Assembly: GCA_040954595.2 (NCBI GenBank)
Contig: CM082587.2
Span: 7,863,705-7,927,704, forward strand
Reading direction: 5' to 3'
Length of the DNA: 64,000 bases
Origin: Balanoglossus misakiensis
Lineage: Eukaryota; Animalia; Hemichordata
Shown: positions 1 to 64,000 of the stretch, piece by piece
How positions within the stretch are numbered: the first letter of the stretch is position 1
Layout of the letters: the number at the start of each line of letters is the position of its first letter
Notes under the pieces: generated by a model
Told to the model about the DNA's origin: nothing
Database searches by the model: none
The model's input: the letters and a program-made list of their open reading frames with translations, nothing else
Translations under genes and position numbers: made by a program

Positions 1-2781
1 CACATTTTCAAATTCATATTTTCACAGACCTGCGATCTCAGTACACATGTTCACATGTGTGGCGCTATGCCAACGCACTATAAAGTAGAAATCGTTGACA
101 AAATTTGCTGAATTCTGAAACCATGCAGTCTCGGTCTATACTGCAGGGCTGTCTTTCAGTCAAATAAAAAGTGGTCCTACGATCTCATTTATACATGTAC
201 AAGACACGTGCCTGTTTAAGAGTTGTACAATTCACACCAATTAAAACCCGAGCGTAAAGTTTGTACATGACCATGTAGAGTTACATGTTGTCTGTGCACA
301 GCCTATTCCTGATTCAGTGTGACCAGTCTCAAATCTTTAAGAGGTGATAATATACCACCGAACCTACTATTATTCTTAAATCTGTTCTAAGTCAGTGAGA
401 TGAACAATTCAGTGATGAACTATTATATGACTGAGTACAATCAAAACACATCTGTATCTGATAGTGTATTTAACAATGATAAATAATCATACAGTTAACC
501 CCTTTTCAAATATATGTATTTACATGCAGATATTGCATACATATTATAAAATAAAAGGAATGCTGATATAATAGATTTGATTAAGATTTGATTACAAATT
601 ATTTGTTGCACTAAATACAAATATTTTGAGTTGCTTATACAATTCACCTTAATTATTATTTGTGTATCCCACCTATCCCAACCAAAATGTTAGAGGTAAT
701 AACCGACCCAGCCCATCTCTTTTAACCAATGCCCACAACTTCAAACTCGAAACCCATTACAATCCTATCCCATTTCCCCTCCCAACCCACAACTACCCAT
801 GTTGTGACCCAATCATATACACAGCTATGAAAAATTACATAATTTATGAGGTTATACAGGTATCTTAACAGTGATATACTTGAGTTACAAAATTGTGTGA
901 ACCAGTCCAAAGATACTTAAGAGAAACAGCAGATAAAACAACTAGACCTGAGATTTTATCCAACTAGGTCCAGCATTGACTGCATGGCGAAAATGACATA
1001 ATTGACTGCCAAAATGTCTTGATAAACACGGTTTACCAAGGACAAAGTGTTAACACTAAAATTTCCCTACATTTGCACTGACACTGGATAAAAAAACAGT
1101 TGCTGCCAAAAATGTTGGCTAAATAATTAATCCACTGTTATGCTCCATTATTATTGGACATGGGTCACTTCAGCTGGTTGGTGACTGGAAACAATACAAA
1201 AATATTGTCTTTCTTGTGGAAATGTACACAACTCTGGTAAAATAAAACATAAAGTACATTAAACCATAAATTCATAATTACGGTAATTGTGAGGTGGATG
1301 ATCTATCTATGTATATAAGGTAATTATATACTTCATTTAGAAATGGCTGGTCTCCACAATGAAATCATCATTTTGTATGTTTGCTACTGACTTAGTGACA
1401 ACTTGATATTTGCAAAGTCAATCTGATTCAACTCAGGTACACTGTATGCTTCATTCACGTCTTCACTGTCTCTTTCTTTGTAATGGCATGGGCCACTCCT
1501 CACCGCATTTCAAAGGCGACGTCAGCAGACACGAAAATCATGAATGAACAAATGGCAAAAGACTGACCACACCTCGACATCTGAATGTAATCTGAATGCA
1601 ATCAGATCGATTGTGGAGTATACATTTATGAAGCAAGACTAAAAAGACATGAAAAGGGAAGTTTACGCAGTGTCACCATGCATAGACCGTGGTCGATCAT
1701 ACTCAATGCCCTGCATTTGCTCAATGGGCGACAGACGCCATGTTGAAAATCTGCCAATTGACAATCATAATTACATGTACCAGCTGTACATCAAATAAAC
1801 AGGTGCTTCTTCATCTCCTAGTCAGTTTTATCCCTTCATAATTCCATAACAATACATCTTGATTCTAACACCTAGGCGATTGTTGTTGGAAAAAATATTA
1901 CTTCAATTTTATAATTTATTTTGTACAGATGATGTGGTTGTCTGCAATCAAAGCAATTTTTTATAGTCATAGGTACATGTACTGGTATGCTTTCCTATTC
2001 ACGGCAGACTGAAGTTGACGGTGTAAAGACAGAAATTTCAAAGAGTTCATACATTGTGACACACTACAAATAATAATTTAGTCATGTGATATTGCAGTAG
2101 TAAATTAGGATTAGAATATCTTATTTGTGGATCATTTCTGAATGAATGAAGCTTTCTCTAAAGTTAACACATTATTATTGCAGTATATCCGAGTTTGAAT
2201 CTGAGTCAAAGTGAATATAAAGTCATCTGGTTTGTATTGCATGTTATGAGATGAATTCTATAATTGAGTACCACCTTCATCTTAATTATACAGACATAAA
2301 GTTGTAGAATGATGCAGGTATTGCAAAAGTCCAAGCCAGACAGCTGAGGCTAAGTCAGACAGTCTGACTGGGGCGATTCGAATAAATAATGGCTAATTTC
2401 TCTAGGGTACTTTCCAGAAACTCTTGAGTATTTTGAGTGGAGTGATGGAACAACTACATACACTGTTTTGTTTTAAATCTATCTGAATCTGACCACAATG
2501 TTATACTTCTAGGTTTACAGCGTCATTGAACTTTTTTTAGTCAAGGGTCATCCCTGGTTGACGATGACACCTTCAAAACCATGGCTCCAGTCTGAAGATT
2601 TGTAGCTTTTCTTGATAATTGGGCTCTACTTGTGATGAAATTACTGGCGTCCATGGGTGTCCGTGTGAATAGCAAAATGTACTCTGTCAGCATCATTACC
2701 ATGACAACAAGCATCAGTATTATCCGTATCCAGTCTAAATGATGAAATTCATTGTAGAGTGTATAGTGCAGCCGCAAGCAT

Positions 2782-4372
2782 CTATTGCTCCGATGGATTC
2801 TGTATGACAATCAATATGTAGCCATCCTCTGTGGGGGGAAAAAGAAAAGTACTTGGTGAAGTGACACATTCAATCCAAGCCTTTTGAATTTGTATAGCAC
2901 TATGTCTATATGTTGGATGAGAGATCTACTCTAAACTACCTTCTAAAGGGTGACGATCGCCGTATACGCATGTGCAAAACCAGAGACTATGGTTACACGT
3001 AAAAATGTAGAAAGATAAAAAAAAAACCTACCTGGTGCTACCATGATCTCATTCTTCTTTGATCTCATTCGGAGGAAAGTCAGATCATTTTGCGGATCCA
3101 CATCTCGGACCACACTGCGTGCAAGAGCCGTCACGTTCTGAATTGCGTTGGATAACTGTAACGTTGTTGAGTTGTCCATTGATGTACGAAGAATGATACC
3201 TGGAAGGGGTTGAATGATGATTCTGTCAATCAGTGCATTCAGTCACATATAACAAATTGAACATGCACAGTACTGGAATGCCTGGGAGGGGTTCCGGTTG
3301 TACTTTCTTGTACTGTTTACTGATGCAGTGGTTGGTATATGCACACAAATCACATTGCAACTTTACTGCTCACAGTTATGCATACAAAAAATCATGGTCT
3401 GCTACAACATTTAGTCTGTTTAGCAACATACACATGTATCGTGCATATGTTAAAAATATCATATTCAAAAGCAAATGTGTTTGTTGATATATTCAGATGG
3501 TAATTATCAATGTTACCAAGACCGACTTAAAAGTATAATGTGACACTGTGCAGTATTGGGGGGGGGGGGTCGCATAGAGAAGAGGGGCATTGTTTACCTT
3601 CTGGGTTGACAACGATTACACCATGAACTCCTTTGTGACTCTGAATTCTTTTCAACGTGTCTTCAACTTCTTGTGATGTCTGTAAAATATCAACAATAAA
3701 GAGGTTTAGTTTTGTCTTGCACGTCGTCATGGGTAATAGCTAGCTCTGCGTACAGGTCTGTGTTGTTCCCGGCGTTACACGGCCGTGTAACGCCGGGAAC
3801 ACACAGACCTGTACGCAGAGCTAGGGTAATAGCATGTTATGCGTCTCCTGAAACCATGGAACAGTCCAGTACCCAGCAACGATCGAGCTACAATATGGTT
3901 AGCTGACTTAGCTGTGTTGCTTTCTATATATACTGCCACCAGAGGAAATCACTGACATTTTGACTTTGAGTTGACGTTGACGTTGTCTGACATTGACGAG
4001 CAATAACATGTAACCACGGTCACTCCACAAGTTTGGGGTGACCGTGTTCAAAACAAGTCCTGCTTACACTCAGTTTTAGCATGGAGGCACTTAGTACCTC
4101 CATGGTTTTAGCTGGGGATACGATATTGACTTTGGCATGTCATCGTTTCTAATCAAACACAGACACTCTTGTTACCTACAGTGTATGATCGTAACAAGAG
4201 ACGCCAGAGGAAATCGTGTAGGTGACATGACTGCGGGCCAGGCTAAACCATTCAACCCTACAGTCACTGGCGACAAACCACCGAGAACAGAATCGGTAGT
4301 AGTATCCATTTCAAATATCGCCTTCGACTACTTAAAAAAAATGTCAGTATTGTCGAATTCTCAACTTACCAT
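2782..4372 (-). CDS. DYNLRB: Dynein light chain roadblock-type, 4 coding exons, 99 aa
   Basis: Exons 4372-4370 (ATG only, then GTAAGT), 3679-3598, 3199-3032, 2828-2782; all GT/AG, total 300 nt. Protein [41 protein letters not shown]...[41 protein letters not shown] is a clear roadblock/LC7 sequence. Confidence 0.96.
3741..3823. mobile_element. 83-bp fully palindromic mini-MITE with 10-bp TSD, in DYNLRB intron 1
   Basis: TAGCTCTGCGTACAGGTCTGTG...CACAGACCTGTACGCAGAGCTA flanked by GGGTAATAGC at 3731-3740 and 3824-3833. Confidence 0.88.
4080..4104. mobile_element. 25-bp hairpin micro-element or transposon footprint with 7-bp direct repeat
   Basis: CATGGAGG-cacttagta-CCTCCATG flanked by GTTTTAG at 4073-4079 and 4105-4111. 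Confidence 0.55.
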
Positions 4373-5951
4373 TGTTGTATCTATGTATGCGAGCAGTTAA
4401 CCGTTGATCAATCCGATTGTAATGGTCGTGTACTGTGGGTTGCTACGGACTAGCTGAGGAATCCCCCTTCTACGCATGCCCAGTTTATATTGTCATTTGG
4501 GTCAAGCGGTCGTCAAGTGTACACAAGCATGCACAGTGATATATGTTGGTCGCGGGATTGCTTATAGTGATAGCAATAGTTAGAAATACAACTAGAAACT
4601 GCTGTTTTCATTAAATACACTATTGCAGAGGTAATTAACTGTACCCCAGTCAACTTTGGAACAAGCCGAATCCTACCTCCCACTTTCTCTTTAGAAAGTG
4701 TTAGCGGTACCTTGTTCTGCATGAGAAAAATTGGACAGTATATCTTTGTGAAAGCCTTAAGTTCACGTTTTCCTTCTACTTTCATAATTAAAAAAATATA
4801 TATTGATAGTATCCCGATTCACAATCCCGGGATCACAATACAGTTTACTAAAATTGCCACAGAGGGCGCTTCGTGGTTATATTTTTCAGGTACTGGTGAG
4901 CAAGAGGCCTAAATGTTAGAATGTTACAAAGTTGACGAGATTTCGTTGATACATGTATATAATCTTCCATGAGGAGTTTTAAAATTATTATTATACTAAA
5001 TTTTCAGAAGTGGGATCAATCATTGCGAGTTTGATAGATATGGTGATATAATGCTGCAACGTTTGTAATTTGTCGATCTAAGCCTAAAATCAGATTTAGA
5101 GTAAGGCGCTGGTGATAGTTTTGGACTTCTGGCTATTCTGCTCTCGCGGCTTTGGTTGCTCTGTTCTCTGTCTTGGCTGTTCTTCCGAACAGAACAGTTA
5201 AGAGTCAGCAAAAATGTTGCATTAATTGGCCCTGGGACATATGAAAACGTAATGACTGGTGTTCAAGTTTTGGGTGCATGTTGTTATAATACTTATTGAA
5301 GAGCTTTACTTGTCAAATTAGAGGACTTGTTTTAATTTCCTTCTTTCTTTAAAATTGTTTTTTTTTTCCGGCCATTATGTGTATTGTCTTCCTGTGAGTT
5401 TCCGGTGAGCGCAATTTTCCATGCGTAGCATAAGTATGCCAATGAATGCAATGATCATATTACTATCGGTCTAATTATTGTTAAATAATATCCGTTTCTC
5501 GTTTGCAGCATGGTCATGATTTTGGGGGCAACAGAGGGAATTATTGAGGGGAGGGGGGATTGCAATGTATTAAGTATTACCCCACTGAATCCCAATGCTT
5601 ATCTCAAATGACAAAGGGGTAAAATAACAGATTCACTGTTATTTTCTCGACAACGTATTTAGGTGGAATTTCTAGTAATTTACAGAAAATGACGACTGCT
5701 TTTATTACTCAGCCTTGTGGTTTTGCGGCTATAGGGTATTATAATTGGGCAAATTGAGATTTTTCAAAATTGACTTTGACATGAATTCGGACAGTTGCAC
5801 TGGCAGGGGGTAAAGTGTAGTCAGCATGGGAATCAATTTCACTACCGACAGATTTAGTCTTTTCACAATTCAACGCACAACCTGGCGCCTGGCCCTATAC
5901 TGTACTTTGAAATCTATACTCTATAGCGAGGAATATGAGTACATGTCGGAC

Positions 5952-6050
5952 CAATCTGATTAAAATCAGATGCAGGGAACGGCGACGTGGTTATTTTTAT
6001 GGTCTAAAAAACCACGTCGCCGTTCCCTACATCTGATTTTAATCAGATTG
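5952..6050. mobile_element. ~99-bp palindromic MITE, 9-bp TSD (Mutator-like), copy 1
   Basis: Arms CAATCTGATTAAAATCAGATG.AGGGAACGGCGACGTGG and its reverse complement; TSD ATGTCGGAC at 5943-5951 and 6051-6059; second copy at 12132. Confidence 0.9.
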
Positions 6051-6842
6051 ATGTCGGACATAGAAACACATTTGCGACAGCATGAGAATATATACCGATT
6101 GGGCGGAAGAAAGATGTTGATGCACAGATGTTTTGGACCCTTGCTGAACCTTGTAAACAAGTACACTAAATACGAGGAGGAGATTTTTATTCAAACATAT
6201 CATCATGTGTGAGTTTCATTTCTTCACAGAAGCTCAGGACTCCTCACCTAGTAATATCATGGAAAATAAATGACTTCGTCAGTATTAAGCAAACTTTTTT
6301 TCCTGTCCTTGATTTTGAATGACGAAAACCACTGCGACAATCTTTCACAACACAGCCGGAACACGAGCCCCCCCCCCTCCCCCCTCCCCACTAGAAGCCA
6401 AGAACCGATGTGCATTCATATCATATTGATCTTGACATCCTTCAGAGCAGCAACGTAAAACAGGAAGAAAACATGAACAATACAAGCATTAACGTGATCC
6501 AACATGTAGTTAGACAATCTCGAATCGCTTCCACCTGTCAAAAAACCAAACCATTAACCTTGATTTGAAGACATTATCTAACACAGTCAGTCGGGAATGT
6601 AAAATGCCCGTTGTTATCTGGCAATTTGATTTGATAGCTAGGAAACTACACAAGACTTTGTTTACGATTATTTATCCACCTATCAACTTACAATAAAATG
6701 ATTAAATTACGGTGACTGTGACGTCACGTTTTGGAGTATCACTTTGCCCCGCCCACCACCTTGACTTAATAAATAATCGAGAATGATTAGAAGACTCTCA
6801 GAGCCATACATGTACAAGGGTATTGAGACAGCCTTCGTCAAC

Positions 6843-9800
6843 ATGTCGACTTTGACGGTATTTCTAGCGTTTTCTACCATTCTTATGGTCTCTGCAGACT
6901 ACAGCTGGAACTCGTATAGTAGTAGCAGCGACGTGGAGGAAGACAACATATTCTGTAAGTAAAATCTGGAGCGAAAAACATGCACAGTCAAATCACACAC
7001 TCGCGTCGTGATGGCGTAACAACGTCAAAAGGAACGTTGTTTTATGGTCAATTAACCTATGCCAATATGATCGTGTGAGGTATTCTTGAGTTACGGTGGT
7101 CAAATTCATCATGTATACAGTGCATGCAGTGAGTGTGGCTGGGTTTGCGTATAGGATGTTTTCCCGTTTACGGCAACTGATTGATTGCGTTTATATTCAC
7201 AAGTCATATAGGCATGGTGTAACGTGATATGTGATATAGACAAGGTTTTGTGATAGACTTTTGTTCAAGTTGTCTACCACACCACACCACACCACACCAC
7301 AAGGTATTTTTCGCGCTTTAAATGCAATTGATCACTTACAAAGATCGAGAGAATATTAGTAATTCATCGCAGTCTCGATACTGCATATTGTAACCGGAGG
7401 CCCTTTTGTCACTTGCAAGTTGAGCGAACATGGTGCATGCACCTCTGCTTATGGCAAACGGCAAGCGTATCATCGCAGGCTACGTTTAACTTACTTTATT
7501 TCTAATCAAATGTCTATAATTTGAATAGATAAATCGAGAATTGGAGACTTGTGAATGATCAGATAGTTGCATAGATCCGCCCTTCACTAGAGATTATTCC
7601 TGTGTTGGTCTACACATGTTTATCATGATGTTTAAATTAAAAGCCGGGATTAGGCTACACCACCAAGAATGATACCGAATTATTCAGATTGTCTTAACCT
7701 GAAAAGTGCGGTAAAACGATACGAAAATGGACTGCTTATAGCTGTGATCAAGCTTATCTCCACTGCATCTTGTCAGAATCAAACGATGTCAACAATGGTT
7801 AGGTCATGCATGAAGATATTTATTTGTATTTGATACATACCTGGTCTTGTATTTGCGAAGTCAATGACCTTAAAGTCAGTTTACATTTCACAACGTGAAC
7901 ATTTTCAGTGCCAGTTATCAACAAACGACATACGCGGAGTTGAAGCATCATTTTTGTGGCCAAAATATGCGTTATAAAGACAAACATTATTAACAAATAA
8001 TAGCTTGACGACACAATTTATCGAAACACTTTCAATTTACTTATTTCCCCAGCTATCATAAACATTACGTAGTTAAATTCATTTCAAAAGTAAGGATATA
8101 CCTTTCAAACAGTTACTTTTGGTTAACCGTGGCAGGCAGACACTTAGGCCAAAGGTCACGGAGCGAATGGCCATTACGTCGCTAACGAGATCTGTAATTC
8201 ACCAAGCTTTATTGAATCAGCCTGGATATTATAAGATTAAATTATCCGCACCCCATCCTACTGTGTAGCGGAGATACCAAACTAACTTTTTAGTAGTCCA
8301 GTGCACTGTTACATTAATTTCTTCTGTTGGTTCATCCGCTGTTTATTTCATATTCAATGCAAACAGAAGTTAGATTGAAGTTAGATAGACAGTTCACCCC
8401 GGCGATAGGGGCGTTGATAAAAGTTTGTAGCCCGGCGCCAAAACACAGCTAGTGGCGACTTTACCTTTGCTTACCAACTGAATTACCTCATGAGGAAAAG
8501 TAGCTGGTAATTTGCACCCATCCCTCCCTGGCTCTATAGCTCGTCTTCAAGTTCTGCGCCAATTTCGCTTAAACACCCCCCCCCCCCCTGACTGCGCACA
8601 TTTGTACAATTGGCCAAAGGTGGCGAGGGATTTTATCCGTACCAAAAATCAATTGTCCGCAGTAAACGCGGTGCCGTAAGTGTGACACATCAGATGTCTG
8701 GGTGAAGGCGGTATACATTTTGAGCAATACTGTACACACGGAAATGTTAATAGTTCTGACGATGGCCCGTTCTCACTTCTTTAAATAATCCTTTGTTTTC
8801 ATTCGGATCTTGGATGGCCGAGCACTATCATATCTCAATTCCTTTTTCTTTCATTCAGCATATAACGGCGCTGTTTATGAGTTTGTGGACGAACAGCACA
8901 CATGGAAACAGGCATACAAGAACTGTTACGAAAAGGGAGGGAAGTTAGCAAGAGTGGACAACGGTCGAACACATGAATTACTGGTGCAGTTCATTGAAAA
9001 TATGGATTTACCAGGAAAAGGTGCGTACATGTGTATTTCGATTTTGTTTTGTACATTTAATAGTCGGATAACTGTTACTATGACTTGGTCTTCAGTTGAC
9101 AAAATGTGTATAGCCTTTTGAATCACAAAACCGCTCATGTACTGGACTTCATCGATCAGTTGTTATTTGTGATTATATTATATCATATAATTAAGCAATA
9201 ACCCCCGCCGCAGGCGGGTATACACGAGATTTTGGTACAATTCGAGACATATAGCACGATACTATTAGGTGATGTCACCTCCATTCTCGGTTACCTTTGC
9301 GAGTTAGCGAAGATCGGTGCTTTGTTCGACAAATATACAAAGTCTGGGTTTTGTTTTGTTTTGTTTACCTATGAATAAACAAATGAAGAATTCCTGTATT
9401 GTTTCCACGCAGGATATTGGATCGACGGAAATGACAGAGCTACCGAGGGTGTCTGGGTACATCTCGACACCAGTCCTCTCGACTTCACCCCGTGGGGAAC
9501 CGACGAACCCGACAACGGCGCTGGAACCAAAACCAACGAAGACTGTCTGATGATGTCATGGTACAGACAACAATGATTTTAACAGAATACACGCTTACCG
9601 AATGATTTCCCGCTTAAACTTGTTGCCCTTAGATACATTTCTATCTGAGTTAATTAAGACAGACATTACCCGTCTCCAAAGACCACGGATAATCGAAATC
9701 ATTTTTCTTACTAACATCTCGTAAAAATACAAGACATGATACCGCTGGATTATTTGCACGTCAAGCTTGCATCCCTGATGGAAATGTCGTTTTTCCACCA

Positions 9801-10090
9801 GTGATCTGACAGAGTGCAACACGGCATATCACATGTAAATTAAATAACTATGTCGAATCTCCTATTTTCAACTACCAATTCAGTAGTACAAAGTGCTGGC
9901 GAACGTTTCTGAGATGTGATCGGCTCGGATATGTCAGGACAACACATTTTCTCTCACATGAAATTAAATTCAATGGATTTAGATTTACCACAGAAACATT
10001 TACGTATATCATTTTCATGTAGGTGGCATGATTATTCATGGAGCGACCGCAGCTGCGATGATCAGGAGTTTAATTCTATATGTCAATATG
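6843..10090 (+). CDS. Secreted C-type lectin domain protein, unit 1 (EPD/WSD motifs); last exon unresolved
   Basis: Exons 6843-6954 (signal peptide MSTLTVFLAFSTILMVSA), 8859-9020, 9413-9560, 10023-10090; CTLD motifs TWKQAYKNC..GGKLA, YWIDGND..EGVW, WGTDEPDN, EDCLMM, WSDRSC, ICQY. Ends in a phase-1 donor; candidate acceptors before 10525 (stop ~10598) or before 10611. Confidence 0.88.
7277..7301. repeat. (CCACA)n microsatellite
   Basis: About five tandem CCACA units in lectin intron 1. Confidence 0.8.
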
Positions 10091-10645
10091 GTAAGAAGAG
10101 ACCTACATATAGACTTTAGCCCATGAGTCGCTTGGTGATTTTTCGTCTTTATAAATATTCTCAATACTTTTAGTGTATTTGCTTGTTTTGAGCGAGTTTC
10201 TGGTACTTAGCTGAGTTTCGAATTCGGGGCTAGGCTCCTGGTTTCGGTACAACATAGACGTGAAGCAAGACTAACATCATGCATAATGAATAGTGGTCGA
10301 GTCATAAGCTCGTTGCAGGCGCTCGTTGGTTCATTCTGTAGGCTTATTTATCTAGTGCACTATCCGTTGACTTACGGTGATTGACATATTTGAAATGCAA
10401 GGACCTCATTTCCGACGTTGTGTTGACATAAATATTTTGTCGTCAACGTACACTAATTAGCATTACATATGAAATAATTACTGCTTATTTAAAATAATCA
10501 TTCTTTCCTGTGTCCAAATTGTAGTAATTATAACCAAAGAGAAAATAGAATACATAACATGTCCGGCCTCCCGTGACAAACCTCATATTATAACTTGAAA
10601 TCATCTGCAGAACTTCAACGAATTGTAGATAATTTTTTTACCAAG

Positions 10646-12931
10646 ATGATGGCATGGCTAACATTTCTGGTTTCGATTCTGTTGGTTCTTACAGCAGATG
10701 ACAGTTGGGTGGAAGGTTCGGCAAGTGGCGAAGAAGAATGGGTCATATGTGAGTATTCGTGGTTTTGTTCATGTTGTGTTGAGCTAAATACATACTGGAT
10801 ATTTCAGCGTGCTTCAAGGATTGAAACGAGAAACTGCAGTTGATAAACAGAACAAAAGTGCTAGGAAAAACAGCAAATAATTGCACCAAGTGGAGTTATG
10901 AGTCTTAATATATACTAAAGGTGGATGATCGTAACGGATAGGGTGTACACCTGTCGTGTACTAGTAGGGCCTATAATAATATTCGAAATATTATATACGA
11001 ATATCGAAATTCACATGTACAGCACGGCATTGGAAATACAACGACTGTAAATGAGTGATGTTATTCTCGTCGTTGCACAGCATACAATGGCATTGTGTAC
11101 CAGCTTATGGAGGATTTAACAAACTGGAAACAAGCAAGTAAGAATTGCCAAGATCTGGGTGGAGAACTGGCCCGAATTACCAGTAATGAGCTTCAGGAAG
11201 TCATTGTGGATGCAATCAACAAGAAAAACTCACCTGGAAGAGGTATTTGTAATTTTTGGTGTCCATTTAAAGATTCGCTTTCTTTCAAAATTTATAGAAC
11301 GTATTTTTTAATATATAGAGAGGACCACCAGCGACGAATCTTGTATATAGTAAAACCTGTCATATCCATTTTAGTGTTGAAATAATGCTTTACTTCGACA
11401 GTCGATGGCACTTTTAAACAGCAAATACAATAAAAACACAGACAGACAGGTTTTTATGACATGCATTGACCAGTTGCATTCTAGTACAATTATACCGGAT
11501 CTGCTGTCTCGACCACATCTCCAAAACATCCCCCAACGGCCAAACATGCCTAAAAGATTCCATTCTCTAAACGTACAGGATACTGGATCGATGGAAATGA
11601 CATATCCGCTGAAGGTGAGTGGGTTTATTCCGACCGGACACCGTTGCAATTCACGGCATGGGGGTACGAGGAACCCAACAGTGGAGCCGAACAGAACATC
11701 GATGAGGACTGTTTAATGATGCTGTGGTAAGCTGAGATTTTTTTCGCTAGCTAAAACCTTACAATTTCCAGTTCACAAAGCTTACTTCATAACTGCTCTG
11801 TTTGCTATGGGCTTCTTGAATTTCTAAGTCGATGTACTGCATTCAGTAAATGTTGTAAGACAATAATATGGTTTAATTATACACTTAATTTTTTTTTACA
11901 AAATGTCTTTCAATTCACCTTTGCCGGTCCGGGAGTAAACCGTTGTTGCATGAACCTTACCTGTACAAAGACAATGCTGGGTGTAAGTTCGCTAAAGTCC
12001 TCACCTTGCCAGATTGGCAGTACCCTGGCGAATAATACGTTTGCACAGTATATCGCCGTGAATTTCACATCATGTGGCGGCCATTTTGGGCCAGAACCTT
12101 GACAAATGTTTGATGCATTCACTGTTAGACGCAATCTGATTAAAATCAGATGTAGGGAACGGTGACGTGTTTTTTTTATATAAAAAAACCCACGTCGCCG
12201 TTCCTAAATCTGCTTTTAATCAGATTGTGTTAGACGTTAGCAAAGCACAGCCGGTTATAGAATTGGCTCTTGAAACCAGGCAATTTCCATAGATGGCTAA
12301 CTCCCTATCTCCAAGGCGATACTGACGGTGCGCGTTTGTTTGCAGGTGGCACAGCTATCAATGGAGCGATCACAATTGCGAGGACGAAGAGCTGTTCAAT
12401 TCAATATGCCAATTTGGTAAGTGCTGAAAATGTCGACAACTGCCGCTGTCAGTTTAGCTGAATACCGCCTCTGAGATTTTAGTGGAAGGATACTAACAAT
12501 TGCATCAGTACAGAAGGGCATTCTCGTGATTCTGCGCACTAATTGTACCATATAATCATTGTAATACCACATTTGGAACACTCGTTGCAAATTGTGCTCG
12601 TGGTGTGTGTGCATGTAATTCTCTGCGTCTGATAATTGCAGGTGAGTCTCCACTAGTACCGGTGATGTCCTGTACCGTGGAAACCAACATCGATAGGAAA
12701 GGCAGCGATCTCAACAACGGGCGTTACAACGTGGTCGAAAGTCCGGAAGCTTGCTGCAAATCTTGTCAAGACGACCCCGAGTGTCTGGCCTGGACCTTTG
12801 ACAAGCGCCCGGACAGCTATGGAAATTGTTGGCTGAAGGACGAGGTACCTCCACAGACCTACAGTTCCTGCTGCGATTCTGGCTACGTGGCGGAGAGACT
12901 TGAAGACGTCGGTAGCTGGAAAGGCTTTTGA
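10646..12931 (+). CDS. Secreted C-type lectin (EPN/WSD) plus C-terminal PAN/Apple domain, ~257 aa, unit 2
   Basis: Exons 10646-10748 (signal peptide MMAWLTFLVSILLVLTA), 11081-11242, 11579-11726, 12346-12416, 12642-12931. The 162- and 148-nt exons match unit 1. Last exon C..ETNIDRKGSDL...SPEACCKSCQDDPECLAWTF...NCWLK...CDSG fits a PAN/Apple pattern. Confidence 0.88.
12132..12227. mobile_element. ~96-bp palindromic MITE, 9-bp TSD, copy 2 of the 5952 family
   Basis: CAATCTGATTAAAATCAGATGTAGGGAAC...TTTTAATCAGATTG; TSD TGTTAGACG at 12123-12131 and 12228-12236. Confidence 0.9.
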
Positions 12932-14364
12932 GTCGGGGTGTGTCGAACCAGGACTCCCGTTAAGAAATGAATTCGAATGCACGTACCGTGTACGAGAAGT
13001 TGGAATAAATCGCAAAATAAGTTCCAAGTAAATCGCGTGTGTTGTGTACATTTGTGTGTTGATGAGAAAGTTTGTACTAAGTCCGGTAAATTATTAACTG
13101 GTGATCGTGACTATCTGTTATCTGTTTTCATCATTTCTATTATGTCCTTGACTATAATTCGGAGTATTGCCGTGTTGATCTTCGGTACAACATGAATTAA
13201 AGTTATGTAGCACTCTGGGATCAACAGTTGGAATTACAGCATGAGCTTAACTATAATGTGATAGCAACCCAACCCCATGGACAGAGGAATGTGGACGGAA
13301 ACTAGGTTTTTAGTCCACTGACACAGTCACTGCTAACAAGCGCGTACCGAAATTCTGGCATAATTTCCTATTGCACTTATAGACGTGCAATCTTTGGGTT
13401 ATCAAAAACACACAATGAATAATTATAAAAGTGTTTAATATAATTATTAATGATTATTATCATTTACAAGTAGGCTAATTACAAAAATACCACACTACGG
13501 TACGCTGCTTTCCCTATAATGATGTTAAATACTGAAAAAAGGAAGGGGCAAATTAGTATTAGTATTAGTACAAGTACTGACTCATTAATGACACGATCCC
13601 CGCAGGAGGCGTATGTAGACGACTCTTTCCTTGTTGCATACCGTTTTCTTCTTTTATTAATAATACTCCTCTTTTGGCACCTTTTGTGAAAATTTCAAGA
13701 ATATTTCCCGTTTCCTCAAAAAGACAACTTGGGTGTGGCATATTGGGATATTTCAACTTGCACCGATATCAAAATAAAAATTGTGTTTGTAGAAAAAATG
13801 GATCTCTACCAAGCTGAAAGATTTTGCTATGCAAAACAGGTAATTGCGCCTTCACATTAAAATATTCTCAGCTGTGACATTAATTTGCGCCCTCAAGAAT
13901 AGTATTTTTGCTTTCTTTCTGGTATTTTGACACAGTGGAGTTCAATTTAAACAAATCTCTAAAAAGAAATAAATTGGTTGTCATCAGAAAAGATTACGCT
14001 GTCCAAATCCGTTCAACCTGTGGCAAAGAACAGTCAACTCAGTCTCCGAGCTGCATGTGAAGAACTAAAACAAAACTTTCACATTCGCGTGGCGTTGAGG
14101 GCGATGTATGGTTGTGAAACGTCACATCATGGCGGCGGGTTTGAAGTGAATGGAGCGAGCGCGAAATATTGTTTCTGAGATACTGGTTCCTAGAATTCGC
14201 CAGCGGTCCTGCTGCAAGTTTTATCACAGGTTAGTAAATATTCCATTATCCTATCGCCGATTGTTAAATTTCCATCAAAAATGGACGTTATTTCGAACAA
14301 AGACTCCACAACTCGAAGTACTGCGTGACAGTCGGGTGGATGACTTTATCAGATGCGTCCAGTG

Positions 14365-14918
14365 TAGCTGCAATAATTGTAGCCTTGGTGGGTTGGGTGA
14401 TCGCTGTCGCCCCCACCAGGGCTACAAGGCGTTCCTATACTTTTGTACGTAAAACTGCACTGCGGATCCGCAGTGCGCGGACAAGGCAAACTCTGGGGCC
14501 CATCAGCAGCGATGTACTCCTTGCAGCTGAAAAATGACAGTTTAATCACTCGGACACAAAGTCAATTCAAACTCCGCCGCCATTTTGTATTGCGAGATAT
14601 ATACGAGACAAAATGGCGGCGGAGTTTGAATTGACTTTGTGTCTGAGTGATTAAACTGTCATTTTTCAGCTGCAAGGAGTACATTTGTCCGTCGATATGG
14701 GGTTACAACGCTGCTAACATTATCCGGGAACAGGATTACGGTTATATTTTCAAACGGAGAGGCGATATTCGCTGCTGATGGGCCCCAGAGTTTGCCTTGT
14801 CCGCGCACTGCGGATCCGCAGTGCAGGTTTACGTACAAAAGTATAGGAACGCCTTGTAGCCCTGGTGGGGCCGACAGCGATCACCCAACCCACCAAGGCT
14901 ACAATTATATTGCAGCTA
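14365..14918. mobile_element. 554-bp foldback MITE with nested palindromes and 9-bp TSD
   Basis: ~148-bp outer TIRs (14365-14512 vs 14769-14918), inner near-perfect palindrome ~14512-14684; flanks CGTCCAGTG (14356-14364) and CGTTCAGTG (14919-14927). Confidence 0.9.
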
Positions 14919-15276
14919 CGTTCAGTGCATCACTGACGGTAATACTCCGAGACTAGGGAAGCGGTGAGGGTCGTACAATTCTCCCTGCCTTAAATAGGGT
15001 TGTGCTACCTAGGTGACTGATAAAAACCTCACATGGTCGACACAATTTCATCATCACGATGTTTACCACGCATGTTTATGAAATGAGAGTTAAAGTGATA
15101 TTCAGTCATTGGGTAACCCAGCTCTCTGGAAGAAGGTAAGATGTGCAACTGCAAAGTTTAATCACAGATCGACCATTCCCAAGGATATGTTTCATAGAAG
15201 TTTATTTCTTCTCACGATTGGAATAATGAACATAATGATGTGATCGAAGCAAACGTGCTTGACAAGTCAGAAGTAT

Positions 15277-17452
15277 TCAATCTTGAACAGCTACATTGTA
15301 AAATGGGAACGTGCCTCCGAAATCTCTTCGAAAAGGAGCGCCTGGAAAAAAAAAACATTCAGATTTTCTATCATGTATCTTTGTTGTGATTTGCTTTAAT
15401 ACTAATACGGTATACCTAGAATATCCAATGAATTAGAACCGTTGTGTACATACATGATGCTATAATTCAGTACGTTTTTAATATCGTACATTAAATGTGA
15501 CAAGTTAATCTTTTATATTAAGCAGACACTGTATTGTTTGTCATATTGAGCTGTCAGACTACTAGTATTTTTATTGGGCTGATATAAAAGTGCCATAACT
15601 TAGGGAGTTGGTTGTTGTTGCTGTTGTTGTTGTTCTTTAGTATAAAACAGCAGAAGTTGTCAAACGCATCGTTCACATTGATTAGTGCTCGCTTACCTGG
15701 GTTCAACTGCAAGACAGAATGGGCGTATGTTGCAACATCATAGAGATTGCACACGCAGTCATCAAAATCATCGTTGCAGGCGTCTTCCACCTGGACACAC
15801 CCTCCTTCAACCTCATCGCAGACAATCCCACCATCAGCGCACACTAGACACAAAATCGGAGCTTGTTAGAGGTCTAACAATTAGATGTATACAGGTACAC
15901 TTGAAAGCCCCAGTAACTCCAACTGTTGCCATTCGTAGTTTGAAAACTTTGAACAATGCTCAGAACCTGCTTCTTACATCCGGGTAGTTAGTTCATTAAA
16001 CCATATAGACATGTCCCATGATGCATTCAGTTTCGCCGATCACGTGGTACATAGTGCAGCAGTATGCAATTTCATTTGACTCAAACAAATTTAATGAAAC
16101 GTTATATGATGAGAATTATGTCCTCGAATGCTTTGTGTGGTTGTATTATGTAAATTTTGTTACGTAATGAACTGTTGCTAGGAGATGACAATTTTAACCT
16201 AGCTAGGGGGTATGACTGGCAGTCAGACTCCACTGAGTCAATCTCTGTCCGGAGAATGAAAGATCACGTGATAATGTGCTTGGAATAATTGTTTTAAGTA
16301 CAATGTACCTACCATCATAGCCAAACCTAAAGATATATGCCGTGACTGCATACTTTTGGTAAAGCGAAGCTCCTTCAAAATCAACAACGCCTGAAAAGGA
16401 TAAACATACAGAAACATCAAAGTCATCTAGTTCTTGCATGTTGAAATAATATTTCATGGCTGCAGTATGGGTAACATACAATACATATTGTGCATAAAAA
16501 CGTGCAACAACTAACTTTAAGTGTAGTTAAGAGTTTAAAGAAATGTCTTAATGATTTTCAGTATGGCCTAACATTAATTTGAACTTCCTATGAAGTTCCA
16601 TTTGCAAAATATTATAGAAATCCGATAACTTGGAATGCTTTTGAGCAAGTGAGAATTTTATGACTCGTCTAGGTAGCAAAATACTACTCAGGAAAGTGAC
16701 TTAAATATTCAAAGGAAATGACGTTGTGGAAACAGACTTTTCTGAAGATAGATAAATAAGTTCCATACCATTTTCAAAAAGTTTGAATATGGCATCCACA
16801 GTTCTGCATATGTCATCAGCTGCGAACAGATCTTCAGGTGGACAAGTTTTGCACAAGAAGTCCCCACAATCACGCAGCGTCCTACACTCTACGTCACAGG
16901 AATGTACCATTTCTACAGGGTGACAAGGCATCTCGTCTGCAGCTGGGCATTCTGAAATTTTGTGTGTTTTTCGAAGTGGTTAATAAAATTGTTTGGAATA
17001 CTTATAAATTGACAGAAATGTGTTCAGTTTTTCAACAGTGACGAAAATTGGTGATTCTTAAGAAACTACTACATAACTATATATTGTTGAAGTCGCGTAT
17101 GTTAATTTAAGAACATTTATCAACCAATCAGTGCTTACCGTCGTCTCCCAGTTCTTGTTTCAAAATTTTCATCATATCTGCCTCGGTAAAAGGCAGTAAC
17201 CCCTAAATTAAACAAATTTAGAGTGTTGTATGTCACTATAATGCTCACACTCTTAAGAAAATACACCATCAGAAGCGGAATAAAATGCCAATGCAACATA
17301 AGAGCTTGTCATGTTCATTTTAACTTCTCGCAAAGAAGGTTTAACTTAAGATGTGGATCGGTTTGATAGGGAAATAATATAATGGCACTTACGGCATCGA
17401 CGACAAGGGTGGACAGGGAAAGCGCGACCACAAATACGTTCAAATGAAGCAT
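15277..17452 (-). CDS. Unrecognised secreted acidic Cys-rich protein, paralog A (198 aa, 6 exons)
   Basis: Exons 17452-17393 (MLHLNVFVVALSLSTLVVDA), 17202-17139, 16951-16769, 16390-16313, 15843-15697, 15341-15277; GT/AG and phases conserved in all three copies; frame intact; 14 Cys. Confidence 0.88.
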
Positions 17453-18884
17453 GGTTTCTCTTCTGTACGTTCTCTCGACTGGTCTGTACTGTGATTCGAG
17501 CTATGCATCTGACACAGTGACTATATATGCTTTTTTGAAGGACACGATTAATCTTCGTTTGGGCCATTAGCTCAATTTTATCACTTCACCGGAAATTTGT
17601 GGCCATGGACTTAATGTTTCCCAGGTACCATTTCTTGTAATCAATCCTCCATCAAGTTAAATTTCTTCCTGGTTTGTCAATGTCATGTGAAATTTAATCA
17701 TACTAATTTGGAACACCGCGGGAGATTGTCGATTCTACTCTCAAAACTGATCAGACTTGAATTAGCAGTTTTCTAAATTTTCAATGCCAAATAAAATCGC
17801 TATACTCAAGATGGGGCAATGGTAGCAGATTTTACTGTGGTCTCTCATATATTTGTTGAATCTACCCCACTCCATACTTTATATACCTCAGGTGAAGCAA
17901 TACACTTACATGAACTACGGATAGGCTGGTTATTTGTTTAAAAGCAGAAATGTGAGTATTCTTCATATTTATTGGGTAGAAATCGCGTTAGGGTCCTTTT
18001 ACCCCATTCAATTAACGGGGGAATTTGGTTTTTGTTTTATAATTGTAAAAGGTGAAACTTTTCGTATCAAAACATTTAAAATCATTACGTACATGAATTA
18101 AAAATATGTTTAGATTCATTTTATGACAACTATGAATCTGCGTACCCTATGGTAGGACCCTGGCTATATGATCCTTAAAATTTCTGAATATAATTTTGAT
18201 TCGTCATTTTGTATGCAAGTGAGGTCAAATTCAAAAGTGCATTATTTAATTAGAAAGTTATTACATGCCTTAAAACGCTCCTCGGGGACAAATTTGTAGA
18301 TGTTCATATTCTTGTTTTCATGAAAATCGCTACTAAATGCTAAAGATTATCCCTAGCTGGAAATCGTGTATCGAGTAATTCTTTAATGCTTGTAATCTTA
18401 CACCAATTGTAATTGCTTTCTGGTCATGATTTCAATGACGGTCAGCTGTACAACCGGTATACGATATGATAATAATAATAACACTAATTTGGAATTAAGC
18501 CATCAACTGTGAAAATAAAACGTAATTTTTCTCAAAAATGGCTCGAGAAAAAATTCAGTATCATTTCCTGGTCTTTTTAGTCCCAAATAAGATTAGAATC
18601 TACAATCTCCCGCGTTGTTCCATATTAGTATGATTAAATTTCACATCACATTTGCAAAACCAGGAAGAAATTATATATCATGGAGGATTGATTACAAGAA
18701 ATAGTAGCTGAGATATACAAATTTTTACCACATGATTTCCCGTGTAATGATAATAATTACGGAGATAATGGCCCAAACGAAGTTTAATTGTGTCATTCAA
18801 AAACATATTATATATACATGTAGTGTCAGATGCATGGCTGGAACACAGTACAGACCAGTCGAGAGAACGTACAGAAGAGCAAAC

Positions 18885-20945
18885 ATGCTTCATTTCAACG
18901 TATTTGTGGTCGCGTTTTCCCTGTCCAGCCTTGTCGTCGATGCCGTAAGTGCCATTATATTATTCCCAATCAAACCGATCCACGTGTTAAGTTAAACCTT
19001 CTTTGCGAGAAGTTGAAATGGACATGACAAGCTCTTATTGGCATTTTATTTCGCTTCTGCTGTTGTATTTTCTTAAAAGTGTGAGCATTGTTTGCGCGAT
19101 GACTCCACGACAATATTTTTATAATATCATTGCAGTAAAGTGACGAACAACACTCTAAATCTGTTTATTTTAGGGGTTACTGCCTTTTTCCGAAGCAGAT
19201 ATGATGAAATTTGTGAAACAAGATATGGTACCCGATGGTAAGTCACACTCGGCCCTTGCTACTGTCTTTACTTTATCATTCACAAATGGAAAAATATAAC
19301 TTAACATTGGCAAATATCACCCTCGTTGACAGTAATGTCGATATTAAGCAGTGCTGTACTAGTAAGGTTGTAACATATGTTCGAAAAAATACAACACATT
19401 GTCACGGTTTATTTTCTAGTTTCCCTTTGCCTTCAATGTGTCCTGCATCAGTGAATATTGAGCGACAAGTAGACATTCGACGCGTTGACCTCTGCAAACG
19501 AGCGCTGATTGGTTGATAAAAATTGTGATACAGTGATGTGATAGATTCTCAAGAATCGCAAGTTTTTCGTGACTGTTGAAAATGGCTAAGAGCAAATTTC
19601 TGTTCATTTGTAAGTATTCCAAACAATTTTACTAACCACTACCAAAAAAACACTCATAATTTCAGGATGCCCAGCCGCAGACGAAATGCTTTGTCACCCT
19701 GTACAAATGGTTCATTCCTGTGACGTAGAGTGTAGGACGATGCGTGATTGTGGGGAGTTCTTGTGCAAAACTTGTCCGTCGGAGGATCCGTTCGAGGCTG
19801 AATACGTATGCAGCGCTGTGGATGCCATAAACAAACTTTTTGAAAATGGTATGGAACTTATTTATCTATGATCTTCACTGAAAAAAGTATCATTGTTTCC
19901 AGAACTGGATGACATTTGATCTTTCTGTATGTTTATCCTTTTCAGGCGTTATTGATATTGAAGGATCTTCGCTTGAACAAAAATATTCAGTCACGGCAAC
20001 AATCTTGACGGCAGGTTATGAAGGTTAGTTAAAATTGTCATCTCCTAGCAAAAGTTCATTACGTAACAAAATTTACACAATACAACCACACAAAGCATTC
20101 GAGGACATATTTCGCATCATATAACGTTTCATTAAATTTGTTTGGGTCACATGAAATTACATACTGCTGCACTATGTACCACGTGATCGGCGAAACTGAA
20201 TGCATCATGGGACATGTCTATATGGTTTAATGAACTAACTACCCGGATGTAAGAAGCAGGTTCTGAGCTTTGTTCATAGTTTTCAAACTACGAATGGCAA
20301 CAGTTGGAGTTACTGGGGCTTGCAAGTGTACCTGAAAGGACCCTACTTATACATCTAATTGTTAGACCTCTAACAAGCTCCGATTTTGTGTTTAGTGTGT
20401 GCTGATGGTGGGATTGTCTGCGATGAGGTTGAAGGAGGGTGTGTCCAGTTGGAGGACGCCTGCGACGATGATTTTGATGACTGCGTGTGCAATCTCTATG
20501 ATGTTGCAACACTCGCCAATATCATCTTGAACCAAGGTAAGGTAGCACTAATTAATGAGAACGATGCGTTTGACAACTTCTGCTGTTTTATACTAAAGAA
20601 CAACAACAACAACAACCAACTCCCTAAGTTATGGCACTTTTATCTCAGTCCAATAATAATAATAGTAGTCTGACAGCTCAATATGACAAACAATACAGTG
20701 TCTGTTTAATAAAAAAGATTAACTTGTCACATTTAATGTACGATATTAAAAACGTACTGAATTATAGCGCCATGTATATACACACAGCGGTTTTAATTCA
20801 TTGGATAGTTTTAGTTCGTTGTATAGTTTTAAAGTAAATCACAAGAAAGATACATGATAGAAAATCTGATTTTTTTCCAGACTCTCCTTTCCGAAGAGAT
20901 TTCGGAGGCACGTTCCCATTTTACAATGTAGCTGTTCAAGATTGA
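18885..20945 (+). CDS. Unrecognised secreted acidic Cys-rich protein, paralog B (196 aa, 6 exons)
   Basis: Exons 18885-18944, 19174-19237, 19666-19848, 19946-20023, 20396-20536, 20881-20945 (591 nt). MLHFNVFVVAFSLSSLVVDA-GLLPFSEADMMKF...CPAADEMLCHPVQMVHSCDVECRTMRDCGEFLCKTC...VCADGGIVCDEVEGGCVQLEDACDDDFDDCVC...DSPFRRDFGGTFPFYNVAVQD. Confidence 0.88.
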
Positions 20946-21683
20946 ATACTTCTGACTTGTCAAACACGTTTGGTTCGATCACATCATTATGTTCATTATT
21001 CCAATTATGAGAAGAAATAAACTACTATGAAACATATCCTTGTTGGGAATGTTCGATGTGCGATTAAATTCAAATGATTTCATCTTTACTGTAACACTCT
21101 GTTAAGTACTGCACTCTGTTCGTCGCGTCATGGCCAAGTGCAAGGCATCGATCGACCGACCATAGCTTTGAACCCCCATTTCTAAATCATTGAAGTTCAT
21201 CGTGTAACAATCATCAGGCGACTGTGACCCAAGCAATGCATTAGGTGCAACCTTACAAAGTAAAGACCACTTGGCGTGTGACATGATAATAACATGTGCC
21301 ATCAGGAGGAGCCAGGTAGTTACATTGAGTTCAATGGCCTAACACTGTTCATTCGATAAACTGAAACTAATATCCCCGAGTTGGACGTTCTCCTCTGGCA
21401 GATCGACAGCCTTACTTGGATGAACTTGTCTTTATATCTCGATTTTTTTTCTCGGACGGCACATCACTGCTTAACGGGCGGGAAATGCGTTTGATCCCGA
21501 GCAGATTTTGGCTGTCCGATCCCTCTGTTTTATGATTTGACGAGACTTTGTTTCTGCAAAATCTAACCTGGGAAATACATTTTTGGATTGAAGTAAACCT
21601 GCTCGCCGTGACCTTTTCACTTTTATTTATTAAAGGGACAAAGTCTCTCTCTCGCTGCCCTTTTCCATTAATTATGTTTGATG

Positions 21684-21806
21684 CAAGACATCGCATTTTG
21701 AGTTCTATTACCATGCAAATATCAAAATCGACGATAGCAGACTGCGTTTCCTGACCCTCTGTGTGAAAGTCTACCTAAAACACACCGGGGTCTAGATTCC
21801 AGACTA
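21684..21806 (-). mobile_element. Left half (inverted) of a split TAGTCTGG-type MITE
   Basis: Ends in GGGGTCTAGATTCCAGACTA (21787-21806) followed by GTAAGCGTA, the reverse complement of the target site seen empty at 17901-17909; 21684-21710 is an inverted duplicate of 24544-24570. Confidence 0.7.
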
Positions 21807-22287
21807 GTAAGCGTATTGCTTCACCTAAGGTATATAAAATATGAAGTGGGGTAGATTCAACAGAGGTGTCAAATGCCATTGATAAATCATCCACCATTGC
21901 CACATCTTGAGTATATATGTAACTATTTTATTTGGCTTTGATAATTTAGAAAACTCATCATTCACATCAGTTTTTTAGTTTGGAGATAATTATAAGATTA
22001 GGATCGACAATCTCCCGCGTTGTTTCATATTAGTATGATTAAATTTTCACATCACATTTGCAAAACCAGGAAGAAATTATACATCATGGAGGATTGATTA
22101 CAAGAAATGGTAACTGGGAAACATTAATTCTGACCACGCGATTTCCCGTGTAATGAAAAATACGGAGATAATGGCCCAAACGAAGTTTAATTGTGTCATT
22201 CAAAAACATATTATATATACATGTAGTATCAGATGCATAGCTGGAACACAGTACAGACCGGTCGAGAGAACGTACAGAAAAGCAACC

Positions 22288-24346
22288 ATGTTTCATTTGA
22301 ACGTATTTGTGGTCGCGTTTTCCCTGTCCAGCCTTGTCGTCGATGCCGTAAGTGCCATTATATTATTCCCAATCAAACCGATCCACATGTTAAGTTCAAC
22401 CTTCTTTGCGAGAAGTTAAAATGAACATGACAAGCTCTTTATATTGGCATTTTATTTCGCTTCTGCTGTTGTATTTTCTGAAAAGTGTGAGCATTGTTTG
22501 CGCGATGACTCCACGACAATATTTTTATAATATCATTGCAGTATAGTGACAAACAACACTCTAAAAAAATTGTTTAATTTAGGGGTTACTGCCTTTTACC
22601 CAATCAGATTTGATGAAAATGTTGAAACAAGACCGGGCAGACGATGGTAAGTCACACTCGGCCCTTGCTACTGACTTTACTTTATCATTCACAAATTTAA
22701 TGAAAAAAAAATAACTTAAAGTTGGCAAATATCACCCTCGTTAACAGTAATGTAAATATGAATGGATCGATATTAAGCAGTGCCAGTGTAAGTAGACATT
22801 CGACCCGTTGACCTCTGCAAACAAGCGCTGATTGGTTGATACGCACCTTTTCGTGACTGTAGAAATTGTTGAATTTGAATGGAGCAAATTTCTGTCAATT
22901 TGTAAGTATCCCAAACAATTTTACTAACCACTACCAAAAAAACACTCATAATTTCAGAATGCCCAGCCGCAGACGAGATGCTTTGTCGCCCATATCAGAT
23001 GATACATTACTGTGACGTAGAGTGTAGGACGCTGCGTGATTGTGGGGACTTCTTGTGCAAAATTTGTCCACCTGCGTATCAGTCAGCAGCTGAATACGTA
23101 TGCAGCGCTGTGGATGCCATAAACAAACTTTTTGCAAATGGTATGGAACTTATTTATCTATGATCTTCACTGAGAAAAGTCTCATTGTTTCCAGAACTGG
23201 ATGACATTTATGTTTCTGTATGTTAATCCTTTTCAGGCGTTATTGATTTTGAAGGAGCTTCGCTTCAACAAAAGTATTCAGTCACGGCAGATATCTTTGG
23301 GTTAGGATATGATGGTAGGTACATCATCACGTGTTCTTTTATTCTCCGTACAGAGATTGACTGGAGTCTGACTGCCAGTCATACCTTATCTCCTAGCAAC
23401 ATTAATAACGTAACAATATTGACATAATACAACCACATAAAGCATTCGAGGACATATTTCTCATCATGTAACGTTTCATTAAATTTGTTTGGGTAACATG
23501 AAATTGCATACTGATCGGCTAAACTGAATGCATTATGGGACATGTCTGTATGATTTAATGAACTAACTACCCGGATGTAAGAAGCAGGTTCTGAGCTTAG
23601 TCTGGTTCCCTGCCCCAATCCCACCGCTGGGGCAGGGAACCAGACTAGTTCTGAGCTTTGTTCAAAGTTTTCAAACTACGAATGGCAACAGTTGGAGTTA
23701 CTGGGGCTTTCAAGTGTATCTGAAAAGACTCTACTTATACATCCAATAGTTAGACCTCTAACAAGCTCCGATTTTGTGTCTAGTGTGCGCTGATGGTGGG
23801 ATTGTCTGCGATGAGGTTGAAGGAGGGTGTGTCCAGGTGGAAGACGCCTGCAACGATGATTTTGATGACTGCGTGTGCAATCTCTATGATGTTGCAACAT
23901 ACGCCCATTCTGTCTTGAACCCAGGTAAGCAAGCACTAATCAATGTGAACGATGCGTTTGACAACTTCTGGTTTTTTATACTAAAGAACAACAACAACAA
24001 CAGCAACAACAACCAACTCCCTAAGTTATGGCACTTTTATCTCAGCCCAATAAAAATACTAGTAGTCTGACAGCTCAATATGACAAACAATACAGTGTCT
24101 GCTTAATATAAAAGATTAACTTGTCACATTTAGTGAACGATATTTAAAAACGTACTGAATAATAGCGCCATGTATGTACACAGCGGTTTTAATTCATTGG
24201 ATGATTTTAGGTTTACCGTATTATTAATATTAAAGTAAATCACAACAAAGATACATGATAGAAAATCTGATTTGTTTCCAGACTCTCCTTTCCGAAGAGA
24301 TTTCGGAGGCACGTTCCCATTTTACAATGTAGCTGTTCAAGATTGA
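22288..24346 (+). CDS. Unrecognised secreted acidic Cys-rich protein, paralog C (196 aa, 6 exons)
   Basis: Exons 22288-22347, 22583-22646, 22958-23140, 23237-23314, 23784-23924, 24282-24346; same exon sizes as B, frame intact, same 14 Cys. Confidence 0.88.
23598..23647. mobile_element. 50-bp MITE with 20-bp perfect TIRs and 10-bp TSD in intron 4 of paralog C
   Basis: TAGTCTGGTTCCCTGCCCCA...TGGGGCAGGGAACCAGACTA; TSD GTTCTGAGCT at 23588-23597 and 23648-23657; the site is empty in paralogs B (~20260) and A (~15960). Confidence 0.95.
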
Positions 24347-24543
24347 ATACTTCTGACTTGTCAAGCACGTTTGGTTCAATCGATCGCATCACTATGTTTA
24401 TTGTTCAAATTATGACAAGAAATAAACTACTATGAAACATATCCTTGTTGGGACTATTTGATCTGCGATTGAATTCAAATGATTTAATCTTTACTGTAAC
24501 ACTGTTACTGCACTCTGTTTGTCGCGTCATGGTCAAGTACACT

Positions 24544-24674
24544 TAATAGAACTCAAAATGCGATGCCTTGGCAACGAGGTCACCACGCGATCTGGACTCT
24601 GAAGTCGTTCAAGTCAATCACCTTACGTGACACACTAATGATTGGCCGGAGCACGGGGTCTGGATTCCAGACTA
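24544..24674 (+). mobile_element. Right half of the split TAGTCTGG-type MITE
   Basis: Ends in GGGGTCTGGATTCCAGACTA (24655-24674) followed by TACGCTTTAC and then sequence homologous to 17910-18050. Confidence 0.7.
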
Positions 24675-24908
24675 TACGCTTTACATGAACTACGGAAAGA
24701 CTGGTTATGTGTATAAGAGCAGAAATGTACATATTCTTCATATTTATTGGGTAGAAATGGAGTTTGGGTCGTTTTATCCCATTCAATCGAGGGGTGAACT
24801 TGGTATGTGTTTTATAATTGTAGAAGAATATTAAACGACGGTGAAGTGCGCTGGCTAAATGACTCCCTAAGCTATTGGTAGAAAGAAGAAAGAGTCTTGT
24901 CAGACAGT

Positions 24909-25058
24909 AGACTCTCTCACAGCCGCTCTCGTCGTCCATGCAGGCTTATGGACTGATTGCATGTGTGCCCGACGAGAGGTTAACTAAGGTTAGCTACACA
25001 ACACCAACACCGCGTCAGTGAAGAGCCTTGCAGCGAACCGTGGGCTGTGAGAGAGTCT
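24909..25058. mobile_element. Degenerate MITE-like element
   Basis: 16-bp inverted repeat AGACTCTCTCACAGCC (24909-24924) / GGCTGTGAGAGAGTCT (25043-25058); no clean TSD seen. Confidence 0.5.
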
Positions 25059-27162
25059 GTCGCTGTACAGACGTGCTATCCTGTGGAAAGAATCCAAGTA
25101 CACTGACATGAACACACTAAGCAACGCGCTTTATGATGCGCAGACGGAGAGAAGAGAGCTTTCAACTGACTGGGGACATCCTTACTGGCCGGGAGTACGG
25201 AGCTGTCAACACTTGTGAGGAAATAAGAAATGATGAAGAGAGCCACGAGGCAGCCTCGTACGTGGACCCAAACTAAGGACACAATCTCTTCCCCCGCTCT
25301 TTAAATTGAAGTAAAAACTGGGTGGTTACTGTGCACTGAATCATTGTCATCCCCTACTACAAATGACGGAAAAACAGCGTTTTGGCCGTTGTAAGTGTTA
25401 TGGCCGATCATAGAGCGAGAAGGTGAAGGTCCTCCCTCTTCTAGCTCCATGGGTCAACGCACTGAACGAAATTGTCCAAAAAGGTGCGGGGGTGTTTATT
25501 GAAGTGACAAATACCAAGCACCCTCCGGTATTGTCATGTTAATCACTGTCTACCAGTGAAGCCTGTCCTATGATTTTTTCTCTTGAGAGAGTTCATATAT
25601 ATCTCACGTGCATTGAATAAGATCAATGCATTTGATTATCCTTAGTCACCGACCTGTTTTTACCAGACAGGTTAACCTATAGGAACACTCCCATCATGCA
25701 CTGACCTTGGTCACGGTGACCTTGTTATGATTCTTGCAGGTTTCTTGTTTAGAATAGAACCAACGTTTATGGCTTACAATGACAATTATTGTTAATTAAT
25801 TTAATGTGAGTGTATTGACTCATGGGAAAAATGCTGGTGTAAGCAGCATTAACTCGATGAGCAAAAACTCGGTAACCTTGGCAACGTTGTTGTTAAGACC
25901 AGAAGCAATTCTTTCAAAGTAGTTCGTATTGTAAAATTTAACCAATCAGATTTCATGACTATTGTCACGCTGATTTGGTCAACCAATGTCTCATAGCGGC
26001 TTTGTGGCAGCGTTTGCATGCATCGCCCCAGCGGTACTATAGTTCGCGCACTTCTGCATCGAAGACAACTTCCAAATACATCGCTGTACCACTGAGGCTG
26101 AAAAAAAGTGAGGTTAGTTTGGAAATTCACTCTGGCTGTCATAACGAAAATGTTGACATTGTCCTGTTACTTATTAGTATCGACGTAATGGATCAGATGC
26201 CTGGCTCATTTTGTCTACATTGATAAATTTGCTTTATATGAACTTTGGTGGGCTTTTATTTTTCTGCAGTGTACATATGGGAAGCAGGAGTAGCGAGAAA
26301 ATCCACGCTACCTATATCCATATCATGACATGTTAGGCAAAGGGGAAAGACCTGTTGGAATTTATCGCTCAACAACTTTCTCATACTAGTGTTCACTGTT
26401 GGTTCATCCCCAACACGTGCATATTTGGCATAAAAGAAATGGTTTAAACTGTCTCAAATTTATGTAATCATGTGGTATTTGATCGCTTGGTGTATGGTAT
26501 ATCTATTATTTACTTATTGATTATTCACTTTTCATCATTAGACTCTATGGTGTAGGGAATTGTGTCAAATCACTGTCTAAGGGAGTATTTCTTTAAACTT
26601 GTCAAAACGCACAAATTCACCAGACCTTTCAGCGTCCTATGTAATTGTAGACTGAAAAGCTTACATTTCCTCAAGCGTGGCGGAATAGTATGGTGGAACG
26701 GCACACCCTCGCGCGACACTTTGAGGGGGTACGGAAGTTATTTACACGAGTGATGCGGTGTATCGTGCGGCAACACTTTCACGAGCGCAGTACCGCACAT
26801 CACACATTACATGTTCCACAATTTGGCAAAATTCTAAGCGATACGTGCCTTATTTGATAGCGGCGACTCATTAATACATAGACAAATCACTCTTTGTCCG
26901 CCGCAAGTTACTTATAGTCATGTGGGGGTAATTAGCAAATCCCCGAATAGTACAGCTGCGTTTCCACAGCTACCGACATCCCTAGTTACTGACCAGGGAA
27001 GTGTGTTGCAATGTACCCGGTAGGCCTAGAAAGGCCAGGTATAATGCTGGTGTCGTCTGGGGTTGATTGACGTTGGACTGACTGAAATTTGAACACGTTA
27101 TGTATTAAACCGGTGCCGCACCCATTTAATCAGCCTCCACACAAACAGTAGGCCTACACAGA

Positions 27163-27318
27163 TATCGTGGTATGCGTCGCCAAGAGACGACAAACTGAAG
27201 CAAATGCAAGTCATGTGGCTTAATGGTGAGGATTTTAAATAATAGGGGAATGGATTTGAAGTACATGTATTTTTATACGGAAAAAAATATGTGAAATTTG
27301 GCAGCTATAGGGGCTTTG
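27163..27318 (+). repeat. Dispersed repeat fragment, copy 1 (one end of a DNA element)
   Basis: ATCGTGGTATGCGTCGCCAAGAGA.GACAAACTGA.GCAAATGCAAGT...GAAATTTGGCAGCTATAGGGGCTTT recurs at 62433-62582. Confidence 0.75.
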
Positions 27319-27427
27319 ATATGTAACTACCGACACATTCATTGATTGCAGATACAAGACACGGAATCTTTTGGTCCAACACATTGATTGTTTCTTCGGT
27401 CTCCAGCAACGAGTGTCAGTAGCCATC

Positions 27428-29624
27428 ATGACTTCTAGGTGAGTTTGGAACAATGTGCATTAAGATTTTTTGAAAGCATATGCATGGAAGTGTTCTTCTT
27501 TTTATTTAAAAAAAAATGTTTATGTGTTTTTGTTCTATTGGTTCGTGATTTTACTATCCTTAGTTCAAACATATTCTGAAGCTTGAGTCTCAGAAGGAAT
27601 ATTCATGACAGTTTGACGGGAAAAACAGCTGCAAATATAAATTGTTGTGCACAAACTGCAGTCTCAATTATGCTAATATTATTTGAAAGCATTATTCGTA
27701 ATTTTGCCACTATGTGGAATTAAATACATTGTATTCTAAAAGGTGAAAATTTCTCTTTCTCATCACAGATCAACAAGGCTGTCCATCTTCGCATCCACAG
27801 CAGTGTTAGCGGCGTTTATTGTCCAATCAAATTCCCTAAGTACGTGCGTTTTGTAAATCACTAAGTCTTGTTTTAACTTCAACTATATAAGTTTTGTAAA
27901 TCACTAAGTCTTGTTTTAACTTCAACTATTATATACGGTCGGTATAGTGTGACGCCTTCACACAAATGCGTAACGTTGTTTGCTTCAAAGAAGTTCTGCT
28001 TGATTGTTTCATGGAAAACTTGGAATTTCGCGGGTCCGTCTGTTTCCAGTGTCTACAGATTTATCACCTTCGGTACCGAGTTTTGGCATAACTCTTGTAG
28101 AAATAAAATATTTCTATCTTTTGCACACTATCCGATCTTCGGAAAATAATATATTTTCTTTCGTTGTCGTTTTTCCAAGATGTTGGTACTGGTACGTTTA
28201 CTATCACCACGCCCTCGCCGCTTACCACTGGCATGTGCAACGCCATTACTGCTGTCACCTTCAATCTGAACGTGTGTGAAGTTGGCGGTACTACTGCTGG
28301 CTCGATTACCGCGGTGACGTTGTACTACGCCGACAATGTAAACTTCGAAGCCGCTATCGAGAAGTCTCTTGCCGGGGTAGCAGCTACGTTAGCTGGCGGT
28401 GCTGCGACGATTGACGTCCCTGCTGGAGGCGGCGCATCAATCACTGGCGCAACTGCTACGCTGGCGGCCGAAGGCACCCCATGTACGGCCGGTGCCCTGA
28501 CTCACATCTGTGCAGTAGTGACCGTCACCGGTGATTCTGGTGCTATTAATGACGATTCCTGCATCGCCATTGATGGCGGAACTACGAGTACCAGTAACTG
28601 TCCAGGTACGATGTACCCCTCTTGTAGACATAATGATTTCGGGCAAATAGGACTGTAACCAAAAAGCCCTTTGGTGCATGGCTCCTTCCGTCAATTTACC
28701 AGAGTGGGATTTATTTCAAAAACTTGTATTTCACCGTTTCAATCACACGTTTTCTCTTTCTCGCACAAAAAGTATAATTCATGTATGCATTTCAGATGTT
28801 TCTGCCGGAGCTCTCACAGTGTCTAATCCATCCACTCTGTCCTACACCGCTGGTAGCTCAACACCAACAACTGCAACTATCTCGATGGATGTTACCGTAA
28901 TGAGGCGGGAAATGCAGCCGACGGTTCGCTGACCGAGATAAACTTGTATTTCACCAACAACGCCCAGTACGAGTCGGCCACAACCGTATCTTCTGCGGCC
29001 AGAGCATCCAAGCCAGTGTCCGGAACACCGACAGCCATAACAAAAGGGGCGACCACAACCATAGCGGATGCAACGGTGGAACTGACAGTCGATGAAGCTG
29101 ACTGCGCAGCTTACACGCACCTCTGCGCTGTCATCACAGTAGCGACAGACGACGGCGGGGCAGCCGATGACGATACATGCTTAAGCCTCGATGCTACAAA
29201 TGCTGGTGTCGTTACATGTCCGGGTGGGTTTAACCTGACAACAATTACTGTGCAAATTCCTTCGAACCGGTGTTTACTTCGAATGCCTAGTACCAGCAGA
29301 CCTGAATAAATTTTTAAGTGCATGTATTCACAATCACGCAGGATACATGTGTTCAATTATTTTTCAAACAACTTATATTCATACATTTGTAGTTTGGAAA
29401 TTGCAAAGTCCATCCATGAGAATGTGGTGATTTTTGCGAAGTACTCTGTTGGCTGAAACGCTCGCCGCTGCGAATTGTTTCTTTATATTCATATGCCAAC
29501 TTTTCTGCCATCAGACAATGGTTCTGGAGGAGGATATGGAGTAGATCGAACTGCTGTTTATATCTTTGTTGTTGTGGCGCAATTGGTGTTTACTCTTGTT
29601 GTTTCCAAGCCTTTCTTGCAGTAG
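27428..29624 (+). CDS. Secreted, probably GPI-anchored protein with two ~142-aa Thr/Ala/Gly-rich Cys-containing repeats; 1-bp frameshift in repeat 2
   Basis: Exons 27428-27438, 27769-27839 (signal peptide RLSIFASTAVLAAFIVQSNS), 28180-28605, 28796-29223 (428 nt, one short of a multiple of 3), 29515-29624 (DNGSGGG then hydrophobic tail AVYIFVVVAQLVFTLVV). Both repeats end C..THI/LCAVV/ITV...DD.C...CP; phase-1 exons. Confidence 0.8.
27848..27929. repeat. Intronic tandem duplication, 43-bp period
   Basis: GTTTTGTAAATCACTAAGTCTTGTTTTAACTTCAACTAT at 27848-27886 and 27891-27929. Confidence 0.9.
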
Positions 29625-31128
29625 TCTCTCCTGGGTAAGTTTGTGCTTCGAAATCAATGCATGGTTTACAAACGGTGTGTGTTCAAACAATTATTTTTGT
29701 TTCCGTGTACTGATGTGGCACTGTCTTATTATTTCTGGCAGCTGACCGTGCACAATTTACGCTTAGGGGAGAACCATTTGATGTCTGGGAGTGGGTTGAG
29801 AATTCGGGGGGGGGGGGCATTGTTTGCAGATGGTGACAAGGACACAATATTCTACAATGCCACGAAGGAACTGGTTATCGACTAAAACATTCCATGCAAC
29901 GTACCGTGGCTGAAAAAATGCTGACATGCCCGAATCATCCCCGGGCCCCCTGAAGAAATGATATGGTTCTCCCTTTACTCCGTACTTTTGCACTCAGGTC
30001 AGATTACTTGATCAGTCTCGCTAACTCATCTGCTTTCTTCTTTTAACAGAATTTACATCATCATGCGAGAAAAGGCGACGACGGACGAACAAACAACCAG
30101 ACGCCATTAGAGAATGACCGCGTCCTTTCGTATCTTATACGACGACGTATGCATCCGAAGAAAAGATGAGAACGGTTTTACTGCTGTACTCCGTCTTATT
30201 CACTTGATGCTATAACGCGTTATGCAAACCAAGCAGTCTAGCTGTGCACCCTAGCTGACTTTTCGATAGAACCCAGAATAAAAGCTTGTAATTCACACAC
30301 AAATAGCAAGCCGAAAACAATCCTTAGGAACTTTAAGAGCGAGTGTAAAGTTTTAACTAGGGTACCACTTTGAACTTGTATGTAGTAAACAGTGAAATGT
30401 TGGGCGATTATTTGTTCAAATGCTTTAAAGTTACCAAAATGCTAATAATGTAACACAATTTATACATTGTCCAGATTGGAGCAATGACGTTACTGTATGT
30501 TGATTTAATTGCTGCATGTTAGCTCGTTGTCTACTTTAGTTCTAAGAATGAGCGTACTCTCAGAACATCGGCTTTGAAATACCGTTTTGATGAAGTAATT
30601 TAAGGTCTGACCTCTCCTCCTGGACAGAATAGTAAAAAATGACACCCGTCTTCAACAATTACTATTGTTTTTCACTGTAAGGACATATTCTCTGATACAA
30701 GGGAAAAGATCATGATGGCGTACAATGTCGTTTTTTTTTTCAACGTCAAACGAATGACTTGAGAAGCGAAGACGTGCAAGGTCAAATTTAAATTTTGTAA
30801 TTTTAATACATGACAAGTATAATTCGGGTTCAAGAATGGATTTGTATCATCATATATTTTGATGAATGTTTTTTTTACTCAAGTTATGGTACTACTATAA
30901 GCTATAGGAACAAATAAAATGTAACTTACCGATCCTTCAAGAACGTGTTTAGTTGAATTTCCTTGAAGGTATGTTTGCAAGATTTGCTATTTGTGGTCAG
31001 TTGTGTGCATGGTTTGTGTGTGTGTCACAGTGCCACGACAAAGACTGCACGACATTTTGGACTGTTTTGTGAGAAATACACAATATGCACTTTGTACATA
31101 TTGACACTATTCTGCTTGGGCTAGCAGG

Positions 31129-34100
31129 GCCATAGCTCATGAAAATTATCAAAAAATGACCATTATTCGACTTTCTGAAAGATAAAAAATTCTTCGATTT
31201 TTGATAAAAATCATGGGTTATAGCTCATGAAAATCATTAAAAAATGACAATTTTTCGACTTTTCGAAACATCAAAATTTCTTCACTCTTTGATAAAAATC
31301 ATGGGTTATAGCTCATGAAAATCATCAAAAAATGACAATTTTTCGACTTTCCGAAATATCGAAAATTCTTCATTTTTTGATAAAAATCATGGGTTATAGC
31401 TAATGAAAATCATCAAAAAATGACCATTTTTCGACTTTCCGAAACATCAACAATTCTTCATTTTTTAATAAAATTCATGGGTTATAGGTCATGAAAATCA
31501 TCAAACAATGACCATTTTTCGACTTTCCGAAACATCGAAAATTCTTCATTTTTTGATAAAAATCATGGGTTATAGCCCATGAAAATCATCAAAAAATGAC
31601 CTTTTTTCGACTTTCCGAAACATCGAAAATTCTTCATTTTTTCATAAAAATCATGGGTTATAGCTCAAGAAAATCATCAAAAAATGACCATTTTTCGACT
31701 TTCCGAAACAACAAAAATTCTTCATTTTTTGTTAAAAATCATGGGTTATAGCTCATGAAAATCATCAAAAAATGAACATTTTTCGACTTTCCGAAACATC
31801 AAAAATTCTTCATTCTTTGATAAAAATCATGGGTTATAGCTCATGAAAATTATCAAAAAATGACCATTTTTCGACTTTCCGAAACATCAAAAATTCTTCA
31901 CCCTTTGATAAAAATCATGGGTTATAGCTCAAGAAAATCATCAAAAAATGACCATTTTTCGACTTTCCGAAACAACAAAAATTCTTCATTTTTTGATAAA
32001 AATCATGGGTTATAGCTCATGAAAATCATCAAAAAATGACAATTTTTCGACTTTCCGAAACATCAAAAATTCTTCATTTTTTGATAAAAATAATGGGTTA
32101 TAGCTCATGAAAATCATCAAAAAATGACCATTTTTCGTCTTTCCGAAACATCAAAAATTCTTCATTTTTTGATAAAAATCATGGGTTATAGGTCATGAAA
32201 ATCATCAAAAATGACAATTTTTCGACTTTCCGAAACATCAAAAATTCTTCATTTTTTGATAAAATTCATAGGTTATAGCTCATGAAAATCATCAAAAAAT
32301 GACAATTTTTCGACTTTCCGAAACATCAAAAATTCTTCATTTTTTGATAAAATTCATGGGTTATAGCTCATGAAAATCAACAAATGACAATTTTTCGACT
32401 TTCCGAAACATCAAAAATTCTTCATTTTTTGATAAAATTCATGGGTTATAGCTCATGGAAATCATCAAAAAATGACCATTTTTCGACTTTCCGAAACATC
32501 GAAAATTCTTCATTTTTTGATAAAAATCATGGGTTATAGCTCATGAAAATCATCAAAAAATGAACATTTTTCGACTTTCCGAAACATCGAAAATTCTTCA
32601 TTTTTTGATAAAAATCATGGGTTATAGCTCATGAAAATCATCAAAAAATGACAATTTTTCGACTTTCCGAAACAACAAATATTCTTCATTTTTTGATAAA
32701 AATCATGGGTTATAGCTCATGAAAATCATCAAAAAATGACCATTTTTCGACTTTCCGAAACATCAAAAATTCTTCATTTTTTGATAAAAATCATGGGTTA
32801 TAGCTCACGAAAATCATCAAAAAATGACAATTTTTCGACTTTCCGAAACATCAAAAATTCTTCATTTTTTGATAAAATTCATGGGTTATAGCTCATGGAA
32901 ATCATCAAAAAATGACCATTTTTCGACTTTCCGAAACATCGAAAATTCTTCATTTTTTGATAAAAATCATGGGTTATAGCTCATGAAAATCATCAAAAAA
33001 TGACCATTTTTCGACTTTCCGAAACATCGAAAATTCTTCATTTTTTGATAAAAATCATGGGTTATAGCTCATGAAAATCATCAAAAAATGACAATTTTTC
33101 GACTTTCCGAAACAACAAATATTCTTCATTTTTTGATAAAAATCATGGGTTATAGCTCATGAAAATCATCAAAAAATGACAATTTTTCGACTTTCCGAAA
33201 CATCAAAAATTCTTCATTTTTTGATAAAAATCATGGGTTATAGCTCATGAAAATCATCAAAAAATGACAATTTTTCGACTTTCCGAAACATCAAAAATTC
33301 TTCATTTTTTGATAAAAATCATGGGTTATAGCTCATGAAAATCATCAAAAAATGACAATTTTTCGACTTTCCGAAACATCAAAAATTCTTCATTTTTTGA
33401 TAAAAATCATGGGTTATAGCTCATGAAAATCATCAAAAAATGACAATTTTTCGACTTTCCGAAACATCAAAAATTCTTCATTTTTTGATAAAAATCATAG
33501 GTTATAGCTCATGAAAATCATCAAAAAATGACCATTTTTCGACTTTCCGAAACATCAAAAATTCTTCATTTTTTGATAAAAATCATGGGTTATAGCTCAT
33601 GGAAGTCATCAAAAAATGACCATTTTTCGACTTTCCGAAACATCGAAAATTCTTCATTTTTTGATAAAAATCATGGGTTATAGCTCATTAAAATCATCAA
33701 AAAATGACAATTTTTCGACTTTTCGAAACATCAAAATTTCTTCACTCTTTGATAAAAATCATGGGTTATAGCTCATGAAAATCATCAAAAAATGACCATT
33801 TTTCGACTTTCCGAAACATCAAAAATTCTTCATTTTTTGATAAAAATCATGGGTTATAGCTCATGAAAATCATCAAAAAATGACAATTTTTCGACTTACC
33901 GAAACATCAAAAATTTTTCATTTTTTGATAAAAATCATGGGTTATAGCTCATGGAAGTCATCAAAAAATGACCATTTTTCGACTTTCCGAAACATCGAAA
34001 ATTCTTCATTTTTTGATAAAAATCATGGGTTATAGCTCATGAAAATCATCAAAAAATGACCATTTGTCGTCTTTCCCAAACATCAAAAATTCTTCATTTT

Positions 34101-37100
34101 TTGATAAAAAATCATGGGTTATAGGTCATGAAAATAATCAAAAATGACAATTTTTCGACTTTCCGAAACATCAAAAATTCTTCATTTTTTGATAAAATTC
34201 ATGGGTTATAGCTCATGAAAATCATCAAAAAATGACAATTTTTCGACTTTCCGAAACATCAAAAATTCTTCATTTTTTGATAAAAATCATGGGTTATAGC
34301 TCATGGAAGTCATCAAAAAATGACCATTTTTCGACTTTCCGAAACATCGAAAATTCTTCATTTTTTGATAAAAATCATGGGTTATAGCTCATGAAAATCA
34401 TCAAAAAATGACCATTTTTCGACTTTCCGAAACATCGAAAATTCTTCATTTTTTGATAAAAATCATGGGTTATAGCTCATGAAAATCATCAAAAAATGAC
34501 AATTTTTCGACTTTCCGAAACAACAAAAATTCTTCATTTTTTGATAAAAATCATGGGTTATAGCTCATGAAAATCATCAAAAAATGACAATTTTTCGACT
34601 TTCCGAAACATCAAAAATTCTTCATTTTTTGATAAAAATCATGGGTTATAGCTCATGGAAGTCATCAAAAAATGACAATTTTTCGACTTTCCGAAACATC
34701 GAAAATTCTTCATTTTTTGATAAAAATCATGGGTTATAGCTCATGAAAATCATCAAAAAATGACCATTTTTCGACTTTCCGAAATATCGAAAATTCTTCA
34801 TTTTTTGATAAAAATCATGGGTTATAGCTCATGAAAATCATCAAAAAATGACAATTTTTCGACTTTCCGAAACAACAAAAATTCTTCATTTTTTGATAAA
34901 AATCATGGGTTATAGCTCATGAAAATCATCAAAAAATGACAATTTTTCGACTTTCCGAAACATCAAAAATTCTTCATTTTTTGATAAAAATCATAGGTTA
35001 TAGCTCATGAAAATCATCAAAAAATGACCATTTTTCGACTTTCCGAAACATCGAAAATTCTTCATTTTTTGATAAAAATCATGGGTTATAGCTCATGAAA
35101 ATCATCAAAAAATGACAATTTTTTGACTTTCCGAAACATCGAAAATTCTTCATTTTTTGATAAAAATCATGGGTTATAGCTCATGAAAATCATCAAAAAA
35201 TGACCATTTTTCGACTTTCCGAAATATCAAAAATCTTCATTTTTTGATCAAATTTCAAATTCATGGGTTATAGCTCATGAAAATCATCAAAAAATGACCA
35301 TTTGCCGACTTTCCGAAACATCAAAAATTCTTCATTTTTTTATAAAATTCATGGGTTATAGCTCAAGAAAATCATCAAATGACCATTTTTCGTCTTTCCG
35401 AAACATCAAAAATTCTTCATTTTTTGATAAAAATCATGGGTTATAGCTCATGAAAATTATCAAAAAATGACAATTTTTCGACTTTCCGAAACATCAAAAA
35501 TTCTTCATTTTTTGATAAAATTCATGGGTTATAGCTCATGAAAATCATCAAAAAATGACAATTTTGGACTTTCCGAAACATCAAAAATTCTTCATTTTTT
35601 GATAAAATTCATGGGTTATAGCTCATGAAAATCATCAAAAAATAACCATTTGCCGACTTTCCGAAACATCAAAAATTCTTCATTGTTTGATAAAAATCAT
35701 GGGTTATAGCTCATGAAAATCATCAAAAATGACCATTTTTCGACTTTCCGAAAAATCAAAATTTCTTCGATTTTTGATAAAAATCATGGGTTATAGCTCA
35801 TGAAAATCATGAAAAAATGACCATTTTTCGACTTCCCGAAATATCAAAATTTCGTCATTTTTTGATAAAAATCATGGGTTATAGCTCATGAAAATTATCA
35901 AAAAATGACCATTTTTCGACTTTCCGAAAAATCAAAATTTCTTCGATTTTTGATAAAAATCATGGGTTATAGCTCATGAAAATCATGAAAAAATGACCAT
36001 TTTTCGACTTTCCGAAACATCAAAATTTCGTCAATTTTTGATAAAAATCATGGGTTATAGCTCATGAAAATCACCAAAAAATGACCATTTTTCGACTTTC
36101 CGAAACATCAAAATTTCTTCGATTTTTGATAAAAATCATGGGTTATAGCTCATGAAAATCACCAAAAAATGACAATTTTTTGACTTTCCGAAACATCGAA
36201 AATTCTTCATTGTTTGATAAAAATCATGGGTTATAGCTCATGAAAATCATCAAAAATGACCATTTTTCGACTTTCCGAAAAATCAAAATTTCTTCGATTT
36301 TTGATAAAAATCATGGGTTATAGCTCATGAAAATCATGAAAAAATGACCATTTTTCGACTTCCCGAAATATCAAAATTTCGTCATTTTTTGATAAAAATC
36401 ATGGGTTATAGCTCATGAAAATCATGAAAAAATGACCATTTTTCGACTTCCCGAAATATCAAAAATTCTTCATTTTTTGATAAAATTCATGGGTTATAGC
36501 TCATGAAAATTATCAAAAAATGACCATTTTTCGACTTTCCGAAACATCAAAAATTCTTCATTTTTTGATAAAATTCATGGGTTATAGCTCAAGAAAATCA
36601 TCAAAAAATGACCATTTTTCGACTTTCCGAAACAACAAAAATTCTTCATTTTTTGATAAAAATCATGGGTTATAGCTCATGAAAATCATCAAAAAATGAC
36701 CATTTTGTCGAATTTCCGGAACATCAAAAATTCTTCATTTTTTGATAAAAATCATGGGTTATAGCTCATAAAAATCATCAAAAAATGACCATTTTTCGAC
36801 TTTCCGAAACATCGAAAATTCTTCATTTTTTCATAAAAATCATGGGTTATAGCTCATGAAAATCATCAAAAAATGACAATTTTTTGACTTTCCGAAACAT
36901 CGAAAATTCTTCATTTTTTCATAAAAATCATGGGTTATAGCTCATGAAAATCATCAAAAAATGACAATTTTTTGACTTTCCGAAACATCGAAAATTCTTC
37001 ATTTTTTGATAAAAATCATGGGTTATAGCTCATGAAAATCATCAAAAAATGACCATTTTTCGACTTTCCGAAATATCAAAAATCTTCATTTTTTGATCAA

Positions 37101-40100
37101 ATTTCAAATTCATGGGTTATAGCTCATGAAAATCATCAAAAAATGACCATTTGCCGACTTTCCGAAACATCAAAAATTCTTCATTTTTTTATAAAATTCA
37201 TGGGTTATAGCTCAAGAAAATCATCAAATGACCATTTTTCGTCTTTCCGAAACATCAAAAATTCTTCATTTTTTGATAAAAATCATGGGTTATAGCTCAT
37301 GAAAATCATCAAAAAATGACAATTTTTCGACTTTCCGAAACATCAAAAATTCTTCATTTTTTGATAAAATTCATGGGTTATAGCTCATGAAAATCATCAA
37401 AAAATGACAATTTTTGGACTTTCCGAAACATCAAAAATTCTTCATTTTTTGATAAAATTCATGGGTTATAGCTCATGAAAATCATCAAAAAATAACCATT
37501 TGCCGACTTTCCGAAACATCAAAAATTCTTCATTGTTTGATAAAAATCATGGGTTATAGCTCATGAAAATTATCAAAAAATGACCATTTTTCGACTTTCC
37601 GAAACATCAAAAATTCTTCATTTTTTGATAAAATTCATGGGTTATAGCTCAAGAAAATCATCAAAAAATGACCATTTTTCGACTTTCCGAAACAACAAAA
37701 ATTCTTCATTTTTTGATAAAAATCATGGGTTATAGCTCATGAAAATCATCAAAAAATGACCATTTTGTCGAATTTCCGGAACATCAAAAATTCTTCATTT
37801 TTTGATAAAAATCATGGGTTATAGCTCATAAAAATCATCAAAAAATGACCATTTTTCGACTTTCCGAAACATCAAAAATTCTTCATTTTTTGATAAAAAT
37901 CATGGGTTATAGCTCATGAAAATCATCAAAAAATGATAATTTTTCGACTTTCCGAAACATCAAAAATTCTTCATTTTTTGATAAAAATCATGGGTTATAG
38001 CTCATGAAAATCATCAAAAAATGATAATTTTTCGACTTTCCGAAACATCAAAAATTCTTCATTTTTTGATAAAATTTATAGGTTATAGCTCATGAAAATC
38101 ATCAAAAAATGATAATTTTTCGACTTTCCGAAACATCAAAAATTCTTCATTTTTTGATAAAAATCATGGGTTATAGCTCATGAAAATCATCAAAAAATGA
38201 CCATTTTTCGACTTTCCGAAACATCAAAAATTCTTCATTTTTTGATAAAAATCATGGGTTATAGCTCATGAAAATCATCAAAAAATGATAATTTTTCGAC
38301 TTTCCGAAACATCAAAAATTCTTCATTTTTTGATAAAATTCATAGGTTATAGCTCATAAAAATCATCAAAAAATGACCATTTTTCGACTTTCCGAAACAT
38401 CAACAATTCTTCATTTTTTGATAAAAATCATGGGTTATAGCTCATGAAAATCTTCAAAAAATGACAATTTTTCGACTTACCGAAACATCAAAAATTCTTC
38501 ATTTTTTGATAAAAATCATGGGTTATAGCTCATGGAAATCATCAAAAAATGACCATTTTTCGACTTTCCGAAACATCGAAAATTTTTGATAAAAATCATG
38601 GGTTATAGCTCATGAAAATCATCAAAAAATGACCATTTTTCGACTTTCCGAAACATCGAAAATTCTTCATTTTTTGATAAAAATCATGGGTTATAGCTCA
38701 TGAAAATCATTAAAAAATGACCATTTTTCGACTTTCCGAAACATCGAAAATTCTTCATTTTTTGATAAAAATCATGGGTTATAGCTCATGAAAATCATCA
38801 AAAAATGACCATTTTTCGACTTTCCGAAACATCGAAAATTCTTCATTTTTTGATAAAAATCATGGGTTATAGCTCATGAAAATCATCAAAAAATGATAAT
38901 TTTTCGACTTTCCGAAACATCAAAAATTCTTCATTTTTTGATAAAATTCATAGGTTATAGCTCATGAAAATCATCAAAAAATGATAATTTTTCGACTTTC
39001 CGAAACATCAAAAATTCTTCATTTTTTGATAAAAATCATGGGTTATAGCTCATGAAAATCATCAAAAAATGACTATTTTTCGACTTTCCGAAACATCAAA
39101 AATTCTTCATTTTTTGATAAAAATCATGGGTTATAGCTCATGAAAATCATCAAAAAATGATAATTTTTCGACTTTCCGAAACATCAAAAATTCTTCATTT
39201 TTTGATAAAATTCATAGGTTATAGCTCATAAAAATCATCAAAAAATGACCATTTTTCGACTTTCCGAAACATCAACAATTCTTCATTTTTTGATAAAAAT
39301 CATGGGTTATAGCTCATGAAAATCTTCAAAAAATGACAATTTTTCGACTTACCGAAACATCAAAAATTCTTCATTTTTTGATAAAAATCATGGGTTATAG
39401 CTCATGGAAATCATCAAAAAATGACCATTTTTCGACTTTCCGAAACATCGAAAATTCTTCATTTTTTGATAAAAATCATGGGTTATAGCTCATGAAAATC
39501 ATCAAAAAATGACCATTTTTCGACTTTCCGAAACATCGAAAATTCTTCATTTTTTGATAAAAATCATGGGTTATAGCTCATGAAAATCATCAAAAAATGA
39601 CAATTTTTCGACTTTCCGAAACATCGAAAATTCTTCATTTTTTGATAAAAATCATGGGTTATAGCTCATGAAAATCATCAAAAAATGACCATTTTTCGAC
39701 TTTCCGAAACATCGAAAATTCTTCATTTTTTGATAAAAATCATGGGTTATAGCTCATGAAAATCATCAAAAAATGACCATTTTTCGACTTTCCGAAACAT
39801 CGAAAATTCTTCATTTTTTGATAAAAATCATGGGTTATAGCTCATGAAAATCATCAAAAAATGACAATTTTTCGACTTTCCGAAACATCGAAAATTCTTC
39901 ATTTTTTGATAAAAATCATGGGTTATAGCTCATGAAAATCATCAAAAAATGACCATTTTTCGACTTTCCGAAACATCGAAAATTCTTCATTTTTTGATAA
40001 AAATCATGGGTTATAGCTCATGAAAATCATCAAAAAATGATAATTTTTCGACTTTTCGAAACATCAAAAATTCTTCATTTTTTGATAAAATTCATGGGTT

Positions 40101-43100
40101 ATAGCTCATGAAAATCATCAAAAAATGACCATTTTTCGACTTTCCGAAACATCAAAAATTCTTCATTTTTTGATAAAATTCATGGGTTATAGCTCAAGAA
40201 AATCATCAAAAAATGACCATTTTTCGACTTTCCGAAACATCAAAAATTCTTCATTTTTTGATAAAAATAATGGGTTATAGCTCATGAAAATCATCAAAAA
40301 TGACCATTTTTCGACTTTCCGAAACATCAAAAATTCTTCATTTTTTGATAAAATTCATGGGTTATAGCTCATGAAAATCATCAAAAAATGACCATTTTTC
40401 GAATATCCGAAACATCAAAAATTCTTCATTTTTTGATAAAAATCATGGGTTATAGCTCAAGAAAATCATCAAAAAATGACCATTTTTCGACTTTCCGAAA
40501 CATCAAAAATTCTTCATTTTTTGATAAAAATAATGGGTTATAGCTCATGAAAATCATCAAAAATGACCATTTTTCGACTTTCCGAAACATCAAAAATTCT
40601 TCACTTTTTTATAAAATTCATGGGTAATAGCTCAAGAAAATCATCAAAAAATGACCATTTTTCGACTTTCCGAAACATCAAAAATTCTTCATTTTTTGAT
40701 AAAAATCATGGGTTATAGCTCATGAAAATTATCAAAAAATGACAATTTTTCGACTTTCCGAAACATCAAAAATTCTTCATTTTTTTTATAAAATTCATGG
40801 GTTATAGCTCAAGAAAATCATCAAAAAATGACCATTTTTCGACTTTCCGAAACATCAAAAATTCTTCATTTTTTTTATAAAATTCATGGGTTATAGCTCA
40901 AGAAAATCATCAAAAAATGACCATTTTTCGACTTTCCGAAACATCAAAAATTCTTCATTTTTTGATAAAATTCATTGGTTATAGCTCATGAAAATGATAA
41001 TTTTTCGACTTTCCGAAACATCAAAAATTCTTCATTTTTTGATAAAAATAATGGGTTATAGCCCATGAAAATCATCAAAAAATGACAATTTTTCGACTTT
41101 CCGAAACATCAAAAATTCTTCATTTTTTGATAAAAATCATGGGTTATAGCTCATGAAAATTATCAAAAAATGACCATTTTTCGACTTTCCGAAACATCAA
41201 AAATTCTTCATTTTTTGATAAAAATAATGTGTTATAGCTCATGAAAATCATCAAAAAATGACCATTTTTCGTCTTTCCGAAACATCAAAAATTCTTCATA
41301 TTTTATAAAAATCATGGGTTATAGCTCATGAAAATCATCAAAAAATGACAATTTTTCGACTTACCGAAACATCAAAAACTCTTCATTTTTTGATAAAAAA
41401 ATGACAATTCTTCGACTTTCCGAAACATCAAAAATTCTTCATTTTTTGATCAAATTCATGGGTTATAGCTCAAGAAAATCATCAAAAAATGACCATTTTT
41501 CGACTTTCCGAAACATCAAAAATTCTTCATTTTTTGATAAAAATAATGGGTTATAGCTCATGAAAATCATCAAAAATGACCATTTTTCGACTTTCCGAAA
41601 CATTAAAAATTCTTCATTTTTTTATAAAATTCATGGGTTAAAGCTCAAGAAAATCATCAAAAAATGACCATTTTTCGACTTTCCGAAACATCAAAAATTC
41701 TTCATTTTTTGATAAAAATCATGGGTTATAGCTCATGAAAATCATCAAAAAATGACAATTTTTCGACTTTCCGAAACATCAAAAATTCTTCATTTTTTTA
41801 TAAAATTCATGGGTTATAGCTCAAGAAAATCATCAAAAAATGACCATTTTTCGACTTTCCGAAACATCAAAAATTCTTCATTTTTTGATAAAATTCATTG
41901 GTTATAGCTCATGAAAATGATAATTTTTCGACTTTCCGAAACATCAAAAATTCTTCATTTTTTGATAAAAATAATGGGTTATAGCCCATGAAAATCATCA
42001 AAAAATGACAATTTTTCGACTTTCCGAAACATCAAAAATTCTTCATTTTTTGATAAAAATCATGGGTTATAGCTCATGAAAATTATCAAAAAATGACCAT
42101 TTTTCGACTTTCCGAAACATCAAAAATTCTTCATTTTTTGATAAAAATAATGGGTTATAGCTCATGAAAATCATCAAAAAATGACCATTTTTCGTCTTTC
42201 CGAAACATCAAAAATTCTTCATATTTTATAAAAATCATGGGTTATAGCTCATGAAAATCATCAAAAAATGACAATTTTTCGACTTACCGAAACATCAAAA
42301 ACTCTTCATTTTTTGATAAAAAAATGACAATTTTTCGACTTTCCGAAACATCAAAAATTCTTCATTTTTTGATCAAATTCATGGGTTATAGCTCAAGAAA
42401 ATCATCAAAAAATGACCATTTTTCGACTTTCCGAAACATCAAAAATTCTTCATTTTTTGATAAAAATAATGGGTTATAGCTCATGAAAATCATCAAAAAT
42501 GACCATTTTTCGACTTTCCGAAACATTAAAAATTCTTCATTTTTTTATAAAATTCATGGGTTAAAGCTCAAGAAAATCATCAAAAAATGACCATTTTTCG
42601 ACTTTCCGAAACATCAAAAATTCTTCATTTTTTGATAAAAATCATGGGTTATAGCTCATGAAAATCATCAAAAAATGACAATTTTTCGACTTTCCGAAAC
42701 ATCAAAAATTCTTCATTTTTTTATAAAATTCATGGGTTATAGCTCAAGAAAATCATCAAAAAATGAACATTTTTCGACTTTCCGAAACATCAAAAATTCT
42801 TCATTTTTTGATAAAATTCATGGGTTATAGCTCATGAAAATGATAATTTTTCGACTTTCCGAAACATCAAAAATTCTTTATTTTTTGATAAAAATCATGG
42901 GTTATAGCTCATGAAAATCATCAAAAAATGACAATTTTTCGACTTTCCGAAACATAAAAAATTCTTCATTTTTTGATAAAAATAATGGGTTATAGCTCAT
43001 GAAAATCATCAAAAAATGACCATTTTTCGTCTTTCCGAAACATCAAAAATTCTTCATTTTTTGAAAAGAATCATGGGTTATAGCTCATGAAAATTATCAA

Positions 43101-46100
43101 AAAATGACCATTTTTCGACTTTCCGAAACATCAAAAATTCTTCATTTTTTGATAAAAATCATGGGTTATAGCTCATGAAAATCATCAAAAAATGACCATT
43201 TTTCGACTTTCCGAAACATCAAAAATTCTTCATTTTTTGATAAAAATCATGGGTTATAGCTCATGAAAATCATCAAAAAATGACCATTTTTCGACTTTCC
43301 GAAACATCAAAAATTCTTCATTTTTTGATAAAAATCATGGGTTATAGCTCATGAAAATCATCAAAAAATGATAATTTTTCGACTTTCTGAAACATCAAAA
43401 ATTCTTCATTTTTTGATAAAAATCATGGGTTATAGCTCATGAAAATCTTCAAGAAATGACAATTTTTCGACTTACCGAAACATCAAAAATTCTTCATTTT
43501 TTGATAAAAATCATGGGTTATAGCTCATGGAAATCATCAAAAAATGACCATTTTTCAACTTTCCGAAACATCGAAAATTCTTCATTTTTTGATAAAAATC
43601 ATGGGTTATAGCTCATGAAAATCATCAAAAAATGACCATTTTTCGACTTTCCGAAACATCAAAAATTCTTCATTTTTTGATAAAAATAATGGGTTATAGC
43701 TCATAAAAATCATCAAAAAATGACCATTTTTCGACTTTCCGAAACATCAAAAATTCTTCATTTTTTGATAAAAATCATGGGTTATAGCTCATGAAAATTA
43801 TCAAAAAATGACCATTTTTCGACTTTCCGAAACATCAAAAATTCTTCATTTTTTTTATAAAATTCATGGGTTATAGCTAAAGAAAATCATCAAAAAATGA
43901 CCATTTTTCGACTTTCCGAAACATCAAAAATTCTTCATTTTTTGATAAAATTCATTGGTTATAGCTTGAAAATGATAATTTTTCGACTTTCCGAAACATC
44001 AAAAATTCTTCATTTTTTGATAAAAATCATGGGTTATAGCTCAAGAAAATCATCAAAAAATGACCATTTTTCGACTTTCCGAAACATCAAAAATTCTTCA
44101 TTTTTTTATAAAATTCATGGGTTATAGCTCAAGAAAATCATCAAAAAATGACCATTTTTCGACTTTCCGAAACATCAAAAATTCTTCATTTTTTGATAAA
44201 AATCATGGGTTATAGCTCATGAAAATCATCAAAAAATGACCATTTTTCGACTTTCCGAAACAATCAAAAATTTTTCATTTTTTGATAAAAATCATGGGTT
44301 ATAGCTCATGAAAATCATCAAAAAATGACCATTTTTCGACTTTCCGAAACATCAAAAATTCTGCATTTTTTGATAAAAATCATGGGTTATAGCTCATGAA
44401 AATCATCAAAAAATGATAATTTATCGACTTTCCGAAACATCAAAAATTCTTCATTTTTTGATAAAAATCATGGGTTATAGCTCATGAAAATCTTCAAAAA
44501 ATGACAATTTTTCGACTTACCGAAACATCAAAAATTCTTCATTTTTTGATAAAAAATCATGGGTTATAGCTCATGGAAATCATCAAAAAATGACCATTTT
44601 TCGACTTTCCGAAACATCAAAAATTCTTCATTTTTTTATAAAATTCATGGGTTATAGCTCAAGAAAATCATCAAAAAATGACCATTTTTCGACTTTCCGA
44701 AACATCAAAAATTCTTCATTTTTTGATAAAAATCATGGGTTATAGCTCATGAAAATCATCAAAAAATGACCATTTTTCGACTTTCCGAAACATCAAAAAT
44801 TCTTCATTTTTTGATAAAAATCATGGGTTATAGCTCATGAATATCATCAAAAAATGACCATTTTTCGACTTTCCGAAACATCAAAAATTCTTCATTTTTT
44901 GATAAAAATCATGGGTTATAGCTCATGAAAATCATCAAAAAATGATCATTTTTCGACTTTCCGAAACATCAAAAATTCTTCATTTTTTGATAAAAATCAT
45001 GGGTTATAGCTCATGAAAATCATCAAAAAATGATAATTTTTCGACTTTCTGAAACATCAAAAATTCTTCATTTTTTGATAAAAATCATGGGTTATAGCTC
45101 ATGAAAATCTTCAAAAAATGACAATTTTTCGACTTACCGAAACATCGAAAATTCTTCATTTCTTGATAAAAATCATGGGTTATAGCTCATGGAAATCATC
45201 AAAAAATGACCATTTTTCAACTTTCCGAAACATCGAAAATTCTTCATTTTTTGATAAAAATCATGGGTTATAGCTCATGAAAATCATCAAAAAATGACCA
45301 TTTTTCGACTTTCCGAAACATCGAAAATTCTTCATTTTTTGATAAAAATCATGGGTTATAGCTCATGAAAATCATCAAAAAATGATAATTTTTCGACTTT
45401 CCGAAACATCAAAAATTCTTCATTTTTTTTGAAAAAAATCATGGGTTATAGCTCATGAAAATCATCAAAAAATGACCATTTTTCGACTTTCCGAAACATC
45501 AAAAATTCTTCATTTTTTGATAAAAATCATGGGTTATAGCTCATGAAAATCATCAAAAAATGACCATTTTTCGAATATCCGAAACATCAAAAATTCTTCA
45601 TTTTTTGATAAAAATCATGGGTTATAGCTCAAGAAAATCATCAAAAAATGACCATTTTTCGACTTTCCGAAACATCAAAAATTCTTCATTTTTTGATAAA
45701 AATAATGGGTTATAGCTCATGAAAATCATCAAAAAATGACAATTTTTCGACTTTCCGAAACATCAAAAATTCTTCATTTTTTGATAAAATTCATGGGTTA
45801 TAGCTCATGAAAATCATCAAAAAATGACAATTTTTCGACTTTCCGAAACATCAAAAATTCTTCATTTTTTGATAAAATTCATGGGTTATAGCTCATGAAA
45901 ATCATCAAAAAATGACCATTTTTCGACTTTCCGAAACATCAAAAATTCTTCAATGTTTGATAAAAATCATGGGTTATAGCTCATGAAAATCATCAAAAAA
46001 TGACCATTTTTCGACTTTCCGAAACATCAAAAATTCTTCATTTTTTGATAAAAATCATGGGTTATAGCTCAAGAAAATAATCAAAAAATGACCATTTTTC

Positions 46101-46569
46101 GACTTTCCGAAACAACAAAAATTCTTCATTTTTTGATAAAAATCATGGGTTATAGCTCATGAAAATCATCAAAAAATGACCAGTTTTCGACTTTCCGAAA
46201 CATCAAAAATTCTTCATTTTTTGATAAAAATCATGGGTTATAGCTCATGAAAATCATCAAAAAATGACCATTTTTCGACTTTCCGAAACATCAAAAATTC
46301 TTCACTTTTTGAAAAAAAATCATGCGTTATAGCTCATGAAAATCATCAAAAAATGACCATTTTTCGACTTTCCGAACCGAAACATCAAAAATTCTTCATT
46401 TTTTAAATAAAAATCATGGGTTATAGCCTAAGAAAATCATCAAAAAATGACCATTTTTCGACTTTCCGAAACATCAAAAATCCTTCATTTTTTGATAAAA
46501 TTCATGGCTTATAGCTCATGAAAATCATCAAAAAATGACCATTTTTCGACTTTCCGAAACATCAAAAAT
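31129..46569 (+). repeat. Satellite array, 88-bp AT-rich monomer, ~175 copies
   Basis: Consensus ATAGCTCATGAAAATCATCAAAAAATGACCATTTTTCGACTTTCCGAAACATCAAAAATTCTTCATTTTTTGATAAAAATCATGGGTT; period 88 (e.g. 37821 to 37909). Confidence 0.98.
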
Positions 46570-49500
46570 AGGTAAAAGGGAAGCCTTCCTGAACCCTTCG
46601 CCATCACGATGTGTTCTCGAACAAGTCGGAAATGTACCGCACTATATTGCAGCATAACTACAATGATCTTATTTGCACCGCAGCGGTGCGAAGTGTTATT
46701 TGCACCGCAGCGGTGCAAATAAGAGTTTACACCGCTGCGGTGCAAATAAGAGTTCCCTGCACCGCAATGATCTGACCGTTCTTTATTCACTCCTCGGCGA
46801 CAAAAACGTTTTATTACGGCCCAAATAATGACTTTTTCGCTCCTTGGTTGGTCATGCGGACGGAAAGACACGGTTTTAGCGAGTTTATCTTTCTCTTTCC
46901 TGAGCACTACGTATTCAGACTTGCCCAAGTGAACCGCGACATAAAATGACCAAGTTTCCCTGCATGTTTCTTATACCCGTCAGTTAAAAAACGCAGCGTA
47001 GATATTGAAATGAATTGGATTTATGAAAATGATTAAAATTACAATGATAATGTCGTTAAAAGTCCTCAAAAAAAAAAATAGAAAAAAGTGGTCTCGAACC
47101 AACATCAGTTGACACCTTGAGGTAAAAGTCAAGCCTTCCTGAACCCTTCGCCATCACGATGTGTTCTCAAAAAAGTCGGAAATTTACCGCACTATGTTGC
47201 AGCATAACAAAAATGATCTTATTTGCACCGCAGCGGTGCGAAGTGTTATTTGCACCGCAGCGGTGCAAATAAGAGTTTACACCGCTGCGGTGCAAATAAG
47301 AGTTCCCTGCACCGCAACGATCTGACCGTTCTTTATTCACTCCTCGGCGACAAAAACGTTTTATTACGGCCCAAATAATGACTTTTTCGCTCCTTGGTTG
47401 GTCATGCGGACGGAACGACACGGTTTTAGCGAGATTATCTTTCTCTTTCCTGAGCACTACGTATTCAGACTTGCCCAAGTGAACCGCGACAAAAAATGAC
47501 CAAGTTTCCCTGCATGTTTCTTATACCCGACAGTTAAAAAACGCAGCGTAGATATTGAAAAGAATTGGATTTATGAAAATGATTAAAATTACAATGATAA
47601 TGTCGTTAAAAGTTCTCACAAAAAAAAAAATAGAAAAAAGTGGTCTCGAACCAACATCAGTTGACACCTTGAGGTAAAAGTCAAGCCTTCCTGAACCCTT
47701 CGCCATCACGATGTGTTCTCAAAAAAGTCGGAAATTTACCGCACTATATTGCAGCATAACTACAATGATCTTATTTGCACCGCAGCGGTGCGAAGTGTTA
47801 TTTGCACCGCAGCGGTGCAAATAAGAGTTTACACCGCTGCGGTGCAAATAAGAGTTCCCTGCACCGCAACGATCTGACCGTTCTTTATTCACTCCTCGGC
47901 GACAAAAACGTTTTATTACGGCCCAAATAATGACTTTTTCGCTCCTTGGTTGGTCATGCGGACGGAAAGACACGGTTTTAGCGAGATTATCTTTCTCTTT
48001 CCTGAGCACTACGTATTCAGACTTGCCCAAGTGAACCGCGACAAAAAAATGACCAAGTTTCCCTGCATGTTTCTTATACCCGACAGTTAAAAAACGCAGC
48101 GTAGATATTGAAATGAATTGGATTTATGAAAATGATTAAAATTACAATGATAATGTCGTTAAAAGTTCTCACACAAAAAGAAAAGAAAAAAACGTGGTCT
48201 CGAACCAACATCAGTTGACACCTTGAGGTAAAAGTCAAGCCTTCCTGAACCCTTCGCCATCACGATGTGTTCTCAAAAAAGTCGGAAATTTACCGCACTA
48301 TGTTGCAGCATAACAAAAATGATCTTATTTGCACCGCAGCGGTGCGAAGTGTTATTTGCACCGCAGCGGTGCAAATAAGAGTTTACACCGCTGCGGTGCA
48401 AATAAGAGTTCCCTGCACCGCAACTATCTGACCGTTCTTTATTCACTCCTCGGCGACAAAAACGTTTTATTACGGCCCAAATAATGACTTTTTCGCTCCT
48501 TGGTTGGTCATGCGGACGGAAAGACACGGTTTTAGCGAGATTATCTTTCTCTTTCCTGAGCACTACGTATTCAGACTTGCCCAAGTGAACCGCGACAAAA
48601 AAATGACCAAGTTTCCCTGCATGTTTCTTATACCCGACAGTTAAAAAACGCAGCGTAGATATTGAAATGAATTGGATTTATGAAAATGATTAAAATTACA
48701 ATGATAATGTCGTTAAAAGTTCTCACAAAAAAAAAATAGAAAAAAGTGGTCTCGAACCAACATCAGTTGACACCTTGAGGTAAAAGTCAAGCCTTCCTGA
48801 ACCCTTCGCCATCACGATGTGTTCTCAAAAAAGTCGGAAATTTACCGCACTATATTGCAGCATAACTACAATGATCTTATTTGCACCGCAGCGGTGCGAA
48901 GTGTTATTTGCACCGCAGCGGTGCAAATAAGAGTTTACACCGCTGCGGTGCAAATAAGAGTTCCCTGCACCGCAACGATCTGACCGTTCTTTATTCACTC
49001 CTCGGCGACAAAAACGTTTTATTACGGCCCAAATAATGAATTTTTCGCTCCTTGGTTGGTCATGCGGACGGAAAGACACGGTTTTAGCGAGTTTATCTTT
49101 CTCTTTCCTGAGCACTACGTATTCAGACTTGCCCAAGTGAACCGCGACAAAAAAATGACCAAGTTTCCCTGCATGTTTCTTATACCCGACAGTTAAAAAA
49201 CGCAGCGTAGATATTGAAATGAATTGGATTTATGAAAATGATTAAAATTACAATGATAATGTCGTTAAAAGTCCTCAAAAAAAAATAGAAAAAAGTGGTC
49301 TCGAACCAACATCAGTTGACACCTTGAGGTAAAAGTCAAGCCTTCCTGAACCCTTCGCCATCACGATGTGTTCTCAAAAAAGTCGGAAATTTACCGCACT
49401 ATGTTGCAGCATAACAAAAATGATCTTATTTGCACCGCAGCGGTGCGAAGTGTTATTTGCACCGCAGCGGTGCAAATAAGAGTTTACACCGCTGCGGTGC

Positions 49501-52500
49501 AAATAAGAGTTCCCTGCACCGCAACGATCTGACCGTTCTTTATTCACTCCTCGGCGACTAAAACGTTTTATTACGGCCCAAATAATGACTTTTTCGCTCC
49601 TTGGTTGGTCATGCGGACGGAAAGACACGGTTTTAGCGAGATTATCTTTCTCTTTCCTGAGCACTACGTATTCAGACTTGCCCAAGTGAACCGCGACAAA
49701 AAAATGACCAAGTTTCCCTGCATGTTTCTTATACCCGACAGTTAAAAAACGCAGCGTAGATATTGAAATGAATTGGATTTATGAAAATGATTAAAATTAC
49801 AATGATAATGTCGTTAAAAGTTCTCACACAAAAAAAAAGAAAAAAACGTGGTCTCGAACCAACATCAGTTGACACCTTGAGGTAAAAGTCAAGCCTTCCT
49901 GAACCCTTCGCCATCACGATGTGTTCTCAAAAAAGTCGGAAATTTACCGCACTATGTTGCAGCATAACAAAAATGATCTTATTTGCACCGCAGCGGTGCG
50001 AAGTGTTATTTGCACCGCAGCGGTGCAAATAAGAGTTTACACCGCTGCGGTGCAAATAAGAGTTCCCTGCACCGCAACTATCTGACCGTTCTTTATTCAC
50101 TCCTCGGCGACAAAAACGTTTTATTACGGCCCAAATAATGACTTTTTCGCTCCTTGGTTGGTCATGCGGACGGAAAGACACGGTTTTAGCGAGATTATCT
50201 TTCTCTTTCCTGAGCACTACGTATTCAGACTTGCCCAAGTGAACCGCGACAAAAAAATGACCAAGTTTCCCTGCATGTTTCTTATACCCGACAGTTAAAA
50301 AACGCAGCGTAGATATTGAAATGAATTGGATTTATGAAAATGATTAAAATTACAATGATAATGTCGTTAAAAGTTCTCACAAAAAAAAAATAGAAAAAAG
50401 TGGTCTCGAACCAACATCAGTTGACACCTTGAGGTAAAAGTCAAGCCTTCCTGAACCCTTCGCCATCACGATGTGTTCTCAAAAAAGTCGGAAATTTACC
50501 GCACTATATTGCAGCATAACTACAATGATCTTATTTGCACCGCAGCGGTGCGAAGTGTTATTTGCACCGCAGCGGTGCAAATAAGAGTTTACACCGCTGC
50601 GGTGCAAATAAGAGTTCCCTGCACCGCAACGATCTGACCGTTCTTTATTCACTCCTCGGCGACAAAAACGTTTTATTACGGCCCAAATAATGAATTTTTC
50701 GCTCCTTGGTTGGTCATGCGGACGGAAAGACACGGTTTTAGCGAGTTTATCTTTCTCTTTCCTGAGCACTACGTATTCAGACTTGCCCAAGTGAACCGCG
50801 ACAAAAAAATGACCAAGTTTCCCTGCATGTTTCTTATACCCGACAGTTAAAAAACGCAGTGTAGATATTGAAATGAATTGGATTTATGAAAATGATTAAA
50901 ATTACAATGATAATGTCGTTAAAAGTCCTCAAAAAAAAATAGAAAAAAGTGGTCTCGAACCAACATCAGTTGACACCTTGAGGTAAAAGTCAAGCCTTCC
51001 TGAACCCTTCGCCATCACGATGTGTTCTCAAAAAAGTCGGAAATTTACCGCACTATGTTGCAGCATAACAAAAATGATCTTATTTGCACCGCAGCGGTGC
51101 GAAGTGTTATTTGCACCGCAGCGGTGCAAATAAGAGTTTACACCGCTGCGGTGCAAATAAGAGTTCCCTGCACCGCAACTATCTGACCGTTCTTTATTCA
51201 CTCCTCGGCGACAAAAACGTTTTATTACGGCCCAAATAATGACTTTTTCGCTCCTTGGTTGGTCATGCGGACGGAAAGACACGGTTTTAGCGAGATTATC
51301 TTTCTCTTTCCTGAGCACTACGTATTCAGACTTGCCCAAGTGAACCGCGACAAAAAAATGACCAAGTTTCCCTGCATGTTTCTTATACCCGACAGTTAAA
51401 AAACGCAGCGTAGATATTGAAATGAATTGGATTTATGAAAATGATTAAAATTACAATAATAATGTCGTTAAAAGTTCTCACAAAAAAAAAAATAGAAAAA
51501 AGTGGTCTCGAACCAACATCAGTTGACACCTTGAGGTAAAAGTCAAGCCTTCCTGAACCCTTCGCCATCACGATGTGTTCTCAAAAAAGTCGGAAATTTA
51601 CCGCACTATATTGCAGCATAACTACAATGATCTTATTTGCACCGCAGCGGTGCGAAGTGTTATTTGCACCGCAGCGGTGCAAATAAGAGTTTACACCGCT
51701 GCGGTGCAAATAAGAGTTCCCTGCACCGCAACGATCTGACCGTTCTTTATTCACTCCTCGGCGACAAAAACGTTTTATTACGGCCCAAATAATGAATTTT
51801 TCGCTCCTTGGTTGGTCATGCGGACGGAAAGACACGGTTTTAGCGAGTTTATCTTTCTCTTTCCTGAGCACTACGTATTCAGACTTGCCCAAGTGAACCG
51901 CGACAAAAAAATGACCAAGTTTCCCTGCATGTTTCTTATACCCGACAGTTAAAAAACACAGCGTAGATATTGAAATGAATTGGATTTATGAAAATGATCA
52001 AAATTACAATGATAATGTCGTTAAAAGTTCTCACACACACAAAAAAAGAAAAAAACGTGGTCTCGAACCAACATCAGTTGACACCTTGAGGTAAAAGTCA
52101 AGCCTTCCTGAACCCTTCGCCATCACGATGTGTTCTCAAAAAAGTCGGAAATTTACCGCACTATGTTGCAGCATAACAAAAATGATCTTATTTGCACCGC
52201 AGCGGTGCGAAGTGTTATTTGCACCGCAGCGGTGCAAATAAGAGTTTACACCGCTGCGGTGCAAATAAGAGTTCCCTGCACCGCAACTATCTGACCGTTC
52301 TTTATTCACTCCTCGGCGACAAAAACGTTTTATTACGGCCCAAATAATGAATTTTTCGCTCCTTGGTTGGTCATGCGGACGGAAAGACACGGTTTTAGCG
52401 AGATTATCTTTCTCTTTCCTGAGCACTACGTATTCAGACTTGCCCAAGTGAACCGCGACAAAAAAATGACCAAGTTTCCCTGCATGTTTCTTATACCCGA

Positions 52501-54473
52501 CAGTTAAAAAACGCAGCGTAGATATTGAAATGAATTGGATTTATGAAAATGATTAAAATTACAATAATAATGTCGTTAAAAGTTCTCACAAAAAAAAAAA
52601 TAGAAAAAAGTGGTCTCGAACCAACATCAGTTGACACCTTGAGGTAAAAGTCAAGCCTTCCTGAACCCTTCGCCATCACGATGTGTTCTCAAAAAAGTCG
52701 GAAATTTACCGCACTATATTGCAGCATAACTACAATGATCTTATTTGCACCGCAGCGGTGCGAAGTGTTATTTGCACCGCAGCGGTGCAAATAAGAGTTT
52801 AAACCGCTGCGGTGCAAATAAGAGTTCCCTGCATCGCAACGATCTGACCGTTCTTTATTCACTCCTCGGCGACAAAAACGTTTTATTACGGCCCAAATAA
52901 TGACTTTTTCGCTCCTTGGTTGGTCATGCGGACGGAAAGACACGGTTTTAGCGAGTTTATCTTTCTCTTTCCTGAGCACTACGTATTCAGTCTTGCCCAA
53001 GTGAACCGCGACAAAAAAATGACCAAGTTTCCCTGCATGTTTCTTATACCCGACAGTTAAAAAACACAGCGTAGATATTGAAATGAATTGGATTTATGAA
53101 AATGATCAAAATTACAATGATAATGTCGTTAAAAGTTCTCACACACACAAAAAAAGAAAAAAACGTGGTCTCGAACCAACATCAGTTGACACCTTGAGGT
53201 AAAAGTCAAGCCTTCCTGAACCCTTCGCCATCACGATGTGTTCTCAAAAAAGTCGGAAATTTACCGCACTATGTTGCAGCATAACAAAAATGATCTTATT
53301 TGCACCGCAGCGGTGCGAAGTGTTATTTGCACCGCAGCGGTGCAAATAAGAGTTTACACCGCTGCGGTGCAAATAAGAGTTCCCTGCACCGCAACTATCT
53401 GACCGTTCTTTATTCACTCCTCGGCGACAAAAACGTTTTATTACGGCCCAAATAATGACTTTTTCGCTCCTTGGTTGGTCATGCGGACGGAAAGACACGG
53501 TTTTAGCGAGTTTATCTTTCTCTTTCCTGAGCACTACGTATTCAGACTTGCCCAAGTGAACCGCGACAAAAAAATGACCAAGTTTCCCTGCATGTTTCTT
53601 ATACCCGACAGTTAAAAAACGCAGCCTAGATATTGAAATGAATTGGATTTATGAAAATGATTAAAATTACAATGATAATGTCGTTAAAAGTTCTCACCAA
53701 AAAAAAAAATAGAAAAAAAGTGGTCTCGAACCAATATCAGTTGACACCTTGAGGTAAAAAGTCAAGCCTTCCTGAACCCTTCGCCATCACGATGTGTTCT
53801 CAAAAAAGTCGGAAATTTACCGCACTATATTGCAGCATAACTACGATTATCTTATTTGCACCGCAGCGGTGCGAAGTGTTATTTGCACCGCAGCGGTGCA
53901 AATAAGAGTTTACACCGCTGCGGTGCAAATAAGAGTTCCCTGCACCGCAACGATCTGACCGTTCTTTATTCACTCCTCGGCGACAAAAACGTTTTATTAC
54001 GGCCCAAATAATGACTTTTTCGCTCCTTGGTTGGTCATGCGGACGGAAAAACACGGTTTTAGCGAGTTTATCGTTCTCTTTCCTGAGCACTACGTATTCA
54101 GACTTGCCCAAGTGAACCGCGACAAAAAAATGACCAAGTTTCCCTGCATGTTTCTTATACCCGACAGTTAAAAAACGCAGCGTAGATATTGAAATGAATT
54201 GGATTATGAAAATGATTAAAATTACAATGATCATGTCGTTAAAAGTTCTCAAAAAAAAAGAAAAGAAAAAAAAGTGGTCTCGAACCAACATTAGTTGACA
54301 CCTTGAGGTAAAAGTCAAGCCTTCCTGAACCCTTCGCTATCACGATGTGTTCTCGAAAAAGTCGGATATTTACCGCAGTTTATGTATATTGCAGCATAAC
54401 TACAATGATCTTATTTGCACCGCAGCGGTGCGAACTCTTATTTGCACCGCAGCGGTGAGGGCGCTTGGTCCCC
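46570..54473 (+). repeat. Tandem array of ~553-bp monomer, ~14.3 copies
   Basis: AGGTAAAAG landmark from 46570 to 54306 in 14 steps (mean ~552.6 bp); source of the repeated 103-aa pseudo-ORFs; right end GAGGGCGCTTGGTCCCC|TAA. Confidence 0.98.
47082..47160 (-). ncRNA. tRNA-like Pol III cassette (first of 14, one per 553-bp monomer); not a complete tRNA
   Basis: Minus strand ATCGTGA-TGGCGAAGGG (A-box-like)-TTCAGGAAGG-CTTGA-CTTTTACC-TCAAG (anticodon-like stem-loop)-GTGTCAACTGATGTT-GGTTCGAGACC (exact GGTTCGANNCC B box)-AC-TTTTTT (terminator-like). The 3' acceptor strand is absent. Confidence 0.6.
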
Positions 54474-54474
54474 T

Positions 54475-55018
54475 AATGACCATTTTTCGACTTTCCGAAA
54501 CATCAAAAATTCTTCATTTTTTGATAAAAATAATGGGTTATAGCTCATGAAAATCGTCAAAAGATGACCATTTTTCGACTTTCCGAAACATCAAAAATTC
54601 TTCATTTTTTGATAAAAATCATGGGTTATAGCTCATGAAAATCAACAAATGACCATCATTCGACTTTCCGAAACATCAAAATTTCTTCATTTTTTGAAAA
54701 GAATCATGGGTTATAGCTCATGAAAATTATCCAAAAATGACAATTTTTCCACTTTGCGAAAGTTCAAAATTTCTTCATTTTTTGAAAAAAATCATGGGTT
54801 ATAGCTCATGAAAATCATCCAAAAAAGACAATTTTTCGACTGTGCGGAACTTCAAAAATTCTTCATTTTTTGAAAAAAAATCATGGGTTATAGCTCATGA
54901 AAATCATCAAAATATGACCATTTGTCGACTTTCAGACATTTCAAAAATTCGTCATTTTTGGAGGCTTTCCGAAACATCAAAATTTCGTCATTTTTGATAA
55001 AAAATCCTGGGTTATAGC
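54475..55018 (+). repeat. Short right-hand array of the 88-bp satellite (~6 monomers, diverging outward)
   Basis: Same monomer and same orientation as 31129-46569; outer copies carry more substitutions. Confidence 0.95.
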
Positions 55019-56256
55019 AGCAGGGTAGACACTTTTCACCTCTCCTAGCAATGTTGGCTGACCCGGTACTCAGCATTTCCAAAACAAGGTGACCTCCACA
55101 CCACCCAATTCCAAAGCAGGGTGTCCCCCCCCCCCCCCCCCCCGTATAATCCAACCCCTGATGAAGAACTGACCAGTCCCTTACGTAGTATGACGACAGG
55201 CACGGCGAATGCCATAGAGGCTAAGGATGAGGATGAGGCTAACTTCACGTACGTGTTGTGTGTGTAGCGTGCATTGATTCTAAGTGACTCTCTAAGTTAA
55301 TGGTAGAAAGTGTTTTGCCAGATAGTCACGTTTTGTCAGACAGTCGCCGCACGTTTTGTAGCCGAACCTGTCTCTGTCTCTGAAAATCCATTGACGGCGC
55401 CCTCTGGAGTGGCAATCTTCAGCGATGTTGTGATTCTTGTGGAGTGGGCCATATTTCATAATTCTAGAAATAATTTGTCAATTTAAGGGGTTAAATAATT
55501 TCATATCTATATTCCGTTGTTTGAGCTAGCATTATTGTATGTTGGCATATTTTTTTATAGGACGGATTAAAATTACGCCGGTCGTCGAAAATACAAAACT
55601 ATTTTCAGTTACTTGAAAATCCGAAATTGAACCCGAATCCGAGTTTAATTTCACCAGCGGTGAGAGTGAGAGTGACGGTCTGAGGGGAGGGGTTAGGTGA
55701 GGGTTTGCTTCTCAAGAAGGCTGAAATTGAACGCTTTCGAAAGTATCTGTAGTAGAAGAAATTTAAGGAATTCCTGGAGAACGGATGACTATACAGGTAT
55801 GACCACTGCTGCTTTGATTTACAGTTTATTGAGATTTTTTTCCCCCGTAGATCAACCGGTGGTTTGTGAACTGATCTACGTGATGTTATTAACCCTCTTA
55901 CGTCCCGGTCCGTGATTGAATGCCGTGGTACATATTTACGGGATATTTAGCTGTTTAACCAGTTAATTGAATGGAAAACTCTCCATGATTTTGGTGATAA
56001 AGTAGTCAGGTAGGCTAAAAAAAAATAACTGATTTTGTTGTGTTCTTATGTCAAGGAACACAGGCCCAATGATAGGGAAATCCCCCAAGCCTATTCACGT
56101 GATCAGTAGTATTCATTAGTCTTTGTGTTGGAATATTCCTTCCGTCGTTTAGTGTGGACACTAGGTACAGCTGCGTACCACAGCTAACACAGACACTGAT
56201 AATTTTTCCCCTTCAAGGTCATCAAGCCAAGGTCCTAACTCTACCATTGGTACACA

Positions 56257-59200
56257 ATGCCAGGATATCCCAGAGAAATATTTGCGTCATTACCAGAAGA
56301 GAAGTATCTGTGTACACACTGTCAACTTATCTTGAAGGATCCAGTACAGACATACTGTGGTCATCGATATTGCAAGGGATGCGTTGAAGACATTCTCAGG
56401 TAGACCGCTTCGCTGACAATCGAATATTTTTTTTGCAATGCATACATGTACATGTACATGTAGGTCATAGAACACCTGTAACTATTGTCAAGCGAATGAT
56501 CCAACACCACCAATTTACACACGTCCATATATGGCTGAAATTGCGTATTTGAGTGTCCTACTGAACATATGATGCCGCCCTTTTTTTCACTGAAAATCTG
56601 TGATTGGCTACATCTCAAATTACCATGGTAACTGTAGCTAAATCTGCATAGATGTAGGTGACAGTATACCTTTAAAGCTGATGTCCCTTTAAACTTGCCT
56701 TTTGTCATTTTATGACACACAGTCAACCTGGACGTCACTCCTGTGTTGTTTGTGCTGAAGAATTTCAGGATGACCCAGACAATTTAATAACAGCTGATCA
56801 GGTAAGGCTGACCCAAATGGCTTAAGTAGTATGCGCCTCCAAAGTCAGCCTTAACCCTAACGCTACTGCGCTACTGGGTGTCATAGAACGTTGGAGTCTG
56901 AAGTCCACAAAAATACGAATGGCACTGGTATAAGTATTTTAATGAAGTTAATTTCTTTGCTTGGCTGCCGTGTGTGTATTAAGATGGGGTCATTTGCCTC
57001 AATTTAGCTGTATCCACTGTTTATGATCATCTTGGCCTGATCAAATTATCCTGCAGAGCTGTACAAATAATTGACATTACACAGTCTGATACCAATTCAT
57101 TCTCTCCATGGTCAAGTATACCCGGCATTCTAGAGAAGGGGGGGGGGTTATGAAAATTACTATGTTTGCCACTGACTCGGCACTGTTAGGGTTAAACCTT
57201 TTCTCATATTTTGCTCATGCAAGGCAACTTTAGATTATTCTTCCTTAGAATTGAGAATAAAAAAAATGGGGATCACCATGCAAAAATTTGAAAGGAGAGC
57301 AAAATTGTTTTAAGTTAGAAATTCAAAATGGCTGCCAATCTCTGTGTACTGTTAACTCAACATGCATATACAGATAAAACTGAAAGTCATGATTTTTGGT
57401 GGCTTTGAAGGAAAGCTTGGGAAGCTGGCTTACAGGGTTCATATTGAGAGAGAGGGACTGGGAGGGACGACGGATCACATGGTTTGCCATTGTTGTTAGT
57501 GGATGCACTCCCTGGTAGATGGCAGTATACACCAGTGCTCAAGGGTTTTTGTGTCATTCACAGATTTTTCCAGACTTTGCCATCAAACGGGAATTGCGAC
57601 GTGTCAACGTCAAGTGTATCAATAATGGATGTGAGTGGTCTGGAATGTTTAAGGATCATGAGGTACTTTCCATTCATTATGGCTGATATTATCACCTGTG
57701 GCATTTATGTTTTGCAATATGTTCCTGTATTTGTATTTGTAGAGTACATGAAGGAAATGCCTACATCACTTTTGAATCGTGTTCCGTTACGTGATAAAAA
57801 AATGCACATATTATATTTATAGGGGGCCTTTTCCCATTGAGTAACATAGGGACATGAAGCAATTGATGTGTTATCCCTTCCACCAGGTACATGTACCAGA
57901 GTGTGCATATGGTGTCATTGTTTGCATCAAAAGTGGATGTAATCAACAGATATTGCGGAGTCAGTTGACTGAACATCTTGAGCATCAGTGTTTAATGAGA
58001 GTTGTCCAGTGTCACTTCTGTCAACATGAAATCACCACCAAGAACTTGAAGGTGAGATTAACATTTGCAGTGGTGTATAGCTTTGAAAACTGCTTATTTC
58101 AGTTTATAAATATTAGTGGGGGGGGGGTTCTTTGATGTTTTTGGATGATGTGTATGTAGCGAAAATCCTCCGTGGAAAAGTGCTGGAGTCAGAGTGATAC
58201 TGAAGCATTGAATATGAATCAGCATGTGTGTTGATTGGTGTGATCATCACTGGCGTGTTTGAATACACACACAGTTTTTATGTGCTTCTGGTGTTGCTTT
58301 GGAATGCTCAAAATTCCTGTTTATTTTTCACCGCAATCCCCCTGCTTTTTATTTTCATGCAGCTTCACCATGACAACTGTCCAAAAGTCCTGAAAACCTG
58401 CGAGTTTTGTGGAAAGGAAAATATACCCAGAGAGAAGGTAAATGCAACCACTGGGGCTATAGGAAACCTTGCTTGATATACATGTACACAGAACGAAAAT
58501 ACTGAAAAGTTACAAAAGTTACAGATAGTGTTTCTTTGAGTGAAAAAAAAGTATATGGCTTATCGTAAAGATTTAGGACAACACCCAAATTTGAGTCTAG
58601 GGGTCAATTTTGCTACCAAAGTTAATGTGATTAATTTTAACACAGTAGATTTCCCAATGCAGGAACAACATTTTACATGTACATGAACACTGTCTGAATC
58701 CTGTTTATTTTCTGTCATTCAGTTTGCTGCTCACATTGATGCTGAGAGAGGTGACTGCAAAAAGAGGATGTGTCCATGTATATATAAATTGGCTGGCTGC
58801 AAGGAGTTGGTAAGTCAATTCCTGATACATGTGTAGATATAATTTTGCTAAATATAGACATCTGAGCGTTTAATTATGAAATATGATGAAAGGCCCAGTG
58901 TTTAGCTTATCAACACATGACATATATGTGTACAGTCAGCATTGTTCATGTGCAAAATTTGAATTCAAGTCCAGACTAGGATTCATTTGTCAAAAGTAAT
59001 AGTGGCCATTACATACATGTACGTACAGGCTATGTTGATGAGTGAGGTATATTAGCATGATGTTTGGAATAGAGCAAGAAATTGCATTTGATACACAGAA
59101 TAAAAATACTGGAAATGAAGCTAAAAGATACAGCTAATGTCCTTTTAATACAATAATAGTTAGATACGCCCCATACCACTTCCATACGGAAGCGAGTCGT

Positions 59201-60699
59201 TAGTATTGCAGTAGTTGTCCAAGAACATGAGGTGTCCACTGTCTTGTTTTCATAAAAAAATTACTATGTTGATCTCATCTGTATTTTCAATTTCAAGGTG
59301 GAGGTTGACAAGGCTGACCAGCATATTGCTAAACACCACAGCCAGCATCTAGAGCTGGTCTACCGTATGTTGTGCGGAGCATGCGCCAACATTGAAAAGC
59401 TGAATGAAGAAATTCATACACCTGCAAGAAGTGGACCAACAACAGAACAGCAGAAGACAGCTCAAGAGTCAGAAAGCAGAGTATCTAAAACACCACAGCA
59501 AGACAGAGAAGTGATCGAGTCGCTCAAGGAAAAGGTCAAAGCTCAAGACCACGACATTACAGTTCTACATCTTGCGTTAGCAGAACAAGATCAGCGTTTT
59601 TTTTTACAAGAGAAAGCTTCGTACAATGGAACTCTGATCTGGAAAATTTCTGACTTTGCTAGGAGACGACAAGATGCCCAGTCGGGAAGAAGCTTATCTT
59701 TGTATTCACCTTGCTTCTACACGAGTCGCCATGGTTACAAGATGTGTGCCAGGATCTACCTGAACGGAGATGGGATGGGGAAGGGAAATTACATTTCGCT
59801 GTTTTTTGTCATCATGAGAGGAGAGTTTGATGCTATACTGAGATGGCCATTCAGACAGAAGGTACAGTTTATTATTGTAGTATCTTTATTGTGAATGTGA
59901 GTAGTTTTGTTTAAGACTGATTACTTACTGTAACACACTTAATTTTCGCGAGTAAACATTTTCGCGATATCGAGAGAGGCCACTGTTTCGCGAGTATTAA
60001 TTTTCGCGTTTTCTTATTTCATTCACTGCATCATTATCTTCAAAAACAGTTTACGCGACTTTTTATTTTCATGCTCATATGGCTCTCGCGTATTTCGCGA
60101 AAATTTATTCCTCGCGAAAATAGTGTTTTACAGTACTTAATGACAGTGTCTTTCTATTCACAAGTGCTGTGTCACTTATACAGAGCATATCAAATATATC
60201 AGTCATCAACTGTTATCTACCACCTTGTCAGCTTTTTTTCCTATTGTTGTTTACCAATATACAAAACCATTATTTTTTTCATAATTGACAAGGAAGGATT
60301 GGATTCAGATAGATTCAAATTGTGACAAAATGACCAGTGATGACGTTTCAGGATATTTTCATCATTGGACATTTGGCCTACAGAATGATCTAGTAAGAGT
60401 TGTGTAAATTATTGCTACTACCAACTGAGATACAGCAGTACTCAACGCTCTGAGTCATTTTTTTGCAGGTAACTTTCATACTGCTTGACCAGAACAACCA
60501 TCAACATGTGACTGATGCTTTCCGACCCGATCCAAAGTCAAGTTCGTTTAAAAGGCCGACCTCGGACATGAACGTGGCGTCTGGATGTCCTATGTTCGTG
60601 CCCTTACTCCAGCTCGACAGCAGTGACCACGCCTATGTGAAGGACGACGTGATGTTCATCAAAGTCATTGTGGATGTCGCAGATCTCCCGAACGCGTAG
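56257..60699 (+). CDS. TRAF2: TNF receptor-associated factor, TRAF2-like (RING, 5 zinc fingers, coiled coil, MATH), ~480 aa, 8 coding exons
   Basis: Exons 56257-56399, 56723-56801, 57564-57662, 57887-58051, 58363-58437, 58723-58809, 59298-59861, 60469-60699 (1443 nt). RING CTHC...CGHRYCKGC...CVVC; MATH motifs GTLIWKI, SPCFYTSRHGYKMCARIYLNGDG, WPFRQKVTFILLDQ, AFRPD, NVASGCPMF. In-frame TAA just upstream of the ATG. Exact orthology within TRAF1/2/3/5 needs a tree. Confidence 0.93.
56851..57195. mobile_element. piggyBac-like non-autonomous element (TTAA TSD) in TRAF intron 2
   Basis: TTAA|CCCTAAC at 56851 and GTTAGGG|TTAA ending at 57195; TIR match is only ~7 bp. Confidence 0.5.
59926..60135. 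mobile_element. TA-flanked MITE with internal TTTTCGCG repeats, TRAF intron 7
   Basis: TACTGTAACACACTTAATTTTCGCGAG...CTCGCGAAAATAGTGTTTTACAGTA. Confidence 0.8.
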
Positions 60700-60707
60700 A
60701 AGAGAAC

Positions 60708-60892
60708 CTTACAAAAACATTCTGTAGACATCTATAGAATTCTGTAACCTTTTGAATATCTAAAGAAGTTCATAGAATTTCTATGGACATCTATAGATTT
60801 CTGTGTAGTTGTGTACCATTTTTCTGTTGAATTCTTTGGAAGCATCAATTACCTACAGAATGCTATAGGACTCTATAGAATGTTTTTGTAAG
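60708..60892. mobile_element. MITE with internal CTATAGAA-type repeats immediately after the TRAF stop codon
   Basis: TIR CTTACAAAAACATTCT / AGAATGTTTTTGTAAG. Confidence 0.75.
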
Positions 60893-61246
60893 TCGCCCCT
60901 AGGCCGACGCAGCATGTCTACGTTGTTGTTGTTTTTTATATCGGCCCAGGCCCAGCACTGGTTCTACACCGCCGTAAGCTGTCAAGTGTGAACCCCCTTA
61001 AGCTTGGTTCAATTGTTGATCTGTCTTTAGGTTCCCCTAGATTGTACTAATTATATTGTGTACTTCTGCAAATATTATACCCCGAGTATTTGATCAGTTG
61101 TGAAACAGAAAATCTTTGAATTGTCACTTTCTTTTTTCATGTATGTATCATCAAGGTATTTTTGTTTGCACTGTCTCTGCTATAAACTCGTCAGTCAACG
61201 GCTATAGTTGAACCCTTTTTCTACTAGTCAGTAATACAAAATCTTA

Positions 61247-61433
61247 TATACCCTTTTCATAAGTCTAGCGCCCTCACACAGCATCCGTGAATGTGAACTC
61301 AAAGTGTGGCCAATGTGGGGGGGGGGGGGGGACCCTCCTTAACCTGTTGACAGCTCCTTCCCTCCATATGCCTCACTTTCAGGTGAAATCCATGATGGCT
61401 GGTTGAGGGCGCTAGACTTAAGAAAAGGGTGTA
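61247..61433. mobile_element. TA-flanked MITE with ~28-bp TIRs
   Basis: TATACCCTTTTCATAAGTCTAGCGCCCTCA / TGAGGGCGCTAGACTTAAGAAAAGGGTGTA. Confidence 0.8.
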
Positions 61434-62069
61434 TCGTAGAACAGGGTTGTCTGCATGCTGTATGAAGATGTGATAGGCAGGGGGAAAATCATATGTCTTT
61501 GTTTTTCGTCGTCATGGCTCTTTACCACAACAAACAAAAATACCCAGATGTACACTTTGATAGAAATGTGACCTAGTCCTCAGCAGAAATCGGTTTCAGA
61601 AGTCCGATATTGCCATTGGATTCATCCTCACACTGGTACATGTTCCTCATTTGTCAAAATGATACCAGGTCTATTTTGTATTAATTCTTGTCACAGATAA
61701 TTAACAGCATCCATTATGGCACTGTATTTTTACATTTTTTTTCAGATAGAAGGCTTGAAACAAAAGAATATGCCTGGCATGTGTGTTTAATGTATTGTTT
61801 TGAATTATAGTTTCATTTCATGTAATAATCATAAATAGACCAAACACTTCCCCATAATGATAGTGCAGTACTGTTAAGTTTGCAATGAAGCAGTGAACAG
61901 GTAACGGATACATATTATCAATTCAGATAGTATGAGGACTACACCAGTGTTTATGTGTGTATTTCCAACGTTGTTTGTCTGGTTGCAAGTGGGACTTGGG
62001 ACAAAAGAATACCAGTTAAAACGATTAGAACAAAGTTCAACAAACTGCAAATATTGAAGAAACGGGGTA

Positions 62070-62255
62070 TACCGTTAAAGTCATTTTATAAGTCGCATTG
62101 GTATTATAAGTCGCACCCCTTCTTTAAAAGACTTGTTTGGGAGGAGATTTTAAGGAAATGAATACAACAGAACATTGGTATTATAAGTCGCACCCCCTTT
62201 TCGGCACACACTGTCACTCAAAAAAGGTGCGTCTTATAAAATGACTTTAACGGTA
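62070..62255. mobile_element. Tc1/mariner-superfamily-type MITE (TA TSD)
   Basis: TA|CCGTTAAAGTCATTTTATAAGTCGCA...TGCGTCTTATAAAATGACTTTAACGG|TA, with internal TATAAGTCGCA repeats. Confidence 0.85.
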
Positions 62256-62432
62256 GTAGTTTAAAATAGTCACCTCATCTCCTTTACTTGATTAACAATA
62301 AATACATATTATTGAATAAATAAATGCATATTAATTGCATTCTTTCTTTTGTTAAGTCCTCAGAGGTACCAATGAAGTTACATATTATTTCATTACTTGC
62401 TGAGCACAGCCTCTATACAAACAGTACGCAGC

Positions 62433-62582
62433 TATCGTGGTATGCGTCGCCAAGAGATGACAAACTGATGCAAATGCAAGTAATATGGCTTAATGGTGGG
62501 GATTTTAGAGGATAGGGAATATATTTGAAGTATTTTGCCGTGGAAAAAAATATGTGAAATTTGGCAGCTATAGGGGCTTTAA
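62433..62582 (+). repeat. Dispersed repeat fragment, copy 2
   Basis: Homologous to 27163-27318; ends CAGCTATAGGGGCT|TTAA. Confidence 0.75.
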
Positions 62583-62974
62583 ACTAAGTAGGAGCCATTC
62601 TGGTCTGCTGGGAATTGGTCTAAAGCTCACTTACTTAGAATGGATGCAACATGTTATGTTTTTGAGCAAAGCACTTTTTCCTTTTCACTACTTCTTCCTC
62701 AGCCAGAAGTGGTTGAATGACAGATAAGAATAAGACAAAAAAACACAATAAATATAAATGTATGTCATATGCATCATATATGTGTCACAAAACATCAACA
62801 ACTTGTTCAAGTAGTATATTCTCAGGATATACAGTTTATTAGATTTTCACAATCTGTGAATATGTAAATCTGGAATATTGAAAATATACTTTACATGCTT
62901 TCTATATGTAAATATTGGTTTTAATATGAGGCATTAAAGAAAGATTATTTGCAATGTTACATTTGTGTTTGTTT

Positions 62975-63044
62975 GTATGTATGCATGTATGTATGTATGT
63001 ATCTATCTATCTATGTATGTATCTATGTATGTATGTGTGTGTGT
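62975..63044. repeat. Compound (TATG)n/(TATC)n/(TG)n microsatellite
   Basis: Directly visible simple repeats. Confidence 0.9.
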
Positions 63045-63332
63045 GACTCAGAATTTTTGTCGCCAGATTTGATTTGACGAACAACTGGAAGAAAGTTATT
63101 ATATCACGCGTTTTTCACGCCTAAGGTTGGCCTATATACTTTGGAAAATCAAAGGTCATGGCTATTGTGTTGCCACATTACCCAATCTTGTACCCATGGG
63201 TATCTTGTACCCCCCCCCCCTCCTTCCCCATCTCTCTCTCTCGCTCTCGCTCTCGATAGCACATGTGGCTAAGTAATCACCGTTTCTGTCACATGTATTG
63301 AACAAGCATTACTATCATAATTTGTTATGCAG

Positions 63333-63421
63333 ACGTTCAATGCAGCCCGTTCGGCATTTCTACCAGACTCAGAGAAGAAGGACTTGGTTGACCACCTGAA
63401 GAAGCATACAATTTAGCGTAG
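63333..63421 (+). pseudogene. Isolated adenosine-deaminase-like C-terminal exon
   Basis: After acceptor TTGTTATGCAG the frame reads TFNAARSAFLPDSEKKDLVDHLKK, resembling the ADA C-terminal helix NINAAKSSFLPEDEKRELL; shifted frame continues EAYNLA*. No upstream ADA exons found in the window. Confidence 0.65.
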
Positions 63422-64000
63422 CCATTTCTTCTTCAATTTTTACAGACAGACAGAGAAAGTCTGCATGGTCTCATACTTTCATTTGACTGTTGCATTGAAT
63501 ACTGCTAAGGCTTTATACATTAACCCCTGATGTTTAGATAATTTAACAATTAAGGAATAGCTCTTTTCACCATGGGTGTATTGGAGGAAGGAATGGCAAC
63601 ATTTTTAACAAAGGCGAAAGATGGCAGCTTGCTAAGACAGAACATTTTAAAGAATACTACAATGTTATTGGAGTGTGCCGCTATTACATCCATTGTCTTA
63701 GGTTGATGAGAGCTCGATGTACAATGCAAATGGATAAAAATGTAAGAAGAAATCGGAGATAGCATTGTAAGCAATTAGGATATTCGACGAATACTAGAAA
63801 ATGCGGAGAGTCTTCACATTTGCGCTATGATTGTCCCTCTTGAGAAGTAACTGAAGACAACTTATCCAAAGAGAGTGCCGTGGAACCATGCATTATTTGT
63901 ATTAGTCTTCTGCCTCTATCTTCAGCTTGTGCGTTGTGATATTGTTTTGGTGTCGAGTTACGAGACATTTACTTATTTGTGGCCAACGTCGTTTATTTTA

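What the first reader, a model, noticed from the sequence alone, without database searches (positions are those of the whole stretch)
15277..24346. Three-gene cluster of an unrecognised secreted 14-Cys protein with hypervariable patches
Seen: three intact 6-exon paralogs with closely similar introns but replacement-rich exons. In exon 4, A vs B differ at 12 codons, 10 non-synonymous (GVVDFEGASLYQKYAVTAYIFRFGYD / GVIDIEGSSLEQKYSVTATILTAGYE / GVIDFEGASLQQKYSVTADIFGLGYD). Exon 3 varies at PPEDLFAADDI / PSEDPFEAEYV / PPAYQSAAEYV. All 14 Cys and the tail PFRRDFGGTFPFYNVAVQD are invariant. Established: this pattern is typical of toxins, pheromones, gamete-recognition and immune effectors under diversifying selection. 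Inference: a lineage-specific recognition/effector family; I do not recognise the domain.
Basis: partly seen in the sequence, partly recalled or inferred. Interest (0 to 1): 0.8.

Follow-up and report, generated by a model that had tools for sequence, protein, structure and literature searches.

The report
Orphan 14-cysteine secreted protein cluster
Three intact neighbouring genes in an invertebrate (likely an acorn worm) are predicted to encode a small, acidic, secreted protein with 14 fixed cysteines and no relative that our searches found; its front half differs sharply between copies while its back half is nearly uniform, so it likely works as a diversifying recognition protein, probably in defence, though expression and function are untested.

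Summary
Observation confirmed: three intact six-exon paralogs (A minus strand; B, C plus), 196-198 aa, 78-82% identical, 14 invariant Cys, predicted signal peptide, net charge -20 to -26. They are under constraint: no frameshift where about 10 are expected (P~3e-5), TATA-like and AATAAA sites conserved. Variation clusters in exons 2-4; exon 5 of A and C is identical, pointing to gene conversion. Positive selection is suggestive, not proven: overall dN/dS ~1.2; a class of ~10% of codons at omega 5-11 is significant in 6 of 11 tests and lost under the most permissive nulls. The quoted 10 of 12 replacements is near neutral expectation. A second genome of the species has an intact B allele and apparently the order A, C-like, B. 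Transposon ends with an inverted target duplication flank C. No family or homologue found; searches were limited to single exons. Best reading: lineage-specific secreted recognition/defence family (0.4); relaxed young duplicates remain a strong rival (0.3).

The parts
15277..17452 (-). Paralog A, six exons (17452-17393, 17202-17139, 16951-16769, 16390-16313, 15843-15697, 15341-15277), 198 aa, 14 Cys; in-frame 6-nt insertion in exon 5
18885..20945 (+). Paralog B, six exons (18885-18944, 19174-19237, 19666-19848, 19946-20023, 20396-20536, 20881-20945), 196 aa; intact allele in genome B1 (L001)
22288..24346 (+). Paralog C, six exons (22288-22347, 22583-22646, 22958-23140, 23237-23314, 23784-23924, 24282-24346), 196 aa
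18885..18944 (+). Exon 1 (shown for B): 20-residue hydrophobic leader, predicted signal peptide; no other hydrophobic segment in the protein
   Evidence: hydropathy 1.87-1.93 vs at most 1.14 elsewhere; cleavage after residue 20 inferred from the -3/-1 rule, no signal-peptide program run
19174..20023 (+). Exons 2-4 (shown for B): variable half, with the 8-Cys module (spacing x7,x8,x3,x5,x4,x2,x11); all 8 three-state residues lie here
   Evidence: candidate selected codons 54, 113, 121, 125 (posterior >0.95)
20396..20945 (+). Exons 5-6 (shown for B): constant half, acidic 6-Cys module (spacing x6,x6,x6,x6,x1) and invariant tail after a single dibasic site; exon 5 of A and C identical over 141 aligned nt, exon 6 of B and C identical
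18587..18884 (+). Shared upstream region (shown for B; about 300 nt shared by all three, 480 nt by A and C) with a TATA-like box at -75/-76 in each copy; AATAAA 71-75 nt after each stop
21787..21815 (+). Transposon-type end followed by the reverse complement of the 9-nt site that lies uninterrupted upstream of A (about 17901-17909): left junction of an inversion that turned C round
   Evidence: interpretation inferred
24655..24826 (+). Second transposon-type end in the same direction, followed by the same target site (one extra base) and 146 nt matching the far side of A's upstream site (17906-18051, 86%): right junction
23598..23647 (.). 50-nt hairpin element with the same kind of end in C intron 4, flanked by a 10-nt target duplication; empty site in A and B

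Best explanation
The cluster is predicted to encode three versions of a small, acidic, disulfide-locked secreted protein that likely works as a binding (recognition) protein, probably against microbes or parasites in mucus or body fluid, with a variable front half and a constant back half. Steps: (1) shown in sequence: intact frames, 14 fixed Cys, variation clustered in exons 2-4, exons 5-6 partly identical between copies; (2) inferred: export through the exon-1 signal peptide and seven disulfides; (3) inferred: the exposed patches between the Cys of exon 3 and in exons 2 and 4 form the target-binding surface, and selection for different specificities keeps them apart; (4) inferred: gene conversion and unequal crossing-over homogenise introns, promoter and exons 5-6 and reshuffle the array between genomes, leaving a peak of divergence on exons 2-4; (5) inferred from composition only: the Asp-rich exon-5 module binds calcium and, with the tail, gives a function shared by all copies; (6) inferred: the head-to-head layout arose by a transposon-mediated inversion.
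For: Constraint: no frameshift vs ~10.5 expected; Cys 0 of 28 vs 51 of 349; conserved TATA-like and AATAAA sites; intact allele in a second genome. Excess replacement: 0-fold non-Cys sites of exons 2-4 vary at 38 of 191 vs 94 of 956 well-aligned intron columns (p=2e-4, region chosen after seeing the data) while 4-fold sites vary at 5 of 70; not a CpG effect (53 of 283 vs 84 of 908 non-CpG columns); 8 of 196 residues take three states vs about 1% of intron pseudo-codons (p 0.017-0.068). Site models put 9-15% of codons at omega 5-11 in all 11 fits, significant in 6. Under the permissive nulls the best fit has 84-100% of codons at omega about 1, which sits poorly with the frame and Cys constraint. 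Conversion: A-C exon 5 differs at 0 of 141 nt while exon 3 differs at 26 of 183; of 45 substitutions between the two B alleles, 15 fall where the B1 allele matches one paralog and the window allele the other. A divergence peak on exons with homogenised flanks is a described signature of selection under conversion (PMC3924837, passages). Alleles differ by 7 replacing and 1 silent change. Neighbours are a lectin/PAN gene and a TRAF gene, weak context only.
Against: Only three paralogs and one extra allele; 5 of 11 selection tests are not significant (p 0.06-0.36); the models are my own scripts, not codeml. Silent divergence in exons 2-4 is raised too (4-fold 5 of 33; exon 3 pS 0.13-0.20 vs pN 0.10-0.15). 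All 0-fold sites vs introns p=0.063, and 0-fold vs 4-fold p=0.12; allele pN/pS p=0.69. The intron filter lowers intron divergence; unfiltered, A-B and A-C exons do not exceed introns. Expression, tissue, ligand and calcium binding are all untested. A strongly acidic protein is unlike cationic antimicrobial peptides (own knowledge), so direct membrane killing is unlikely. Nothing here separates defence from reproductive or chemical-signal recognition.
Confidence: 0.4

Rival explanations
1. Young, dosage-type duplicates of a bulk secreted calcium-binding protein (mucus, matrix or mineral-associated). Only the frame, Cys and acidic module are constrained; the rest drifts, and patchy gene conversion makes the apparent variable half.
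For: dN/dS near 1 overall; selection signal lost with codon-level or exon-wide rate variation; conversion is evident; net charge -20 to -26; silent sites of exons 2-4 also raised.
Against: Needs exons 2-4 to diverge about twice as fast as adjacent well-aligned introns by chance of tract placement; three-state residues and transversion excess (48 tv to 21 ts vs 51 to 43 in introns); with exon rate tied to intron rate the omega>1 class is significant (p 0.0014 and 0.031).
Confidence: 0.3
2. Reproductive or chemical-signal recognition: a gamete-surface protein or water-borne pheromone whose variants match variant receptors.
For: Same sequence evidence as the best reading; small acidic disulfide-rich secreted proteins are typical of water-borne protein pheromones, and gamete-recognition proteins evolve fast (own knowledge, not tested); no detectable relative fits rapid turnover.
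Against: Three co-existing divergent paralogs in a reshuffling array are more typical of defence families (own knowledge); no tissue data.
Confidence: 0.18
3. A defensive toxin or deterrent secreted in mucus.
For: Introns and signal exon more conserved than mature exons with KA near KS is the pattern described for venom genes (PMC7285919, passages).
Against: No match to any family in Pfam or solved structures; the pattern is not specific to toxins; strongly acidic.
Confidence: 0.07
4. A diverged member of a known extracellular family, or a prohormone whose invariant 15-residue tail is cut off at the dibasic site.
For: Exon 5 loosely recalls an LDL-receptor class A module and exon 3 an LNR or WAP module (recalled patterns); one conserved dibasic site precedes the invariant tail; only single exons could be searched.
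Against: No such family at E<=10 for any of six module sequences; defining motifs absent; tail invariance is explained by conversion (B-C exon 6 differs at 0 of 65 nt, silent sites included); no amidation glycine.
Confidence: 0.05

Closest known systems
SpTransformer (Sp185/333) immune genes of the purple sea urchin (PMC5491942; abstract and passages read)
   Same: Small, tightly clustered genes, family make-up likely differing among individuals, proposed gene conversion, codons under positive selection, restricted lineage.
   Different: SpTrf genes have two exons, mosaic elements and repeats, and Gly-rich, RGD and His-rich disordered proteins; these have six exons, no repeats, no RGD and a 14-Cys scaffold. 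A works-like comparison only; immune induction is untested here.
Accelerated exon evolution of snake-venom gene families (PMC7285919; passages read)
   Same: Introns, 3' flank and signal exon more alike than mature-protein exons; KA close to or above KS; Cys frame fixed.
   Different: Effect is weaker here (proteins 78-82% identical), confined to exons 2-4, and no venom organ, toxicity or toxin-family match is known.
Duplicates under gene conversion with a peak of divergence, such as human red/green opsins (PMC3924837; passages read)
   Same: Homogenised introns and constant exons around a divergent stretch.
   Different: There the selected residues and function are known; here neither is, and one copy is inverted.
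LDL-receptor class A, LNR and WAP cysteine modules (patterns recalled)
   Same: Small disulfide modules; exon 5 is Asp-rich with evenly spaced Cys; exon 3 has 8 Cys and begins Cys-Pro.
   Different: No profile match; spacing and defining motifs differ.

Membership tests
LDL-receptor class A module | Pfam profile match of the exon-5 module | tested here: not met
   0 families at E<=10 for exon 5 of A, B, C; 0 PDB sequences at E<=10
LDL-receptor class A module | Six Cys ending in an acidic calcium-cage motif before the last Cys (recalled) | tested here: not met
   Spacing x6,x6,x6,x6,x1; last two Cys are one residue apart
LDL-receptor class A module | Same fold | tested here: inconclusive
   Model pLDDT 62, pTM 0.33; searches uninformative
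LNR (LIN-12/Notch repeat) | Pfam match; six Cys with the acidic Gly-Asp-Cys end motif (recalled) | tested here: not met
   No hit for exon 3 of A, B, C; eight Cys, motif absent
WAP four-disulfide core | Eight Cys including an adjacent Cys-Cys pair (recalled); Pfam match | tested here: not met
   Eight Cys but no adjacent pair; no hit
Neurophysin (14 Cys) | Fourteen Cys with adjacent Cys-Cys pairs in one domain (recalled); Pfam match | tested here: not met
   Count matches, but no adjacent pairs and a 39-residue gap between two modules; no hit
Tetraspanin large extracellular loop (CD9) | Four membrane helices and CCG motif (recalled) | tested here: not met
   Weak match E=0.044; no membrane segment beyond the leader, no CCG
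SpTransformer | Two exons; Gly-rich, RGD and His-rich regions; element mosaics | tested here: not met
   Features from PMC5491942 abstract; six exons and none of these regions
SpTransformer | Induction by immune challenge and binding to microbes | not testable with these tools
   Needs animals and protein
Rapidly diversifying secreted Cys-rich families (working class) | Signal peptide, fixed Cys frame, tandem paralogs | tested here: met
   (signal peptide by hydropathy only)
Rapidly diversifying secreted Cys-rich families (working class) | Sites with dN/dS above 1 | tested here: inconclusive
   Significant in 6 of 11 tests
Rapidly diversifying secreted Cys-rich families (working class) | Expression in a secretory, immune or reproductive tissue | not testable with these tools

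The most novel reading that the evidence does not exclude
An undescribed two-module disulfide scaffold serves acorn worms as a germline variable-constant recognition system: exons 2-4 are a positively selected binding region, exons 5-6 a calcium-dependent constant region kept uniform by gene conversion, and the array is reshuffled between individuals, giving a hemichordate counterpart of lineage-specific immune families such as SpTransformer but on a new protein frame.
Probability: 0.2. Interest if true: 0.72.

Novelty: new variant of a known kind. Interest (0 to 1): 0.42.

Why it matters
Fast-evolving secreted cysteine-rich clusters are a familiar kind, but this scaffold matched nothing searched, and my keyword searches found no such family described for acorn worms; such searches cannot find an unnamed gene. 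If it is a recognition protein, three natural variants that share a frame and differ at a few patches make ligand and specificity directly testable in a group that bears on the origin of deuterostome immunity. It would also be a compact case of selection holding a divergence peak against gene conversion, with a visible transposon-made inversion. If the drift rival holds, it is an ordinary orphan triplet.

Tried and rejected
Own genome: none held. Pfam on five B exons and four A/C modules: only sub-threshold zinc-finger/TPR rows (E 0.02-0.11), rejected as Cys-composition noise; NCBIfam none; Rfam none. Protein database: exon 3 vs 106-2000 aa none, exon 5 vs 82-2000 aa 1 candidate, none at E<=1, exon-3 alignment vs 33-105 aa none; these need shared 5-residue words. 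Full HMMER scan of 1.84 billion representatives with the exon-3 profile: 2 hits at E 4e-4 and 6e-4, both repetitive spurious frames. PDB sequences: none for exon 5, CD9 loop E=0.044 for exon 3, rejected. Atlas: exon 3 best 0.81 (lead only); exon 5 best 0.93 to short unnamed clusters, one set with 35% dockerin and 142 of 256 shared features, taken only as an acidic-loop hint. AlphaFold2 on single modules: pLDDT 65 and 62; fold searches gave generic helical hits (best Z 5.4) and nothing for exon 5: no evidence either way. Metagenome scans: 0 of 82 candidates for exon 3; 1 of 596 scanned for exon 5, a chance 22-residue match in a bacterial-looking contig. Sequencing runs: no RNA holder listed, which is no evidence on expression. 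DNA search of invertebrate, vertebrate, plant, fungal and protist genomes with 1 kb of B: 88 genomes ranked, one real holder (same species), one 27-nt chance match, 4 aligned without match; protein-level searches of related animal genomes and the rest of B1 were not obtained. Earlier notes of the scan: nothing on this DNA. CpG hypermutation as the cause of the variable half: rejected. Papers seen only as search listings; PMC4280546 passages held nothing relevant. No supplements were opened; gene tables in genome papers could bear on novelty.
Full report
What is there. The region holds three copies of one six-exon gene: A on the minus strand (17452-15277), head-to-head with B (18885-20945) and C (22288-24346) on the plus strand. 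A tblastn of the three products against the window shows no fourth copy. All 15 introns are GT-AG with phases 0,1,1,1,1; frames are open (198, 196, 196 aa) with 14 Cys at identical positions. Products are 78-82% identical, 19.3-19.7 kDa after a 20-residue hydrophobic leader, net charge -20 to -26, with no glycosylation sequon and no second hydrophobic segment. Exon 3 carries an 8-Cys module, exon 5 an Asp-rich 6-Cys module, exon 6 an invariant tail after a dibasic site. Each copy has a TATA-like box at -75/-76 and AATAAA 71-75 nt after the stop. The genome is an invertebrate's; 'acorn worm' rests on other agents' notes on the same genome and was not tested here.

Are they functional? Very probably. 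Introns hold 36 gap runs, 26 not multiples of three; the 591 coding nt hold one in-frame 6-nt insertion, against about 10.5 frameshifts expected (P~3e-5). Cys codons are fixed at 0-fold positions (0 of 28 vs 51 of 349; p=0.021). The B allele in a second genome of the species is intact, with all splice sites. Transcription was not shown.

Is the variation selected? Pairwise dN/dS is 0.89, 1.35 and 0.99; a one-ratio model gives 1.24. Variable residues (56 of 196) are clustered (p=2e-4): 69 of 325 columns vary in exons 2-4, 19 of 266 in exons 1, 5, 6, and 94 of 956 in well-aligned introns; CpG does not explain it. My own codon models gave: M1a vs M2a p=2.3e-4 with 11% of codons at omega 10.7; with multi-nucleotide changes p=0.041, regional trees p=0.004, codon-rate variation p=0.24; exons 2-4 alone p=0.040, 0.26 and 0.36; calibrated on introns p=0.0014 (filtered) and 0.031 (unfiltered), or 0.062 and 0.14 with a free exon rate. 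That is 6 of 11 below 0.05. Against: silent sites in exons 2-4 are also raised (5 of 33 4-fold); exon vs unfiltered intron p is 0.36, 0.38 and 0.049; the region was chosen after looking. Verdict: suggestive, unproven with three sequences.

Gene conversion and reshuffling. Exon 5 of A and C differs at 0 of 141 aligned nt while their exon 3 differs at 26 of 183; exon 6 of B and C differs at 0 of 65. Of 45 substitutions between the window's B and the B1 allele, 33 match A or C; 15 lie where one allele matches one paralog and the other allele matches the other, among them six adjacent A-type bases upstream of the start and a switch to C's 3' flank about 100 nt after the stop. In B1 the hits run A (minus), a plus-strand copy matching query 1-426 at 90%, then B; the window's C gives the same interval at 89%. 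So B1 appears to read A, C-like, B where the window reads A, B, C; the middle copy itself was not fetched. The alleles differ by 7 replacing and 1 silent change (p=0.69). A peak of divergence on exons amid homogenised flanks is a described mark of selection under conversion (PMC3924837, passages).

Origin of the layout. Upstream of A a 9-nt site is uninterrupted. The two sides of that site flank C, each joined to a transposon-type end facing the same way: at 21806 the end is followed by the reverse complement of the site and the promoter; at 24674 by the site (one extra base) and 146 nt of the far flank. A 50-nt element with the same kind of end sits in C intron 4 with a 10-nt target duplication. 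I infer that a duplicated locus was inverted by a transposition event that used two ends.

What family? None found. Pfam, NCBIfam, PDB sequences, three word-seeded searches, a full HMMER scan of 1.84 billion representatives and two metagenome scans gave no credible relative. All used single exons of 20-60 residues, and related animal genomes were searched only by DNA, so distant relatives may exist. Recalled likenesses to LDL-receptor class A, LNR, WAP and neurophysin fail on spacing and motifs. Single-module models were low-confidence.

Mechanism. Most likely (0.4) a secreted binding protein with a variable front half and a constant, probably calcium-binding back half, diversified against varied targets, probably microbial. 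Frames, Cys, clustering and identity of the back half are shown; secretion, disulfides, selection, conversion, calcium and the target are inferred. Rivals: drift of a bulk secreted protein with patchy conversion (0.3), reproductive or pheromone recognition (0.18), deterrent toxin (0.07), hidden known family or prohormone (0.05). It works like SpTransformer in genome behaviour (PMC5491942, abstract and passages) and like venom gene families in exon-over-intron divergence (PMC7285919, passages), but is a member of neither.

Verdict. A real orphan family with an apparently undescribed scaffold and a familiar mode of evolution; interest 0.42, up to about 0.72 if the variable-constant recognition reading is shown.

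Noticed in passing
window 8860-12931 (+): Multi-exon gene with two C-type lectin domains (first exons at E 0.003 and 0.0008) ending in a PAN domain exon (E 8e-15), 2.3 kb from paralog A.
   Followed up: partly
window 27430-29620 (+): Gene with a likely leader, two Thr/Ala/Gly-rich domains of similar Cys layout (frames 28107-28658 and 28857-29309) and a possible hydrophobic C-terminal tail; no Pfam hit above threshold and no NCBIfam hit.
   Followed up: partly
window 31132-54959: An 88-nt satellite (176 copies, 31132-46569) is interrupted by 14 head-to-tail copies of a 553-nt unit, 96-99% alike, each opening with a 75-80-nt palindrome (46570-54413), then resumes for 5.5 copies.
   Followed up: no
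window 57845-59894 (+): TRAF-family gene exons: TRAF zinc finger and MATH domain (E 8e-9, 7e-29).
   Followed up: no
window 2946-3242 (-): Roadblock/LC7 dynein light chain exon (E 7e-10).
   Followed up: no
window 14364-14919: Nested foldback element: 150-nt inverted arms (97%) around a 173-nt palindrome, just downstream of paralog A.
   Followed up: no
L001:1-240: The DNA upstream of the B allele in B1 departs from the window beyond 18344 and holds 66 nt matching the window's B-C spacer in reverse (21693-21629), in line with a rearranged array.
   Followed up: partly

What the first reader, a model, noticed from the sequence alone, without database searches (positions are those of the whole stretch)
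31123..55024. 24-kb satellite block looks like one inserted element whose ends are the satellite monomer
Seen: sharp boundaries between two ordinary genes, AGCAGG (AGCAGGG if the boundary shifts 1 nt) directly on both sides, and the two ends cut on either side of the monomer's symmetry axis so they read as imperfect TIRs although both arrays run in the same direction. Established: foldback- and Helentron-type elements carry internal tandem repeats that seed satellites. Inference: a non-autonomous transposon made almost wholly of a palindromic repeat that expanded in place to 24 kb. A 6-7-bp match can be chance, so this is a hypothesis.
Basis: partly seen in the sequence, partly recalled or inferred. 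Interest (0 to 1): 0.8.

Follow-up and report, generated by a model that had tools for sequence, protein, structure and literature searches.

The report
Nested satellite array, short flanking duplication
In what is likely an acorn worm, a 24-kb block between two genes is a head-to-tail array of an abundant 88-base repeat with an unrelated 552-base repeat array nested inside it; it most likely began as a short piece of the repeat patched into a DNA break and likely grew in place, rather than arriving as a jumping gene.

Summary
The anatomy is real. AGCAGG(G) flanks a 23.9-kb block of about 182 same-direction copies of an imperfectly palindromic 88-mer. A 6-bp duplication is more than chance (0.1-0.5% with boundary slack).

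The transposon reading is weaker than it looks:
- A third of the block is an unrelated nested 552-bp array.
- The 'TIRs' match 16/27, less than two consensus monomers cut at the same phases (20/27) and less than TIR elements in this window (26-30/30).
- Both junctions overlap the monomer's only GGG and TAGC, so microhomology alone could put the ends at the axis.
- No other locus appears to share the left terminal 31-mer. No shown loose-end row lies at the predicted end phases (18 of 149 rows shown: inconclusive).
- No empty allele was seen in the single sample available.

Best reading (0.62): a satellite seed captured by repair or circle insertion, then expanded in place, as proposed for dispersed alpha satellite and Rsp-like. 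Mobile 'palindrome-as-TIR' element: 0.2. An unchecked scan note reports an 87-bp palindromic foldback array elsewhere in this genome; sequence look-ups found no look-alike of this block. No genome or relative could be fetched.

The parts
31123..31129 (+). Left copy of the flanking duplication AGCAGG(G); its GGG (31127-31129) is also in register with the monomer (possible microhomology)
31129..46569 (+). Main array of the 88-bp, 27% GC, imperfectly palindromic monomer: about 175.7 copies head to tail, with multi-monomer block duplications (923, 1849, 872 bp); first monomer the most diverged
46570..54457 (+). Nested unrelated tandem array: 14 units of 549-556 bp plus a 152-bp partial unit; each unit holds a 27-bp subrepeat hairpin; first and last units diverged
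54458..54474 (.). 17-nt filler of unknown origin at the right junction of the nested array; no second match in the window at up to 4 mismatches
54475..55018 (+). Right stub of the 88-mer array: about 6 diverged copies, same direction. It resumes with 36 bp that repeat the end of the left array (a 36-bp duplication, equivalently a 52-bp loss). The last monomer has a 36-bp internal duplication.
55019..55025 (+). Right copy of the flanking duplication AGCAGG(G), directly after the monomer's TAGC
55115..55122 (+). Third AGCAGGG(T), 96 bp further right; the + strand of the window holds only these three AGCAGGG
28182..29622 (+). Left neighbour: predicted spliced gene for a Thr/Ala-rich, Cys-containing repeat protein with a hydrophobic C-terminus; no Pfam hit; apparent frameshift near 28905
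56257..60687 (+). Right neighbour: TRAF2-like gene (RING exon from ATG 56257, MATH exons to 60687), 1.2 kb from the block; best homologs from acorn worms

Best explanation
The block is a head-to-tail array of an abundant 88-bp palindromic satellite with a nested 552-bp array, and it most likely arose without a transposase, when a short piece or circle of the satellite was likely captured at a DNA break and then likely expanded in place. Shown: the anatomy, the 6-7-bp duplication, the overlap of both junctions with the monomer's only GGG and TAGC, diverged edges, and block duplications inside. Inferred steps: (1) A staggered break or stalled fork at the AGCAGGG site was joined to satellite DNA through 3-4 bp of microhomology. 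The monomer is 73% A+T and carries these words only at its axis, so the junctions would fall at the axis. (2) Fill-in duplicated 6-7 bp of target. (3) Unequal exchange or slippage amplified and homogenised the interior, leaving older variants at both edges. (4) A second repair-type event placed the 552-bp unit near the right end, with a 36-bp duplication and a 17-nt filler, and it expanded too.
For: GGG occurs once in the monomer (phase 4) and TAGC once (phase 10), both at the axis and both at a junction. End match is 16/27 against 20/27 for consensus, and 19/30 against 26-30/30 for three TIR elements in the same window. The odd GGGCC start also occurs after monomer sequence in one X3 contig, so it is a family variant and not a special terminus (record 17 and its loose-end row). 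The X1 contig across the left junction has single-locus depth (20.5) and ends at 31161, the first 31-mer shared with other monomers; inferred: no other locus has this exact end. One X3 contig leaves the monomer at phase 81 into 255 unlike letters, off the axis. The family is abundant: 5,807 X1 and 10,127 X2 contigs lie on 115 bp of consensus. Edge monomers carry family-wide variants. The nested array has repair-type junctions. Precedent: 2-10-bp duplications at most dispersed alpha-satellite insertions, no role found for transposons (PMC7719264, passages); microhomology, 32-bp duplications and fillers at Rsp-like insertions into 1.688 (PMC7403614, passages).
Against: A plain microhomology join at AGC would leave one AGC at the right junction; there are two, so an extra 3-bp slip or a blunt join is needed. 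A perfect 6-bp duplication with exactly symmetric ends is also what a transposase would leave; by my arithmetic some symmetric reading arises by chance about 4 times in 88. An unchecked note reports opposed arrays of an 87-bp palindromic repeat in this genome (e1-10617120). No empty site was seen.
Confidence: 0.62

Rival explanations
1. One reading: a non-autonomous cut-and-paste element whose ends are the palindromic monomer itself. A transposase reads the two halves of the axis as inverted ends, moves the same-direction array as a unit and leaves a 6-bp TSD.
For: The 6-bp duplication is perfect and beats chance. The 6-bp reading is exactly symmetric, and 6 of the outermost 8 bases pair. The monomer folds as a hairpin. 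MITE-derived arrays are known (Xstir/miDNA4 in PMC12628747, passages). An unchecked note reports opposed 87-bp palindromic arrays in this genome (e1-10617120).
Against: The ends pair worse than consensus (16 vs 20 of 27). The target's GG(G) must match the monomer in register by chance (about 1%, my arithmetic base frequencies). No shared left terminal 31-mer (inferred). No shown loose-end row at the predicted phases 43253 and 43260 (18 of 149 rows). No transposase: the longest stop-free frame is 178 aa, with no Pfam hit in the two longest ORFs.
Confidence: 0.2
2. The duplication is chance or local slippage, and the block is an old array whose true ends (for instance transposon end modules) have been lost.
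For: Only AGCA (4 bp) is free of overlap with the monomer. A third AGCAGGG lies 96 bp to the right, so the word recurs locally. Two different 6-bp readings exist.
Against: Chance of 6 bp or more is 0.1-1.2% depending on slack. Both boundaries are base-sharp, and no end-module remnants were found.
Confidence: 0.1
3. The monomer is an old 80-bp MITE plus an 8-bp target duplication, and this is the locus where repeated insertion founded the array, so the block starts and ends with the 8-mer.
For: The block begins and ends with the same 8-mer phase (6-13), with 2 mismatches. The family variant at phase 14 (T>C) improves the inverted match of the 80-mer's ends. Tandems that share a TSD are known (PMC5932611, passages; coral CMITE arrays, PMC2872659, abstract and Discussion).
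Against: It leaves the outer AGCAGG duplication unexplained. A small euchromatic array is an unlikely founder of a family with thousands of variant contigs. No solo 80-bp copy lies in the window.
Confidence: 0.08

Closest known systems
Dispersed euchromatic alpha-satellite repeats (Feliciello et al. 2020, PMC7719264; passages)
   Same: Satellite monomers in unique DNA with short (2-10 bp) duplications at the junctions; insertion through short homology, probably from circles, is proposed, without transposons.
   Different: Those are mostly short arrays in primates. Here a 16-kb palindromic array with a nested second satellite, and no orthologous empty site checked.
Rsp-like inserted into 1.688 satellite, Drosophila simulans clade (Sproul et al. 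2020, PMC7403614; passages)
   Same: One satellite nested in another; microhomology, about 32-36-bp duplications or deletions and short unannotated fillers at junctions; local expansion.
   Different: There, junction types recur at many loci and circles were shown. Here one locus; the nested unit is 552 bp and shows no clear microhomology at its junctions.
Foldback element Tetris (Dias et al. 2014, PMC4079207; passages)
   Same: Non-coding, tandem repeats that grow to satellite size, flanking duplication.
   Different: Tetris has long true TIRs with a flanking domain, a middle domain and 8-10-bp TSDs. Here there is no flanking domain, all monomers face one way, and the duplication is 6-7 bp.
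MITE-derived satellites: Xstir and miDNA4 of Xenopus (review PMC12628747, passages); coral CMITE arrays (PMC2872659)
   Same: Short inverted-repeat unit in tandem; possible origin of the 88-mer itself.
   Different: Those have recognisable MITE ends around the array or whole MITEs in tandem (piggyBac-type termini in CMITE). No such ends were found here.

Membership tests
Foldback transposon (Tetris type) | Long inverted terminal arms, so arrays face each other | tested here: not met
   178 of 178 monomer motif matches on one strand
Foldback transposon (Tetris type) | Non-repeat flanking domain in the TIRs | tested here: not met
   Monomer sequence runs up to the duplication at both ends
Foldback transposon (Tetris type) | 8-10-bp TSD | tested here: not met
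   Longest exact duplication over the boundary placements tried is 7 bp
Non-autonomous TIR element / MITE | Target-site duplication | tested here: inconclusive
   6-7-bp duplication is present and beats chance but overlaps monomer sequence, and no empty site was seen
Non-autonomous TIR element / MITE | Terminal inverted repeats better matched than internal sequence | tested here: not met
   16/27 against 20/27 for consensus monomers; 19/30 against 26-30/30 for other TIR elements in the window
Non-autonomous TIR element / MITE | Dispersed copies with the same ends and different TSDs | tested here: inconclusive
   Left terminal 31-mers lie in a single-depth contig; no shown loose-end row at the predicted phases, but 131 of 149 rows hidden; no genome available
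Non-autonomous TIR element / MITE | Autonomous partner with the same ends | not testable with these tools
   No genome held; genome index unreachable
Helentron / HINE with central repeats | Conserved non-repeat end modules with subterminal inverted repeats and a 3' hairpin, T-rich site without TSD (features recalled, not from a call) | tested here: not met
   No end modules; flanks are G/C-rich and duplicated
Dispersed satellite array inserted by short homology | Abundant tandem family elsewhere in the genome | tested here: met
   5,807 and 10,127 contigs on 115 bp of consensus, against single contigs on the flank; not a copy number
Dispersed satellite array inserted by short homology | Short duplication and microhomology at junctions | tested here: met
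   GGG and TAGC/AGC shared between monomer and flank; 6-7-bp duplication
Dispersed satellite array inserted by short homology | Varied end phases among arrays; satellite present on extrachromosomal circles | tested here: inconclusive
   One off-axis junction in X3; circles not testable here
Crypton-like origin of the 552-bp unit (recalled lead) | 4-6-bp terminal direct repeats and a tyrosine recombinase partner (PMC3212892, passages) | not testable with these tools
   Unit is non-coding (no Pfam hit in two ORFs); no other copies could be fetched

The most novel reading that the evidence does not exclude
A satellite whose palindromic monomer is itself a transposase substrate: any same-direction array cut 4 bp beyond the symmetry axis at both ends reads as a TIR element, so whole arrays (here with a nested second satellite) can be moved or seeded by cut-and-paste transposition with a 6-bp TSD, without dedicated ends.
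Probability: 0.18. Interest if true: 0.75.

Novelty: new member of a known kind. Interest (0 to 1): 0.3.

Why it matters
On the likely reading this is a tidy but ordinary case of satellite spread into gene-rich DNA: a seed with a short junction duplication, expansion in place, and a second satellite nested inside, 1.2 kb upstream of a TRAF-like start codon. It adds a major satellite, probably of an acorn worm, with base-sharp junctions. If the ends proved conserved across arrays, it would bear on an open question, how satellites reach new loci: the repeat unit would be its own transposon end. One look at the assembly would settle this.

Tried and rejected
- No whole genome is held for this window, and the genome index did not complete. 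No other haplotype, relative or array could be fetched.
- Empty allele: only one sample is served (X1-X3, one study, possibly the source of the window). The left junction contig has depth 20.5, against 13.1 + 10 for two variant contigs and 21.3 nearby. I read this as both haplotypes carrying the junction.
- X2 has no cover at 30850-31124; the tool says a hole proves nothing, so I did not use it.
- A 25-nt monomer pattern gave 0 hits in metagenome and viral contigs. An 18-nt pattern gave 96 loci; none matches more than 30 bp of the monomer, so I treated them as chance.
- Rfam over 46000-48300: 20 matches, all below gathering score, hairpin look-alikes.
- Scan look-ups by sequence found nothing.
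- The 88 bp between the second and third AGCAGGGT is unrelated to the monomer (score 18, shuffles mean 15.7).
- An element extending to 55160 with CAGGG-type ends was rejected: its flanks show no duplication (by eye).
- The nested array as a TIR element was rejected: 13/30, only TAGG/CCTA pair.
- The joined flanks show no spanning hairpin or repeat.
Full report
ANATOMY. The block runs from 31129 to 55018 (23,890 bp). It holds about 175.7 copies of an 88-bp monomer (31129-46569), 14 units plus a 152-bp part of an unrelated 552-bp repeat (46570-54457), a 17-nt filler, and about 6 more monomers (54475-55018). The 88-mer makes up 67% and the 552-bp array 33%, so the block is not 'almost wholly' one repeat. 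All 178 matches of a monomer motif are on the + strand. The monomer is 27% GC and an imperfect palindrome: 62/88 against its reverse complement, where 2000 shuffles gave a mean of 41 and a maximum of 52; as single-stranded DNA it folds with z -3.2. The longest stop-free frame in the block is 178 aa, and the two longest ORFs have no Pfam hit. The right neighbour is a TRAF2-like gene whose five best homologs come from acorn worms, up to 70% identity, so the host is likely a hemichordate. The left neighbour has no Pfam hit in two exons tested and an apparent frameshift.

THE DUPLICATION. AGCAGG lies at 31123-31128 and 55019-55024. Among 20,000 random flank pairs, a duplication of 6 bp or more occurred in 0.08% without slack, 0.5% with 3 nt of slack per side and 1.2% with 5 nt. 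It is therefore probably real. It is not clean, however. GGG at 31127-31129 is in register with the monomer's GGG, and the right end stops on the monomer's TAGC. Readings with duplications of 4, 5, 6 or 7 bp all end at 55018, and only the 6-bp one is symmetric about the axis. A separate 6-bp reading (TAGCAG, element 31128-55014) also exists. GGG and TAGC each occur once in the monomer, both at the axis. A G/C-rich target joined through microhomology to this A/T-rich repeat would therefore land at the axis with no need for a transposase (inference).

THE 'TIRs'. The real ends pair at 16 of 27 positions. Two consensus monomers cut at the same phases pair at 20 of 27, and each end matches the forward consensus better (24 and 22 of 27). 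Three small inverted-repeat elements in the same window pair at 26-30 of 30; the block pairs at 19 of 30. The TIR-like look is thus the monomer's own palindromy. The unusual start GGGCC also follows ordinary monomer sequence in one X3 contig (record 17), so it is a family variant rather than a special end.

FAMILY-LEVEL EVIDENCE. Three runs of one sample and one study were served; it may be the source of the window. On 115 bp of consensus, 5,807, 10,127 and 34 contigs were laid, which shows an abundant, variable family but is no copy number. The X1 contig across the left junction is identical to the window over 30805-31161, at depth 20.5; two variant contigs nearby have 13.1 and 10, and a shared one 21.3. 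I infer that both haplotypes carry the junction. The contig ends exactly where the first 31-mer shared with other monomers begins, so no other locus appears to have this exact left end. This assumes 31-letter words and would miss siblings that differ by one base. On the left end, 48 of 56 partly laid X1 contigs and 80 of 99 X2 contigs fall in shown rows, none at 31127-31131. On the consensus, none of the 18 shown loose-end rows lies at the predicted phases (43253, 43260); they hold 106 of 303, 232 of 412 and 10 of 11 partly laid contigs, and 131 rows were hidden. One X3 contig leaves the monomer at phase 81 into 255 unlike letters. Two rows (8 and 13 contigs) read as monomers lacking about 10 bp across the axis, a hint that the hairpin tip is fragile (my reading).

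GROWTH IN PLACE. Interior monomers differ from consensus at 2.4 positions on average (maximum 6, n = 168). Five edge monomers differ at 12 (3 of them flank bases), 6, 6, 9 and 8, and several differences are variants listed as common in the family. Block duplications of 923, 1849 and 872 bp lie inside. The 552-bp array also has its first and last units most diverged. Around it the 88-mer repeats 36 bp (equivalently loses 52 bp), and a 17-nt filler sits at the right junction. This fits a short seed whose ends stayed put while the interior was amplified by unequal exchange, with a later repair-type insertion of a second repeat (inference).

MECHANISM. Most likely (0.62): capture of satellite DNA, linear or circular, at a break through short homology, duplication of 6-7 bp by fill-in, and expansion in place. 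Its weak point is the doubled AGC at the right junction, which needs a slip or a blunt join. The transposon reading (0.2) explains the duplication and the symmetry together. It needs the GGG overlap to be chance (about 1%, my arithmetic), and it lacks siblings and a transposase. Chance or eroded ends get 0.1; a tandem-MITE founder locus gets 0.08. These odds are my judgement from the counts above, not a computed result.

COMPARISON. Dispersed alpha-satellite insertions mostly carry 2-10-bp duplications, and the authors found no role for transposons (PMC7719264, passages). Rsp-like insertions into 1.688 show microhomology, 32-bp duplications, 36-bp deletions and fillers (PMC7403614, passages). 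Tribolium euchromatic arrays show no favoured end phase (10.1101/2023.04.24.538079, passages; its supplements are closed). Tetris has true opposed arms, a flanking domain and 8-10-bp TSDs (PMC4079207, passages); these features are not met here. MITE-derived arrays are reviewed in PMC12628747 (passages) and described in PMC2872659 (abstract and Discussion); tandems sharing a TSD in PMC5932611 (passages). Eight searches listed no paper on this satellite, or on a same-direction array moved through its own palindromic monomer. The library lacks most subscription papers, and I read passages only.

VERDICT. New member of a known kind; interest 0.3. The bold case has probability 0.18 and would deserve 0.75. 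The missing assembly-wide end survey would decide between them.

Noticed in passing
window 15180-24830: A roughly 3.4-kb unit is present three times (one inverted, two direct, 85-99% alike). Each holds an exon-like stretch for a small acidic Cys-rich protein without a Pfam hit.
   Followed up: partly
window 14360-14920: A fold-back element of about 550 bp: arms 30/30 identical at the ends, inner arms of 77 nt around a 19-nt loop.
   Followed up: partly
window 60708-60892 and 62070-62255: Two small MITE-like elements with 26/30 and 27/30 matched ends.
   Followed up: partly
window 28797-29224: The second repeat exon of the left gene changes frame near 28905: an assembly indel or a broken allele.
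   Followed up: no
window 47120-47671: The 552-bp unit has a 27-bp subrepeat forming a 42-bp-arm hairpin. It recalls non-autonomous Crypton-type repeats from memory only; untested.
   Followed up: partly
window 54458-54475: The filler ends in CCTA and the nested array starts with TAGG (46569), a 4-bp inverted match. The filler may be the stub of another transposon end; too short to call.
   Followed up: partly
window 55019-55160: The right flank holds AGCAGGGT twice, 96 bp apart, then a C run; possibly the remnant of a small repeat.
   Followed up: partly
window 2943-3242 and 12530-12931: Exons for a Roadblock/LC7 protein and a PAN domain; C-type-lectin-like exons at 8.8-11.4 kb by eye, without a Pfam hit in the one tested.
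   Followed up: partly

What the first reader, a model, noticed from the sequence alone, without database searches (positions are those of the whole stretch)
46570..54350. Fourteen tandem tRNA-like Pol III cassettes inside the satellite core
Seen: each 553-bp monomer has, on the minus strand, an A-box-like TGGCGAAGGG, an anticodon-like stem-loop CTTGA-CTTTTACC-TCAAG (cf. tRNA-Lys(UUU) loop CTTTTAA), a long variable region, an exact B box GGTTCGAGACC and then a T6-7 run. No 3' acceptor strand, so it cannot be a working tRNA. Established: A+B boxes recruit TFIIIC, T runs end Pol III transcripts, and TFIIIC sites can act as chromatin barriers. Inference: an amplified source of a ~75-nt ncRNA, or a TFIIIC barrier array between the 15-kb satellite and the TRAF gene.
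Basis: partly seen in the sequence, partly recalled or inferred. Interest (0 to 1): 0.8.

Follow-up and report, generated by a model that had tools for sequence, protein, structure and literature searches.

The report
Satellite carrying Pol III promoter-like boxes
Fourteen near-identical 553-base repeats, each with two polymerase III promoter-like boxes and a T run but no tRNA shape, are a small offshoot of a likely abundant satellite family that landed inside another satellite; the boxes are likely passengers, and whether they make any RNA is untested.

Summary
The motifs are real: 14 full cassettes and one half cassette (box A-like, box B-like, T6-8), period 549-556. Both boxes miss the published consensus by one base; 29-50 of 15,000 shuffled monomers match as well. 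The tRNA reading is not supported: no Rfam, custom tRNA-model or inter-box similarity, and the 'anticodon stem' is complete only in a minority subfamily, 3-8% of the family by depth. The unit belongs to a tandem family of likely hundreds to thousands of copies, on at least three chromosome-scale contigs. Its boxes show no excess conservation (low power). The array sits inside the 88-bp satellite, with 5.5 more units before the TRAF gene, which argues against a barrier role. Best reading: an OAX/PolIII-TAN-like satellite whose promoter relic is carried passively and which spread as Rsp-like does into 1.688. The scan noted a similar case in another genome (e1-9594098). Transcription and TFIIIC binding are untested.

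The parts
46570..54456 (-). Tandem array of the ~553-bp unit: 14 full units plus a ~102-bp partial at the right end and a ~49-bp partial at the left end
47082..47160 (-). Example cassette: predicted ~77-nt type-2 Pol III unit if +1 lies 7 bases before box A (inferred)
47143..47153 (-). Box A-like, one mismatch to TRGYnnARBGG; a variant at 47146 in 9-15% of the family by depth
47090..47100 (-). Box B-like GGTTCGAGACC, one mismatch to GGTTCRAnYCY; no variant in the rows shown
47116..47133 (-).
47082..47087 (-). T6 run two bases after box B (T6-8 across copies), followed by a second, variable T run
47210..47310 (.). Three 27-bp palindromic subrepeats per monomer (arms up to 13 bp around one base), just upstream of the cassette
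46570..46618 (-). Half cassette (box A, no box B) joined without microhomology to the 88-bp satellite
54457..54475 (.). About 19 bases of filler at the right junction, found nowhere else in the window at up to 4 mismatches
31132..46569 (+). 88-bp satellite, 175.7 units; each unit boundary is a near-palindrome (22 of 30 positions)
54475..55017 (+). 88-bp satellite resumes in the same orientation (5.5 units by TRF, to 54959, then a decayed tail) between the array and the TRAF gene
56257..60700 (+). Neighbouring TRAF-family gene (RING-like first coding exon read from the sequence; MATH domain by Pfam); not part of the array

Best explanation
The 553-bp unit is a satellite monomer that holds a box A / box B / T-run cassette, likely the worn relic of a Pol III small-RNA gene or SINE head, likely carried along passively as the satellite amplifies. 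Shown: the motifs, the tandem family, copies on other chromosomes, the nesting inside the 88-bp satellite. Inferred: a piece of at least one monomer plus ~150 bp from a minority subfamily was copied into the 88-bp array by a repair event (blunt left joint, filler at the right) and then grew to 14 units by unequal exchange. Inferred from general knowledge: unsilenced copies could bind TFIIIC through box B and give a ~77-nt U-tailed RNA, as amphibian Pol III satellites can, but nothing here shows that selection keeps the boxes or the RNA shape.
For: Cassette layout rare in shuffles, 29-50 of 15,000. Family is tandem and deep: head-to-tail joint in 11 contigs of run X1, share of laid contigs that run on into unlike sequence 0-0.01 in X1 and X2. 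99%-identical cassettes on three chromosome-scale contigs of B1, six of them within 8.3 kb on C2. Rough copy number 2,300-2,700 if the 47034 allele is private to this array; other alleles give 175-6,400 (depth is not a copy number). Boxes not more conserved than the rest: 1 of 21 vs 33 of 530 sites (p 0.62) and 1 of 21 vs 37 of 340 (p 0.33). Predicted RNA folds no better than shuffles: z 0.16 locally, -0.33 to -0.93 with majority alleles. Different haplotypes favour different hairpins. Internal monomers fall into recurring near-identical sets (units 4, 6, 8, 11 differ by 0-2 bases; 7 and 10 by 1) while the edge units keep the family-majority base at the 47169-equivalent site. Precedents: OAX, PolIII/TAN, Rana/polIII (PMC10702118, PMC12054243, passages); Rsp-like inserting into 1.688 (PMC7403614, passages).
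Against: No parent gene was found: no Rfam match at E<=10 on the 116-bp cassette, none with a class II tRNA model or its sequence-only profile, inter-box similarity at chance level. So 'relic' rests on the boxes alone. Box B lies in a 31-37-bp stretch with no listed variant, which selection would also give, although equal or longer stretches occur elsewhere in the unit. The conservation test has low power, rests on one sample, and 15 of 55 variant rows were hidden. No junction microhomology was found at the left joint.
Confidence: 0.5

Rival explanations
1. The boxes are chance look-alikes in a palindrome-rich, T-rich satellite and never were a promoter.
For: No similarity to any RNA family outside the boxes. 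Box B sits in a short inverted repeat like several others in the unit. T runs of 5-7 are common in the monomer. With box A allowed two mismatches, 334 of 15,000 shuffles pass; without the T run the unique flank has one A+B pair, about as expected. A genome scan looks at many monomers.
Against: At the observed match level only 0.2-0.3% of shuffled monomers pass; order, strand, spacing (53, inside the 51-69 range of the class II tRNAs) and the T run directly after box B all agree.
Confidence: 0.27
2. The family is an active, amplified Pol III gene family (OAX-like) making a ~77-nt RNA, probably in oocytes or early embryos, and the RNA or its transcription has a role.
For: Complete promoter-terminator layout in 14 of 14 full units; no listed variant in box B; high copy number; with majority alleles the predicted RNA is a long stem plus a box-B hairpin; PolIII/TAN is transcribed in vitro and oax is expressed in Xenopus (PMC10702118, PMC4361676, passages).
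Against: No excess conservation; fold no better than shuffles and not kept between haplotypes, with no compensatory changes seen in the three haplotypes folded; an internal T4 (T5 in one copy) lies before box B and could end transcripts early (termination at T4 is recalled knowledge).
Confidence: 0.17
3. The array is a TFIIIC chromatin barrier kept to shield the TRAF gene from satellite heterochromatin.
For: TFIIIC sites and tRNA genes can act as barriers (PMC12409998, passages); the nearest cassette is about 1.9 kb from the TRAF start codon.
Against: 5.5 satellite units lie between the array and the gene; the other end of the satellite, next to another gene, has no cassette; near-identical cassettes lie in arrays on two other chromosomes; the array looks recent and locally expanded.
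Confidence: 0.05

Closest known systems
Amphibian Pol III tandem repeats: Xenopus OAX / satellite I, newt PolIII/TAN (~360 nt), Rana/polIII (~250 nt), Hy/polIII (as described in PMC10702118 and PMC12054243; passages read)
   Same: Long tandem monomer with an internal type-2 Pol III promoter-like segment; no known parent SINE; high copy number.
   Different: Those have recognised tRNA similarity (64% over 64 nt for Rana/polIII) or shown transcription; here similarity stops at the boxes, the T run follows box B at once, transcription is untested, and the host is an invertebrate (acorn worm according to other notes of the scan, unchecked).
Rsp-like arrays inside 1.688 satellite clusters of Drosophila simulans (PMC7403614; passages read)
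   Same: One satellite seeded inside an older, more abundant one, with truncated edge units, unannotated filler at one joint and local expansion.
   Different: No microhomology at the left joint here; the two edge partials do not add up to one monomer, so the simple circle-reintegration signature is missing.
tRNA-derived SINE heads and SINE-derived satellites of squamates (PMC10702118; passages read)
   Same: Boxes A and B without a 3' acceptor strand, in tandem arrays.
   Different: No dispersed parent SINE seen: almost all laid contigs stay within the unit; a T run right after box B would end the transcript before any body or tail.
Vault RNA (PMC11855390; passages read)
   Same: Internal box A and box B, short U-tailed transcript, occasional gene clusters.
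   Different: No Rfam Vault match; only 2-3 bases between box B and the T run, so no 5'/3' panhandle.

Membership tests
tRNA gene | Cloverleaf with acceptor stem; covariance-model or ARAGORN call | tested here: not met
   no 3' acceptor strand
tRNA gene | Anticodon arm: 5-bp stem, 7-base loop | tested here: not met
   8-9-base loop; 5 of 5 pairs locally, 2 of 5 with majority alleles
tRNA-derived sequence (SINE head type) | Similarity to a tRNA between and around the boxes | tested here: inconclusive
   Not above chance against 106 Ser/Leu-type tRNAs from metagenomes (p 0.63 inter-box; 0.24 whole cassette, boxes fixed) and no hit with models from 19 of them; host tRNAs and other isotypes were not available
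SINE | Dispersed copies with unique flanks, target duplications, body and tail | tested here: not met
   Share of laid contigs running on into unlike sequence 0-0.01 in X1, X2; one 1,485-bp contig holds only the cassette, sequence not seen
Type-2 Pol III transcription unit | Box A and box B in order and spacing, T4+ terminator | tested here: met
   One mismatch per box to the consensus of PMC7279448; spacing 53; T6-8
Type-2 Pol III transcription unit | TFIIIC / Pol III occupancy and a transcript | not testable with these tools
   No run on record as RNA was listed
Amphibian-type Pol III satellite (OAX, PolIII/TAN) | High-copy tandem monomer with internal Pol III promoter-like segment | tested here: met
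Amphibian-type Pol III satellite (OAX, PolIII/TAN) | Sequence homology to those families | not tested
   Their sequences were not at hand; the genome-index search that included vertebrates gave only one 36-base AT-rich match outside the cassette. Analogy, not membership, is claimed
Vault RNA | 5'/3' panhandle and Rfam Vault match | tested here: not met
Hammerhead retrozyme / Sm-alpha type | CUGANGA ... GAAA core | tested here: not met
   No core on either strand of two monomers; no hammerhead among the 68 rows
TFIIIC barrier (ETC-type) | Position at the heterochromatin edge and TFIIIC-dependent blocking | tested here: inconclusive
   Position is inside the satellite; binding and blocking cannot be tested here

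The most novel reading that the evidence does not exclude
A satellite of some thousand copies is a live Pol III gene family in a non-vertebrate deuterostome: it makes a ~77-nt U-tailed hairpin RNA of no known family in the germ line, and that RNA or the bound TFIIIC helps organise or silence the satellite itself.
Probability: 0.12. Interest if true: 0.65.

Novelty: new member of a known kind. Interest (0 to 1): 0.27.

Why it matters
If passive, it is one more satellite with a Pol III promoter relic, a kind described in amphibians and reptiles, here in an invertebrate, and a clean example of one satellite seeding inside another. If transcribed, it would give a second, independent system in which to ask what OAX-type RNAs do (function not clarified according to PMC4361676) and whether a thousand box-B sites titrate TFIIIC. 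My searches for hemichordate satellite/SINE papers and for tRNA-like Pol III satellites in invertebrates listed nothing on such a family, but the library lacks most subscription journals.

Tried and rejected
Rfam: 0 matches at gathering score over the window; 68 weak rows over 46400-48400, mostly miRNA models on the palindromes, of which 3 (Chloroflexus-1, 16.6-18.2 bits against 181.5) touch a cassette's 5' end; 0 on the cassette alone. ARAGORN: no tRNA, 5 tmRNA calls that I reject as artefacts of the T-arm-like hairpin in an animal repeat. Own class II tRNA model: 119 rows at E<=10, mostly on the 88-bp satellite and palindromes, none on a cassette; sequence-only: 3 rows, none on a cassette. 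First chance test with patterns fitted to the cassette (0 and 9 of 20,000) set aside as post hoc; one search was noisy and was redone. Expression: no RNA holder listed. Run X3 is small (28 million letters of contigs) and shows the family at depth only 3-59 without a rise at the cassette; it may be an RNA library, but is labelled 'DNA?', so no verdict. Runs X4/X5 (another organism label) hold the unit at depth under 25 over most bins; may be carry-over, not used. Metagenome scan for the A+B pattern: 0. Genome index: outside B1 only short AT-rich or box-B-plus-T-run matches. No whole genome was held, so solo copies, host tRNAs and a direct copy count could not be examined. Whether the 553/88 junction recurs elsewhere did not complete. 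No long ORF in the unit (longest 103 aa inside). Foldback arrangement of the 88-bp satellite rejected: all 129 unit words on one strand. Bacterial promoter scan irrelevant. The OAX primary paper (PMC555291) was not held.

Full report
Observation. On the minus strand of 46570-54456 lie 14 full units of 549-556 bases and two edge partials. A half cassette ends the array at 46570. Against the consensus printed in PMC7279448 (passages) each box has one mismatch. Such a combination appears in 29 (narrow spacing) to 50 (wide spacing) of 15,000 shuffled monomers and 0.045-0.095 times per shuffled 40 kb of the unique flanks, where the real count is 0. It is unusual for one monomer but not beyond a genome-wide scan; the 14 copies are one event.

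Is it tRNA-like? Only in the boxes. ARAGORN calls no tRNA. Rfam gives nothing on the 116-base cassette at E<=10. I fetched 122 metagenome loci by a D-arm motif; they held 106 distinct tRNAs with the motif, 91 Ser, 13 Leu, 2 other. The 32 bases between the D-stem-like word and box B match the best of them no better than shuffles (p 0.63), and the whole cassette with boxes fixed gives p 0.24. A covariance model and a sequence profile built from 19 of these tRNAs miss the cassette at E<=10. The spacing fits class II tRNAs (51-69). Host tRNAs could not be tested. The predicted RNA folds no better than shuffles (z 0.16). No hammerhead core, no vault panhandle (PMC11855390 passages).

The unit is a member of a large family. 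One genome nearly identical to the window (B1, invertebrate, ~330 Mb) has 12 or more 98-99% matches to the cassette on three chromosome-scale contigs, six within 8.3 kb on C2. Contigs of runs X1 and X2 (one sample, possibly the window's source) cover the whole unit at summed depths of about 26,000 to 1,060,000, show the head-to-tail joint, and almost never run on into unlike sequence. The allele shared by all 14 local copies at 47034 makes up 0.53% and 0.60% of depth, which would mean about 2,300-2,700 copies if it is private; other alleles give 175-6,400. Depth is not a copy number, so I claim only hundreds to thousands.

The family undercuts the anticodon reading. At 47119, 47129 and 47131 the local allele holds 3-8%, 16-25% and 21-28% of depth. 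The majority alleles instead complete a different hairpin over 47143-47117, and the half cassette at the edge completes a third. The alleles are not phased, and the direction of change is unknown: the local state could be the older, more tRNA-like one. Repeated perfecting of different inverted repeats is what template switching at quasi-palindromes does (PMC3820800, start of abstract only); this is an inference.

Conservation. From the variant tables, the 21 box positions carry 1 variable site against 33 of 530 elsewhere at the 5% cut-off (p 0.62) and against 37 of 340 at the 1% cut-off (p 0.33; 40 of 55 rows shown). Box B has no listed variant and lies in a 37-base run free of 5% variants, but runs of 37, 67 and 106 bases occur elsewhere in the unit. 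The test has little power and does not exclude selection.

Setting and history. The 88-bp satellite covers 31132-46569 and resumes in the same orientation at 54475 for 5.5 units, so the array is inside it. The left joint has no microhomology; the right has about 19 bases of filler found nowhere else in the window. Inner units form recurring near-identical sets (4, 6, 8, 11; 7, 10; 3, 5; 9, 12) while edge units are the most divergent and keep the family-majority base at the 47169-equivalent site. I infer one insertion of a short piece, then growth by unequal exchange, as described for Rsp-like in 1.688 (PMC7403614, passages). The TRAF gene (MATH domain) starts coding at 56257, on the other strand. 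The far end of the satellite also adjoins a gene and has no cassette. A barrier role selected for this gene is therefore unlikely, although TFIIIC sites can be barriers (PMC12409998, passages).

Mechanism, ranked. Passive promoter relic in a satellite, 0.5; chance look-alike, 0.27; active OAX-like RNA family with a role, 0.17; selected barrier, 0.05. Shown: motifs, tandem family, copies elsewhere, nesting, lack of tRNA similarity. Inferred: promoter ancestry, insertion route, passivity. Untested: binding and transcription.

Known kinds. Tandem repeats with tRNA-like Pol III promoters are described: OAX, PolIII/TAN, Rana/polIII, Hy/polIII (PMC10702118; PMC12054243; PMC4361676; passages only, no supplements). 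This family works like them in layout; homology was not tested. Pol III units that feed Dicer exist in C. elegans (PMC12487709, passages), but there the hairpin lies after box B, whereas here the T run follows box B at once. The scan noted a similar passenger case in another genome (e1-9594098), which gave me the lead to these papers; it found no look-alike of this DNA. The acorn-worm identity of the host comes from other notes and was not checked.

Verdict: real motifs, weak tRNA claim, new member of a known kind, interest 0.27.

Noticed in passing
B5:C1:5877-11345: A genome of another phylum has six matches, 0.9-1.2 kb apart on one 49-kb contig, to only the box B plus T-run part of the cassette (28-33 bases, 88-94%). 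Could be an analogous array or low-complexity chance; sequence withheld.
   Followed up: no
run X2, 1,485-bp contig laid on window 47070-47185: Holds only the cassette (13 differences, depth 75) within otherwise unlike sequence: a candidate solo or parent copy.
   Followed up: no
window 31132-46569: The 88-bp unit is near-palindromic about its boundary (22 of 30 positions), like head-to-tail tiny inverted-repeat elements; another note reports an 87-bp palindromic satellite in this genome.
   Followed up: partly
window 31120-31131 and 55014-55027: The word AGCAGGG flanks the whole 24-kb satellite block on both sides as a direct repeat: possible target duplication or microhomology.
   Followed up: no
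window 47210-47310 and equivalents: Three 27-bp palindromic subrepeats per monomer form very stable hairpins (z -11.4) and may drive instability; family contigs show 54-58-base deletions here.
   Followed up: partly
window 15157-24826: Several 0.3-1.1-kb segments recur in direct and inverted orientation at 78-91% identity, a likely nest of transposon copies.
   Followed up: no
window 41253-42987: A ~920-bp higher-order duplication with a 56-bp truncated unit inside the 88-bp satellite.
   Followed up: no
window 28180-29640: Exons of an apparently secreted or membrane protein with two similar Ala/Thr/Cys-rich modules, next to the left end of the satellite; not identified.
   Followed up: no
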